Shown here: positions 1 to 64,000 of the stretch, one piece after another | Position numbering within the stretch: position 1 is the first letter of the stretch | Layout: each line of letters begins with the position of its first letter | From: Raillietiella orientalis | Lineage: Eukaryota | Reading direction: 5' to 3' | Assembly (NCBI GenBank): GCA_036172245.1 | Contig: JAYWIR010000067.1 | Coordinates: 434,001-498,000 of the forward strand | DNA length: 64,000 nucleotides | Program-made: the position numbers and the translations under genes | Notes under the pieces: generated by a model | Database searches by the model: none | The model's input: the letters and a program-made list of their open reading frames with translations, nothing else | Told to the model about the DNA's origin: nothing

Positions 1-2880
1 ACTACTCTAAGAAAGGATTGGTCCTTCTGTCCTTGGAACCCATGATAGGACCCTTCACTAAATTCGACAATATGAAATAAATTTGTTTGATTTCACGAAT
101 TCTTTCATACATTCCACCATTCAAATGGTTAACTGTTGTCCTTCAAGCTTCAATCATATGAATTATTGGGAACAAGCATTTCTGAGCATGTCACCCTACA
201 GAAATTCATTTTTCCCCTGATTTATTTCGAAATCACCGCTCCGATTCATTTTTTTTCCACATCATCTATTCGCAAACTTTCATATTTTTCCGAAGTGCAT
301 TGTAGTTTCAATTGCATTTATCCCCCTGATATTCGGAGCATCGAACAGGCACCTATACCCAATTATTGTCTAGTAGAAAACAATTAGGAGCATGGCTCTT
401 GATACTTTTTGTTCATCTGTAGAATCTTCCTCTCTGTACCTTTCTATATTCATACATCATTAATCAGATTACAAGCAATAACTCCATACTGGAAATGTAC
501 ACAGAGACCATGATCATCGACGTGAACACACAGAGCATTCCTTCAACAACTCCATCCTATGCTGAGCTTCACCTTCCTTCAAGTCCACTTATTCAATCTC
601 ATACTAGAGGCGGGCTCTTTATACCTGATGGTTTCAATATTCATCTTACCCGTCTTAATTGAATTTAAAATAAAACTCAAAAGAACACTGTACTGCAAGC
701 TAGCTAATTAGCTGCTCAACATGAAATTCAGTTTATATATCCATAGATTTTATTGTGGTCCATTTTCATCCTTCCTATGAACTGCGTCCTGATTGAAATT
801 TCCCTTTCTCTATTTAAAAAATCTCTATTTAGAATATGTTTGTGCCCAAATAATCAAAATACGAGATCATATACCAACACTGCAACCAAATTTCTCTCGT
901 AGATTCAGTTTCAAAATAAAATCCTCCAACAACTCTGTTTGCCATCCAATGCTTGGGATCTCCTTCCCTTCCTCTTTAATGTAACATGGAGCCTCATGTT
1001 TCTTCAGGATAAACTGTCACTTGTTCAAAGAACATAAAATCCTTCCATCCAATGAAGAATACGTTACCCTTATTCGTGTGTTCAATTGCAACCACAACTA
1101 GTAAAACGTAGTAAAATTTAATATCGACCAGCAACTCAAATTATCGGTATAGTGATCACATTAAATACGACTCCTCTTTTTTAAAGTTACACATGATGTC
1201 TTCAGAATTAATGAGAACATTAAATGTAGAAATATCCCTTTGTTGACAGAGAAAGCATAATAAAATCTGAAATTCGATCAAAGTATTTTGGTTTCCTTAA
1301 CGTGATTAAAAAAAACCACTGTATGGCTTGTAAAGCAGTGTCTACATAGGTCAAGTCTGCTTCCTGGCCTTACATAATGTCGACAAACATCAATAATAGC
1401 ATCTCATTTAGCTAATGAATAATTGGAAAGCATAGATTAATACTTTTATTTCTTCTTTAAAGATGATGCATCGCGCATAAATTCCTTCTATTATTCGGGT
1501 TCTTCGGCCAATTTAAGCATTGCATAATATATTTATGTTGTATTCTATGCATGCAAGATTTTCAAAAGGTAATTATACTAGTAATCTTTCATCTAAAACC
1601 TGCAACTCTAACTATTATATGAAAGTCAAATGAACTAGGAATACGGTAAATTCTTATCACTACATTAGTTAATGTGTTTGAAAAATACGTGCAGTCAGGT
1701 GCGTATTAATATCTTAAAAACAGAACTGCATTCAATGCTCTTATTAGCTTTAATGCATAGAATCTAAAACATATCCTTCTCCATCATCATTCACATATCC
1801 TATATGGAAATATTATTATTATTACTACTACCTTAAACATAATTCCTTTTTATTGATAATGTCATTATTCAACACTTCTTATACGTACCTGTACCGAGGT
1901 TTTATAAATATATGAGGCATCACTTGATAATTACACTGATTAATAGCTCTCAATAATGTGCATAATGTTAGAAATAAAGATTCACTTAAGCTTTATCTTT
2001 TTTCTTAAACACTGTTTGCCTCTTTGAAAAAAGTGGCTCTAACAGCCTTGAAACGAAGGGATTCTTCTATTCCAGCACTCTCAAACTAATGCTGAAGATC
2101 AGACTTACAGATCAGGCCTGTTCCACATTTATGGATCGTCTTTTGGGGTATCTTATCACATTCGTTCTCAAGCATACTGTTCTCAACCATGGCACAGGAT
2201 ACAAGCAAACTCCAACCCAGAATGATATTCTCATTTGTAATGCTGAACTTCTAAAACAGTTTGCCTATATTCTAAGGATAGAATTGAACATTCGTCGTGT
2301 TATGTACTTTATTTTCTCGAAGCTTAAGCCTCCAATACTTGCATGACAGCTTTCAGTAGATTCAGTGGATAGATTCAGGACAGTGTACTTTTGGATGTCT
2401 GTTTCTTAATTCATACTCGAAGGTTTCGTTTATATTCACTAATTTAATGATTATCTTAAAGATGGAGGAAGTAATCGCCATTCTCTAGTGCCAATTATCC
2501 ATCGTCAACAGCCACCCTTCCCACTTAAGAAAACATCAATTCTGCTCTTTGCCATATCTCTTCAGAGTATAGAATTGTGACTAAAAATCGTCAAACAAAA
2601 TGGAATTGACTAGAAACAATTATTCTGTTTCAATATTATCCAACTTGAACTCTCGGACTGCTGCTCACTGTACCAAGAAGGTGGGGTTTTATTGTACTAG
2701 AAACAAAAGTCCTTCGAAGATCTCGGTAACTGCGACTGCAGCAACCCCTGGTGGGGTTCTGCGAAGTACGCTGCGCTGCGCGGGACGGCTCGTGTCAAGT
2801 TGTGCACAGTGTACGTATAAACGTGCGTACATACTACAATTTGCAAATCTAGCTGTTAGTCGAAGGGGATCGACCTGATG
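1..2880 (-). mobile_element. Highly degenerate Ty1/copia-like LTR retrotransposon remnant (pol fragments)
   Basis: On the minus strand, ~510-545 reads GMLC-VHVDD once a 2-nt slip in a TG run is removed; this is a copia-type RT catalytic motif. At ~25-110 the minus strand reads RIREIKQII...V.SWVP, resembling the end of copia RNase H. An HKCG knuckle-like remnant lies at ~2120 and a PBS-like TGGTACAGTGAGC at ~2663-2675. The order fits copia, but there are many stops and the boundaries are approximate. Confidence 0.4.
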
Positions 2881-4174
2881 TTCAAGCTGCTGAATTTACT
2901 GCTAGTTATGATGGGAAAAAAAATATGCAGAAATGTGTACTTTATGGAGTCAATCGTTCATATAAGGATTTTGTCTGAAACGCACGCTTATATTTGAAAA
3001 GACCACCACAAGGTACTAACGTTTCCAAGAGTAATAATGTTAAGTACTAACGTTTTCAAGATTCACTTAAGAAATAGTTGCTTCTAATGCATAGGAAAAT
3101 TTGGATAACTAGGTAATGGAGAACATTTTACACAGGATGAAAAATTTCGATGGTAAGAAATATCACAATACCGATCACCAAGTATTATAGTGAATATCCA
3201 TAGTGAACCGGATTTTTGTTTTCAGTATCAATATTTTACGATAAACTCGCCAGACAGAGCTAGGATGTTGAGTTTAAAAAATTTAGGCTGTAGTAAATTT
3301 AGGCATTGCACAGTATATGAAATGAGTGCTATGTATTCTACTTACTAGCTATGTATAACATTATGTAAGTATTTGATTCAGGTTTATTTCAATTTGGTAT
3401 TCATGTGCATCATGTTATCTATTCATGATTCAATATGTTCTGTGTGGTGATAATATGTAAATGACATCTCCCATTGGCATAACTACGTGCTGTTGAAAGA
3501 GAAAAATATGCTTTCACTTGATAACACAGCAAAAAATATTATATTAATCCATATTTTCTAGATGTAAATGATCAGTTAAAGGAACACAAGACAATTACAC
3601 AAAAGATTATTTGTTGAAAGGAAGGAAAAATTTAACCTTTTGCACTTTATTTAATGGATGCAAAGTCTCTATGATAATTATCTTTGCAAGATAGATACAT
3701 TAGTTTATAAAGAACCATTTTACAAACGAGAATTAATTATGACAGTGGAGAGAAACTTCTTGGTAATTTCGAAAAAATAAAGTAAAGAAAGTTGGAAAGG
3801 AAACAAATAATTGCTGTATTCTGGCTGAAATGATTAAGCAGAACTACCAAACTCAAATTCTTTGTAAGTGGCTGCCTTTTCACAAAAATTTTGGACTTTT
3901 AAGTTTCATTTCCAAAAATTAAGAATTTTTTTTTTGGAATAAACTTTTAATGACCCCAAAATGCTGTTTTTATTAAACATGATGAAAAAGGTTGGAAACT
4001 TATTGTCCTTGAGTAGTTGAGTGTGTATTTTAAGTTATGAAGATGATTAGTCACTTGGAACTTAGAAACATGTACAAGCTGGTCAGTGCTAAATCTTACT
4101 GCTTCTGCGCTAGCTTTGCTGTTTCCAAAATCCACCATGCTGTGATCCGTACTCCAAAAACAAGGAAAATACTT

Positions 4175-6005
4175 TCACAAACCATATTCTTTAGCAAGTG
4201 CATCAATTTTTTCTTTACCCACTTTAGTTTGACATTCTCTAAGTAAATTTTGAATTTCTAAACAAAGATTTGTTTCAGAAACATAGGATGATACAAACTT
4301 ACTTTGTTTATCCTGCTGAGAAAAAAATAACATCAGAATTTGAAATCTTTTCATAGTTGCTAAATGGTATAAATAATTATATATTTCTTCTTTCTCAAAG
4401 TCAGCAGATGTTGCCAAAATTTCAACTATATCAGTAATTACAGAAACCTCTAAACAATCTTTGAAAATATCTGAGAAATGGTTTGGCTTCAACTTTTTAA
4501 GATATGCACTTTTTTGGAAGTTACTCAGTCTTTTCAATTCTAAAGCAAATTGTGTGCTTGATTTTGGTGAATCACACAGTTCGTCTATCGGATTTTCAGA
4601 AGCAGACCCTATAACATTATCAGTGGCTTTAAGTAAGTTATGTCTATTGCTTGCAGCAAGTTTCTCATCTTCATACATCATTTCATGTATTGGGATGCTT
4701 CGCATTGTATCTTTCACTCTTTTTTGAGGGGGAATCTGAATAGAGGGTATTTCTATCATATCAGCATAAGAAGGAAATACATTTTTACAGGAATTTTGAG
4801 TTTTTAAATTCATTGAATTTTCAAACTCATTCTGTTTACAATTCTGCAATTTGAGTTCTTTCATTTTAAGATTCTCAAGTTCTTTTGCAGCATATTGATT
4901 ATGAGGATCTAGTGTGAGTACTTGTTTTAAGTCTATCTTTGCTTCTTTGAATTGCTGTTTTCCAATTCTTGCAAGAGCCCTTCTCAAATAGGCTTTCGTA
5001 TATGTTGGATCTAACAGTATTGCACAAGAGCAATCAGATTCAGCTGCCCCATACCTAAACAAACATATTCAAAGTTCATACAAATGTAACTTACTGTTCC
5101 TTTTTTAACAACACCATTGCACGATTTGCAAACAACTGGGCATTTGTTGGGTCACACTGTAATCCTGAAGTATACAGTTCAACAGCCTCATTCCACTTTT
5201 TTTCTTCATATTTTCTGTTACCCTAATATCAACTTATTAAATACACTAGTGCAATTGTTCAATCTGTTTTGAAAATAAAATAGGGTTGAAAGGTAACAAA
5301 TATTTCAATGAAACATTCCAGTTTTCTATTTTTTCTTTTAGAGAAAAAAAAAGACAAATAAATACACATTACTTGGTCTTTGAATGCCAAAGCTTTTTGC
5401 CTCAAAATATCTTCTGACTCCGTGTCACTATTGTCACCATTTTCATAACTTTTACTTTCAGGATATTTCGATTCCATGCATTCAGACGATTCTTTCTGAA
5501 GAACAACAATATTAAATGAGGTCTTCATAAAATGCATACGATCAAATTTAACTAACTACTGCACCATATTTTTCTGGTGACATTTAGTCATAAGAAGCAA
5601 CCTGTTTTGGAGACTCATGTTTCTTTGGAAACGTTGCATAATCACAATTTCCTGCTGTCTCATTTCTTTTTCTTATTCCTGCCTTTGCACGTATTGGAGG
5701 CACTTCATCCATAACCTATGACCCAAAGACAAGTATGATGTCACTCAAATCCATAGAGCCTTAATTAAACATGAATAATTAAACTCCACACATCACTATT
5801 ATCAGACAAAATCAAATTACACACATCTATGTAAAACCATCATATTCTGTTATAAACCGTATTTGGTTACCTTTCTGTTTGTGGAATTCATCAATTTGTT
5901 CTCTCTTTCCTTTATTTCGGTTTCCCATGTTTCCAGATCTTTCAAAAAATTCTGCAAATCTTCAGCCTGAAATTTCACTCTAGACTGTGCTTCTAAAGGA
6001 TCCAT
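4175..6005 (-). CDS. RPAP3: RNA polymerase II-associated protein 3 (RPAP3/Spaghetti; R2TP co-chaperone), ~444 aa, 6 exons
   Basis: Exons 6005-5871, 5715-5602, 5495-5373, 5222-5095, 5054-4303 and 4257-4175. All introns are GT-AG with consistent phase, 1335 nt in total. The N-terminus MDPLEAQSRVKFQAEDLQNFLKDLETWE is RPAP3-like. There is one TPR cluster (KDQGNRKY...ANRAM...KAYLRRALAR) and an RPAP3 C-terminal domain (PKSSTQF...IFKDCLE...KRFQILMLF). Confidence 0.92.
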
Positions 6006-7370
6006 ATGGTACACATTAACTAAAAATTGACCTTTTGTCTTTCAGAAACATGATCATTTAATCATGTAAAGCAATGGCCTAAAAGTTTGAATACTCTGAA
6101 CAAACTTTTTCAAGATCACATGCTACAAGTGTACTCGAATTACGTATACATTGAGAAAATAAATCACGTTTTCCATTTATGCAGGAAGTATTTCCTTTAC
6201 TTAATTTGCTACATTAATGTACTGATGGAGCAAAGTTTACCAAAAAATTGTCCTGACCCTAAATAACTCTCGTACCTCACGTTCAAACATCAGTTCCTTT
6301 TAAACAATTACAAAAACGGGATTTGGTGATAAACCCCGATTCAAAATATTCCTAGATTATCATTTCAAGCTGGCAATACAATATTTCAAACCTTTTCAAT
6401 GCATAACGAACAATGCATTTTCAAAGCATTGACCAAATGCATTGCCTACGTTTCTCTAAAAACAATTATTACCTAATTACAGATCATGATGGCTCCAGCG
6501 GTTTGGTTTGAAATATGCCTTTTCGAAGCAACAATGGAATTACCACAAAATAGACTTAAATAGTAGACAAAATAGAATTACGTAAGTATAATGGAGCACA
6601 TGATCAAGTGAACGATTATTCTTTGAATACAAATCAAACTTAAGAAAGTTAAATTTCCGCAATAAACTAGAAATCCATGCAATTTGGGAGACTAAATCAC
6701 AAAATCAACGAAAACTGAAGTGCCAGATAATGCTGCATCAAGTTAGCATAGATACACAATCAAATATCTGGCCTAAAAGCACAATAGTTTATGATAATGC
6801 TAACAACAGATTCCGTTCGAAAACGTACACAAGATTCATACATGCCATTGTTTCAGAGCAATTGATGAAAGTGAATCAAAGAGTCAGAAAGTCTCCTTTA
6901 TTGTGATATGGAGTAATTCTCTTAAGATCTTTTCTAAGAAGCGCATTTTAACAACGGAAATCGGAGCTTCCCACAGTCCTCATACACATTACAAAAATAA
7001 TTTGCCTTCCTCAGAGTGAGCACTAAAGCAAACACTCAAGAACATTTCACAAGATAAAAGCTAAATTAAATCATGAAAGAAAGAAATTAATACAATATAA
7101 GAAGCTTCACTTATTAATTTTATGACGCTAACTCAATAAGATTTACTAATAAAAGACAAAGGAAACATCACTGTAAGGTCAGCTATCCACATTTTAAAGA
7201 ATATACAGTTGCAAAGACCATCAGTAAAATAAACAGACATATAAAGATAACCACGTTCTAAAACTAACTATCACTGGAAGTTCCAACTCGATAAATCTCA
7301 CTCATTTTACAAGTAAAATATAAAATAGATGACATATCCAGCAAAACAAAATATTGAAAGCTTCAGTTCC

Positions 7371-7940
7371 TCACACAAAAACACAAAGATCAAACACAAA
7401 AGCATGCAAAACTTCATCACCATATGATGGCAATAAACAAAGGATGACACAAAAAATTAGTAAGTAGCTCAACACATAAAAAAATACATAAATGAAAACC
7501 CACGCAATTACGAGTGCGCCTCGCCATTGAGGTGACAACCCACCCCTCCCTTTCCAACCTCTCCCAGTGGCCAGCAACGCAAGGCTCGCAGGAAAGTGGA
7601 GTCCTGAAACGATGGTGATCCTTCGATCGCGGGATGAAGCAGAGCACGGAGAGAACAGACGCTGCCAGTGCTTCCCGAGTGAGACCTCAGCACGACCGAA
7701 AAAAGGCGGAGTGAAGCCAGCAGGAGGTTGTGCCATCCCTCCGATCCACGGGACGATAGACACAGGGGGAAACGCTCCCTTTGTCCCTTTCCCCGCACTA
7801 AGCTGGAGGCCACTCCGCCTCCGCCAGGTCTCGGAATGGGCACCAAGCAAGCGTCCTCTTCACCCGACCCGCTGTCCAGCACCGCCATTTCAATCGTCGC
7901 CGCCGCGGGAGGCCGGATGCAGCTGCAGCATCCACAGGAA
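7371..7940 (-). mobile_element. Decayed 3' fragment of an L1/Tx1-like LINE (ORF2 C-terminal region plus T-rich 3' UTR)
   Basis: GC rises abruptly at ~7.5 kb. The minus strand shows an EWPP motif like the ORF2 C-termini elsewhere in the window, followed by a T-rich tail like the family's 3' UTRs. Frames are broken. Confidence 0.45.
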
Positions 7941-9327
7941 CTTTCCCTGGCTCGGAAGGCAACAACCGCACCGGAGGGCCTTCCGTTTTCCTTCTGCTGC
8001 CGGACAGCACCATGCTCGGAGCGTTTCCAGTCGCAGGAACGGTAACCGACGGCTGTCTGTTGTCCCAAAGAAATCTCCTCCGTGCCTGTTGAACTGGACT
8101 GCTCCAGAGGCGGTGCTGGAGGAGGCCTGGCACCGTGCGGCTAGCTGGTGTGAACGCATCAGAAACTGGAGCCAAGCCAAGCCCCATGGTACGGCGGGCT
8201 GCGCTGCTACCAGCAGGGTGTCTGCATGTGCACGACCCGTTCCGGTTGGAAGAGAATGACGGTGAGCAGCTTCCGCCTGCTGTCTTCCATCCACTGCGCA
8301 ACGGACTTGGAGGCTACGCTGAGTCCGCAGCGGATCCACGGTCCATCTTGGAATTGCCTGTCACGCAGCTGCCTTCCAGCGAGCCTCGTTTCCAGGAGGA
8401 GTGAGGTGGAAGGACGCTGGCCACCGGCGCCTCTCCTCCTGCGGGGATTCCTTGCGAGATCCCGGTCTACTCGGGGTCACCCTTTCCTGGGGAGACGGAA
8501 AGGGAACAGCCTGGATTCAGCGGGATATCCTTGAGGTCAGCGGACTTCCGAGACTCAGGATGCGGATCTCCACCCGCCAACGAAACATCCCTGGAAGAGG
8601 AAGGTTCGGTCCGGGAGAGTTGAGGCAAGAGAAAGAGCAAAGTAGCAGGGAGTGACCGTCTGGATAGCAGTTCCGAGGAAAAAAGGAATAAAGACGAGGC
8701 GAGCCGGTGCGACGTCGGATCCGATGTTGCAACGTTCCCCGACAAGCAGGGTGCTGCGCATGTGAGCAGCGAGCCGTTCCCGGGAGCCAGCTCTCGGGAG
8801 AGGAGCGAAGCACGCAAACCGGGGGCGAACGCGAAGCGAGAGGGAGAGCTTTGCCGGATCCACTCTGGACAGCGAACCAGTCGCAACGAGTTCTCTGGCA
8901 GGACCGAGCACGCCCTTCGCAAGCCACGTGAAGAAATCGCCTCAGGGAAAGAACTCTCTGCCCGACAAGAAGAATGCCATCAAAGGTCCAAAGGTTGTTG
9001 ACGGTAGGGGATTGGGGGGCACGCGATTCGATGAAGGGTGCCAAGGACCGCGAGCACCGGAGGCTCCTGCACGCATGCTGCGCTACCGTACTTGCGCAAC
9101 TGCGGCTGAACGGCACGGCGGCTGAACTCGTGCTCATGAAGACAACCACTCCGCAGAGTGGATGCCAGCGAACTCGTGGAGGCGGTGGCGTCAGCAGGAC
9201 GAGTTCAGCTCCTAGACGCTTCGTACACCCCACTCGGAAAATGGCACCGGAAATTGGCGGGATGAGCGCAAGTGGCGAAACGATCCTCTCGAGCATGAGG
9301 AAACGCAGACGCGCAGGCAGCACACGA

Positions 9328-10270
9328 TTTTCACCCGGGTCTCCGGGGCGTTTATTTCAAACAAACTCGAACACGCGCTGTGGCTGGCCCAGTGATCCAG
9401 CCACGCCCGGAGAAACAATACAGAGCCTGCCGGGTCACCGGTTCGCAGACCGGTACGGTCCACCACGGCAGCAGGGGGAGGGGAGGGACAAGGAAAGAAA
9501 AAAAACGAATCAAAAGGAAAAGAAAAGGTGGGAGGGTGCGGGAAGGCATCACTGTTGCTGCTGGGGCCGCTGCATCCCTCGCAGGATGGCGGCAAGCTCT
9601 GTCTGCATTTGTGGATCCAGGTGGGGCCATCGCGTCGTCCTTTCCAAAAATTCGGCGGTGCTCTGGATGGCACCCTTATCGCGAGGTCCTCCCGCTGCCT
9701 TGCTCCAAGCGGCGACGATCCCGCGAAGGCAGCACAGGGCTGCTGACGAGGCCACAGGTCGAAGGGCGTCGGAAACGAAGAGGGCTTTCCCTGCGTCCCT
9801 GGGGTTGCCGCAGGGGATTCCTATGGCCGCGGCAAAGCGTAGCCAAAGGGGCCGAAGGGCAACCGAATCCACAAGGAGGTGGGGGAGGGACTCCGGTTCG
9901 CCACACCTAAAGCAATTGGGGTTAACCGCTCCTCAGGTCCAGTGGTGTCGGCAGGCGTTGCAGCGGAGTCCAAAGTGCTGCAACAGTAGAGCCGACTCCT
10001 GCCATTTTAAGGCGAGGGTGGAGGTGTTCATGAGCACCGGGGGCCACTTGAGATGCTCAGTCGGAACATGGAGCAGCGCGCCTCAGCGCACAAGTCCATG
10101 GGGAGGCGTACTCGGGGTCGCAGCGTCTGTTAGCTGACCCGTCTTCCACTCTCCTTGCTAGTTCTCCTTCCCGGAGAGGTAACTGTAACCTCCCACCTTG
10201 CCGCAACATCGGTGTCCAGATCTACCTTTAGGAAAGCCAGCGCAGCAGCGACAGGGTGGGGGTGGGGGTG
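9328..10270 (-). mobile_element. 5'-truncated L1/Tx1-like LINE insertion with a 15-bp TSD
   Basis: Flanked by the perfect direct repeat GCAGGCAGCACACGA at 9313-9327 and 10271-10285. It encodes the ORF2 C-terminus (CFRCGEPESLPHLLVD zinc-finger region) and is similar to 44600-45200. It ends in AATAAA + stem-loop + AAAA. Confidence 0.9.
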
Positions 10271-13200
10271 GCAGGCAGCACACGAGTGCATCAGGAAGAA
10301 GCACGTTACAGAGCGAGAATCGCATTGGTTGCGCTTGCTTTCCGCAGACAAACCAGAAGAAGAACCCACCCTCCGAAGCTTGATGCATGCATCCGTTCGG
10401 AAGCCGGGAAAGTAACCCGCAGTCGGTCACCAAGCGTTTGCTATGAGTGCCGCCTGCTGTTCGACTTTGCGAGTTCGGCACGCGAAAAAGAGATTGCTCC
10501 GCGGAAAGTAAGCCTCGGGCCGAGAGAAATGGGCAACTGCGTTTCGAAAAAACCGAAGGAGAGACTGCTTCGTACGACACTACGTTTGCGTACGAGAAGG
10601 TGGAACAAGGAAGAGAAGGGGCAGGAAAGCGAGAAAACATTCCGGATAGCGGACGCGCGTGGTACGGGAGGAATTCGAAGATTGGGAATGCAAAGATTCT
10701 CTTGGGACTGACGTCAGGCAAAAGGCCCTGCAGAGATGAGAAAATCCGCGGCGCGCAACGCGAAAAGATGCTGGGAGCGGTGGAAGGAGGAGTTCTTTTG
10801 CTGTTGGGAACATGACTGCCCGGAATGGACGTCGTGCTTGTTTGAGCGAAGCCTCATGCTGCGTCCCGCAGAAGCATGGACGAATGGCCGACGAAGGCTT
10901 GCCAAGTTGTAGGTGTCGGGCAGGCAATGGCGACATGAGTGCAAGTAGAAGGTGCATTCTCCCGTCTCGTGGGCTGCACGGTGGTGGGCGTGCGAAATCG
11001 CTGGCGTCAACGCGGGAAAGGGTTTGCATGTGAGTGAGGCAGCGGGTGAATGGCAGCCTGCTTTTCCTGAATGGAAGGTGGGGTGCACTGGCGCAAACTC
11101 ATGCATGGGAATCGTAGGTGCTGTTTGCTCGCACCGGAGCAGTGGAGAAAAAGAAAGGTTGCGATGGCGATGCGCCATGCGGGAGGCGCGTGCCGAACGG
11201 GAGAGAGAGCGGTTGCCTTTTTGCTTGCTTCGTGCGTGTGGGGAGCGATGTCCGGTGAAAAGGGAGTGCACCCCAGCAAGAAAGCAAAAGTAGTGTGGCA
11301 CCCCCGCAGCCGTCGGCGGACGTGCAGCGCCTTTCGAAACGGCCGTGTTCGGCGCAGCTTAAATGGTCGCGGAGCGGCGGTGTTGGTAGTATTGTGGCGT
11401 AGGTTGGATTTTGCGCTGTGGCGAACACGTGCGTCTGCCTGTGGCTGACTGAACTGCCGACGATGAGTGCCACCAATGATGCCATGTGCTGAGCAACCGG
11501 CCGAGCATCGTCTTGCGAAATTCGGAGACGAATCCCACTTTCGTGTAAGCGGAGGCACACAGTGATTGTGGATTTTGGGTTCGTTCGGTAATGAGACCCC
11601 CCCTTACGAAAGGAAAAGGTGGAATAGGTTCGTCCTGCGGATTGTGGATGAAGTTGGTGCGAGGATAAAAATGTGTTATTTGTGCAGCTTGGGTCCCCAG
11701 GTATGGATTCATGTTTCAGAAAATACTGCTATGTAAAAGTTGCTGTAAAAGTTGCGTTTTCGCCAGGTGAATTGTGTTTCGCCTCGTTCGGTTGTTTGTT
11801 TGGGGGCTGAAACGTTTTGCAGCACGTCCGTCGTGCCGTCTTGGAGTTTGCGCGCTCGTTTTGTGCAGGGGTGGTCCAAGCGGTGTGGGGGGTGGGTCGA
11901 GAGGGAGAAAGGAGAAACGCTGGTCGGTGTGGCGTTGTTGGCTCTGTGGATTTGCTTGCATGGTGGGGCTGCATTGCTGTTTTGCCAAGACTGCAGTTTG
12001 TGTTAGGGGAACGGTGGCCATGCAGCCGTGAGGAGTTTTTGGGACGGACTTTGCAAATTGGATGTTGGTTTGGAAGTGTGGATGTGGTAAAGTGCATGCG
12101 AGAACGCTGCTGTTGCAGAGAGGGTAGAAAGGAAAGGAGTTTGGGATGCTTTTTTCAGCGGTTGCCAGCTGAGAAAGTTTGTAGAGAGTGGCAGTATGGG
12201 AATGTATGTGCACGTGGAGCAAGAAAGGAGTGCTGGTTGTTTGCCAGTTTTGGTTGTTTTTCATTGCTTTTGTTGTGGAGGTGTGAAGATTGGGGATTGG
12301 ATTGAGATGCCAACCAGTTTCTTGGGATGAGTTTGCCGTGTGGCTCATGCAATGGAGAAGGAAGGCTGCCTGGAGGCATGTAAAGAGAAGAACAGGATAA
12401 GGTGGAGGTTGCATGTTTTTGGTGGGAGGTAATGCAGGGAACCGTGCAAGATTGGAAGCTTGCAAGGCCTGGACCACCAAGCTTGAGTAGGGACACTTTT
12501 TGAAGCAAATCAGGAGGAGTAGGAAGTGTGTGCAGTCTAGTTGGGACTTGGGAGCACTTTGAAGAACGAAATTGCCTCGGAAGGTGTGCAGAGGGAGCTG
12601 TTTTTTCTTTTTCAGTAGTCGGTCTTGGGTGCAAATTGCAACGTGGGCTTGCTCAGAGGAAAGTACTGGGTGAGGAAGTAAGGAAAGAGGGCATTTTGCT
12701 GGAAGCAGAATGTGTTTGGAAGCCAGAGCCTAGTGCAAGCAGAGAGGATCAGTTGTGTTTAGGCAAGGGAATGCTGTGCATGCGTGATGCAGCAGAAGAG
12801 AAATGGTTGTTTTTTGAGTTTTATTTTGGATTGAAGTGCGAGGGGGTTGTTGGTGCTGGAGGTTGGGTGAATCGACTGCTTGCAATTGTGGAAATGTGCA
12901 GCTGAGCAATGGAATGCATTGCAGCATGCACGGTGGAAAGTTTGGTGTTTGTTTTTGCAGTAAGCATTTTGGCCATGCACACAAAACTTGCAGAGCCCAT
13001 TTCCTTGCATAGGGATGCAATGTCTTTTGTTTTTCTTGGAGCAAACAACATGAGGAAATGGTGTTGGTTTTTTTTTTTTTCTTTTTTGCATGGATGCAAG
13101 GATTGTTTGTACTCCTTGTTGGTTCGGCTTTTGGTGGTGTGCTGCATGGGGTGGGAAATTGAGGATCCAATGGAAGGACCAGACTTGGTTCTGGAATTTT

Positions 13201-13870
13201 GCACTTCTGCGTCCAGAGTCCCAAGTAGAGGTTGTTGGTGCTGAGTTTGAAAGGTCAACACCATGCTGTGTGCATGTTGCGCCCCAGCTTGCTGTTTGAC
13301 AGAGAGGTTTTGCATTGTAGGAAGGTGGAACGGAAAGGCTTGAGCCGGGAAGGTGTTGATCAGAGAAGATGTTGCTGTTTGGCTTTTTCGTGAAATTGGT
13401 GGCAGAGCACTTACGGTTGAAGATGCATGCTTGGCAAAGCTTGTGAGCTTGCAGATGAGCTCCCGTTTTGAACCACCTAATTCGTGGAGCAGAGTGTGTG
13501 GGTGATGTGTGTGTGGAGAATGCTGTAGAAGGGAGTGGCACAAGAAGTGAAGGAAAATCCAAAGGTGGCTGGAAGAGATTGCACGTTTGTGAAAGAATTG
13601 GGGCCAAGTTTGCAGGGGATTTGCAATCACTGGAAGGTGGACGTCTGGACTGGCTGCGTACACAAGATTGCTGTGTGCTCTGTTGTGTGGAAACAGGTGT
13701 TTGTTCGATTGTGTGGCAGGGGTTGAATGTGTGTTTTTTTGACAGAAGATATACAGAGAGAGCTTGTGCATCGAGAGATCAGAGATGGTGTTCTTGGTAG
13801 GGGTGGAGTTTCTTGAAGGTGTGTGCTGCACATTTGGGACGGTTTTCCAGCCGGGCAGTGTTCCCCTTGA

Positions 13871-13871
<1 letters not shown>

Positions 13872-13916
<45 letters not shown>
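13872..13916. repeat. (TG)22 microsatellite
   Basis: Pure TG dinucleotide run read directly. Confidence 0.98.
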
Positions 13917-13919
<3 letters not shown>

Positions 13920-15198
13920 CTCTCGCCTGTAATTTTTTTCTGGTTCAAGAGTGGCGAGCGGCGAAGCGACGTGAACTGCGTGCAGCTATGGGTTGAAGAG
14001 GGAATCGGAGAATGGAATTTGGAGACGTGCGTGGCGTGGTTGCATTCACGGGTGGGCATCCGTTTCGTAAAGGGGGGAAAGGGAAGAAGGTTGGTGGGGC
14101 GAGTAGGTGACTTGCCTGGGAACATATGATGATGAAATGGTGACGAAGGGAGCGATCTCTGTGCTCGTATGACTTGGCATGGGTCGAGGTTTGGTGACGG
14201 ACGGAGAGATGACCGTTTGAGCGTAGGATGGAGGTGGTCAAGTGCGGAAAGGTAGCGCTGACAGTAAGCTTTTTTCCCGCCTCGTGTGTTGGATGCGGAT
14301 GGCTGCGATGTTTCCGGAAGATTGGTTGTGCGCCCGCGCGTGGCTTTGGCTGCGTGTTGTTGGAAACGGAGCACTCGTGGGAGCCTCTGGAAAGGGCGCG
14401 ACGCGTGTGTTGAGGGCACGTGGACGTTCTCGTGCTTGCGGAGAGGCTCCTGAAGGATGAGGGGCCAGTTCGGGGTGGGCGCAACACGTTGGCCATGCGA
14501 GCCGCTGCCGGGGGCTGTCCACCGTACGCCTTTCGGTAGTTGGAGCAAACTAGTCGAACTTGGTTGCGACTGTATGAATGCGCGGAAGAGGGGGGGGGGG
14601 GGGGCTTGTTTATGTTGTTCGGGAGCTGGGGTTCACTGCGATTGCTCGAGGCGGTGGGACGCAAGCTGGCGATGGGGTGCGAAGGCTGCGCGCACGTGCG
14701 TTCGGATGGAGCGGTCGGAGGTGGCTGGCTGCCAGGATGGAAGGCGGAAGGATTTGCCTGCTGTGGGTGTGGTGGCTTGCGTTGTTGAGGACGCTTTTTC
14801 GCAGACTGGGCAAGGAAGTTTGTTTGCGAAGTATGAAGGAGGCAGCAGGTGCCCAAGGAGCCCTCGAAGGTTGCCGTCGGTGGTTGGTGAAAGGTGCGCG
14901 GCTCGGACGCGTCGTCGGAGACCTCGTTTGGAGTTTCGATTCGGTTTGAGGTTGGTTGCCGAGTCGTTGTGCGGACTTCTCGGTGGTGGTGGCGGCGGCG
15001 GCGTTTTGCGCGCGAACGTGGGGGAACGGTGTTTGCAGTTGGGCTTGGTCGGGACTTGACGTGTCGGGAAAAGAAAGGGTGCGTCTCCTTGGCGACGGGG
15101 AGGAAGATTGCGGGTCGGACTGACTGTGGGAAGGCATGCAGGAAGCGGTCCTGTCCGAGTGCACCGGACGTGCCAGCGAAAGTAGTGCTCTTCCGAAG

Positions 15199-15553
15199 GT
15201 AGGTAGGTAGGTAGGTAGATAGGTGTGTGGGGGACACGAGGTGAGCACGGGAAGCGGAGAGGTAGGTAGGTGGTTGCTACACGCAGGCGCCCTCTTCGTG
15301 CGGGTAGAGGATGGGGTTTTCATAGGGGCAGTTGGCTGGGCGGTCGGGGTGCAGGTCGTGTGCGAGCCCGCTCGTGTCGAGTGAGGTGTTCGTGGGGAGC
15401 GCGTTGGGAAGCGTAGGGAGGGAGGGAGTGGGAAGGGGAGCGTGGTCGGTTGGGGAGGGGCGCGGGCGGAGTGCGTTCCCGGTCTGGACGCGGCGCTTGC
15501 GTTTGTTGGTTCGCTGCTTTGATTAACGGGGGGTTGTGGTTTCGTTTGGCCAG
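15199..15553 (+). other. Probable 5' UTR intron of DCAF1, starting with a (GGTA)n repeat
   Basis: AAG|GTAGGT donor at 15199, GATTAAC branch-like motif at 15521-15527, and TTTGGCCAG acceptor ending at 15553, 20 nt upstream of the ATG. Confidence 0.5.
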
Positions 15554-15573
15554 GAATCCGATCGGGTGTAGCG

Positions 15574-18458
15574 ATGGAGGAACCAGATCTGGTGACGGAC
15601 GTGGTGAGCGAGATTCTGAAAGAATGGGAAGAGCAGCATCGGGACGCGAGCTTCAATCCCGTGGAGACGCTGAATCGGTTGGCGGAGTTGGTGGAGCAGG
15701 AAACGGAGAATTACTTGAAGATGGATCCGGATCCTTTCGACGACAGGCACCCTTCTCGTGCAGACCCGAAGTGCACTCTGGGCTTGCTGCTGAAGACTCT
15801 GTTCAAGAAGGACAACTTGATGAACAAGCTGGTGAACGACTACATGCGTGACAGCGGGTGGTGTCGCCTGTCTCACGAGGAGATCCGCGAGATCAACACG
15901 AGTTCGTGCCGTCTGCTGCTGGACATCATGCCGGGTCTGGAAACGTCTGTGGTGTTCAAGGAATCGGAAGGGTTGATTACGAAGCTGTTCCACTGGGCGG
16001 AGAGGACGTCGGACCCGCTGTCGAGTTACGCGGCGGGTATTTTGTCGTCTGCGATGGAAGTGCAAGACATCGCTGCGAACTTTCGCGAGCAGAACGCTCT
16101 GCTGGTGCCTCAGATGCTGCGGAGGATTCGCGAAGCTCAGGCTCAGTTCCTGCGGTCGGACGAGGAAGGTCCGGCGTGGTCGTCGGAGGTGGTGGTGGCG
16201 TCGTCGTCGGAGGCAGGGGTGTCGTCGTCGTCGTCGTTGGGGCAGTCGAAGTGTTTTTCGGAGTCGTTGCTGCCGAACGGTTACAAGAGGAGCGAAGAGT
16301 TGGCTCCGTGTGCGAACGAGTGCAGCAACTCTTCGTGGGCGGACCTGGAGAGCTACGTGATCGGGGTGTACCAGGTGCACCCGCTGACCCTGGCGACGAA
16401 GCAGATCCTTCTGCTGCGCTACCTGACGCCGATGGGCGAATACCAGGAGCTGTTGGGCAACGTGTTCGAGTACGACGCGCTGGGTCTGATCCTGAAGTAC
16501 ATCAACCTGAAGCTGAACCGCGACGTGCGCGTGGCGTTCGAGGCTCTGAAGTACCTGGCTGCGCTGCTGTGCCACAAGAAGTTTTGCCTGGAGTTCATCG
16601 GTGTGAACGGTGTGCAGCGTCTGCTGGAGGTTCCTCGTCCGAGCATCGCGGCGACGGGCGTGTCGATGTGCCTGTATTACCTGGCGTGCAGCGAGGAAGC
16701 GATGGAGCGCATCTGCGTGCTTCCCCGCTACGTGGTGGGCGAGCTGGTGAAGTACGCGCTGTGGCTGCTGGAGTGCTCTCACGAGTCGGGTCGCTGCCAC
16801 TCGACGATGTTCTTCGGTCTGTCGTTCCGTTTCCGTTTGATCCTGGAGATCTTCGACCAGCAGGACGGTCTTCGGAAGCTGTACAACGTGGTCAGCACGC
16901 TGCTGATCCTGTCCAGCGACGAGCCGAACGACTTCATCAGCGAGGACGAGGAGTTCGCGTCTCGTCAGACGGTGCGTCACGTGTGCGTGGCGGTGAAGCG
17001 TTACTTCGAGGCTCACCTGATGATCCTGTCGGAGCAGCTTCAGCGGCTGCACGTGAGGGACCAGGGCGGCTCTCCGCAGCCGAGCACGCCGAACTACAAG
17101 GCGATGACGTACACGCCGGAGGGCGTGCAGGAGAACATCCACCTGGTGCAGGTGCTGCTTCCGCACAAGAAGCGTTGGCAGCCGGTGGAGTCTTTCCTTC
17201 GTCTGAACTGCACGAGCCTGCTGCTGCGCATCATCGGGATGGCGTACGACTGGAACTACTCCGGTCGGGCGGAGACGGTGCGCAGCGCGCTGGACGTGCT
17301 GTGCGTGTGCGCGGTGATGCCGTCCGTGCAGGAGCAGCTGTGCGAGAAGGTGGAGCTTCCGGACGACAGTTCTACGGTGGGGCTGAACATCGTGCTGTGG
17401 GCGGCTGTGGGGGAGGTGGTGGCGGACGCGGACGTGCAGAAGTCGGCGCTGAACGTGCTGATCATGTGCGTGTGCGCGCCGTCGAAGATCTCGAAGGGTG
17501 CGATCGGTCACTTCACGACGGCGGGCTGCGTGATCCGTAAGCACGGTATGTGGCGTTCGGCGGACGAGCTGCTGCTGAAGATCTGGAACTGCGCGCGTTC
17601 GAACAACGGGATCATGGTGCTGCTGAAGCTGCTGACGGTGAAGACGCCGATCACGGACGCGGACGCGCTACGCTGCCTGGCGTGCCGCGCTCTGGTGGGT
17701 CTTGCGCGGTGCGAGACGGTGCGGCAGATCATCGGGAAGCTGCCTCTGTTCACGACGGGCCAGCTGCAGATCCTGATGCGGGAGCCGATCCTGCAGGAGA
17801 AGAGGGCGGAGCACGTGAAGTTCTGCAAGTTCGCTCTGGAGCTGCTGGAGCTGATCTCCGGGAAGAAGAAGAGCGGCGGGGAGTTCGAGGTGTCGCTGTC
17901 GACGATCCACAAGGCGGACGTGGTGGCGCAGACGCGCATCACGTACAACGAGAAGGAGCTGCTGCAGCTGATTGCGTCGCACCTGCTGAGCAAGGGGTAC
18001 AAGGATTCGGCGGTGACGCTGCAGCGGGAGGCGAGCCTGCAGGGTTTGTGCAAGTCCACGGCGAGCGCGTATTCGCCGGGTCGTTGTTTCAGCTCTTCGT
18101 TGTCGTCGTCGTCGTTGGGCGCCGTGTCGGTCGGGTGTTCTTCTTCGTTGTCGTCGTCGTCGGCTGGCGTGCTTCCTCGACGTCCGGGTGCGTGCGGTGC
18201 TGCGAGGTTGCCGCAGTGCTCTCTTGCGTGCACGCCGCGCACGCTGACGATCAACCCTGCTGGGACGGCGACGGCAGTGTCGTCTTCGTCTTCGTCGTCC
18301 TCTGGTTCGTCGTCGTATTGGACGCCTCTTCCTCCTGCTGCTCCTCCGTCGTCTTCGTCGTCGTCGTCGTCATGGGTGTCTGCAGTCTCGGCGGCAGCAG
18401 CGGGAGGAGTAGGAGTTGGAGTTGGAGGAGGAGGGGGGGGAGCAGCAGCAGCAGCATT

Positions 18459-18493
<35 letters not shown>

Positions 18494-20136
18494 GCGGGAG
18501 CAACGGGCGCTCGTCGTGCAACGCGGCGTGCGGCAGCAGCAGCAGCAGCAGCCTGACGCCGCGTGCGGGGACAGCCGGGGGCGCGCGCGCGAAGGATGCT
18601 TTGTCCAGCGCGCGCGTGGTGCAGAAGCAGATCAGCGGTCGGGAGGCGCAGGGTCCCGTGCTGAAGTACGGGTCTCAAGTGTTCGGTGCGACGGAAGCGA
18701 CGGTGGTGACTCTGGACAACATCATAACGGAGTACCTGATGAACCAGCACACTCTGTGCAAGAACCCTATGGTGACGTGCCCGCAGTTCGACCTGCTGGT
18801 TCCGCACCAGTGCCCCGACCCCAAGTCGAAGAACGTGGCCCCTTGCAACCTGACGGCGCGTATCTCTAGCCGTATGCTGTTCCCGAAGCACGGCGGCCCC
18901 GAGGGCGAGAAGCTGACGAGAAAGCTGGTGCACTCCCGTTTCCGTCCGCTGATGCTGTACCGGTCTTCCGAGGATGACATCTTCTTCACGACGTGCTGCT
19001 TCTCGTCGTGCGAGCAGTTCATCATGGCGGGGACGTGCAGCGGCGACATGAAGCTGTTCAACGCGGCGACGGGCGTGGAAGAGGCGAATTACCAGTGCCA
19101 CGACTCGGCGTTGACGAACCTGTCTCCTAGCCGTGACGGTTCGCTGCTGCTGACGTCTTCGGTGATCCGTCCGCACTCGTCTCGGAACCCGCTGTCGGCG
19201 CTGTGGACCCTGGGCGACTTTTTCGACATGAAGCTGGCGTTCGAGGACGAGGAGTACGTGGAGTTCTCTAAGCTGTCTCAGGACAAGGTGGTGGCGACGA
19301 AGACTTACACGGCGACGGTGTACGACATCCATACGGGCCAGGTGGTGGTGAGCCTGAGCCCGCAGTGCTCGAACCAGTACGCGCGGAACAAGAGCACGTT
19401 CAGCCCGACGGACGAGCTGATCCTGTGCGACGGTGTTTTGTTCGACGTGTGCAGCGGCACGGTGATCCACAAGTTCGACAAGCTGAACCAGACGTTCAAC
19501 GGCGTGTTCCATCCGAACGGGCTGGAGATCATCAGCAACACGGAGGTGTGGGACATCCGCACGTTCCACCTGCTGCACACGGTGTCGAGCATCGACCAGT
19601 CGGTGATCCGGTTCAACTCGCAGGGGGACATCTTCTACGGGTTCAGCGTGGAGGAGGAGGGCCAGGGCTCGAACCTGGAGTGCAACTTCCGCACGTTCGA
19701 CGCGCAGGACTACGCGAACATCGCGACGATCGACGTGAAGAAGTGCATCTACGACCTGGCGGTGAACAGCACGGACACGCAGATCGCCATCGTGGAGAAC
19801 TCGGACTACTACGAGGGCGTGGTGGACGAGAGCTGGGTGCGGGTGTACGAGGTGGGCCGTTGCCGCGACATGGAAGACGAGGTGGAGCAGGAAGAGGAGG
19901 AGGAGGAGGACCTGGGCGACTCGGACGGTTCGGACCTGTCCATCACGGACAACGAGAACACGGTGGACGACCTGGCGGACGAGATCATCGACCTTCTGGA
20001 ACCGGAGAGCGGGGACGACGAGCCGAACGCCGAGGACGGCGGGAACGCCGAGGGGAGCAGCGACAGCGATTCCATGGGCGATCTGTCCTTCGCGGAGAGC
20101 GTCAGCGACAGCGAGGTGGACAGCGAGAACCTGTGA
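15574..20136 (+). CDS. DCAF1: DDB1- and CUL4-associated factor 1 (VprBP / mahjong), 1520 aa, single coding exon
   Basis: Contains the signature DPDPFDDRHPSRADP, an armadillo-like N-terminal region, a LisH motif (ELLQLIASHLLSKGYKDSAVTLQREA), C-terminal WD40 repeats (IHKFDKLN...GVFHPNGLEII...EVWD) and an acidic tail. The ORF is uninterrupted with strong G/C-ending codon bias. Confidence 0.97.
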
Positions 20137-20452
20137 ACGGTGCTGTGTTCGTTGGGGGGGGGGGGACATGATGATGATGATGAAGAGGAGGAGGACGAGG
20201 AGCAGCAGCAGGTGGAGATTGCATCGAGAGAGCCGAAGCGAGAAGAGCAGAGCGAGGGTCAGGACCCAGAAAGCCCACCCAGAGGAGGAAGAAGAAAAAA
20301 AAGGGGGGGGAGAGGGGGGAGGGAGAAGGACAGGCGGCGCAAGAGGAACAATGCAAAAAAAAGAAAAGGAAAGAAAGGAAGGGCAGGCGAGACCCCCCCT
20401 CGCAAAGTGACTCGCCCGGATCCCTCCCTCCCTCCCTCCCTCCGTGGACACG

Positions 20453-20458
20453 AATAAA
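20453..20458 (+). promoter_or_regulatory. Polyadenylation signal for DCAF1
   Basis: AATAAA ~320 nt after the stop codon, followed directly by a GU-rich stretch (GTTGTTTTGGTTGGG). Confidence 0.7.
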
Positions 20459-20600
20459 AAGTTGTTTTGGTTGGGTGCGATGGGGTGTTGGTGCGTGTTG
20501 CGAGTGGGAGGAAGCGGCCTCGCGCCCGTCTCGGGTGGAACGTTGACCGGTTGCCGTTGCAGGACGGCAAGATGCCCTGACAGGTGCAGGCGGAGAGAGG

Positions 20601-23600
20601 ATGGTGGACGCGTTTTCTTGGGAAGCGGACCGGAGCAAGGTGTACGAGAACATCACGCCGTTTAAGATTTGCGTGGCGCTGTACCTGAAAGAGTTCGTGT
20701 CGGCGAGAGCGAAAGGTAAGGAGGCACTTGTTTGCGGCTTTGGTGTCGCGCCCGCGGCGTGGTCGGGTGGACGAGCGGGGCGGCGGCGGCGGTGGTTGCG
20801 CGCTGCCGGTCGGACGCGCTCGTTGCGGGGCGGCCGGCCCTGTGCGGAGAGCCCGCCTGGAAGGGGAAGCGAGGAGCGTTTGCTGGTGCGGGCGCGCGGT
20901 TTTGCGGCGCCGCGTTTGCTGGACGCGGTGTGCGAGGGCGGCGGGCGGTTGGGTGCTGGGGGCGCGAGCTGTGAGGGCGCGGCTGGTTGGTGGCCGGTCG
21001 TCGTCGGCAACTGGAAGACGTCGTTCTGATTCGTGCATTTGCAGTGCTGAGCAACCCGTTCCTGGGGGACTCTTTCCTGTTCACGGCGCAGTCGAGGAGG
21101 AACTTTGACCTGCTGGCTCTTCAGCTGATCCAGGTGAGTGAGGTTCGGGGAGGTGGCTGGTGCTCGTCCGGTATGCAAGGAAGGTGGCGCGTGGCTTTGC
21201 TTGCAGGGGTGCCACATGGACCTGCACGCGCTGGTGTCGCTGATCTCGAAGAGCGAGCCTCCGTCCGTGGTGATGGAGGGGTTCGAGCAGAACCTGAGGC
21301 TGCTGTCGTCGGACGCGCTAAAGGTGCACGGTTTGATGCAGGAGATCGAGAACCTATTGTCGGAGAGATACGTGCTGAACAAGAGCAGCATCATAGGTAA
21401 GGCGGTGCCGGCGGGTGTAAGAGGGGGAGAGTGTGGTCAGGGCTGTTCCTGCGCGGCGTGTACCTGGTGTTCGACAAGCTGAGCTTCTCGGCGATCCTGG
21501 GACTGCATCGGGCGGTGAAGCGGTACTACGAGGTGCTGGAGGCGCAGAGGGCGCTTCCGGCCGCGTGCGAGTCGTCGTGTGTGGGCGGGACGTCGACGTC
21601 GGACGCGGCGTTGTGTGGCGGCGCGTGCTCCGGGAGCGCTAGGTGAGAGGGCTGGTCGGAGGAGGAGGGGAGGCTGATGCGGCGAGGGTCGCGCGTGAGG
21701 CAGCCGGAGGGCGCAGCACATGAAGCTGTCGTCGAAGAAACAGGTGGAGCTGTTCCTGGCTAGCCAGGCGGAGCGCCTGGACCGGGACGAGGGCACGGCG
21801 CTGCCCCCGGACGTGCTGGAGCACAACCTGAAGGCGCTGCTGGCGACGAACCACCTTCCTCACTACACGGTGAGCGGTCGCGTGGCGGCGGCGCTACGGG
21901 TGTTGACGGCGGTCGGTTGCAGCACTTTGTGAGCCACGTGAACTGCGCCAAGACGAAGGAGTTCCTGGGCGCGCTGCATCAGGTGCACTTGAGTTTCGAC
22001 AGACTGCAGTCGTCGCTGGCCGGGGATGCGCCTCCCGGCGGCTCCAGAGGCGCGGCTGCCGAGGACGCGTTTCAGTCTCTGCGGCTGGCGTCTCTGAACC
22101 TGGCGGCCTTCTACGCGGACTGCGGATCCCAGTGAGTGGTGTGTGGCGGTCGGTGAGGTGGGCTCGGGGCAGCCGGTGCAGGTGTGGATCGGCGTGCGTG
22201 GGCGCGGGCGAGGAACGTGGGTCGGGGCGAAAGGGGGGTAGGCGTGCATCGTCCGGGAGGAGTGCTGCGCCCCTGGGCGTGGAAGCGTAGCTGTGGAGAG
22301 TGGGTGGGTGGAGTCGAGAAAGTTTTCTTTTTGCTCGCGCGGTTGCTGCTGTTGGTGGTGGTAGTGAGGGCTTGCTTGAGTTGGACCGGGTGGGTCGATG
22401 AGGGTGGCGGTGGAGTTTCGGTGCAAGAGAAGCCCGCAGTCGTAGCTTCTGCGGCCGTTTGCGTGACGGCAGCTGCGGGCCGGCGCGTGGATTTGGGGCA
22501 CGGTTTGGGGGAAGGGGTCGGTGCTGCATGGTGTGGGTGGTTGATCATCCTGATCCCCTGCGTGCAGCGAGATGTCCCGGAACGCCCTGAAGGAAGCGGT
22601 GGTGCTGGCTCAGGAGGGTGGAGACAACGTGGCGCTACAGCACGCGCTTTCCCTGATGTACCGGCTGCCGTGCGGCGACAAGGTGGGCGTGCGCGGTGTG
22701 TCGCGGAGCGCGAGCGACGCGGGCGTGCCGTCCGCAGCTGGGCCTGGTGGAGAGTTCGGTGGTGAAGTGCCGCAAGCTGGGCCTGCCGCAGCTGGCGTCA
22801 TCGGGCGTGCTGTTCTACGCGAAGATGTTCCTGGGCACGGACGCGGAACCTTGCATGGTGATGAAGGTGAGATGGTTGCGTCGCTGGTGTCTTCGGCGTT
22901 GCTGACGTGCGTCTTCCCCCTCCTGGCCGCCTTGCTTGCTGGCTCAGCTGCTTTCGGAGTGCGACCTGCTGAACTTCCAGCACTCGATGCTGGACCTGAT
23001 GTTCTCGTGCGTGCACCTGAAGCACGTGTTCTGGTGCTTCTACGGGAACCTGCGGATGGCGGTGTCGCTGTCGCAGCTGGTGCTGTACCTGGACTACGAC
23101 TGGGAGAAGGGGGAGTTCCGTTCGAGCGAGTCGGCGTACCTGTGCGGCTGCAGCGTGGCGTACGCCCTGGCGACGGAGGTGGGTGGTTGCGTGTGGCGGG
23201 CGGGGCGCGGGATGCGGTGTCGCTTGCAGGGCCACTTCTGCGAGTCTGCGAAGGTGCTGGGCTTCCTGAAGGACAAGTCGTACTGCGGGAGCAGGTACAG
23301 CCGTCACTGGAGGTTGTGCGAGGAGAAGATCGGCGTGTTCCGTGCGCTGGTGCAGGGCTCGTGGGAGGAGTGCGGGTCGCACGCGCGCGCTCTGCGTGTG
23401 CTGGACGCGTGGGAGAGCAAGTACTGGTGAGTGGGGGGTGGTTTGTCGTCGTGGGTGTGTGGGAGGGTGCGTGGCGGCAGGCAGGCGGAGCTTTCGACGT
23501 ACGAGGGCTCGTTGTCGCGGGTGCACGAGCTGTCGCTGGAGCTGCGCGGGATGACGTCGCGCGAGGACGAGCAGGACGAGCTGAGGGCGCCGAAGCAGGC

Positions 23601-24303
23601 TCTGCGCCTGCTGTTGGAGGGCCAGTGCCACCGTCTGGTGGGCCAGCAGCAGTCGGCGCTGACGTGCTTGTCGGAGGCGCTGGAGATTTCCCGGAAACAC
23701 CACCTGCAGCAGCTGCAGACGACGTGCCTGTTGCACTTGGCGTTGGTGCAGGTGAGTGCGTGGTCGTTGTCGGCGTTGCGGTCGTCGCGGACGGAGGGCG
23801 TATCAGTTGAAGCTGGGCATGGCGTCGGAGGCACTTCGGACGGCGGAGGACTGCCGTTTCCGTGTGCTGACGCACTTTGGCGCGTACGACGAGGCTCGTT
23901 TCCACTTCGTGCTGGCGCGCTGCAAGATGGCGCGGCTGAACATGGAGCGCAGTCGGTGTGTCGGTGCGAGTTGCGGCGGCGAGCCAAAGGAGGAGGCGGA
24001 AGAGGTGAAGGAGGACGAGGATGCGGAGTCTGGCGGGAGCGCGTGCGTCGCCAAGGAGGCGGTGGATCACTTGACGGCGGCGTACAGGCTGTTCGGGAAG
24101 ATCCCGGCTCTGTACCGCATGAGGGACGTGGCGTACTGTCTGGTAGGTGTTGGGATGGGTGCGGTGGTGGACGGGTGTGGCCTCAGGCGGTCATGCACAA
24201 CGAGCTGGGTTCGAAGAAGGAACGGAACTTGTACTCGCGGATGTTCCACACTCTGGACCAGAGGCTGCCTTGTCCTCCGTCGTACAACTACTGGATCCTG
24301 TAA
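20601..24303 (+). CDS. ANAPC5: Anaphase-promoting complex subunit 5, ~788 aa, 13 exons
   Basis: Exons 20601-20715, 21045-21133, 21207-21396, 21441-21642, 21704-21869, 21923-22131, 22568-22682, 22738-22866, 22948-23178, 23230-23426, 23481-23751, 23807-24142 and 24187-24303. All introns are GT-AG with consistent phase, 2367 nt in total. APC5 motifs: ITPFKI, SSIIGLFLR..L.FDKLSFS, SKKQVELFLASQA, SLRLASLNLAA, ALKEAVVLAQE..D.VALQHAL, ERN..S.MF..L. Confidence 0.93.
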
Positions 24304-27300
24304 TCGGCGGCGCTGCCGGAGCGGAGTCGTGCTGTCGCGCTTGGCGGCGTGCGTCTTGTGCTCGGAGGAAGGAAGCGGAGCTCGGAGCGGCGCCCAAGGT
24401 GTGGATGCAGGGACAAATGCAGAAGATCCGTCGTGGCGTGACCTTTCCGCTCACTTTGTTGCTTTCATTCGTGGTGGTCGTTGCGTTAGGGTTGGATGGC
24501 GTGGGGCAGACGTGTACGGAACCGCGTGCGGCCTTGTGTGGGTGTAGGCGTAGCTGGAGGGCGTGGGAGCAGCTGCCGTCGGGGGCGGAGGAAGGGAGTC
24601 AGAGTGCGGGCTGCTGCGTGCTCGCGGTCTCTCTGATGAGACGGCCGCCGTGGATGCTGGCTACTGGCAACAAGGGGGATGGGATGGCTGGCTGACCCGG
24701 TTGGTGGGGCGTGTCGCGTGCTCGGGTGCGGAGGGTTCGGTCGCGTTCGCGGAAGTTGGAGGGGTCACCATCGACGGCCGTGCCTGGTGATGGTCAGGTC
24801 GTGAGGTCTGAGGTGGTGCGGCTGCAGGCGTTGGCTCTCCGTCAGGGAGGACGCGTTCGGTGCGGTATGAGGTGAGGGCGAGAGGGCTTGACCCGGTTTG
24901 CTTGGGTCGCCTCGGTTTTGTTCGTTCTGCTCTGCTGTGTGCCTGCTCCTGCGGGCGGTGGCTTTGCGGGTTCGTCGAGCCGGAGGTCGTTTGTCCGCGA
25001 AGCGCGAGGGTCGCGCTGTCGACCGAAGGGCCGTGCGCTGACTGTGTTGGCGGTCGTCGGGTCGGGAGAGGTCGACGTCCGTGCTGATCCGGGTGGTCGG
25101 AGGGAAGGAGTAGGCGTGTCCGCAGGTGGACGCCGGAGAAGGTGGGCTTCGCCTTGGTGTCGGGGGGGGGGGGAGGCGTGCAGTTCCGCGTGGATTCCTG
25201 CCGTGGTCATCCTGAGTTGATGCGGAGTGGTCCGGTATCGCACGCGCTGCTTGAGCGATGATTGCGTGCGTAATAAGGGGCGAAGGTTCGGCCCCGGAAG
25301 GGTGAGCGGGCGGCGGCTGACCGCCTCTCTCTTGCAGCTGTCCGCTCTGGACGAAGCGTTGCGGACGCGCCGGTTCTTCGTGTTGCGCTCCCGCGGCGAG
25401 GGCGAGCGCGTGTCGTCCGGGGCGTGGCCAGCGCTGCAAAGGTTCTTCCGGGATGCTCCGTGGACTCTGCCGGCGGCATTGATCGGTCGGCGCTCGAGCG
25501 CTCGCGCTCGGTGACGTGGGTTTACCTGCAGCCGCTCGCTCGGCCTGGAAGCGCGCCGACTTTCCCTCTCGGAGACGCTCGCCTCCAGCCCTTGCGGAAG
25601 TCGTTAGGCGCAGCCCGGCTGGCATCTCCCGTGGCAGCGGTGCCGCCGGTGCTTGGACGGTTGCGTGGCTTATCGGGGAGGCGCGTGACGCAGCGTAGGC
25701 GTCGGGGGTCAGTGGAGGGGAAGTGCGCCGCGAACAGCTGGCGAGGGCGCTGTTCTACGCCCCGCCGCCGTGGCCCGTGCGGCTCAGCCACGGGGCGATT
25801 GTGGCGCTACCCGTTGGCCGTGCTTCCTTGGGTCGTCTCTCTTTCTGTCCTCCTGCCGCCCCTCGGTGTGTGGGCTTGGGCCGGTACTCGGCGCTTCGTC
25901 CGCAGCCCACCGGTATCCTGTTGCCAGGCTGCTGCGCGTGGCTGCTCGCTCCGCTGGCGGCGCGCACCTGGTGTTTCCTGGATGCACCCGAATTCTTCTC
26001 CGATGTGAGTGAGTTCGTCTGCACGTCTCCCGGACTGCTGAGTTGCTTCCTTGGTGATCGTTTGTCGGATTGCGGGAGGGCAGGGAGGCCGGCGAGGAGC
26101 TCTCGCCTCTGGCAGCGAATGGGGGAGCCGATTGTCGGCTGCGCTCGCGTCGCCCGGGTGAGCCTGCGGCTGGAGTGCGTCTAGGAAGTGTGGTCGCAGG
26201 AAGGCCGCTTGCAAGCTGACGTGCCGTTGGCTGAGGTCCCTGGGGAGCGTCGCGGACAGCGCAGGCGCGGCGTGCTGCTCCCTGCGTTCTCGGGGAAAGT
26301 CGTTCGAATGCTGGCGTGTGCTCGGCGGCGGCCCGCGTTGTTTGCGCGTTCCAAGGATGACGGAGGGTGTCTACGCTTCGTGGTCGCTGGGGTGCACCAC
26401 GGTGGGTTGCGAAGTGGTGGATCGTTGCTGCGCTCGGGGCGTCGGCGAGGCGGGTGTCGGACGAACGCGAAGCTGCGTTAGGTGACCAGCGTGTCGATGA
26501 CTCGCGTTTCGTTGCGCGCTACGTGGTGAGCGGACGGAAAGTCTGGAAGGGAATGGCCGGGTGCTCGGACGGTCGTGTGGGTTTTGGATGGTGTCGGCGG
26601 GTGTGATGCTGAATGGGTTTCCGTCCGAGGAAGGAAACCGTTGGCGGAGGGTCTTGTGGAGTTGTGGAGTTTGCGCGAGTGGTCTTGTCGGTCTTGAGGA
26701 GGCTAGCAGCTCGTCACATGAGCGAAGGCGGTGGTGGCGCGACGTGGACGGTGTTGCTGTATGCGCCCGAGAAGGCTCCGCGGAGCGGTGCCAACACCCA
26801 GCTCCGGGGTGGTCCGATGGGCGTGGGCTGGCCCGTGTGGCCTCGGGGCTCTCGGAGGACTGGGGTAGGCAAGTGCTCCGCCTCGTCGAGTCTGGAGAAA
26901 GAGCGCTTCTGTGGAACGCCACTGGGGGCGCGCTGCGTGGCTTCCGGCGGCGGTGCGTTGTATGGACGTTGGGCGGGCCGAGGCGGCGTGTTGGACGTTG
27001 CGTCGCATGTTCGCCGGGCAGTTCTTGCGGATTCGTCGGGCTGCTGGGCGATGCGCTGCTGGTAGGGCGACGCTGCCGGCAGTTCGATCGGTCCCGTCCG
27101 ATCCCGGTGTTCATTCTGCTTGACAGGACCCTCCGTGGGAGGCTTTCGGTAGGGCGCCGCGGAGCCGTGGAGGGCCTCACCGACTGCCGGCTGGCGGTGC
27201 CTCTTGGCGGGTGCAGGGGTGGCTTCAAGGGCGGGTAATTCTCGCCTACGAATGCGGGTGATTCCCGAGGGGGACCGCCCTGGAGTCCATTGAGCAGGGA

Positions 27301-30300
27301 CAGGAGACGCCGCGGGCGTGTTGCTGCGAGGAGCGGGCCATGGGTCCGTGACAAAGGTCTGAAAGGGTATTTGCGCCAGGTGGACGCGAACTTTTGGTAG
27401 GTCCGCCTATGGGAGCCAGGGCGTCGATCGTCCTCCAGGACAAGCGCGAGTCAGCGGGGCAACAGGAGCGGGTCGATTTCTCAGGGAGAGGCAGCTCGCG
27501 GGCAGGACGTGGGCACGCGCTGCTCCAGGGGTCGGTAGCATGTCCTGCGGGGGAAGAGCGTGCTCCTCGCTGGCCACTTGACGACCGTGGTTGGGGCTGC
27601 CAGCGGGCAGGTGGCATGGCGGCGCTACCGTCCACGTGCTGGACGAGCAGCCTCGCGGCCTGCTTCTGCGTCCTTGGGGGAAGGAGGCGCCAGTGCGGCC
27701 GGGGGACGTCGGGGTCTCCTGTGGGGCAGAAGGTTGTCCCATCGGGAAAACGGGAAGCCTCCTGTCAGAGACGGTCGCTGGAGGTGCGCGTCCGAATCAA
27801 CAGGGATCCCGCAGCTCTCCTCGCGCGGCGGCTTCCTCGTGAGAGCGGGTGAACTCCAGTCGGGGGATTCTGAATCACGTTCGCAGTGCGCATGCTCCCT
27901 CGCGTACGGCCTTCGCTCGAGAGTATGAGGTCGTTGACGAGGGTTCCTCCTCCCATGCCTCCAGCAGTCGATCTCCCAGATGAGGTCCAGATCTGTGCAG
28001 GCGAGCACGGGGCTCGCTCACCGTTTCGTTGCAGATGCTGTGCGTGCATCCCTCGCTCGTGGACCTCGCTTCCTCGTGGCTCGAGGAAGCGAGGATGACC
28101 CCTGACGACGGTGCCGTCCGACGGGCTCTCCTGGTGGGGAGTCCGCGCTTGCTGCCCTTCGTTCGTCTTTCCTCCTCCAGCAGGTCAACGGTGGAATCGC
28201 AGAGACAGGTGGCGTCCACCGCTCCTGGTCTTCCTGGATCCCAAATGCTGGACCACCTCTTTTGCGTGCGTGGACTGCTGAGGGGCCTCCAGCTGCTTCT
28301 TTTCTCGGGGTTTCCCTCTTTTGGTTCCCGTGCGCTTCAGCGTCTTCGTGCCTTCGTGTGGATGGTCGCTTTGCGGCTGCGGTGGAGCGCTTGGTCGGTG
28401 GACAGCTGCCACTCACCGCGCAGCTGTCACGTACCGGTCTGCTCGTTCGGCGGTGGAGCGTTGCTCGTGCACTCGCATGGACGTGAGTCCCCGTCCGCGT
28501 GACTGCGGAACGCAGGCGAGAGTGAGCGCAGGGGGTGACCTTCCCGAGTGAGGGCATGTGGTCGCACCCCCATGCGGTGGCTTGGGACCGTCTTCCGGCT
28601 CATTCTCCCTTCCACGCAGCATCCCAGTTCGGAATTCTGTGTTCCCGGCATGGGCGCGTCTTCCCGCTGTCCACGTTTTCCTGACCCGGTCGTCATTGCC
28701 GGGTGGCGCGGGTGCGCATCCCGGTGCGCCCACGTTGGTGCTCTCGGTCAGCGTCCGTACCGTGCCGCTGGCTCCGGCGAGGTGGACAAGGCAATGCCTG
28801 AGGCAAAATCGCCGGCCTCATGCGGCATAGCGGGGAGCGCGGGACCTCCGCCGGCGCAGTAAGCGTTTGCAGAATTGTCGGTCGCCACCGATGAGACGGG
28901 ACCGATCCTGTCCGGACCCTGAAGGTCGTTGCTAACGCCCTGCTTCCGTCCCCAGGGATCTTGCCAAGGCTGTTGTTCTTGTGCGTCCTGTTGTGGAGAT
29001 GTTGCACCGCGCGTCTGCCGCTCCGGTCGCGGTCCTTTTGCGTCCGATGCGATGCAGTCGCTGCGTCTTGCGTCGGCCATTGGGTGGACCGGTTTCTTGC
29101 TCTCCGTCGTCATGGGCTGTCTCGCCTGCAGGGCTGCTTCCGATTGGGCAGCTCGTCCTGGAGACTCGCCCAGCGGATATCCTCCGCTGCTCTCTGGGAC
29201 CTGTGCTGCTCTCCTGCAGGGTTGTCTCGATTGTCGTTTCCCGTTCCAGTCGGCGCCATTTTCTCTGCCTCCTCGGCACCTGGTTCTTCATGGCCTGGAT
29301 TTTCATTCCTTCGCGTTCGCAGTTTCCCACGCGTCCTCTCGCTCTACCATGGATCACGCGGGCGGTTCACTCCATCACTATCCGGACTGCTCTTCCGGTT
29401 GTAGACGGTCGTCTTCTCTCGCGAGTGACGTCGCTGTGATATTTGGAAGATTTGACAAGATGGTGTTTTCCGCAGGGTGATCTCGTGTTTAACGTATCGT
29501 CTGTATTTCTGCATTGGTTTTGGGTGATTTTTCAGTGCCCTCGAACATTTCCGCTGACATCACTGTCCTTATCTCGTTTTCGCTCCGGTTCGCAGCATCA
29601 TTGCATTGATCTATGAGATGACTGCCATGAAGTATCAGAAGTGGCCTACAGAAAAAGAAGGAAAATACAATTTTCATCACCTGACTCATGAGTCTTTTTA
29701 GTAATCCAGGAAGTCTTGCGCTCTGCACATTTCCCTCAGTGCCTCCATTGACTTCACTCTCGCTTTCCCGTTTCCCGTCTGTCATGCCACTCCCTCACGA
29801 TTCGTCACAATTGATCTCACTCTTTTCCTTGTCCCCCCTTTTCACACTGGAGAATCAGTACAGCTCTATCCCTGCCGTTATAAGACCCCAGGACCATCAG
29901 CTGACGGAACACCACCACACATTCACAGCCATCATCTCTGCCCGTTCACCCACTTCTCGTTATCATGTTTTTTACGGACCTTCATCGACCTCGTTCCTTG
30001 CATCCCCATCGTGCTCCTTGGATTCCCCGTATCTTTCACCGAAGCTCTGTTCCCTTCGCCTGGATCCTTGTGCTAAAAAGTGACAACCCAACAGCCATTT
30101 TCCTTTCATCCGCACGGGCCCTGATGTGTCCCTTATGCCCACCACTGTCTCCACGAAACTTCTCCCTAGCCTGTTCTTCCTACAAACCCTCTCAACCAGT
30201 ACTCTTGACCTTACGTGACATATTCAATAGACTTCTCTGCGGCAAAGATCTGAAACATAGATTCCCGCTCCTGGCTCTCCCTCCAGTAGGAATAATAAAC

Positions 30301-31997
30301 ACATTCCGACTTTTCATGATGACACTGTTACTTTCAAGAATCTTCTTGCTTGCCTTTTGATCCTTTTTTCTTTCCAGACTGAGAGGTCGACCCGTCGGTT
30401 GACCTCTCTTGGCTTTCTTCCCACATCATGCAATCATCCTCCATGGTGGTCCCACCTGACCATGTTTTCCTTCTTAGCTCTGGCATTACGTTGTTGGTTT
30501 ACAGAGAAACCTGCAGCAGCTTTGATATGATTGCTGGTCGAAAGGTGGTTAAGGAGAGTGTGGCAATGAAGCTTGGTCAGTTTGAATGATGAGCTACGTG
30601 TGCTCCGATCGGGCCGACGAAGGAAACCCGATGAGCGATGGATGGAATGAAGGGCGTGTTATGTACTGGAGAGGTGGTTAGTGGTGTGGACAAAGGGCGT
30701 ACTTTCTACATGCATTTGAGGCAATTTGTGGTCTCCGATCCGATTTCATGGTGTTTCATTTTATTCCGTGCTTCATGAAGTAACGGATCGGAAAATAAAC
30801 CCACATACGGTTGTTTGGGTTAGGTGAAAAGCCCCACAGGTTCTCGAGAAATGAAAGTTTCCAATTTAAATTGATTAGCGTCTCTAGAAAATGGGCATAG
30901 GGATCATGCTTATTTCAATCTTTGGTGGGTGGGATGATGAATGGAATCGTTTGACGAGTAGAATGGAATACTTACGATTTCAAGGAGCCCATGTTTCCTC
31001 CATATTTGCACATACATTCACTATAAGGGAAGGGAATTCTGCAATGACTAATATCATATAGCATGGGCATACGTTTTGAGTCAATTTGTCCCATTTGTGG
31101 TTCTGTTATGAGCGATCGACGGATGGGAATTTGGCATCCGTAGGGAAATTTTACGTAGATTAGTAGGTGGATGTGGGCAAGTGGAATGGGAGACGTCGAA
31201 ACTGACTGTGCCATACCGGCGCCATGGAACGACATTCAGTTATTCGGAAATCCAGTGAACGCCTCAAGTAATCATCTTAAGGTTAGCAAGGAATAAGTGT
31301 TATTGAGGAGTTCAGGCACGCATGCTTAGTGTGAAGAGGTCAAGAGGAGTAAAAGTAAGATGATGATGGCTGTGTAATCTTGCCTTTTGTCCTTTCATTC
31401 GATATCGAAGATGAAGAGTGCGGAGACGCGAGCTTCAGATTTAGAATCCACATTCGAATGCTTCTGATGAAGCATTGTATCTGAATGATGACATATGGAT
31501 AATTGGAAGCAGAAGTGGAAGGATTCTTTGATTTCTATCCGAAAAGAACCGGAACGGTAGTAACAACTACGTTAGAATTAAAGTTCTTCCATCATATGTC
31601 GCAAAGTTAACGGATCGTGCACTCATTTCTGTGAGGGTCTTTCTGGCTCATGGGAAGCAAAGCTCGAAAATGCTGAGGGGATTATGAGGGGGGAAAAAGT
31701 GAAAGTGTTCTGCTTGTTTGGAAGAAATTAAATTGAAAGTTGGAACAAAATCACGGTTAAGAACAGACGTTATATGTCACCATCATTTCATTTCAGTAGA
31801 AAGAATGAGGGATAGGTCCAAAACCGAACGTACAACGGGTAATTTCAAGGGATCTCCTTGGGGTAGTGTGGGTTTCCAGTGAGCAAATTACTTGCGATTT
31901 CTCAGTTATTGGAAGTCACTCGAGCCATACATACAAAGAATGATCGTAAGCGTACTGTTAGAAAAGAGGAAACAGCCAAATTGTAGCAAAAAGGAGA

Positions 31998-32044
31998 ATT
32001 CGAAAGAAAGATGGTTGTCAACGGCAACCATCTTTCTTTCGAAT
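31998..32044. repeat. Perfect 20-bp inverted repeat (hairpin) with a 7-nt spacer
   Basis: ATTCGAAAGAAAGATGGTTG (31998-32017) and CAACCATCTTTCTTTCGAAT (32025-32044). Confidence 0.95.
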
Positions 32045-32692
32045 AATGGTTGAGACTAATGGCTTGGAATAAATAAAGAATATAATTCAGACCAGCAACT
32101 ACATAAATTCCACAAAATGCTACGGTAAAAAACTAAAGCCGAGTTCATTTCAAATGATATATTCAGTTACTGTTATGAAGGAGTCGTGGGGGAGTTGAAT
32201 GGGTCCGTACCGTTGTTCGAGCATTGTCCCCCGAAGAACCTCTGTTTGTTTCAAAGAGACAAACGCTGGTTGAAAAGAAGGAAGACAGCATCGATTTTAT
32301 TTCCAAAAAATGGTTCACAAGTGAAGACCGCAGGCTTACGTCATGATTTTGCGGTTTGGTTAGGGCTGTGTCCACAGGAGACTTACATCAGTATTACTAG
32401 GAATGACAGATGAAATGTGCAGGAAGCCTACATCACTAAATATTTGTACAGGAGGCTTACATCCCCATTACTAGGACTTTTGAATTTTCAAGTGAATCAG
32501 GATTTAATCAGGATTTTTGAAGTGGTATGTCGAGCATCACAGAGTTATTGATCGGTAGGAGATTTTGTAGAGAGCCAGTTCCACGAGATGAAGTGAAGTG
32601 CTGTCCATCTTGATGTTAATCTGAACGCTCGAGATTCCACGAAAGTAGCCTCCCCTTCTACGACATTAGCTCAGCTTCTAATTCTGAGTCCT

Positions 32693-33697
32693 TCAAGAGT
32701 CACCGTGAGAATCCACACCCCGCACCATCTGCTTGTGCTGGTCACCACTCGAGGATGAGATTTGTGGCAGTGGTGACACTGTTCTCCAGTTGCTCAGTAA
32801 GTTGGCTTCCAGAATCCAGAAAGTGCATTGATTGGGCCTGTCTCCGAAGTGATTTAGCAAGCGCAGCGTCGAGTCATCGCTGCCTGGCGCCATGCACTTC
32901 AACTGCTCCAACTTGTCAGAGGACACCATGAGCTTAGCAAAAGTGTCAGCATCGAAAACTCTCGGCTCTAAGACTTCTGAATGGTCCTCAAACCACTTCC
33001 TGAACTGATCATACTCGGCCTTAATTTCGCCTTCTGTTTTGTCAGGTTTTGGTGGCTTCTTTTTGGGTACCCCGATTCCCTCTGCTTCTCTCGCTTCGTA
33101 CGGATCTTCACCAAATACAGTCTTCCTCATACCAGTCTTGAGCACTTCATTGTAATCGGTCAAAGCGGTTGTAAAGGATGACAATGATCTCGAATTAAGG
33201 GAGATGGTCTCGCACAGCACCTTGGTCTGCTCGTTGCATTCTCTTAATTGCTTCTTCAGAGCGTCAGCGGAACTCTCAAGAAAACTCAAGCCTTTACGGA
33301 GTTCAGTTCTAGCCATCCGAAACAAATTTGAAATTTTTGAAATCTTCCGTGTCAGCTGACGAATGGCATCACTTAGATCGTCATCCCGTCGATGTGAGAG
33401 GTTGCTGTTTCCCGGAGCGGAGCTCCTGGTGCTAGCCATTTTCTGTTCCCCCTGGATTACGGTGGGTTCCCCATCGGCTGCAATTAGCGACACAGCCTCG
33501 GCCATTTGTGCGTCGCATCTCACGAGACAGCCTGATTTGTCGAGCTGTTCAAACCCACCGTCCGATATGCAGTCCTCAAAAGCATCGTCCGAGGAATCCT
33601 TATGTAAGGTTTGGTGTTCATAAACCGGACTTCTGGCACCACCGCTCGTGTCCGTCAAGTGGTTGTTTCCAGTTTCGCGTTTGCTTCCCGACTCCAT
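32693..33697 (-). CDS. Intronless orphan ORF (~334 aa from ATG 33697) with an acidic/Ser-rich N-terminus and central coiled coil; possible endogenous viral phosphoprotein-like gene
   Basis: Long ORF in moderate-GC DNA with protein-like composition and a heptad-rich segment (LSDAIRQLTRKISKISNLF...ALKKQLRECNEQTKVL). No recognised family; viral origin is inference only. Confidence 0.5.
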   Translation of the reverse strand: MESGSKRETGNNHLTDTSGGARSPVYEHQTLHKDSSDDAFEDCISDGGFEQLDKSGCLVRCDAQMAEAVSLIAADGEPTVIQGEQKMASTRSSAPGNSNLSHRRDDDLSDAIRQLTRKISKISNLFRMARTELRKGLSFLESSADALKKQLRECNEQTKVLCETISLNSRSLSSFTTALTDYNEVLKTGMRKTVFGEDPYEAREAEGIGVPKKKPPKPDKTEGEIKAEYDQFRKWFEDHSEVLEPRVFDADTFAKLMVSSDKLEQLKCMAPGSDDSTLRLLNHFGDRPNQCTFWILEANLLSNWRTVSPLPQISSSSGDQHKQMVRGVDSHGDS

Positions 33698-33726
33698 CTG
33701 ATCCTTCCCCAAGGAATCGGGGCCCA

Positions 33727-34119
33727 CTAATTCATTATTAATGGAATCTTGACGAGTTTGCTTGATCTCTCGGATCCTTGTTTGATTCGACTCGGAGAAG
33801 AACTTTCACCTGAGCGTGGTACTGATGACTCGTCTACTGACCCATGAAATGTCTTACCCTTACCTCTAAGAGTCTTGGAAGCGTGTTTTCTTCTAGCAGT
33901 TCGGTACTTTACGGCTGTGCTGTTGAGTACTTTGATGACCCTTGTGGTCTGAGGTGAGGTTTCGAAACAACAAGACTCACATCGCTTCCCGGAGCGATGT
34001 AGCTCGGTTTCGACGTTTAGTGTTTGGTTCCACTTATTTTGTAAGAGGTCACCGAATATCGTACCACAGGTTTCAATTTTTTCTTCGACCAACTCTCTCT
34101 ACAGTTTGACTTTGGTCAT
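33727..34119 (-). pseudogene. Small orphan ORF (~130 codons, one early TAG) immediately upstream of the coiled-coil ORF
   Basis: ATG ACC AAA GTC AAA CTG TAG AGA GAG TTG... is in frame with the 121-aa ORF. It has a CESCC cluster and a basic/Ser-rich C-terminal half. Confidence 0.35.
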
Positions 34120-34459
34120 TCGGGTCGATCGAGAACTTACGGCTGTGCACGAGCGGAGGCGTCGTGCAGTAGGAGCCGTAACCAGGTTACATGGGCAACT
34201 GAGAAAAATAGAAAGCGCTCGTAGTTTAAAATACGGCTTTAGGTGAACATTGTCAAGGTCAGAGGCGTAGCCAAGGCTACGGACTCTAGCGATATCCGCC
34301 GCATGACCTGCGGCACTTGCATTTCGGGTGTGTGCTATTTCTTCTTCTTTTTCTCCCTCGAAAAGAAGAACAAAGAGCAGGCAGTATGGATAAGCAGGTC
34401 CTCTATGACTACCGACTCGCAGACCGGCTGCGCGTAAGGGCAGGTAGGGTGTAGGAGGG

Positions 34460-37400
34460 GTGCACCTCAGGGGACAATGAATAAATAGGCAGGAAGAAAA
34501 AGAGATTCCTTGTCACAATCGCCGCACCAATCCGCAGTCTGCGTGCGATGCAGATGGCGTCCTCCGGGACTTTCACGATGGGAAGTTGTGGTACAGGCGC
34601 CATCGTTGCGAACTCGATGCACGCGTTCCTTCCCTCCTTGCCTACGTACCTCCTGCGTGCTCCGGGGATGCCACGACCCTCCTCTCGCAACGCAGGATTG
34701 CCAGGCGGCGAAAAAAGCTAGTTCCGCGGATTCCGTTTGTTCTTGTCTACGGCATGCGCGCGAACGCTCCCAGCTCCCCGCAGATGGTGCATTTCTGGTT
34801 TGTACCGGGGATTCTGACGGCAGAAAGACAGCTGGCTGCCTCTGGATGGAACACCGGAACTCTGATCCCAAACCCTGATTTTGGATTTATGAAAATTTTG
34901 TAGCTCTCCCGGATCTCTTCTTTTTTGAGCCTCCCGATGGCAAACATGATCTCGCCAATCGTGGAAGGTTCGTTAAGGCTTCTGGTCTCCACAGAGGCAC
35001 CTTCCAGCAGCGGAAGCAGCGAGAAATCCATCTCCGGGAGTGCCATGGCGTACAGAGAGGAATAAACCTCACGCACAAGGCTTCGGGTGTCCCATCGGAC
35101 CAAGTGCTTCCGAGACCCATCGTCCAGAAAACTTTCTGATTCTTACGAAACACTCCTCCAAAGCCTGGAAGCAAAGGGCTTCGAGGGTGCTGTTTGCAGA
35201 ACTCTCGAATGAATCCTCCCAAACGTTCCCAGTCTTCGCGTGTCCGCATGTCAAACCTGAGCACTAACCCACAATTCCTCCGACAGACGCCACGCATAAG
35301 AAGAGAGATCTATGTCGAGCGGTCTAATCTCCAGCCCTATTCAAGCGTGAACACCCTTGAATAGGGACAATGTAGACCTCGACATGCCTCTCCTAGGCAC
35401 CCGTGATCACAGGTGTTGGTCGAGAAACACATGGGCGATCCTGTTCACGAAACCGGTGCCCCTGCCTCGCAGGTTCCTCGCATGCACTGATGCGCACACC
35501 ATGTTGTCGGAGTCTCGCTCTCCGCTTGGTGCACCTGGCAGCAGGTAGACGCTGAAGTTTTTCACCGGGTCACACCGGGGACCAGTGAAAAACAAAGTTC
35601 CCAATCAAGTCAAAAAACAAAAAGGAGGGGTTCATTAGCAAGCAGGTTAGGAGAACCGTGAGATCGGGAGGACAAAGGGACAACCAAAAAAGAAAAAAAG
35701 CGGGGAAGGCGCAGGGATCTTTGGTGACGCTGCGTACCCACCGCAGTACAAAAAAAAAGTCCCCCAAAACTTCCGGGGCTCATAGAGACGGGAGATGAGA
35801 TAGAAAACAAAATAAATGCAACAAAATAAAGGACAAGGATCGCCGGATTCGCCGTTCTAAACCGTCCATCAACTGGCGGTGGACGCCGGTGATCTCCTTT
35901 GCATCCTCTCCATGTGGTGGCCACATCGCTATGGTGTGGCCACTTTGCAGTCCCTCCGATGTAAATGGCTTCCATGCAGGCAACTTCGCTCTGCGGTGAT
36001 TTTCTGCAGCTGTTGAGCCCAAACGATGGCGCGAATGCATCCCATGGTTGCAAAAATAGCGCACGTGGAGAGGCTTCTAAGAGCAAAGAACTCCGCGACA
36101 CGTCTCCTGCGGTATCCTGTGGGTGCAAGAGTGCTGTTGCCAAACTCCTCCACAGTTCCTGGAAAGCACTGCAGTCCAAAAGCATGTGTGGAATTGACGT
36201 CCCCGACTCGCACCAGCCACAGTTCGGAGGTGCAACCCCTTTGGAAACTGGATGCCGTCGCTGGTTACAACGGAATCCAAACTGGATCACCCGCAGTACA
36301 GCCTATTTGCAGGCGAGGGGAAACAACGCACTGTGCGTCAAGTGTGAAGGAATTTCTTGTTCTACGGAAGCAAGGAGTCTTGTAGCCAAAGTACGCAGAG
36401 TGGCAACATCCGTCAGCTTCTTCATCTTCCTGCCGCAATGAAATCTAGTTTTTTCCAAGATGGCGCAGAAAAACTCCCTCCTTGTCTGTTGGCTGCTGTC
36501 AACGCCTGTCTAGAGAGCAGATAGCGCTACGGCGAAAGGTGTGGACGGCAGAGTTGAAAGCTCCATTGTGTCCTGCAGTACCTCTCCCAACAGTTGTTTT
36601 AGAATATGTCGCGAGGGCAAAGATGTTCAGGGCACATTCACTAAGACACATCCTTACACCAACATCAAATCAAGAACGTGCTCCAGGCAAACCCACAGTT
36701 AATTTGCTTGGGTGAAGCCGGGCAGTAAAGCTCAGCCGTGAACAGATCCAGACACTTGAAACATGTTGGATAATGCAGGATGCGTTCCCTGCGATCCTCC
36801 ATCCATTTGAGATAAACGGTCCGCGATGTGGAGCGATTTCGCGGCCACCCTCCTTCGCCCCCCGCTTTCTGTGCGCCCCGCTCCTCCCCAAATCAGGACA
36901 CGGACAAGGGGCCTCAACAGCAACCTGTTGCCAAGCGTTGTGGTTTCTCGAACGACAGGAGTTTCACAAATGGGCTTCCAGTAGTGAGGCGAGTTGCCAC
37001 AGCGAAAGTCGATTCACATCATCATCTAATGGGTGCCCGACCTTAACGAGAGCAGTCCTTCTTTGCCGTCGAATCTTCGAAGGGGGGTGCGTGCAATCGT
37101 ACACATTAAGGAAGTCCTTTGTTTGGCCCAGAGAGCCATCATCCGGAGCTGCACTGGCAGCACAGTTCTCTCGAGCGTCAGGATGTCACAGCCAGCAGCA
37201 GGTCGAGGAGACGCTAAATCCATTAGGCAAACCTTAGATGTTCGAGGTTTTTCCCAAGCGTTTCTTAGTAGGCGCTCAGCCACCTGATTCGCCTCTTAGG
37301 GGGATCGACAAGTAAAAATCAGAAGGCGGAGAAGAAGGGCTATAACTGCGTTCCCAATGAATGCCATTCCAGCAATTAACACTAGCTACGAACAGACGGA

Positions 37401-38420
37401 CAGACTACGAACTACTAAAAATCAATTCTGTCTATTGAAGGCAGTCTGACCACGTTTCGGCAGAGACAAAGACACCCAACAGAACGTCAAGGTACTTCAA
37501 TTGCCTGCGTTTGGGGATTCCGAAACGGATACAGTCGGTCTGCTTCTCCAGCGACGCACTAACAGGAACGACCGCACTCTTACTCCTTGTAAGCTCAAGC
37601 CTGATCCCTGACGGATCAGCTCGAATTAATCAAAGAGTCTGGACGCCGGGGTGGACATAGTTAGTAAAAAAAAGCAGGTAGTCAGAATAGACCGCAACGG
37701 CCGGCGTTTTTGGACAGGGGCTTGGCAGGTCAGCCAGCATCAGCCTGTACTCTCTTAGCACCAACTCGAAGTAGATGCTGAAAGGCAAAAGGCTTAGGCT
37801 GTACCCCTGCAGGATGCTTCTACGTACGGCAATACCGTACACATGGAAGCCTCTGAAAAAATAAAATTTAAAATCCATCTAATAAACATCAATTTTTCAA
37901 CCACATTACATACTACACACTAACACCACCATACTCCAGGAATTGTTGCTTTGCCCACGCATCCAAAAGTTCTTCGGGGGGCACACTCAAATGTTCACTC
38001 CACCGAAGGAGTCCCTTCGGGATGATGCGAGGCGTGGCGGCGTCTGCCAGCTCGCAAGTCCTCCAGCCGCCTATGGGTGGTGTTGTTCCTGCGATGGTGC
38101 AGGCGACCTCCCACCTCGCCGGCAGGCAGCTGTCCTCTCTTGCCCTGAGGGCTGACAGCGCGTCGGCGAGGGGCGTGACGGCCAGGCGAGTTCACTTATC
38201 CTGGCTGTTGCACACCTCATCCACCGTGCAGTACGGGGAGAGGTGAGCGCAACGGAGTTCCAGAAGCGAAACATCCTGCTGCTTTGCCCACGCATGCAAC
38301 GATTCCTGCCTCCAGTCGTCAAAGTTCGTTGGGCGGCAGGAGATCCAGTCGTGGACTGCCAGGAGCCGGTAGAGTGGTTTCAACGGGAAACCGAAGCTTC
38401 TCGTGGCGCGCACAGGGGCG
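34460..38420 (-). mobile_element. Mosaic of decayed L1/Tx1-like ORF2 fragments
   Basis: Endonuclease/linker remnant at 34880-35556 (HVFLDQHL, REFCKQHP, YSSLYA). A 3' end with stem-loop + AAAAA at ~35558-35582. Zinc finger CGWCESGTSIPHMLLDC at ~36180-36225. RT remnant QGYSLSLLPF..YSD at 37630-37870. Segment 37940-38400 is similar to 52230-52660. Confidence 0.8.
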
Positions 38421-39990
38421 GGAAAAACAGAAAAAAAAACAGAAAAAGAAAAACGCCTGGCAGACAATGTTTTTGGGGAGGGGAGGGAAGGGAAGGGATC
38501 ATGGTGCTCCGTGAAGAGGCCTCTGCATCCGGATTTGGATGCGAACAAGTGCCGACTAATGTTTGCTAAGTCGGCGCCAACGGGAAGCCTTCTGCAAAGA
38601 GATGGTTGCCCAGTGCATGGCATTCCGTCTTCTCCGTCTTCTCCTTGTTGCAGTCCATTTGTCCGAAATTCCGCGTATGCAACAGAGCACTGCTACACAT
38701 CCGGCGGCTGGCATGGCGTCCCACATCAGGAGGCGTCGAAAATGTTTTTCAGGTTGCCCACTGGAATGTTTAGGATCGAAGACAGTCGATCCCATATACG
38801 ACGGAGGGCAACGCACTCGATTATTAAGTAAGGGAAGGTCTCCCTTTCCCCGCACTCTGCACAGTGGGCATCCACACTCCTTAAAGTCCAGTTGAAGAGG
38901 CGTGCTCCGCAAAGGAGTTCCCAATGGAGCACTAGCGGAGCCGTTTTTTGCCACTGCAGGGGGAGGGTGCAGTTGTTCCAAGACGCTGGGGGCCACTTCA
39001 CCTCCTCCGGAGGCAAATCGCGCAGCTCGCCCCAGCGCACAAGTCCATTCGGCGGGACAATCGGGGTTGTAGCGTCCGCTAGTTCTTGAGACGTCCACGC
39101 CTTCATACATTTTTCCCTGCCTCCTATGAGGCAGGGCACTTCACACGATGCCTCCTCTTGGCTGTCCGTGGCTTCCCTGAGGGAGGGCAGCACGGGGGCA
39201 ATTGGTGTGAAGGGAGCCCACACCAATTGCAAACGATCTCCTGCAGGAGCCGGCCAGCGTACCTGCCTCAACGGAGTCAGGAAAAGTGCACATCACTGGA
39301 GCAGTTCATTTTAGCCCACGCGGAAACGGACTCCTGTAGCCAGGTAGTCCAGTCCGCGGGGATGCAGGAGATCCACGGATTGTCCCTCACCAGGGCAACC
39401 GAGTCTACTAGCTGAAACTCACAATGGATCAGACTGCGGTCGTTGGCTACTAGGATTGAGGTCAATCCGTAGCAGCCGGTTGCCCTGTGGCCAAGGAGTC
39501 TTGTAGGCTCACACCAGGGTGCTGTCCAATATTTAGCCACCAAGGCAAGTTTCCTGAATTGGAGCTGACGCTCCATGCGCTACAACATCAGGAGACCAAG
39601 TCCACCGTCCCTGCGTGGAGCGCACAACTCTTTAAGTCGGACGCGGGACCTCCGGTTGCCCCAAAGGACTTTCCTGATGAGGCCCCTTGTCCGTGTCCTC
39701 ATTTGGGGAGGGTAGGGCACACAAAAAGTAGGTGGCGAAGAAGGGGGTCCGCAAAAGCGTTCCACACCGAGGCCCGTTCTTGCGAGCAAATCTTGCCGCC
39801 CCGGAACGGGCCGATCGCCAACTCCAACTTTTGAAGACGGTCGGACCAGCCTTCTGCAGTGCAGAAGTCCCCCAACGGAACAACAAGGTACATGATGTAC
39901 CCTCACGTGAGGATCCCCAAGCGGATCAAGTCTGACCGTCCTGCCCGCGACGAGTCCGAGAATATGATCGACGACTTCGTACTGTTCCCT
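38420..39990 (-). mobile_element. L1/Tx1-like ORF2 3' half (post-RT region, CCHC finger, T-rich 3' UTR)
   Basis: YL.VPLG, ERASVWNAF, LCAPRRDGGLGL and CAECGERETFPYLIIEC motifs with frameshifts. Confidence 0.85.
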
Positions 39991-42666
39991 GCGTCCTTCT
40001 GGCTAGCGGACGTGTTTTGACATCGTTCCGCGGTCTGGTTAGTGGGAAGCTTTTTGTTGGTATTGTCTGGTGTGTGGGATCGCCGGTGCCCAAGCAGAAA
40101 TGCCTGAGGACACCGCGATGGAAATTAGGGTAGGAGAGGCGACTTGCTCTCCTCCACCTATGGAAGTGGGGGCATCCACCCCCATGGAATCCGGGGTACT
40201 TGCCCCATCGGAATCGGGGGCAACCACCCCTTCGCGACCCTCTTCGCCAGCGGCGAGGAGCTGGAGTGCCGTCGTTGCTGCACCATTCCCGGCTGCAGTA
40301 GCGGAGCAGACTGCCTACAAGGACAGCGGCTACAAACCGTCGCTGATCTACAAGGTAGGCAGTGTGTTCGACGAGAAAATTGCACGCTCCTTTGAAATGG
40401 AGCTGCAAAGATTGAATGTGAGGGAGGAAGACCTCGAGGGCGTCTCCGTCCTTAGTGGGGGGCAGCGAGTTGAGCTGACTTGCAGAGAGGCAAGTCTGGC
40501 GCAGCGCCTGCTAAACACCCCCATTACGATGGACGGCCGCAGGATCTTCCCTGTGACGGGGACCGCTCCGTCGTGGTCCACCTCACGGGCGTATCACTCC
40601 GAGTGGACAAAACCAGCGTCCATGAGGAGTTGTCAAAACACAGTAGTATGCACGCGTATTGGGCCAAACCCAATGTCTTCCGAACGTACGGAAGGCTATT
40701 CAGTGGGATGGCCGCTGCCCGCGTCACACTACCGGAGAATGGTGGGTTTCCCCACAAACTAAATATCGGCGAAGAAAAAGTCGATGTTTGGTACGTGGGA
40801 AAGCCCAAGTATTGTGGCCATTGCGATGCTACAGGGCACTTAAAAAAACGGTGCCCTAACATCCAATGCCACTTATGTGGAAACAAGGGCCACATCCGCA
40901 AGGTGTGCCCAAGACGAGAAATCCCGGTCCCTCCCGCTGCCAAAAAGGCAAAGGGGAAACGGGCGGGAGAGACGAATACCATGAAGCAGGCCGTAAGGAG
41001 CCAGATGCCAGTCCCTAAGCCATCCCAGCAAACGTCGGTTGAGAGCACTCCCGACGACGCTGGCGACGGCGAAGGCTGGCAGACGGTACAGCCCAGAAGA
41101 AAGCCCGGGAGTCCCGAACGAAGCGCGGGGAAAACAAAAACGCAGCGCAAAAAAACGTGCCGCGAAAAACTTCGCGTTTGTTCGGTAAAATTAAAGCGTG
41201 TGGAGGCACTCGATGCCGCCACCGGGGGAACAATCCCCTTCCTCGCGTCCGCCGAAGCCGCGACGGTCGATGGCGAACCCTCTGGGGAAACAGAGGGGGA
41301 ACCGCGCGCCGCGCTCGACGCGATCGAGGAGGCCGCCTTCCAGCAGGCGGTGGAAGAACTCGAGGCAGAACTGCAAGGCCGTGAGACGAAATCGTGGAAA
41401 ACCTTACGAAGGCCGGCCGAGGAAGGCTCCGGAGGCAGGTGATGCCGATCCAGATGCCGGAAGTGCGTCATCCTCAGCGGAGGCGCCACCTAAGAAGACG
41501 GGACGGAAGTCCCAGAATCCCAGGAGGCGCATCCGAACCAACAAGGAGAGGGATGAACCGACACCCGAGGGGGAAGCCGGCAGCGCGGGAGCCGAGGGTG
41601 GGAATCTCTCACTCCCCGACACCGTGCAGCTGGCAACCCCTATGGAGGAGGAATTGCAGGTGGGTGAACCCCCCCTTCCTGTGCACGGCCCTGCCGACGA
41701 TTCGGCCCCCATAGAGGAGGGAGAAGCGGTGCGCGACGCACCCCCTCCTCCTAGCGTCCCGCCTGACAAGGTGGCGGGAGCTCCTTTGCCACTTTCTCAG
41801 GATTAGCACCTGGACTCGCCTATCGCCGTAGGATACGCGTAGCCTGCTGGAACGTCAACGGGCTGCGCGATGACGGCAACAGGCGGGACACGGCCGACAC
41901 CCTGCGTGACTCCGACCTGGCGCTCCTGCAGGAGATCCACGTGATCACCGCGGAGAACGCCCAAGAGATCGAAAGGATCGCAGGGGGTCGTCTGTTTTGG
42001 CAATGCGGCGCTCTCAAAACCTGTGGCGTCGCGTATTTCTTGAAGCCAGCAGTCGACGCCGTCGTCAAGGGCGTCAATAAGGACAAACGCGTTGGCCAGT
42101 TCATCCTCAGGTGGTCCGACTCGATCGAGGGACTAAAGTGTGCGGTCCGAGCGGTGGATGCGGGTACGAGGAACGTTCACGGTTCCTCGAAACCCTGAAG
42201 CGCGACTGGCTGGCTGATACAAACGTACGCAAGGCACATGTGATCGGTGGGGATTTCAACATCCGCCTGCTCTCAGGTGTGCCTTGCGGGCAAAAAGACG
42301 CAGCCAACGAGTTGTGCGCTGCTATGCGCGCGCGCAACTTGTTGGGGGACCTCCGGGAAATGGTCCAAAGCGTCGACCACTTTTTCCTTGACGCCAACCT
42401 GTGCCCAGAGGGAAACTTCCATCGACGCTATCCGACCATTTCTGGTAGATTTTCTAGGTTATGTCTCGCGACAAAGGCCCACCATCCAGAGCGTGGCGTC
42501 TGCCCGGGGACCGGATGCTGATCTCAGGTGCGACGGAACATCTCCGCCGATTCCTGAGAAGCGTCATCTTGCGGAATCTCGCCGACTGCGACCGCATGAA
42601 GGTCTCGATCCGCGAGTTCCGCGAGGAGTTTCTTCTACACCGCCTGCACCGGGGATTTGGTGTTGT
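39990..42666 (+). mobile_element. L1/Tx1-like element, 5' half (ORF1 with two CCHC knuckles plus APE endonuclease), frameshifted
   Basis: ORF1 begins MPEDTAME and contains CGHCDATGHLKKRC and CHLCGNKGHIRKVC. The endonuclease motifs are WNVNG, LQE and GDFN. Frameshifts at ~40560 and ~41420. Confidence 0.9.
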
Positions 42667-44545
42667 CACCCGGGTACGCCCAGGGCGTTTAATTAAAAAC
42701 TCTACATTGCGTGGTACAAGGCCCCACTTACGGCCATAGACACGGGACCTGCCGGTTCGCAGCCCGGCGTGACTCTCCTCGGCAGTCAAAGGGGATGGGG
42801 GAAAAAACAAAAATAAAAATAAAAAATAGAGACAAAAAGAGTTTAGAGGGAGGGGAAGGGATCATTGATCACTGAGAGGAGGATCCATCCATCGAAGGAG
42901 GCCCTCGAGGTCCATCCGAATATTTCCCAGATGGGGCCATCTGGCAGCTCTTCGCATGAAGCGTACTGCATGCTGGATGACGTCCCTTTCGTTCCATTCT
43001 TGCTCTTCGCTGTCGGCATCGCTCCAGGCCGCCACGATGCCTCGGACGCAGCAAAGTGCTGCGACGGCTGCGGCTGGCTGCATGGCGTCCCGCACGAAGA
43101 GGAGCCGGAGAACGTCTTTGGGCGTGCTGACCATAGGGAGCCCGAGGGTCATCCCAAACCGTTCCCGAAGGGGTCGGAGGGCAGCACAATCCACAATAAG
43201 ATGGGGGAGTGATTTCCGCTCCCCGCACCTGAAACATGCAGCATCCACAGCTCCCCTTGTCCAGTGGAAGCGGCGTGCGTTGCAGGGTAAACCCCAGTGC
43301 AACAGCAGCAACGCCGACTCTTGCCACTTAAGGGTCAGGATCCTTGATCCTCTTGAAACCGGGGGCCACTTCAGGTCATCCGACCGGATGCCGAGCAGCT
43401 CGCCCCATCTTTTTAATCCACTCGGCTGGACGGTTAGGGTCGTGGCGTCCGCCAGCTCTACCATGGTCCAGTCGCTGATCAACTTCTCTCTGCCTGAGAT
43501 TCGGCAGGAGACTTGCCACCTCGGCGTCCGGCTGCCGTGAAGCGCCTTCCTCAGGAAGGGCATCGCCGTAACAAGCGGGGTCCTCTCCGCCCACGTGCAG
43601 CTCGCGGGAGATTCAAGTATTTCACGCAGAGTGCGGCGGGCGTAGAAACCGATTCGCAGGCAGTTCCATGTCTCGTGGTTGCTCTCAATATCTTCGCCTA
43701 CGTGCCAGCGGTCTCCTCCAGCCATGCGGAGGAGTTGGCGGGGCCACACACCATCCAGGCGGTCTCCTTTGTCAAGGTGGACATGCGTCCATGGAGCAGG
43801 CAGCATCTTTGTATCTTCCGGCAGGAGCACAGAAGATAAGACGCAAGTCCTTGCGTCCTGGAGACACGGCTGGCAAGAAGGCGGAGTGGAACACATCAAG
43901 GGGTGCTCCACATCTTCTCTGCGATGGCTATGGTGCGCCAACGCAGTTGGATTTCCAAGCGCTCCAGCGTCAGGAGACTAAGAGAGTCGTCCCGACGCGG
44001 AGCGCATAAGTTCTTCAGAGGCACTCGGGGCCTCCCTTTGCCCCAAAGGGCGATGCGAAGGAAGTCCTTCGTCCCCTTTTTCAAAAGTAGGGGGACAAGC
44101 AAACAAAAAGCAGGAGGTGGAGAATGGGAACTGCAAACGCGTTCCATACCGTGGCGCGTCCCGGCAAGAGGAACCTGCCTTTAGGAATGGGCGATCACCA
44201 GCTCTACTTTCTGGAAACGACCTGACCAGGCTTCTGACGGGCAGAGGTCCCCCAACGGGACGCCCAGGTGCCTGGCCGTGGGGATCCCTAAACGGATCCA
44301 GTCAGGCCGCCCAACCGACGTCGCACCAACCGCCACCACCAACGACTTTGCCTTGCTCACCCGCAGTCCCGTCCCGCGGCTTAGCATATCGAAGAAATCC
44401 TCGACTGCCGCTGCCGGAGCGCACATGGAAAGCAGGAACAGAAGATCGTTGGCGTACGCTGCTACAGCGGGCGTGCCGGGGCACGAGCTCGGCAAGGCAG
44501 CCAAAGTCGCCCTGTACGCTCTCAGCCCCAACTCGAAGCAGGTGC
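42667..44545 (-). mobile_element. L1/Tx1-like 3' part (RT end, C-terminus, 3' UTR with terminal stem-loop), antisense to its neighbour
   Basis: AYANDLL (degenerate YADD), CFRCGERKSLPHLIVDC, and ATTAAA + hairpin at 42667-42693. Confidence 0.88.
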
Positions 44546-44549
44546 TAGA

Positions 44550-46592
44550 GAGCATCTGCTTCGAGCCACATCCAAGTGGGGCCATCGTCACGCCCTCAGG
44601 AATTGGGCGGCTCCCTGGATGGCACCCTTGTCGCGTGGTCCTCCCGTAGCCGTGCTCCATGCGTCGACGATCCCGCGAAGGCAGCACAAGGCTGCTATCG
44701 AGGCCGCTGGCCGAAGGGTGTCGGCAAAGAAGAGGGCTTTTAATGCGTTCCTAAGGTTGCCGCAGGGGATACCGATGGCCGCGGCAAAGCAAAACCAAAG
44801 CGACCGAAAGCAACAGAATCCACAAGGAGGTGGGGAGGGACTCCCGTTCCCCACACCTAACACAATTTGGGTTCACCGCTCCCCAGGTCCAGTGATGTCG
44901 ATGGGCGTTGCAGGGGAGTCCCCAGTGCTGCAACAGTAGAGTCGGCTTCTGCCATTCAAAGGGGAAGGTGGAAGTGTTCATGAGCACCGGGAGCCACTTC
45001 AGATGCTCAATCGGAACATCGAGCAGCGCGTCCCAGCGCAGAAGTCCATTGGGAGGCATACTCGGGGTCGCAGCGTCAGTCAGCTGACCCGTCTTCCACT
45101 CTCCTTGCTTCTTCTCCTTTCCGGAGATGGTTACTTCAACCTCCCACTTTGCCGCAACATCACTGTCCAGATCTTCCATTGGGGAGGCCAGCGCAGCAGT
45201 GAGGGGCGTTCTTCCTGACCACGCTCGCTTCTTCGGATCCTCCAGGATCTCTCGGAACGTGCAACTTCTGTAGCACCCAAACAGAAACCGTCGTTCGTGT
45301 TGGGCGCGTTGCATGCCGCACTGTGTCCACGTGCGAACGGTTTCCTGCAACCAGGCACTAACGTTTGCGGGGCGACAGGTGATCCATCCTTGGTTTTTCC
45401 GAACCAAGGCAGCCACCCTCCGCAGCTGTAGCCCACATCGGATGATGCGGGAGCGATGGAGTGAAAGAAAGGACGTGAGTCCCATCTTCCCGGTGGCTTC
45501 CTTGACGAGGAGGGACGCACCAGCAGGTGCACCACAACTCCGGCACAGCGGCCAACATCCGGAACTGGAGCTAAAGCTCCAGCCGCTCCAACGTCAGGAG
45601 ACCGAGACCGCCGTCCCGGTGTGAAGCGCACAAGTCCTTAAGGGGGACTCGGGCCCTCCCGTTGCCCAAAGGGCGATACGGAGGAGCTTCTTCGTAAACT
45701 TTTTGATCCTCTCTGTGGGGGTACAAACAAAAAGCAGGGAACGGGGGAGAGGAGCCGCGAACGTGTTGCAAACCGCGGCCCGTTCAGGCAGGAAAAACCT
45801 GCCGCCTCGGAACGGGCCGATCTCGGACTCAACTTTTTGGAGGCAGCCGGACCACGCTTCCACAAGGGAATAGTCCCCCAACGGTACACCAAGGTACTTA
45901 AAGTACCTCACAGTGGGGATCCCCAAACGAACCCAGTCCTGCTGCCCAGCCCACGCCGCACCGACTGGCATCTCGGACGACTTCGCCCTGTTCACCGTAA
46001 GTCCGGTTCCCCGATGCAGCAGGTCGAAGAACTCCTCGACCGCCGAAGGCGGGGTGGACATAGGGAGCAGAAGCAGAAGTTCGTCCGCATATGCTGAAGC
46101 CGCAGGCGTACCGGCACAGTCGTGCGGCAGGTGCGCCAGAGTTCCCCTGTACGCTCTCAGTACCAACTCAAAGTAGGTGCTGAAGAGCAAGGGACTCAGG
46201 CTGTCTCCCTGCCGTATCTCACGCCGCACCGGCACGCCGTGCACGGTTAGCCCGCTGAAAGAAACGTTGATGAGCGCGTCGCGCCAGCTGGAGAGCAGAT
46301 AGGTCAATAATGAGTCCGGGAAGCCCAAGCGTTCCAGAAGCTCCAGCAGGAGATTCTGGTCGACACTGTCGAATGCTTCCCCACCCGACCATCCGACCCA
46401 TGGCTGACGGACTCACTGGAATTCCAGCTGCGCATCAAGCCACTTTCATGTTAGAGCTCTAGCCAGGTGGAAGCGTGGAACAGGTTCGCCGCCATGCTTC
46501 GCCTGGGAACAGCATATGTCTGTTCCGGGCTGATGAAGGCGTTTGCAACCCGTCCCAGACGCTGTGCCCAAACCTTCGCTTGCAACTTGGCG
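44550..46592 (-). mobile_element. L1/Tx1-like RT and C-terminal fragment
   Basis: ISPEQTYAVP, AFDSVDQ, RQGDSLSPLLF, YADELL, FKYLGVPLG and CVRCGERESLP motifs. Confidence 0.88.
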
Positions 46593-48440
46593 TGTGGACC
46601 TGTTTTCCTTGCGCTCCGACCGCGCTAGTTTGTGAAGCTCTTTTGATTGTGTTTGTGCGTGGTACATCGCTGGTATCCTATGGCAGAAATGCCTGAAGAC
46701 ACCGCGATGGATATCGGAGGGGGAGAGGCTTGCTCCTCTTTCCAGCCCACAGAGGTAGGGGCGACCGCCCCCACTGAGGCGAGAGCAACCGCCCTCTTGA
46801 AAAAGGGAGCATCCGTCCCCTCAGAGCCGTCTTCTCTTACCACGAAGATGTGGAGCGCCGTGGTTGCAGCGCCATCCCCTGCAGCCATTGCAGAGCAGTC
46901 CGCCTACCGGAAACAAGGCTACAAGCCTTCCCTGATTCATAAGTTAGAAAATATATTTGTTGGGAATACCGCTCGCAATTTCGAAAGGGAGTTGCAGCGG
47001 CTTAATATTAAGAAGAAGGACCTGGAAGATCTTTCCGTGATGAGTGGGAGTCAGCGGGTGAAGCTGAGCTGCAAAGATGCAAGCCTGGCTCAGCGCCTGC
47101 TGAATACTCCCATTACGCTGGATGGCCGAAAGATCTTGAGAAGGTCGGCCACGTCGAAGGCACCTCAGACAGGTGATTGCGATTCGGATGCCGGAAGTGC
47201 GTCCTTCTTCGCGGAGGCGCCTCCCAGGAAGACAGGACGCAAGTCCAAGAACCCGAGGAGGCGCATCCCGACAAAGGAGGGGGACCCACCGGCAGCTGAG
47301 GGGGAAGCCGGCAACCTGGGAACGGAGGAAGGGAATTTCCCTCTCCCTGTGACCAAGCAGCTGGCCACCCCCATGGAGGAGGGGGAGCAGGTAAGTGACT
47401 CCCCCCCCCGCCGATTGGCCCGGCCGACGAATTGGCCCCCTTGGGAGAGAGGGAATAGGTAGGTGATACCCACCCCCTTCCACCGATGCGGCCTCCCGAG
47501 GAATCGGCCATCATGGAGGAGGGAGAACCGGTGCGCAATGCACCCTCTCCTCCATCCGTTCCGCCCGATCAGGTGTCGGGAGCCGCACTGCCACGTTCCC
47601 AGGAATAACCCCTGGGCTCGCCTGTCGCCGACGGATCCGCGTGGCCTGTTGGAATGTCAACGGGCTGCGCGACGACGGCAACAGACGGGACACAGCCGCC
47701 ACCCTGCGTGACTTCGACCTGGTGCTCCTGCAGGAGATCCACGTGATCACCGCGGTGATCGCCCAGGAAATCGAAAGGATCGCAGGGGGCGGTTGCTGTT
47801 GCAATGCATCGCCCACAACACCTGTGACGTCGCATTTTTCTTGAAGCCTGCGGTCGACGCTGCCGTGAAGGGAGTGCGCTTCGTCGACTCCGGTCGGGTC
47901 GGCCAGCTGATTCTGCGATGGTCCGACACGATTTAACAAACGTGTACGCCCCCAGCGGTGCTGTCAGGTATCCGGAACGTAGAGCGTTCCTGGAAACCTT
48001 GAAGCGCGACCGACTGGAGGAAGCGAACGTGCTCAGGGCTCACCTGATTGCTGGCGATTTCAACCTGCACCTGCTCTCAGGTGAACCTCACGCACAGGAA
48101 CGGACGGCTAACGAGTTATGCGCTGCTATGCGCACGCGCAACTTGTTAGGGGATATCCGGAAATGGTCAGGAGCATCGACCACATTTTCCTCGATGACGA
48201 CTTGTGCCCAAGGGTCAGAAGACGAGGGAAACTTCCGTCGGAGAAGTCTGACCATTTCAGGCTGAAATTCGAGGTATGCTCACGCGATAAGGACCCCCTA
48301 TTCAGGGCATGGGGACTGGACGCGAATCTCAGTTGTGAAAGAACATCTTCGCGAATTCCTGAGAAGCGTCACGCTCCAGAGTCTTAGCGGCTGGGACCTT
48401 TCTAAGGACTCGGTTGGCGAGTTCTGCGAGAAGTTCCCCA

Positions 48441-49202
48441 CAATAACTGTTGCGCTGGGGCGAGCTACTGGATGTTCCGGAGGAACATCTCGAGTGGCCC
48501 CCGGTGCTCATGGACTCGCATACCCTCCCTATGAAGTGGAAACAGTCGGCATTGCTGGTGTTGCATTGGGTCTCCCCTGCAACGCCCGACGACACCACTG
48601 GACGCGGGGGGGTGTCAACCCCAATTGTGTCAGGTGTGGGGAGAGGGAATACCTCCCCCACCTGTTAGTGGATTGTGTTGCCCTCCGTCGCTTGTGGGAA
48701 CGCTTTGCCGCGGCCCTGGGTATCCCGGAGACAACCCCAGAGACTCTTTGCGCCCCCTCTTCGTCCGAGACGCCCTTCCCCCCGAGGCCTTACTTGCAGC
48801 CCTGTGCTGCCAACGTGGGATCGTCGTGGCATGGAGCAAAGCGATGGGAGAATCCAGCGACAGGGATGCCACCGTGTATGCCGCCCGCTTCCTGCGGATG
48901 ACGACGCGATGGCCCCATCTGACATCCACCATTCAACAACAGCTTGCCGGCATCCTCCAGAGGATGACGGACCCTCCCAGCAGACAGTGATCCCTTTCCG
49001 CTCCCTCTCCAGTTTGTTTATTTTTTTGTTTTCTTTTTGTTTCGTTCTCTTTCCCCTCTGCTGCCGAGGTCGACCGCGCCGGTCTGCGCACCGGTAGCCC
49101 GGCAAGCTGCTACTTTCTAGGACGTGGCTTGACTACTGGTCCAGTCACAATATAGATAAGTTTGTTGACAAAATAAACGTCCCGGCGAACCGGGTTTAAA
49201 GA
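48441..49202 (+). mobile_element. Nested 5'-truncated LINE with a ~21-bp imperfect TSD
   Basis: Flanked by GAGTTCTGCGAGAAGTTCCCCA (48419-48440) and GAGTTCTGCGAGCAGTTCCCA (49203-49223). It encodes the ORF2 C-terminus and ends AATAAA-CGTCCCGGCGAACCGGG-TTTAAA. Confidence 0.85.
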
Positions 49203-51521
49203 GAGTTCTGCGAGCAGTTCCCCATGCCTCGCCAGCCGCGGAGATTTAAGGATAGGGTCCGTAACGAAAGGCCGTATTTGTATGCCCGTGGTTACGCGAG
49301 GACCCCCAAACTCCGTCGCCTGGCAGAGTACCGAACCCGGGCCGAGGGCCAAGCCGGAAAATCCTGGTCGGCCAGCAAGCTGGCCGACCAGGGCCGGGAG
49401 AACTCGGTCCCGGCCACAATACGGCACCTCGAGTGGAGATTTTATTCCTCCTTCTACGCCAGGGCAACCCCGGAGCGGGTGACCTCGCGGTTCCTGCTAC
49501 CGGACGGAGACCCGGCAATAGAGGATGAGGAGAAGGAAAGCCTCGACGAGCCCTTTACGACCGGAGGTATTCTCTCAGGGATTAAAAGTCTCAAGAGGCG
49601 TAAGGAGCCAGAGGAGGACGGCCTGCCCTCAGAGTTCATCCAGTGCTTCTCAGAAGAGCTGGCACCCCTGGTGCTTCAGTTGACAAGACTGATCCGAGAC
49701 GAAGGCGATGTTCCCGCCTCGTTCCGGTCAGCTAGGATGAGGCTCCTTCCTAAGGGAGGAGACCTCCGTAAGTTGAACAACTGGCGTCCGATCACAGTCG
49801 TGAACACGGACGTCAAGTTGGTCGCGAAACTGTGGGCTGCGCGGCTCGGGCAGGTAGCCGAATCCGTAATTAGCCCGGAGCAGACTTACGCTGTTCCCGG
49901 ACGAAGTATGGAGGCTAACCTTTTCTTCGCCAGCACATGGTTTCATGTGCAAGGCGAAGTCAAGGAGCTTAAAAGATCTCTCGGCAACCCCAATTTAAGG
50001 GTGACCTCTGGTCAGGGTGGGGACATCCAGGCGGGCAAGGGTGTCCTAGCGATCGTAGTCGATCTTCATAAAGCTTTCGATTGCGTGGACCAGGAGCTTC
50101 TCCTGGAGCTTCTGCATCGCATGGGCTTCCCACCTACCTTAACGGCGTACCTGCGCTCCTACTGGCGCGCCGCGCTGACAAATATCTGTTTCAGAGGACA
50201 GAACGTGTACGGCGTGCCGGTGCACCGCGGGATTCGGCAGGGAGATAGCCTCAGTCCCCTGCTCTTTAGTACCTACATCGAGTTGGTGCTGAGAGCTTAC
50301 ACGATGACTTTGGCTGCCTTGCCAAACTCGTGCCCCAGCACGCCTGCCGTGTCCGCCTATGCCGACGATCTGCTGCTCCTGCTCCCAATGTCCACCCCGG
50401 CAACGGCAGTCGAATATTTCGTCGACCTGCTAAGACGTGGGACAGGGCTACGGGTCAACAGGGCAAAATCGTCGATGGTGGCAGTTGGAGCGACGTGGGT
50501 AGGACGGCCTACTGGATCCGCCTGGGGATCCCGACGGGCACACATCTGAAGTACCTTGGCGTTCCGCTGGGGGACTTCTGCCCGTCAGAAGCATGGTCAG
50601 GCCGTCTTCAGAAAGTGGATTTGGCGATCCGCCCGTTCCTGGAGGGCAAGTTCCACTTGCCGGAACGGGCCACAGTATGGAACGCGTTCGCGGCTCCCAT
50701 CCTCCGCCCCCTGCTCTTTGTGTGCCCCGTCCCCCGTGACTTGAAGAAGAGGACAAAAGACCTTCTTCGCATCGCCCTCTGGGGCAGCGGGAGGCCTCGT
50801 GCGCCTCTTAAGGACATATGCGCTCTGCGTCGGGACGGAGGTCTTGGCCTCCTGACGCTGGAGCGCGTGGAGAAGCAGCTGCGGTGGCGAACTCTCGCCA
50901 TCGCAGCGAAGATGTGGAGCACCCCTTGGTGCACTCCGGCCCGCCTCCTGGCCAGCCGTGTGTCCCGGTGCGAGGGACTCGCGTCTTTTCTTCTGTGCCC
51001 CGGCCGAAAGATCAGAAGATGCGGCCTACAGCTCGGACGCATGGCATCGTTGGCCATGGAGAACAGCTGGATGGTTTGCTGACACGCCAACTCCTCCGCC
51101 TGGCTGGAGGAGAACATCGGAACGTGGGCAGTGGTGAACCAGAGAAGCCACGTAACGTGGAATCGTCTCCGGTGCGGCCCCTACGCCCGCTGCACTCTGA
51201 GGAATCTCCTGGAGAATCCAGCTAGAAGCACGTGGGCAGAGACAACCTGCCTGGCTACGGCGCTGCCCTTCCTGAGGAGGGCGCTTCACAGCAGTCGGAC
51301 GCCAAGGTGGCAAGTCTCCTGCAGCATCGAGGGACGCGAGAAGAGAATGAGCGGCTGGACCATGGGTAAACTGGCGGACGCCACGACCCCGAGCGTCCAG
51401 CCGCGAGGACTAAGAAGATGGGGCGAGCTGCTGGCCATCCCTACGGATGTGCTGAAGTGGCCCCGCTTCTTCAGGAATCCAGGATCCTGCCCCTTAAGTG
51501 GCAAGAGTCGGCGTTGCTGTT

Positions 51522-54500
51522 TATCACCTGGGTGCGCCGGGGCGTTTATTACAAACTATCCGGGAACAAAGTTCCCGGACAAAGGACATAGAGTAACGAA
51601 GGGGGTGGGATCCCCGACACGCAGGTCGGTATGCCGAAAGTCCGGAACGGGAGGGAGGGGACCACAAATACACCGTATAGAAAAAATAAAAATGAAGATA
51701 TGGAGGGCAGGGGACAGGGGTCTTTGGTTCTGCCGTTCCTTCCTTTCAGAACCGGCGATGGATGCCGGCGATCTCCTTCCTCACGCTCTCTGGAAGATGC
51801 GCCCACTCGGCTGCCGACGACATGTTTGTGCTGGCTAATCCGGTGGGCTGACGAAGGATGGCCAACTTCTCCAGTTGTCGGTGGGCCTTGTCGATGGCGC
51901 GAATGCAACACACGGTTGCAACAACAGCACCTAAGGACAGGCCGTCTAGCGTGAAGAAGCGGCGCATCAAATCCCTCACGGTGTCCCCCTGGTGCAGGAG
52001 AGCTGAGGCCAGCCTCCGATACAGTCCTAGGACGGCACCGTAGTCCAGAAACAGGTGCGGGATCGTTTCCACTTTTCCGCACCTTTTACAGTTTGGGGAG
52101 ACAACTCCCCCGTAAAGACGGTGCGTCCGCTGGTTGGAGTGAAAACCCCAATGCACCAGCATGATGACGTCCTGCTTCCACGAAAGGGGGAACATCGAAG
52201 TGTTCAAACAGGAGGGAGGGACCACAAGTTCTTCGGGGTTCACACTCAAGTTTTCACTCCACCGAAGGAGTCCTTTCGAGATTTGGCGCGGCGTGGCGGC
52301 GTCTGCCAGCTCGCAAGTCCTCCAGCCGCCAATAGGTCGCGTTGTTCCTGCGATGCTGCAGGAGACCTCCCATCAGGCCGGTTCGCAACTGTCATCTCTT
52401 GCCCTGAGGGCTGACAGCGCGTCGGCGAGGAGGGTGACGGCCAGGCGGGTCCACTTCTCCTAGCTGTTGCACACCTCATCCACCGTGCAGTACGGGGAGA
52501 GGTTAGCGCAACGGAGATCCAGGAGTGAAACATCCTGGTGCATTGCCCAGCCATGCAACAGTTCCTGCCGCCAGGATTCAAAGTTCGTTGCGCGACAGCA
52601 GATCCATGCGAGGGCTGCCAGGAGAAGGTAGAGTGGTTTCAACGGAAAACCGAAACTACACCTAGAGCGTTCCGTGTGCGGACGCAGCGAAGGAAGTCCA
52701 TCGATGCCGGTGCAGCGCCGCAGGAGCAGGCGCGCGGGAGCGCACCAGGGAGTGGACCAAAGGTTGGCGCACAGGGCCAACATCCAAAGCTGCACCTGCA
52801 GCTCGATTCTCTCCAGCGTCAGGATGCCTAAACCAGCATCCCAACGCGGAGCCGCCAAGTCTTTGAGGCGTATCCTGGACCTCGCAGGTCCCCACAGAGC
52901 GTTCCTCTACAGGCTGTTCGCCTTGAGCTTGGCCGAATTGGGGGATGGGCAAACAAAAGGAAGGAGACGTAAGAGGGGGGCAACGAAGGTGTTCCATATC
53001 GCGGCCCGCTCCGGCAGGACGAACCTGCCATGGTGGAACGGGATCAGAGCACTCGTAGCCTTCCGAAGGCAGTCCGACCACACTTCCACTGAGCTGATTT
53101 TCCCCAGCGGAACGCCCAGATATTGGATGGACGAAGTGGTCGGGATCCCCAGGCGGATCCAGTCGGACTGCCTCTCCCACGCCGCACTATAGGTACGACC
53201 ACGCTCTTGCTCCGTTTTACGCTCATGCCCGCTCCCCGGGGAATCAGCTCAAAGAAATCCTCGAGACTGGATGCCTGGGTGGTCATGGGTAAAAGGAGAA
53301 GCAGGTCGTCAGCATAGGCTGCCACGGACGGCGTTCCTGGACAAGAGCTCGGCAGGTTGGCCAGCGTCAGCCTGTACGCCCTCAGCACCAACTCAAAGAA
53401 GATGCTGAAGAGCAACGGGCTTAAGCTGTCGCCCTGCCTGATGCCCCGCCGCACCGGCACGCCGTACACGTGGCAGCCGCTAAAAGAGATGGAAATGAGC
53501 GCGTGGCGCCAGCAAGCGCGCAAATACGCCACGAGGTGCACCGGGAAACCGAGACGTTCCAGGAGCTCTAGCAGGAGATCCTGATTTACGCAATCGAACG
53601 CCTTGCATAGATCTACCGCGACCGCCAAGGCACCCGGCGCTTCCCCAGGCCGAATGCAGCGACGCCCAGCCTGGGCAGCCGCAGATGCGGTTGCCTGGCT
53701 GTCGTGCGCCACGCAACGTTGCAGCTCGAGCCACGTGCGCGCGAAGAACAGGTTCGCCTCCATGGTCCGCCCGGGAACAGCGTAAGACTGCTCCGGACTT
53801 ACCACGGATCCAGCGATCCTGCCTAGGCGCGCGACCCACAGCCTGGAGAACAACTTGACGTCCGCATTCACCAAGGTGATGGGACGCCAGTTGCTTAAAT
53901 GGCGCATGTCTCCGCCTTTCGGCAACAGACGCACCCTTGCTGAGCGAAACGAGGCCGGGACATTCCCCGTCTCTCGCATCAGCGCAGAAAGCCTCAGCAC
54001 CAGGGGGATGAGTTCCGCCGCGAAGCACTGGAAGAACTCCGCAGGCAAACCATCCTCACCTGGCGCCTTGCGCTTCTTGAGGCCCGCTATGGCGGAAGAC
54101 ACTTCTTCCGCCGTGAAGGGCAAGTCAAGAGTGGCGCGTTCCTCCTCGTCGAACGCAGGGGAATCCGCCGGCAGAAGCAGCTCGGAGAGACTGCGTTCCG
54201 TCGGCTCCCTAGCATACAACGAGGAGTAGTAGCGCTTTAGGAGGCGGCGAACTTCGGCAGCGCCCGAGCACTCCAGGCCCTGGTCGTCGAGCAGACAAGC
54301 CGCTCCTGACTGCCAGACCTGGCGCTCGGCCTTGGCCTTGTACTCCGCAAGGTACCGGACGTCCGGGCATCGGGAGAATTGGCGGGCCTGCAGAAACTCT
54401 CTGCTGTTGGCCACGCCTTCCCCGAAGCCACGGGGAAGCAGGCGCAAGGGGAACCGGCTGCAGAACTCGCGGACCGATCTTTTCAGATCGTCCCAGTCCA

Positions 54501-56195
54501 CGAGCTCTCGAACGGCAAAGGTCCGGAGATGCTGGCGGAGGTGCTCCGCAGCCACCGGATTTCTCAACCAGTCGGCCGGCAACCTCCAGACGTGCGTCGG
54601 AGGGCCCTTGCCAGGCGGGAGTAGCTCAAACTCCAGCCTGTAGTGGTCGGAAAGCTCGGACGGCACGGGACCTCTTCGACCCACCCGACAATGCAGGTGA
54701 TCGTCGAGGAACACATGGTCCGGCAAAGCACGCATTCCGGGATCGTCGGCCAGCAAATTCGAGGCGTGCACCGACGCGCACACCTCGTTCACCAGCCGTT
54801 TCTCCCGGCGACGGTGAGACTCCTCCGATAGCGCGTGGACGTTGAAGTCCCCGGCTACGAGGTGAGCCACGTCGGGGCCGGAGTTGCTGAGCCAGCGGTC
54901 GCGCAGTCTCTCGAAAAACTCCAGTTTCTCGGTGTGACGCGCGGAGCCGCTCGGCGCGTACACGTTCGTGACGACAAGGTTGATCGATTCGGACCACTTG
55001 AGAACAAGTTGGCCCACACGACCTTCCTCGTCGAAACAAACGCTCCGCACCGCTCCCGCCACCCTGCCCCGGACAAGGAATGCGACTCCGCAGGTATTCT
55101 GGGAGCCTGACCTCCAATGGAGCGTCCCGCCTGCGCGAACTTGCAGATCGGCCGCTTGCTGCTCGGAGAGTGCGTGAATCTCCTGCAGAAGGGCCAGATC
55201 GAAGTCGCGCAAGACGTTGGCAACCAATCGCCTCTTCTCGTTGTCCTGCAGCCCGTTGACGTTCCAACAGGCCACTCGGACGCGACGGGAAGAAGCGAGA
55301 CCGCGCATTGCTGCTACGGACATGGAGGTGCGTTCCTCGCCCCGTCCAGCGAGGCATCAGCCGGGAGCACGGCGGATGAGGTAGCGCAAGCGCTTCCTGT
55401 CCCCGCCGCGCCGCTCGCGGCCGGCTCGGTGGAGTCGAGGACCATTGCCTCGGGCTCCGAGGAGCATCGGGAACCGTTCCCGGCATCAGGCTCTTGCCTG
55501 GCAAGTTTTGGCTTGCGCGCAGCCCTGGCCTTGACCGGGGCTTGGCGAGCCTTAGCGCTGCCCTCGGACTCCACCTCGGAGTCCGAATTGCGCGCGCGCG
55601 GCGGGCGTTTCGCCTGCCGCTTTTTTTGCTGGCAGCCAGGAGCTGGTCCAGCACTCTTAGAGGGTGCCTTCGTCGCCGATCCCCCTTTCGGGCTCACGGC
55701 TTCGGCAGCTCCCCTCTCGCCGCGGGTGTTTGCGGCGGCGCGCGCGGCGGCAGGAGGCATTATCTTGCGCCTTCCTTGGCGCGCGGGGCTGCCTCTTCAC
55801 CCCGCCTACCTTTTTGATCGGGAAGTGGGAAGGATCGCGCGGTTTGCGCTCCTTCTTCCTTCCCCCAACAAAGGTCCAGCCATCCTCGCCGCCTTCCGGT
55901 TTGCCTCGGTTGGGCGCGAGGGCTTCCAGGGTCCTTCGCATCCTTTCCAAGGCCTCGGATACGGCGGTGGAGGCCAGTGTCTCCTTCGCCACGTCTGCCT
56001 TTTGCACCTCCTTACCGGAAGGTGCGGGCAGAGTGGCGGGATTCTCGGAGGTCGCGCGAGGCTTTTCGGCCTTTGCTGGCGTTCGGCCCGCCGTGGCCGG
56101 CTTGCCTGTCGCGGGCAAAGGGGCGCGCGACCCCTTTTTCGACGCTACGGTGGACTTCCCGGGCGTGCCACCGCTATTTCGCTCCGGAGCGAGAG
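51522..56195 (-). mobile_element. Nested 4.67-kb L1/Tx1-like LINE (ORF1 3' part plus full-length but disrupted ORF2, 55323-51746) with a 13-bp TSD
   Basis: Perfect TSD CGGCGTTGCTGTT at 51509-51521 and 56196-56208. ORF2 has APE motifs (WNVNG, QE, NVYAP, GDFN, SDH), RT motifs (KAPGEDG, NWRPITL, DLCKAFD, QGDSLSP, YADD) and a C-terminal CKRCG..ETIPHLFL finger. There is a frameshift at ~53185 and several stops. The ORF2 ATG overlaps the end of ORF1 by 10 nt. Confidence 0.95.
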
Positions 56196-56854
56196 CGGCG
56201 TTGCTGTTGTTGCATTGGGGTTTACCCTGCAACCCACGCCTCTCCCACTGGACAAGAGGAGTTGTGGATCCTGCGTGTGTCAGGTGCGGAGAGCAGGAAT
56301 CGCTCTCCCACCTTATTGTGGACTGTGTTGCCCTCCGTCCCCTTTGGGAACGGTTTGGGACGACCCTCGGTCTCCCTACGGGCAGTTCCCCTAGAGACGT
56401 TCTTCGGCCCCTCTTCGTGAAGGACGCCCTGCAGCCAGCCGCAGCTCTCGCAGCCTTGTGCTGCGTCCGAGGCATCGTGGCGACATGGAGCGACACCAAC
56501 AAGGAAGGAGTGGGTCAACACGCGAGGGATGTCATCCCATATGCCCAACGCTTCTTGCGGAGAGCTGCTGGGTGGCCCCAACTAAGGAATATACGGATGG
56601 ACCTCGAGGGCTTCCTTCAACGGATGGGCCCTCCTCTCAGCGAACAGTGATCCCTTCCCTGCCCCCCAACCTCTTTTGTTCGTTTGTGTTTTATTTTTAC
56701 TTTTGTTTTTTCCCCATCCCCTTTCGCTGCCGGGGAGTGCCACGCTGGGCTGCGTCCCGGCGTCCCGGTAGGTCCCGTGCATAAGGCCGTGAGCGGGGCC
56801 TGGTACCGCAATTGTAGAGTTTTTATTGATAAACGCCCCGGGCGTACCCGGGTG

Positions 56855-59370
56855 GCAACACCAAATCCCCGGGGCAGGCGGTGCAAAGGGAAATCCTCGC
56901 AGAACTCGCGGACCGAGACCTTCATGCGGTCCCAGTCTTCGAGGTTGCGGAGGATGACGCCTCTCAGGAACTGACGGAGATGTTCCGCCGCACCGGAGAT
57001 GCGCGTCCAGTCCCCTGGCATACGCCACGCCCTGGATGGTGGTCCTTTGTCGCATGGCATAATCTCGATTATCAACCGGAAGTGGTCCGATAGCGTCGAC
57101 GGAAGTTTCCCTCGTCTGCCGACCCGTGGGCACAGGTCGGCGTCAAGGAAGACGTGGTCTACGCTTTGGGCCATTTCCGGTAGGTCCCCCAAGTTGCGCG
57201 TACGCATAGCGGCGCACAACTCGTTGGTTGCGTCTTTTTGGCTGCAAGGCACACCTGAGAGCAGGCGGATGTTGAAATCCCCACCGATCACATGTGCCTT
57301 GCGTACGTTTGTATCCGCCAGCCAGTCGCGCTTCAGGGTTTCGAGGAACCGGGAACGTTCCCCGTACCCGCGTCCTCCGCTCGGAGCGTACACATTAGTC
57401 ACGACAAGGTGGATCGAGTTGGACCACCTAAGGATAAGCTGGCCAACCCGACTGTCCTTGTCGAATCGTACGTCCTTGACGAAGGAAGCGACTGCTGTCT
57501 TCATAAAAAAGGCGACGCCACAGGTATTGCGAGCGCCGCATTGCCAAAACAGACGACCCCCTGCGATCCTTTCGATCTCTTGGGCGTTCTCCGCGGTGAT
57601 CACGTGGATCTCCTGCAGGAGCGCCAGGTCGGAGTCACGCAGGGTGTCGGCCGTGTCCCGCCTGTTGCCGTCATCGCGCAGCCCGTTGACGTTCCAGCAG
57701 GCTACGCGTATCCTACGGCGATAGGCGAGTCCAGGTGCTAATCCTGAGAAAGTGGCAAAGGAGCTCCCGCCACCTTGTCAGGCGGGACGCTAGGAGGAGG
57801 GGGTGCGTCGCGCACCGCTTCTCCCTCCTCTATGGGGGCCGAATCGTCGGCAGGGCCGTGCACAGGAAGGGGGGGTTCACCCACCTGCAATTCCTCCTCC
57901 ATAGGGGTTGCCAGCTGCACGGTGTCGGGGAGTGAGAGATTCCCACCCTCGGCTCCCGCGCTGCCGGCTTCCCCCTCGGGTGTCGGTTCATCCCTCTCCT
58001 TGTTGGTTCGGATGCGCCTCCTGGGATTCTGGGACTTGCGTCCCGTCTTCTTAGGTGGCGCCTTCGCTGAGGATGACGCACTTCCGGCATCTGGATCGGC
58101 ATCACCTGCCTCCGGAGCCTTCCTCGGCCGGCCTTCGTAAGGTTTTCCACGATTTCGTCTCACGGCCTTGCAGTTCTGCCTCGAGTTCTTCCACCGCCTG
58201 CTGGAAGGCGGCCTCCTCGATCGCGTCGAGCGCGGCGCGCGGTTCCCCCTCTGTTTCCCCAGAGGGTTCGCCATCGACCGTCGCGGCTTCGGCGGACGCG
58301 AGGAAGGGGATTGTTCCCCCGGTGGCGGCATCGAGTGCCTCCACACGCTTTAATTTTACCGAACAAACGCGAAGTTTTTCGCGGCACGTTTTTTTGCGCT
58401 GCGTTTTTGTTTTCCCCGCGCTTCGTTCGGGACTCCCGGGCTTTCTTCTGGGCTGTACCGTCTGCCAGCCTTCGCCGTCGCCAGCGTCGTCGGGAGTGCT
58501 CTCAACCGACGTTTGCTGGGATGGCTTAGGGACTGGCATCTGGCTCCTTACGGCCTGCTTCATGGTATTCGTCTCTCCCGCCCGTTTCCCCTTTGCCTTT
58601 TTGGCAGCGGGAGGGACCGGGATTTCTCGTCTTGGGCACACCTTGCGGATGTGGCCCTTGTTTCCACATAAGTGGCATTGGATGTTAGGGCACCGTTTTT
58701 TTAAGTGCCCTGTAGCATCGCAATGGCCACAATACTTGGGCTTTCCCACGTACCAAACATCGACTTTTTCTTCGCCGATATTTAGTTTGTGGGGAAACCC
58801 ACCATTCTCCGGTAGTGTGACGCGGGCAGCGGCCATCCCACTGAATAGCCTTCCGTACGTTCGGAAGACATTGGGTTTGGCCCAATACGCGTGCACACTA
58901 CTATGCTTCGACAACTCCTCATGGACGCTGGTTTTGTCCATTCGGAGTGATACGCCAGTGAGGTGGACCACGACGGAGCGGTCCTCCGTCACAGGGAAGA
59001 TCCTGCGGCCGTCCACCGTAATAGGGGTGTTCAGCAGTCGCTGCGCCATACTTGCCTCTTTGCATGTCAGCTCAACTCGCTGGCCCCCACTAAGGACGGA
59101 TAGGCCTAAAAGGTCTTCCTCCCTCACGTTCAGCCTTTGGAGCTCCATTTCGAAGGAGCGTGCAATTTTTTCATCAAATATACTGCCTACCTTATAGATC
59201 AGCGACGGTTTGTAGCCGCTGTCCTTGTAGGCAGTCTGCTCCGCTACTGCATCCGGGGATGGTGCAGCAACGACGTCACTCCAACTCCTCGCCAATGGCG
59301 AAGAGGGTCGCGAAGGGGCGGTTTTCCCCGATTCCGATGGGGCAAGTGCTTCGGATTCCGTGGGGAAGTG
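56855..59370 (-). mobile_element. L1/Tx1-like element, 5' half (397-aa open ORF1 segment plus endonuclease); inverted counterpart of 39990-42666
   Basis: Same two CCHC knuckles, and TNVYAP, GDFN and SDH endonuclease motifs. Over the core, ORF coordinates mirror the plus-strand copy with a constant sum of 99544. Confidence 0.92.
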
Positions 59371-59810
59371 TAGATATTAACTGTGTAGGATGCAGGGTTC
59401 TGAAATTTTTCCCGCACGTAATCATCGAGTGTGTTGTTCAACGTCCTGTGTGGAATCGACTGTCGTCGATGGACGACCCAGAGGTCATTTTCCTATGGCT
59501 CCTGAAGCGCGATTCTTTGCCAGCAACCGGGTGTGCAGCAGTTGTCTGTTGCATACGCGGAATCCTGGACAAATGCACTGCGTACACGAGGGTTCAGAAG
59601 ATGCGGAATGTCATACACTGAGCAGCCATCTGCGTTTAGGTTTGCCGATGGCGCTGGCTAAGTTCATCCCGACGGGCAGTTGTAGACTTCCAACGTTGGA
59701 TGCAGAGAGTCCCTGCCGACGATCTGTGATCGTTTCCCTTCCATCCGCTTTCAGTGAAACATTGTTTTCTCCTTGTGTTTCCGTCTTGTTTTGCTTTCCC
59801 CCCCTCTCCC
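59371..59810 (+). mobile_element. Decayed LINE ORF2 C-terminus and 3' UTR
   Basis: CVGC...PHVIIEC and VCCIRGI motifs plus a T-rich tail; related to the minus-strand segment 38420-38880. Confidence 0.7.
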
Positions 59811-62800
59811 ACTTCGCATGCGAAAAAGACCTAAGGGTTTCAAGGGCTGGTAAAGATGCAGTTTCCAGATAGGAGGGACCACGTGTGCTGTCTGAAAGAA
59901 CCTCGAGACTTTATGATAAAATTCTGTATTCTGGAAATTCTTTGATGATAAATTCCCAGGCATAAGCGAGTGAAAAACCCATTCACTGCTCTCCGAGCAT
60001 GAAATACGCAGACAGCGTTGGAAGGTGGCGACCGAAATGAGGCGGTAACGAAAGGAAAGTCTCCCCGTGTCTTGTGTTCGAACCAACAGCATTCACGAGC
60101 GTTGCTGACCACTCAATCCGATTCGATGCCGCGAGCGATTCCAAGCGTAGCAATCCTTGTTCCTATCAAGATAAAGGGACATCGCATTACGCACGAAGGG
60201 TACATTTTGACCAAAGGCAGTTGTGAAAGCAAAGAGGAAGCCAGCAGCCTCAAGGTGAATCGCGCATGTCATCCCCATTTTGCGAGTGCAATCGGAAACC
60301 ACAGACAGATCCCTGCCCTGAGGTGGGAAAGTGAAACCGTTTTTATTAGGCATTTGACCACTGATGATACGGTTGGTTGCGAGGTAAGCAAACGGCACTG
60401 GGAACGCCTTTCCCGCAAAGGGGTCCAGTAATGAGCTTTCGTGCTGCGAGCGGCAGATTGCAGCCCATGATCACTAGTTTGCGGAAATAGCGGGTGGCGA
60501 AAGGAGAATAACGAGAATCCACGCACGAATTTCCTCCCTTCTTCTCTTCCATCGAGGGACAAACGAAACCATGGAAACGGTCGTTTTGGTTGGATTTCAT
60601 GTCGGAGGTAAAATTCGCAGTGTGAGAATCGAGCGTCAAGGCGTCGGCGGCTGCTACCCGAATTACGACGTTGCTTAAGTACATTGAGGTGCAAAGCCGA
60701 CAGGTGCATCGCAGAAATGAGCCTCCTTTTGCAAGCGGTGCAGCTGGTTGTGCGATTGCGGCATTGTGCACCAACATCGAAAGAGTGAGAGGACAGTGGG
60801 CTTCCTCGGCAGGTTAATGGACAGCCACAAGGAGGAATTGGCCACAGAGCTGGATGAAAAATCGAAAAGCGCCGGCCTCAGCGCCCACAGCCCGCTTCCT
60901 GCCAAGGCTGTTTTGCACGCATGCCTGGTCGTCTACACGCTCGGAGGAGAGAGCGGCGCGCCGAGACACGGCGGCGTGGAGGAGCCGTGGTCGCGCGCGC
61001 GCACGGCAACGCAAGAGTGCGCGCTTGGCACGCGAGGCTGCCTGTCTGCTGCCGGCACATTCGCTTCCACGCTGGCACCTCGGAAATTCATGGCCATGCT
61101 GCCAATGAGCGACAAGAAGCACTGCTTGTGGTCTACAGTGCACCGGATGCTGCTGACGTTGGTCAGGGACGCCTACAGCGTTGCGGTGGACGTCTGCCTT
61201 GCCGAGGAAGACATGCGTGAACATGCTGGGAAGGCCGGTAAGGAGCGCTGCACGAGCGCGCGCAACGAAGTCAGGAGTGCGCTGCGCGTTGCGATTAGTA
61301 AAGCCCGCAGGGACTCACGTTGGTGGTCGCGGAAGATGAGTGAGGCCCTTTCACGCCATAGGGAAAGGGTGGGGTTGAAGCATTCCGCTTTCGGATGGGA
61401 GTGTGGTCAAAGAACGCGGTGGGGATGGGGAGGAGTACTGTACCGCATCCCGGCAACCACGGAAAAGGAATGCGGTTGCTGCCGAACTCGGGTTTCTAGC
61501 CGACCAGGAACCAGATTTGCGCACGCTTCTTGGAATGCGTGGATCCGGTTGACATGCGGGCGCGGGTCAGTTGAATGTGAGTTGCCGCTTTTTTAACGTT
61601 CTTCGTTGGGCAGGAGCAAGAATCGAGGTCGTTGCTGCCTGTCTTGAAGAGCGGACACGCCGAAACGGGACTCGTTGACGAAGAACCAATGTGCAGGGAG
61701 CAAGGGGTTCTCGCACACCTGGAGCAGCGGAAAACGCAAATCGACAGCTTGTTCACGCTAACCTTGAAAACACGGCGGAATAGAAGTCTGCATTTGTGAG
61801 ATGCCATGAGGAGCTGTAAGAGAACTAAGAGCTAAACGGAGAAAACGCGGTGCAGCGCATGCACGGGTACGTAGTGTGACACTTCTGGGAGCTGGAATTT
61901 TTTTTTGCCAGAGTTCTGGTAGTCCATACGACCGTGATGGGCAGTACCCCTCTGCCTCCCAATGTTCCAATGGGAGGCAGAGAACTCGCAGTAAACGGAA
62001 GGTGGCAGCAGCAGATCCAACTTCGACTCCTCGAAGCTACATGGATGCTGCGTACCGGCGCACAAGCAATCCTTCCTGAAGTGCCCGTGTGCTCGAGACA
62101 ATCCGTCGCGAGCGCATGCTCAAAGCTGTTTACCGGCCTTCGCAGTATGATGACATTGCGGCTGCCGACGGAGGAGGAAAAACAAGGCGGACAGACGTGC
62201 AATTTCCTGATCGAGGTGGTCACACGATGTTCGGAGAAGGAAGAGCACTGCTGCTTGCGGCTAACCGGTAAGATTGCGACCAACTCGAAAGGTGCCAAAG
62301 CAGAAAAGAGGAATATAAGCAGAGTCAGTGGCCTGCACTGACCAACCAACCATCATCAAAACGTTGTGCTCCAACGACCAAAGTTGCACGCTGCCGTGCA
62401 TGAACGGAGCGCTCTGGCATGCAATGTTCTCAGCATCCGGTGATATACTGAAATGAGCTTGAAAGAATCCGGGAGAATAATGACAACTCGGTGGTCTCGG
62501 ATTTCTTCGTAAACTCCATTGTGACTTTGCGGTAATGATTGAGGTCCGAGGCCCTCCTGGAAAGGAAGCTCCGTTCCCTCTCCATTCGACGCTTCCTATC
62601 TTTGACGTCTTCAGGGAAGATGAACATCGGCATCCTCAGCAGTTCCTTCAAGCTGTCCAACGAGCGGACGATTCTGCTCCTGAGGAGGAGCAGAGCAACC
62701 CTGTAAGCTGAAAGGCAGCTTGGGCCGCCTAGGCAGTCCATCCTGCCGCTGGAATTTTGGTTTGCGGAATGAAAAATGCAAGCAGCGCGGGCGTTTCCAT

Positions 62801-64000
62801 GGTTTCCTTCCTTTACAGATGAAAAGCCACAACCGAAGGAGAGGCAGAACGGATTTTGCACGTTTCGCGCGATGCCGATCCGCCGGCGCCGTTCCTTTCT
62901 TGCTATTGCCGAATTGCGAGGCCGCAGCAACCAACAGGTTGTCGTGTTGCATTTCGATTGATTGCTTCCTAGACGGAAGGAATCGTAGAGGATCCCCATC
63001 GGATTCCGGAATGATGTTGTCGGTCGCATACAGTTTCGACATTCCAAAGGACGGAGGGAGGGTTTGGGGGGAGGGGCGATGAAAGGGATGGACTCGCTTT
63101 TTCCGTTTATGGTCACGATCCCCGGGGATACGCGTAGGCGGGAAAGGTAGGTGCTGGTGCGTTCTAGAGCTGAGCCAATTTCCTGGGATGCGTGAATCGC
63201 CTGGATGGGAACCCCTATGCGTGGAAGGGTGGTTGCTCGCAAGGAGGGAGAACAGTCGGCCACCCTGCAGCGGTTGCGAGGTTGGGTAGGGGAGATGTGC
63301 TCAAATGAAATTTTCTTGGGTTCCTGGTTTGCGTCGTGACTTGAGGTGCGCATGACGAGTGGGCATGAGTCGGTGGTGGGAACGTGGTGGATGGATGCGC
63401 AATATTCGAAGATTCCTGTTTCCACGACAAAGGGCTTGGGATTTTCTGAATTGCGTGGACATCACGGGTATGCAATGGAAGAGGAACTGAGGAAAGGGAA
63501 GCGTTTGGCGGCACGCGAGTAGGTTCGGTGTGACCGGGTACATTTTCAGGGTGTCGACATTGGAGGTTGATGCATAGGTGAACGGAAATTCTCACCAATT
63601 GCAAATGCTTTCTGTTGCGACGTGAGCAATGTAAATGCGAGGGAAGTGCGGGCGCTGAGATAGGAAAAATACAGGGAAGCAAGGAACGGTCCAGCAGGGC
63701 AGAGTGGAAAGAGAATTCGCAGCGCCAGTTCGCGTCATTGGCTGCCTGGGATCGAGCCAAGGTAGAAGTGCTGCATATTGCAGGTAATGCGAAGAAGGAC
63801 TCGGAGAAGGTGTGACTTGGTATGCTGACGTGGTTGAAAAGTTACAGGTAGGACACGTATGCATCCAACGTCACAAGAGCCACCGCCACGTACATACAGC
63901 CGGGGAAGCCCAGCGGGCTGCTTGCGCGAAGCAAAGCATAGGCAGCAGGGGAAGAAACGGGCCGAAGGGTGACGAACGGCGAAATTGAAAAGACGAGGGA

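Follow-up and report, generated by a model that had tools for sequence, protein, structure and literature searches.

A nest of L1-like LINEs in Raillietiella orientalis in which one lineage may target a site within another

Introduction

A nest made up of a single LINE family is commonly interpreted either as a passive graveyard or as a piRNA trap. In Drosophila, dual-strand piRNA clusters such as 42AB are dense nests with elements in two orientations, in which many TE classes are mixed.

Insertion into other transposable elements has been described for several LINEs. Tx1L of Xenopus laevis, an APE-type element, inserts at one site of the DNA transposon Tx1D, so that its copies are found at one defined position inside another transposable element, according to the description in PMC1950540. 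Zepp LINEs target existing Zepp copies (PMC8226300, citing Higashiyama 1997). The Zepp and ZeppL elements of the green algae Chlorella, Coccomyxa and Chlamydomonas are characterized in PMC8226300 as L1-type elements in nested single-family clusters with many 5'-truncated 3' parts; the Zepp clusters are tandem arrays of 3' ends in centromeric or telomeric positions. Some L1 lineages also lack poly(A) tails, and stringent-type L1 and L2 LINEs, which have no poly(A), are recognized via a 3' terminal motif, as stated in PMC3472496.

Here we describe a LINE nest in a window of 64,000 nucleotides, i.e., the whole stretch of DNA that was analysed, from Raillietiella orientalis (contig JAYWIR010000067.1).

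Results and Discussion

Composition of the nest

The nest extends from about 34915 to 59856 and was shown by self-BLAST, tblastx and tblastn to consist of 13 pieces of one family of APE+RT non-LTR retrotransposons. Eight pieces lie on the minus strand (J, K/I, M, H, E, F, C, G) and five on the plus strand (L, B, A, D, N), and they fall into at least eight diverged lineages; this bears out an earlier count of at least ten LINE pieces from diverged subfamilies in both orientations. The pieces, and one further member (P), are listed below; S is the insertion site of D, and S' is the junction treated in a later section.

J: 34915..35557, minus; end of APE to start of RT, unbroken across the S/S' site (tblastn with the APE of G, the ORF2 of C, and P0001); its right end adjoins the 3' end of K.
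K/I: 35558..37858, minus; 5'-truncated element with an RT part (I, 37032-37858) and a C-terminal part plus 3' UTR (K, 35558 to ~36450); 3' end ...GGTGAAAAA at 35558; contains ~240 additional nt, L among them.
L: 36814..36937, plus; short RT fragment, 82% identity to the reverse complement of 39671-39778.
M: 37962..38431, minus; fragment, 87% identity to C (C coordinates 3526-3961).
H: 38432..39986, minus; 5'-truncated, RT to 3' UTR, without the final ~140 nt.
B: 40010..42661, plus; 5' half with canonical 5' end, ORF1 (zf-CCHC) and APE; interrupted at S'.
E: ~42662..44554, minus; relative of the A lineage (~A coordinates 2886 to end); canonical 3' end meets B at S'.
F: 44570..46594, minus; RT to C-terminal part (A coordinates ~2436-4530), 3'-truncated; 85% identity to P.
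A: 46597..~56859, plus; full-length, ~4.8 kb without D and C; canonical 3' end meets G at S'.
D: 48440..49202, plus; 5'-truncated insertion within A, at site S.
C: 51522..56195, minus; near-full-length young insertion within A, with an intact 770-aa APE+RT ORF.
G: ~56860..59368, minus; 5' half (B positions 171-2656), interrupted at S'; ORF1 open (424 aa), APE frame open up to the junction.
N: 59369..59856, plus; diverged C-terminal and 3' piece, 70% identity to H (zf-RVT region); 3' end tentatively placed by resemblance to the family motif.
P: 9328..~10252, minus; 5'-truncated family member beyond the nest, in non-LINE GC-rich DNA; TSD 9313-9327 and 10271-10285 (15/15).

Matches to external LINE proteins formed 15 stretches on both strands, all within 34915-57717, and of 37 self-BLAST pairs, the 36 that measured 100 bp or more all involved LINE pieces. 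The left edge had previously been set at 34460, but LINE homology was detected only from 34915 onward; the right edge near 59856 is a guess from a motif resembling a 3' end. No LTR or DNA-transposon signal was found in the nest, and domains of integrase, transposase, gag or protease were not detected by Pfam in 73 ORFs (at least 150 aa, ending beyond position 30000); the earlier note, too, had recognized no LTR or DNA transposon here. The nest resembles 42AB in being a dense two-orientation assembly of many TE lineages in an arthropod-like genome, but it holds a single LINE family, whereas many TE classes are present in 42AB.

Two proposals about arrangement were discarded: M and K cannot together form a single element, split with a TSD of 14 bp, since K reaches further upstream than this model permits, and the 170 nt absent from G were not found beyond N, where no similarity was visible by eye in 59830-60100.

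Family assignment and 3' ends

The 770-aa ORF of C (53047-55356, minus) contains an N-terminal APE-type endonuclease (Exo_endo_phos PF03372, 1.1e-16) followed by RT (RVT_1 PF00078, 9.8e-19) in one ORF2, i.e., the domain order of L1-like elements, which Tx1L shares. Pfam also recognized APE in ORF 56620-57777 (minus) and RT in ORFs 49200-50546 (plus) and 45597-46412 (minus). Matches to zf-CCHC were weak, as were those to zf-RVT, the cysteine-rich zinc-binding domain of the C terminus (PF13966; 18-18.8 bits in two copies, under the cut-off of 27.5 bits), which is present in many database relatives. The closest PDB match of ORF2 was human L1 ORF2p (6.2e-43), with R2 proteins at 2.9e-17 or worse; this agrees, in a comparison limited to solved structures, with the L1-like assignment made earlier.

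Six 3' ends could be resolved (A, C, D, E, K, P). They end in ...GGTG plus 3-6 nt, directly followed by target DNA, without the poly(A) or A-rich tail of L1-like elements, and the terminal motif of the family can be written as ...AAACGYCCC(N)GG..ACCC(R)GGTG + 3-6 nt. A motif in six copies and the lack of poly(A) recall the stringent-type L1 and L2 LINEs; the difference is that the consensus fold of the six ends gave a predicted 5-bp stem with no covarying or compensatory pairs, so that a structural signal is unsupported. A metagenome scan with the motif yielded 49 loci, which must be regarded as chance matches, since none of them resembled the LINE in BLASTN or TBLASTN. No genes were found when the entire window was scanned with Rfam and for tRNAs, and thus there is no small-RNA-gene target like those of several Tx1-group elements.

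Nested insertions

TSDs were read directly off the sequence. D is bounded by 48419-48439 and 49203-49223 (20/21 identical) and C by 51509-51521 and 56196-56208 (13/13 identical); excision of either makes A continuous again, as judged against G and E. The nesting of both within A, as proposed in the earlier note, is therefore confirmed at the coordinates given there. Five of the six resolvable 3' junctions in this window adjoin LINE sequence (D, C, A, E, K), the exception being P. Within this window, new insertions went into members of the family that were already present, as is the case with Zepp. The nest differs from Zepp clusters in having both orientations, junctions within ORFs, an animal-like host, and one member (P) outside the cluster.

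The position of A itself is less simple. It had been placed between two parts of minus-strand element(s), and it is indeed physically flanked by F (44570-46594) and G (~56860-59368), both minus; insertion into a single F-G element is plausible. No TSD was found at the ends of A, however, and about 556 nt are absent between the flanks, F beginning at about A coordinate 2436 and G stopping at about 1880. The piece previously described as RT/3' (44550-46592) is F, which lacks its 3' end; E (~42662-44554) is an element distinct from it. The 5' junctions of A and E are both irregular: the expected continuation of the target past the 5' end was not seen for either, A adjoining F with the gap just described and E continuing into the truncated tail of F, in the wrong orientation for a target continuation.

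A junction found twice

The segment comprising B and E (40180-44554) is an inverted homologue of the 3' part of A together with G, joined at the identical nucleotide; this homology was absent from the earlier note. The two composites lie 14 kb apart in the same nest. On the B side the junction reads ...GGGGATTTGGTGTTG followed by TCACCCGGG, and on the G side ...GGGGATTTGGTGTTG followed by CCACCCGGG. Thus, both copies of the A/E lineage in the window meet, with their 3' ends, both copies of the B/G lineage at the same nucleotide and in the same antisense orientation. The site, S', corresponds to the ORF2 codons ..P-R-G-F-G-V, where the APE domain ends. It is unbroken in the three copies of other lineages that span it (A, C, J), in which the local sequence differs; D landed about 35-55 nt from the equivalent of S' in A.

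The sequences around the nicks of C, D, K and P resemble neither one another nor S', and P lies in non-LINE DNA, so no target sequence is common to all lineages. Since these four other resolvable junctions share no motif, any specificity would be private to one lineage. The earlier suggestion that the family targets itself can therefore be retained for the A/E lineage at S' (two of two copies), but not family-wide. An identical 3' junction in independent copies is also a feature of Tx1L, from which the nest differs: the target would be a coding site of a sister LINE lineage, used in antisense, only two instances are seen, and the junctions lack a regular TSD or a continuation of the target.

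Divergence of the copies

A and E differ by 21% (raw) and by 32% at third codon positions (105 of 327 third positions, vs. 57 of 331 for first and for second positions). For three segments, dN/dS (NG86) in the true frame was 0.30, 0.31 and 0.36 (dS 0.43-0.57), as opposed to 0.86-1.25 in the wrong frames. GC3 was only 0.70-0.74, vs. about 0.55, and transitions were about as frequent as transversions. An omega of 0.313 or less was reached by none of 300 neutral simulations in each of three mutation-biased models. Polarization with F, C and H, which left 45 of the 269 differences unassigned, showed the third-position excess on both branches (A 25/18/49, E 36/40/56). A carries a frameshift at about 50510 and a stop at 51080-51082, E one stop and four 1-nt deletions, and no lesion is common to both. 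From these ratios, the excess on both branches and the separate lesions it follows that A and E are independent products of retrotransposition and not a decayed duplication.

The arms formed by B and G are more similar. Positions 40651-41995 of B differ from G at two of 1345 sites, identity is ~100% over 58% of the B/G arm, unconverted patches differ by 9-16%, and outside the 1345-bp core the arms are 9-21% diverged. The near-identical core points to exchange of sequence between the arms or to mis-polishing. Omega was 0.40, vs. 0.74 and 1.06 in the wrong frames, and was reached in 0, 2 and 8 of 300 neutral simulations under the three models; this is a weak indication (p ~0-0.03, depending on the model) that B and G may also be independent copies. 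Each composite is the more complete one in a different half: the canonical 5' end is present in B, and G lacks 170 nt, while A is full length and E truncated. That the unconverted B-G divergence of 9-16% is well below the 32% between A and E at third positions argues against the halves having travelled or been duplicated together.

Explanations of the repeated junction

Our tentative reading, to which we give a little less than an even chance and which has two copies as its basis, is that the A/E lineage targets a site in the ORF2 of the B/G lineage. The island would have grown as one L1-like (APE+RT) LINE family without poly(A) tails inserted again and again by target-primed reverse transcription, and would later have been remodelled by deletion and gene conversion. 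On two independent occasions the 3' end of the A/E lineage would have been primed from one and the same sense-strand nucleotide of B/G ORF2, the insertion always being antisense and splitting the target; specificity could reside in the endonuclease or in pairing of the RNA 3' end. B and G would be independent copies, a later deletion may have joined the 5' end of E to the 3' end of F, and the identical 1.35-kb core may reflect recent gene conversion between the inverted copies. Lineages C, D, K and P, without a common target, would have collected here only through the island's tolerance of insertions. Tx1L and Zepp are precedents for the targeting of transposable elements by LINEs.

Inverted composites 14 kb apart that have exchanged sequence, or have been mis-polished, make a palindromic duplication the natural rival. 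Elements would then have accumulated in a safe haven without any targeting, and a single insertion of A into B/G would have been duplicated head-to-head, with loss of the centre (joining E to the tail of F), divergence of the arms and partial homogenization by conversion. The homology of the composites through the junction, the ~100% identity in parts of the arms as arm-to-arm exchange, the odd join of E and F as a central deletion, and the lack of a target motif in the remaining insertions would all be in accord with this. We nevertheless consider it unlikely, because it predicts neutral divergence, whereas A and E show an omega of ~0.3 on both branches that the neutral simulations never reached, and have no common lesions; moreover, one event would date both halves, yet A-E divergence greatly exceeds that of B and G (0-16%), and each arm is more complete at a different end. 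Transfer of the insertion from arm to arm by gene conversion was rejected, as it also predicts neutral A-E divergence, and so was homogenization of the junction alone, since the flanks within 100 bp are 76-85% identical and no closer than elsewhere. Twin priming was rejected as well: within a single element it would put the inverted part 5' of a sense 3' part, whereas at this locus the junction of the inversion is formed by the 3' end.

Independent retrotransposition of A and E could be reconciled with an identical junction if the A/E element plus the antisense 5' half of B/G spread as a unit by read-through (3' transduction), the junction being inherited from a master copy. This appears improbable: the divergence of the passenger should equal or exceed that of A and E at synonymous sites (~32% raw), but B and G differ by 0-16% and show some coding constraint; the segment would have ended once at the canonical 5' end of B and the other time 170 nt short of it; and the conserved 3' motif suggests that reverse transcription starts there rather than 2.5 kb downstream. 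Least probable of all is an assembly artefact, in which the left composite, or the identical core, would have been derived from the right one by collapse, duplication or over-polishing. Two differences in 1345 bp, amid arms otherwise 9-21% diverged, would suit such an origin, but hundreds of substitutions and indels elsewhere between the arms, and different flanks, mean that an artefact could account for the core at most and not for the composite.

A role as dual-strand piRNA-source locus, or transposon trap, would be compatible with any of these structural histories; we regard it as rather unlikely. Fragments of many lineages on both strands, here eight minus and five plus, are the usual anatomy of piRNA clusters, and a DCAF1-like ORF makes an animal host close to arthropods probable. 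The same anatomy fits any heterochromatic TE island equally well, and the flanking ORFs tested are host-like, not viral.

Neighbouring ORFs

Adjacent ORFs had been described as virus-like, a view which is not upheld: there were no viral domains in 146 ORFs, and the neighbours that were checked look like host genes. The large ORF is similar to DCAF1/mahjong (57-58% identity to ostracod, Daphnia and insect proteins), and another matches ANAPC5, which alone was above cut-offs in permissive Pfam scans of the flank ORFs. ORF 32696-33805 (minus) gave no usable match in an atlas search, and an RPAP3-like ORF had one weak match.

Implications

Should homing not be borne out genome-wide, the locus would be a TE island of the ordinary kind that underwent an inverted rearrangement long ago. 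If it is true, a LINE-versus-LINE case would join a short list (Tx1L into Tx1D, self-nesting of Zepp), a concrete target sequence for an APE-type endonuclease would be at hand, and competition within a family could shape such islands. It is conceivable, if somewhat doubtful, that the A/E lineage is a hyperparasite, which recognizes a short site at the link of APE and RT in the ORF2 of its competitor B/G and inserts there in antisense. The insertion would inactivate the competitor and provide a harmless landing place, while the A/E lineage itself would escape, its own homologous site having diverged. Such nests would in that case be the battlefields of competing LINE lineages instead of passive graveyards.

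Arrangement of the LINE nest

Self-BLAST, BLASTN against A, B and C (single LINE copies, lettered here as in the list), tblastx, and tblastn searches using 46 external proteins and 9 from the window placed 13 pieces of one family in the nest, and a further one elsewhere in the window:

34915 to ~59856, in order: J(-), K/I(-), L(+), M(-), H(-), B(+), E(-), F(-), A(+), G(-), N(+); D(+) and C(-) lie inside A
9328 to ~10252(-): P, 14th piece, outside the nest

Identities between pairs of pieces (44-92%) separated at least eight lineages (A/E, B/G, F/P, H/N, C/M, D, K, I and J), the C-M pairing being taken from the separate BLASTN search against C. A nest of LINEs on both strands, nearly all of one clade and with no LTR element or DNA transposon recognized, had been described in the earlier note; this was confirmed, and nothing resembling such elements was seen by a domain scan of ORFs or by self-BLAST. 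No tRNA or Rfam genes that might act as targets were found in the window. The nest as such is ordinary for an animal genome. Between pieces I and M lies an AT-rich filler of non-LINE sequence, about 100 nt long (37859-37961).

APE and RT domains were present in ORFs of the 34-60 kb region, with weak matches to zf-RVT and to an ORF1 zinc knuckle. Copy C contains an intact ORF of 770 aa, which among 46 database matches had one relative at 64% identity and the rest at ≤30%. Its closest solved structure was human L1 ORF2p (6e-43), compared to only 3e-17 for R2, which supports the L1-like character suggested previously. Family copies lack a poly(A) tail; six share the 3'-terminal motif ...AAACGYCCC(N)GG..ACCC(R)GGTG followed by 3-6 nt, in which a 5-bp stem is possible, with no covariation support. 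ORF1 of A (46647-47459(+), 271 aa, open) is without ~860 nt present in B and G (cf. 40043-41439(+)), including the CCHC knuckle; ORF1 may be shorter in the A/E lineage.

Insertions and their target sites

The insertion of D and C into A, proposed from target-site duplications (TSDs), proved exact: D (48440-49202) is flanked by 21 bp (20/21 identical) and C (51522-56195) by 13 bp (13/13), and comparison with G and E showed that removal of each restores the continuity of A. P has a perfect 15-bp TSD (9313-9327 and 10271-10285) in non-LINE DNA; it is solitary and 5'-truncated (9328-10252(-)), carries a G-rich filler of ~18 nt at the 5' junction, and lies 5 kb upstream of a DCAF1-like ORF. The 3' end of K adjoins J in the same orientation.

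A is full length (~4.8 kb), starts at its 5' end as B does, and is flanked by F and G. Its nesting in minus-strand element(s) was thus correct as to position, but in A-coordinates F starts near 2436 and G ends near 1880, and no TSD was found at the ends of A; the target may have been one F-G element that lost ~556 bp. Between J and H, in the left third of the nest, there are breaks for which simple nesting does not account.

A recurrent junction

The stretch 40180-44554, which comprises B and then E, is an inverted homolog of 50260-51521 together with 56196-59365 (3' part of A, then G). The homology of these two composites is continuous through the junction, and the junction nucleotide is identical in both: a canonical A/E-lineage 3' end adjoins, in antisense orientation, the sense strand of B/G-lineage ORF2 directly after ...CCGGGGATTTGGT(GTTG), with four nucleotides of ambiguity. 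This site, S', encodes ..PRGFGV in the terminal part of the APE domain. It is intact in three copies of other lineages spanning it (A itself, C and J), where the sequence differs; D is inserted in A ~35-55 nt upstream of the homologous position. By our own arithmetic, two independent insertions into a 4.8-kb element would coincide in base and orientation by chance in about 1 of 10^4 cases.

The best reading, put forward tentatively with n=2, is that the A/E lineage targets S' in elements of the B/G lineage. The earlier note had suggested self-targeting of the family; the two identical junctions speak for this in the A/E lineage, but it is not a family-wide property, since the primer-strand contexts of D (...GCAGAACTC), C (...GTTGCTGTT) and P (...GCACACGA), and the sequence of J into which the 3' end of K continues (...CTTCAGCG), have no motif in common, and P lies outside the nest.

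Alternatively, both composites could derive from a duplication, which we consider rather unlikely. Room for it is left by their physical proximity, by the small sample, and by 5' sides that are irregular in A as well as in E. A simple inverted duplication should, however, have produced neutral divergence, the same in both halves. For A against E, three segments read in frame gave dN/dS of 0.30, 0.31 and 0.36, with dS of 0.43-0.57, compared to 0.86-1.25 in wrong frames, and differences amounted to 105/327 at third positions and 57/331 at first as well as at second positions; GC3 was only modestly above GC1 and GC2, and the transition:transversion ratio was near 1:1. Neutral simulations with rising GC and CpG mutation bias reached the observed value in 0/300 runs under each of three models, and a fourth, extreme model, run 200 times, went no lower than 0.34. 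When F, C and H served as outgroups, the third-position excess appeared on both branches (A 25/18/49, E 36/40/56; 45 differences unresolved), and all lesions were private (a frameshift and a stop in A; a stop and 1-nt deletions in E). These results contradict simple inverted duplication and indicate that A and E descended from separately evolving active lineages.

The independence of B from G is less clear: omega was 0.40 (wrong frames 0.74 and 1.06), a value attained in 0, 2 and 8 of 300 neutral simulations. Divergence was patchy: 0.1% in a stretch of 1345 bp, 1% in one of 100 bp and 9-16% in the remainder. The 1345-bp core (40651-41995 / 57550-58900) has 2 differences between the inverted copies, with flanks diverged by 9-21%; we read this tract as recent conversion, or possibly over-polishing. 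G (56620-59376(-)) is surprisingly intact for a disrupted copy, with an open 424-aa ORF1 and an APE frame open up to the break by A, which is probably linked to the tract. B-G divergence was far below that of A-E third positions, and the more complete members differ, B having a canonical 5' end and G being truncated, A being full length and E not; both points argue against joint duplication or transduction of the halves. Under targeting and duplication alike, a deletion would be required to have joined E to the tail of F.

Neighboring genes

The window contains no N and is strongly heterogeneous in GC (33-39% in 1-8 kb, 48-67% in 8-30 kb, 50-65% in the nest), with an abrupt jump near 8000 (from 33-39% to 56-67%) and strong positive GC skew (to 0.43) over 10-28 kb. 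A large ORF (15523-20133(+)) is DCAF1/mahjong-like (atlas score 0.99, 240/256 shared features), and its LisH/WD40 part shares 57-58% identity with proteins of ostracods, Daphnia and insects. Its 1537 aa are uninterrupted and without intron, at ~63% GC, 7 kb from a 33%-GC region bearing an RPAP3-like exon; this ORF may represent either a host gene that lacks introns or a retrocopy still intact. RPAP3_C and TPR domains were found in ORF 4178-5068(-), and an ANAPC5 match, exactly at the cut-off, in ORF 22554-23807(+). From these ORFs, the host is probably an animal near arthropods, and the nameable neighbors are host genes. "Virus-like ORFs" adjacent to the nest were not substantiated, as viral domains occurred in none of 146 ORFs of ≥150 aa, nor in any of 17 rescanned permissively. 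Immediately to the left of the nest, in a stretch of 44-46% GC, a 370-aa open frame (32696-33805(-)) had no Pfam family above cut-off and no atlas match.

Implications

The observations of the earlier note were thus largely right, and its interpretation is supported in part, in a narrower form. A piRNA-cluster-like trap, its other proposal, would be compatible with all structural histories considered here, and would be a meaningful reading because the host is probably an animal. Targeting of S' by the A/E lineage would have parallels in Tx1L in Tx1D (PMC1950540) and in the self-nesting of Zepp (PMC8226300). It is the recurrent junction which is the part of the nest worth pursuing.
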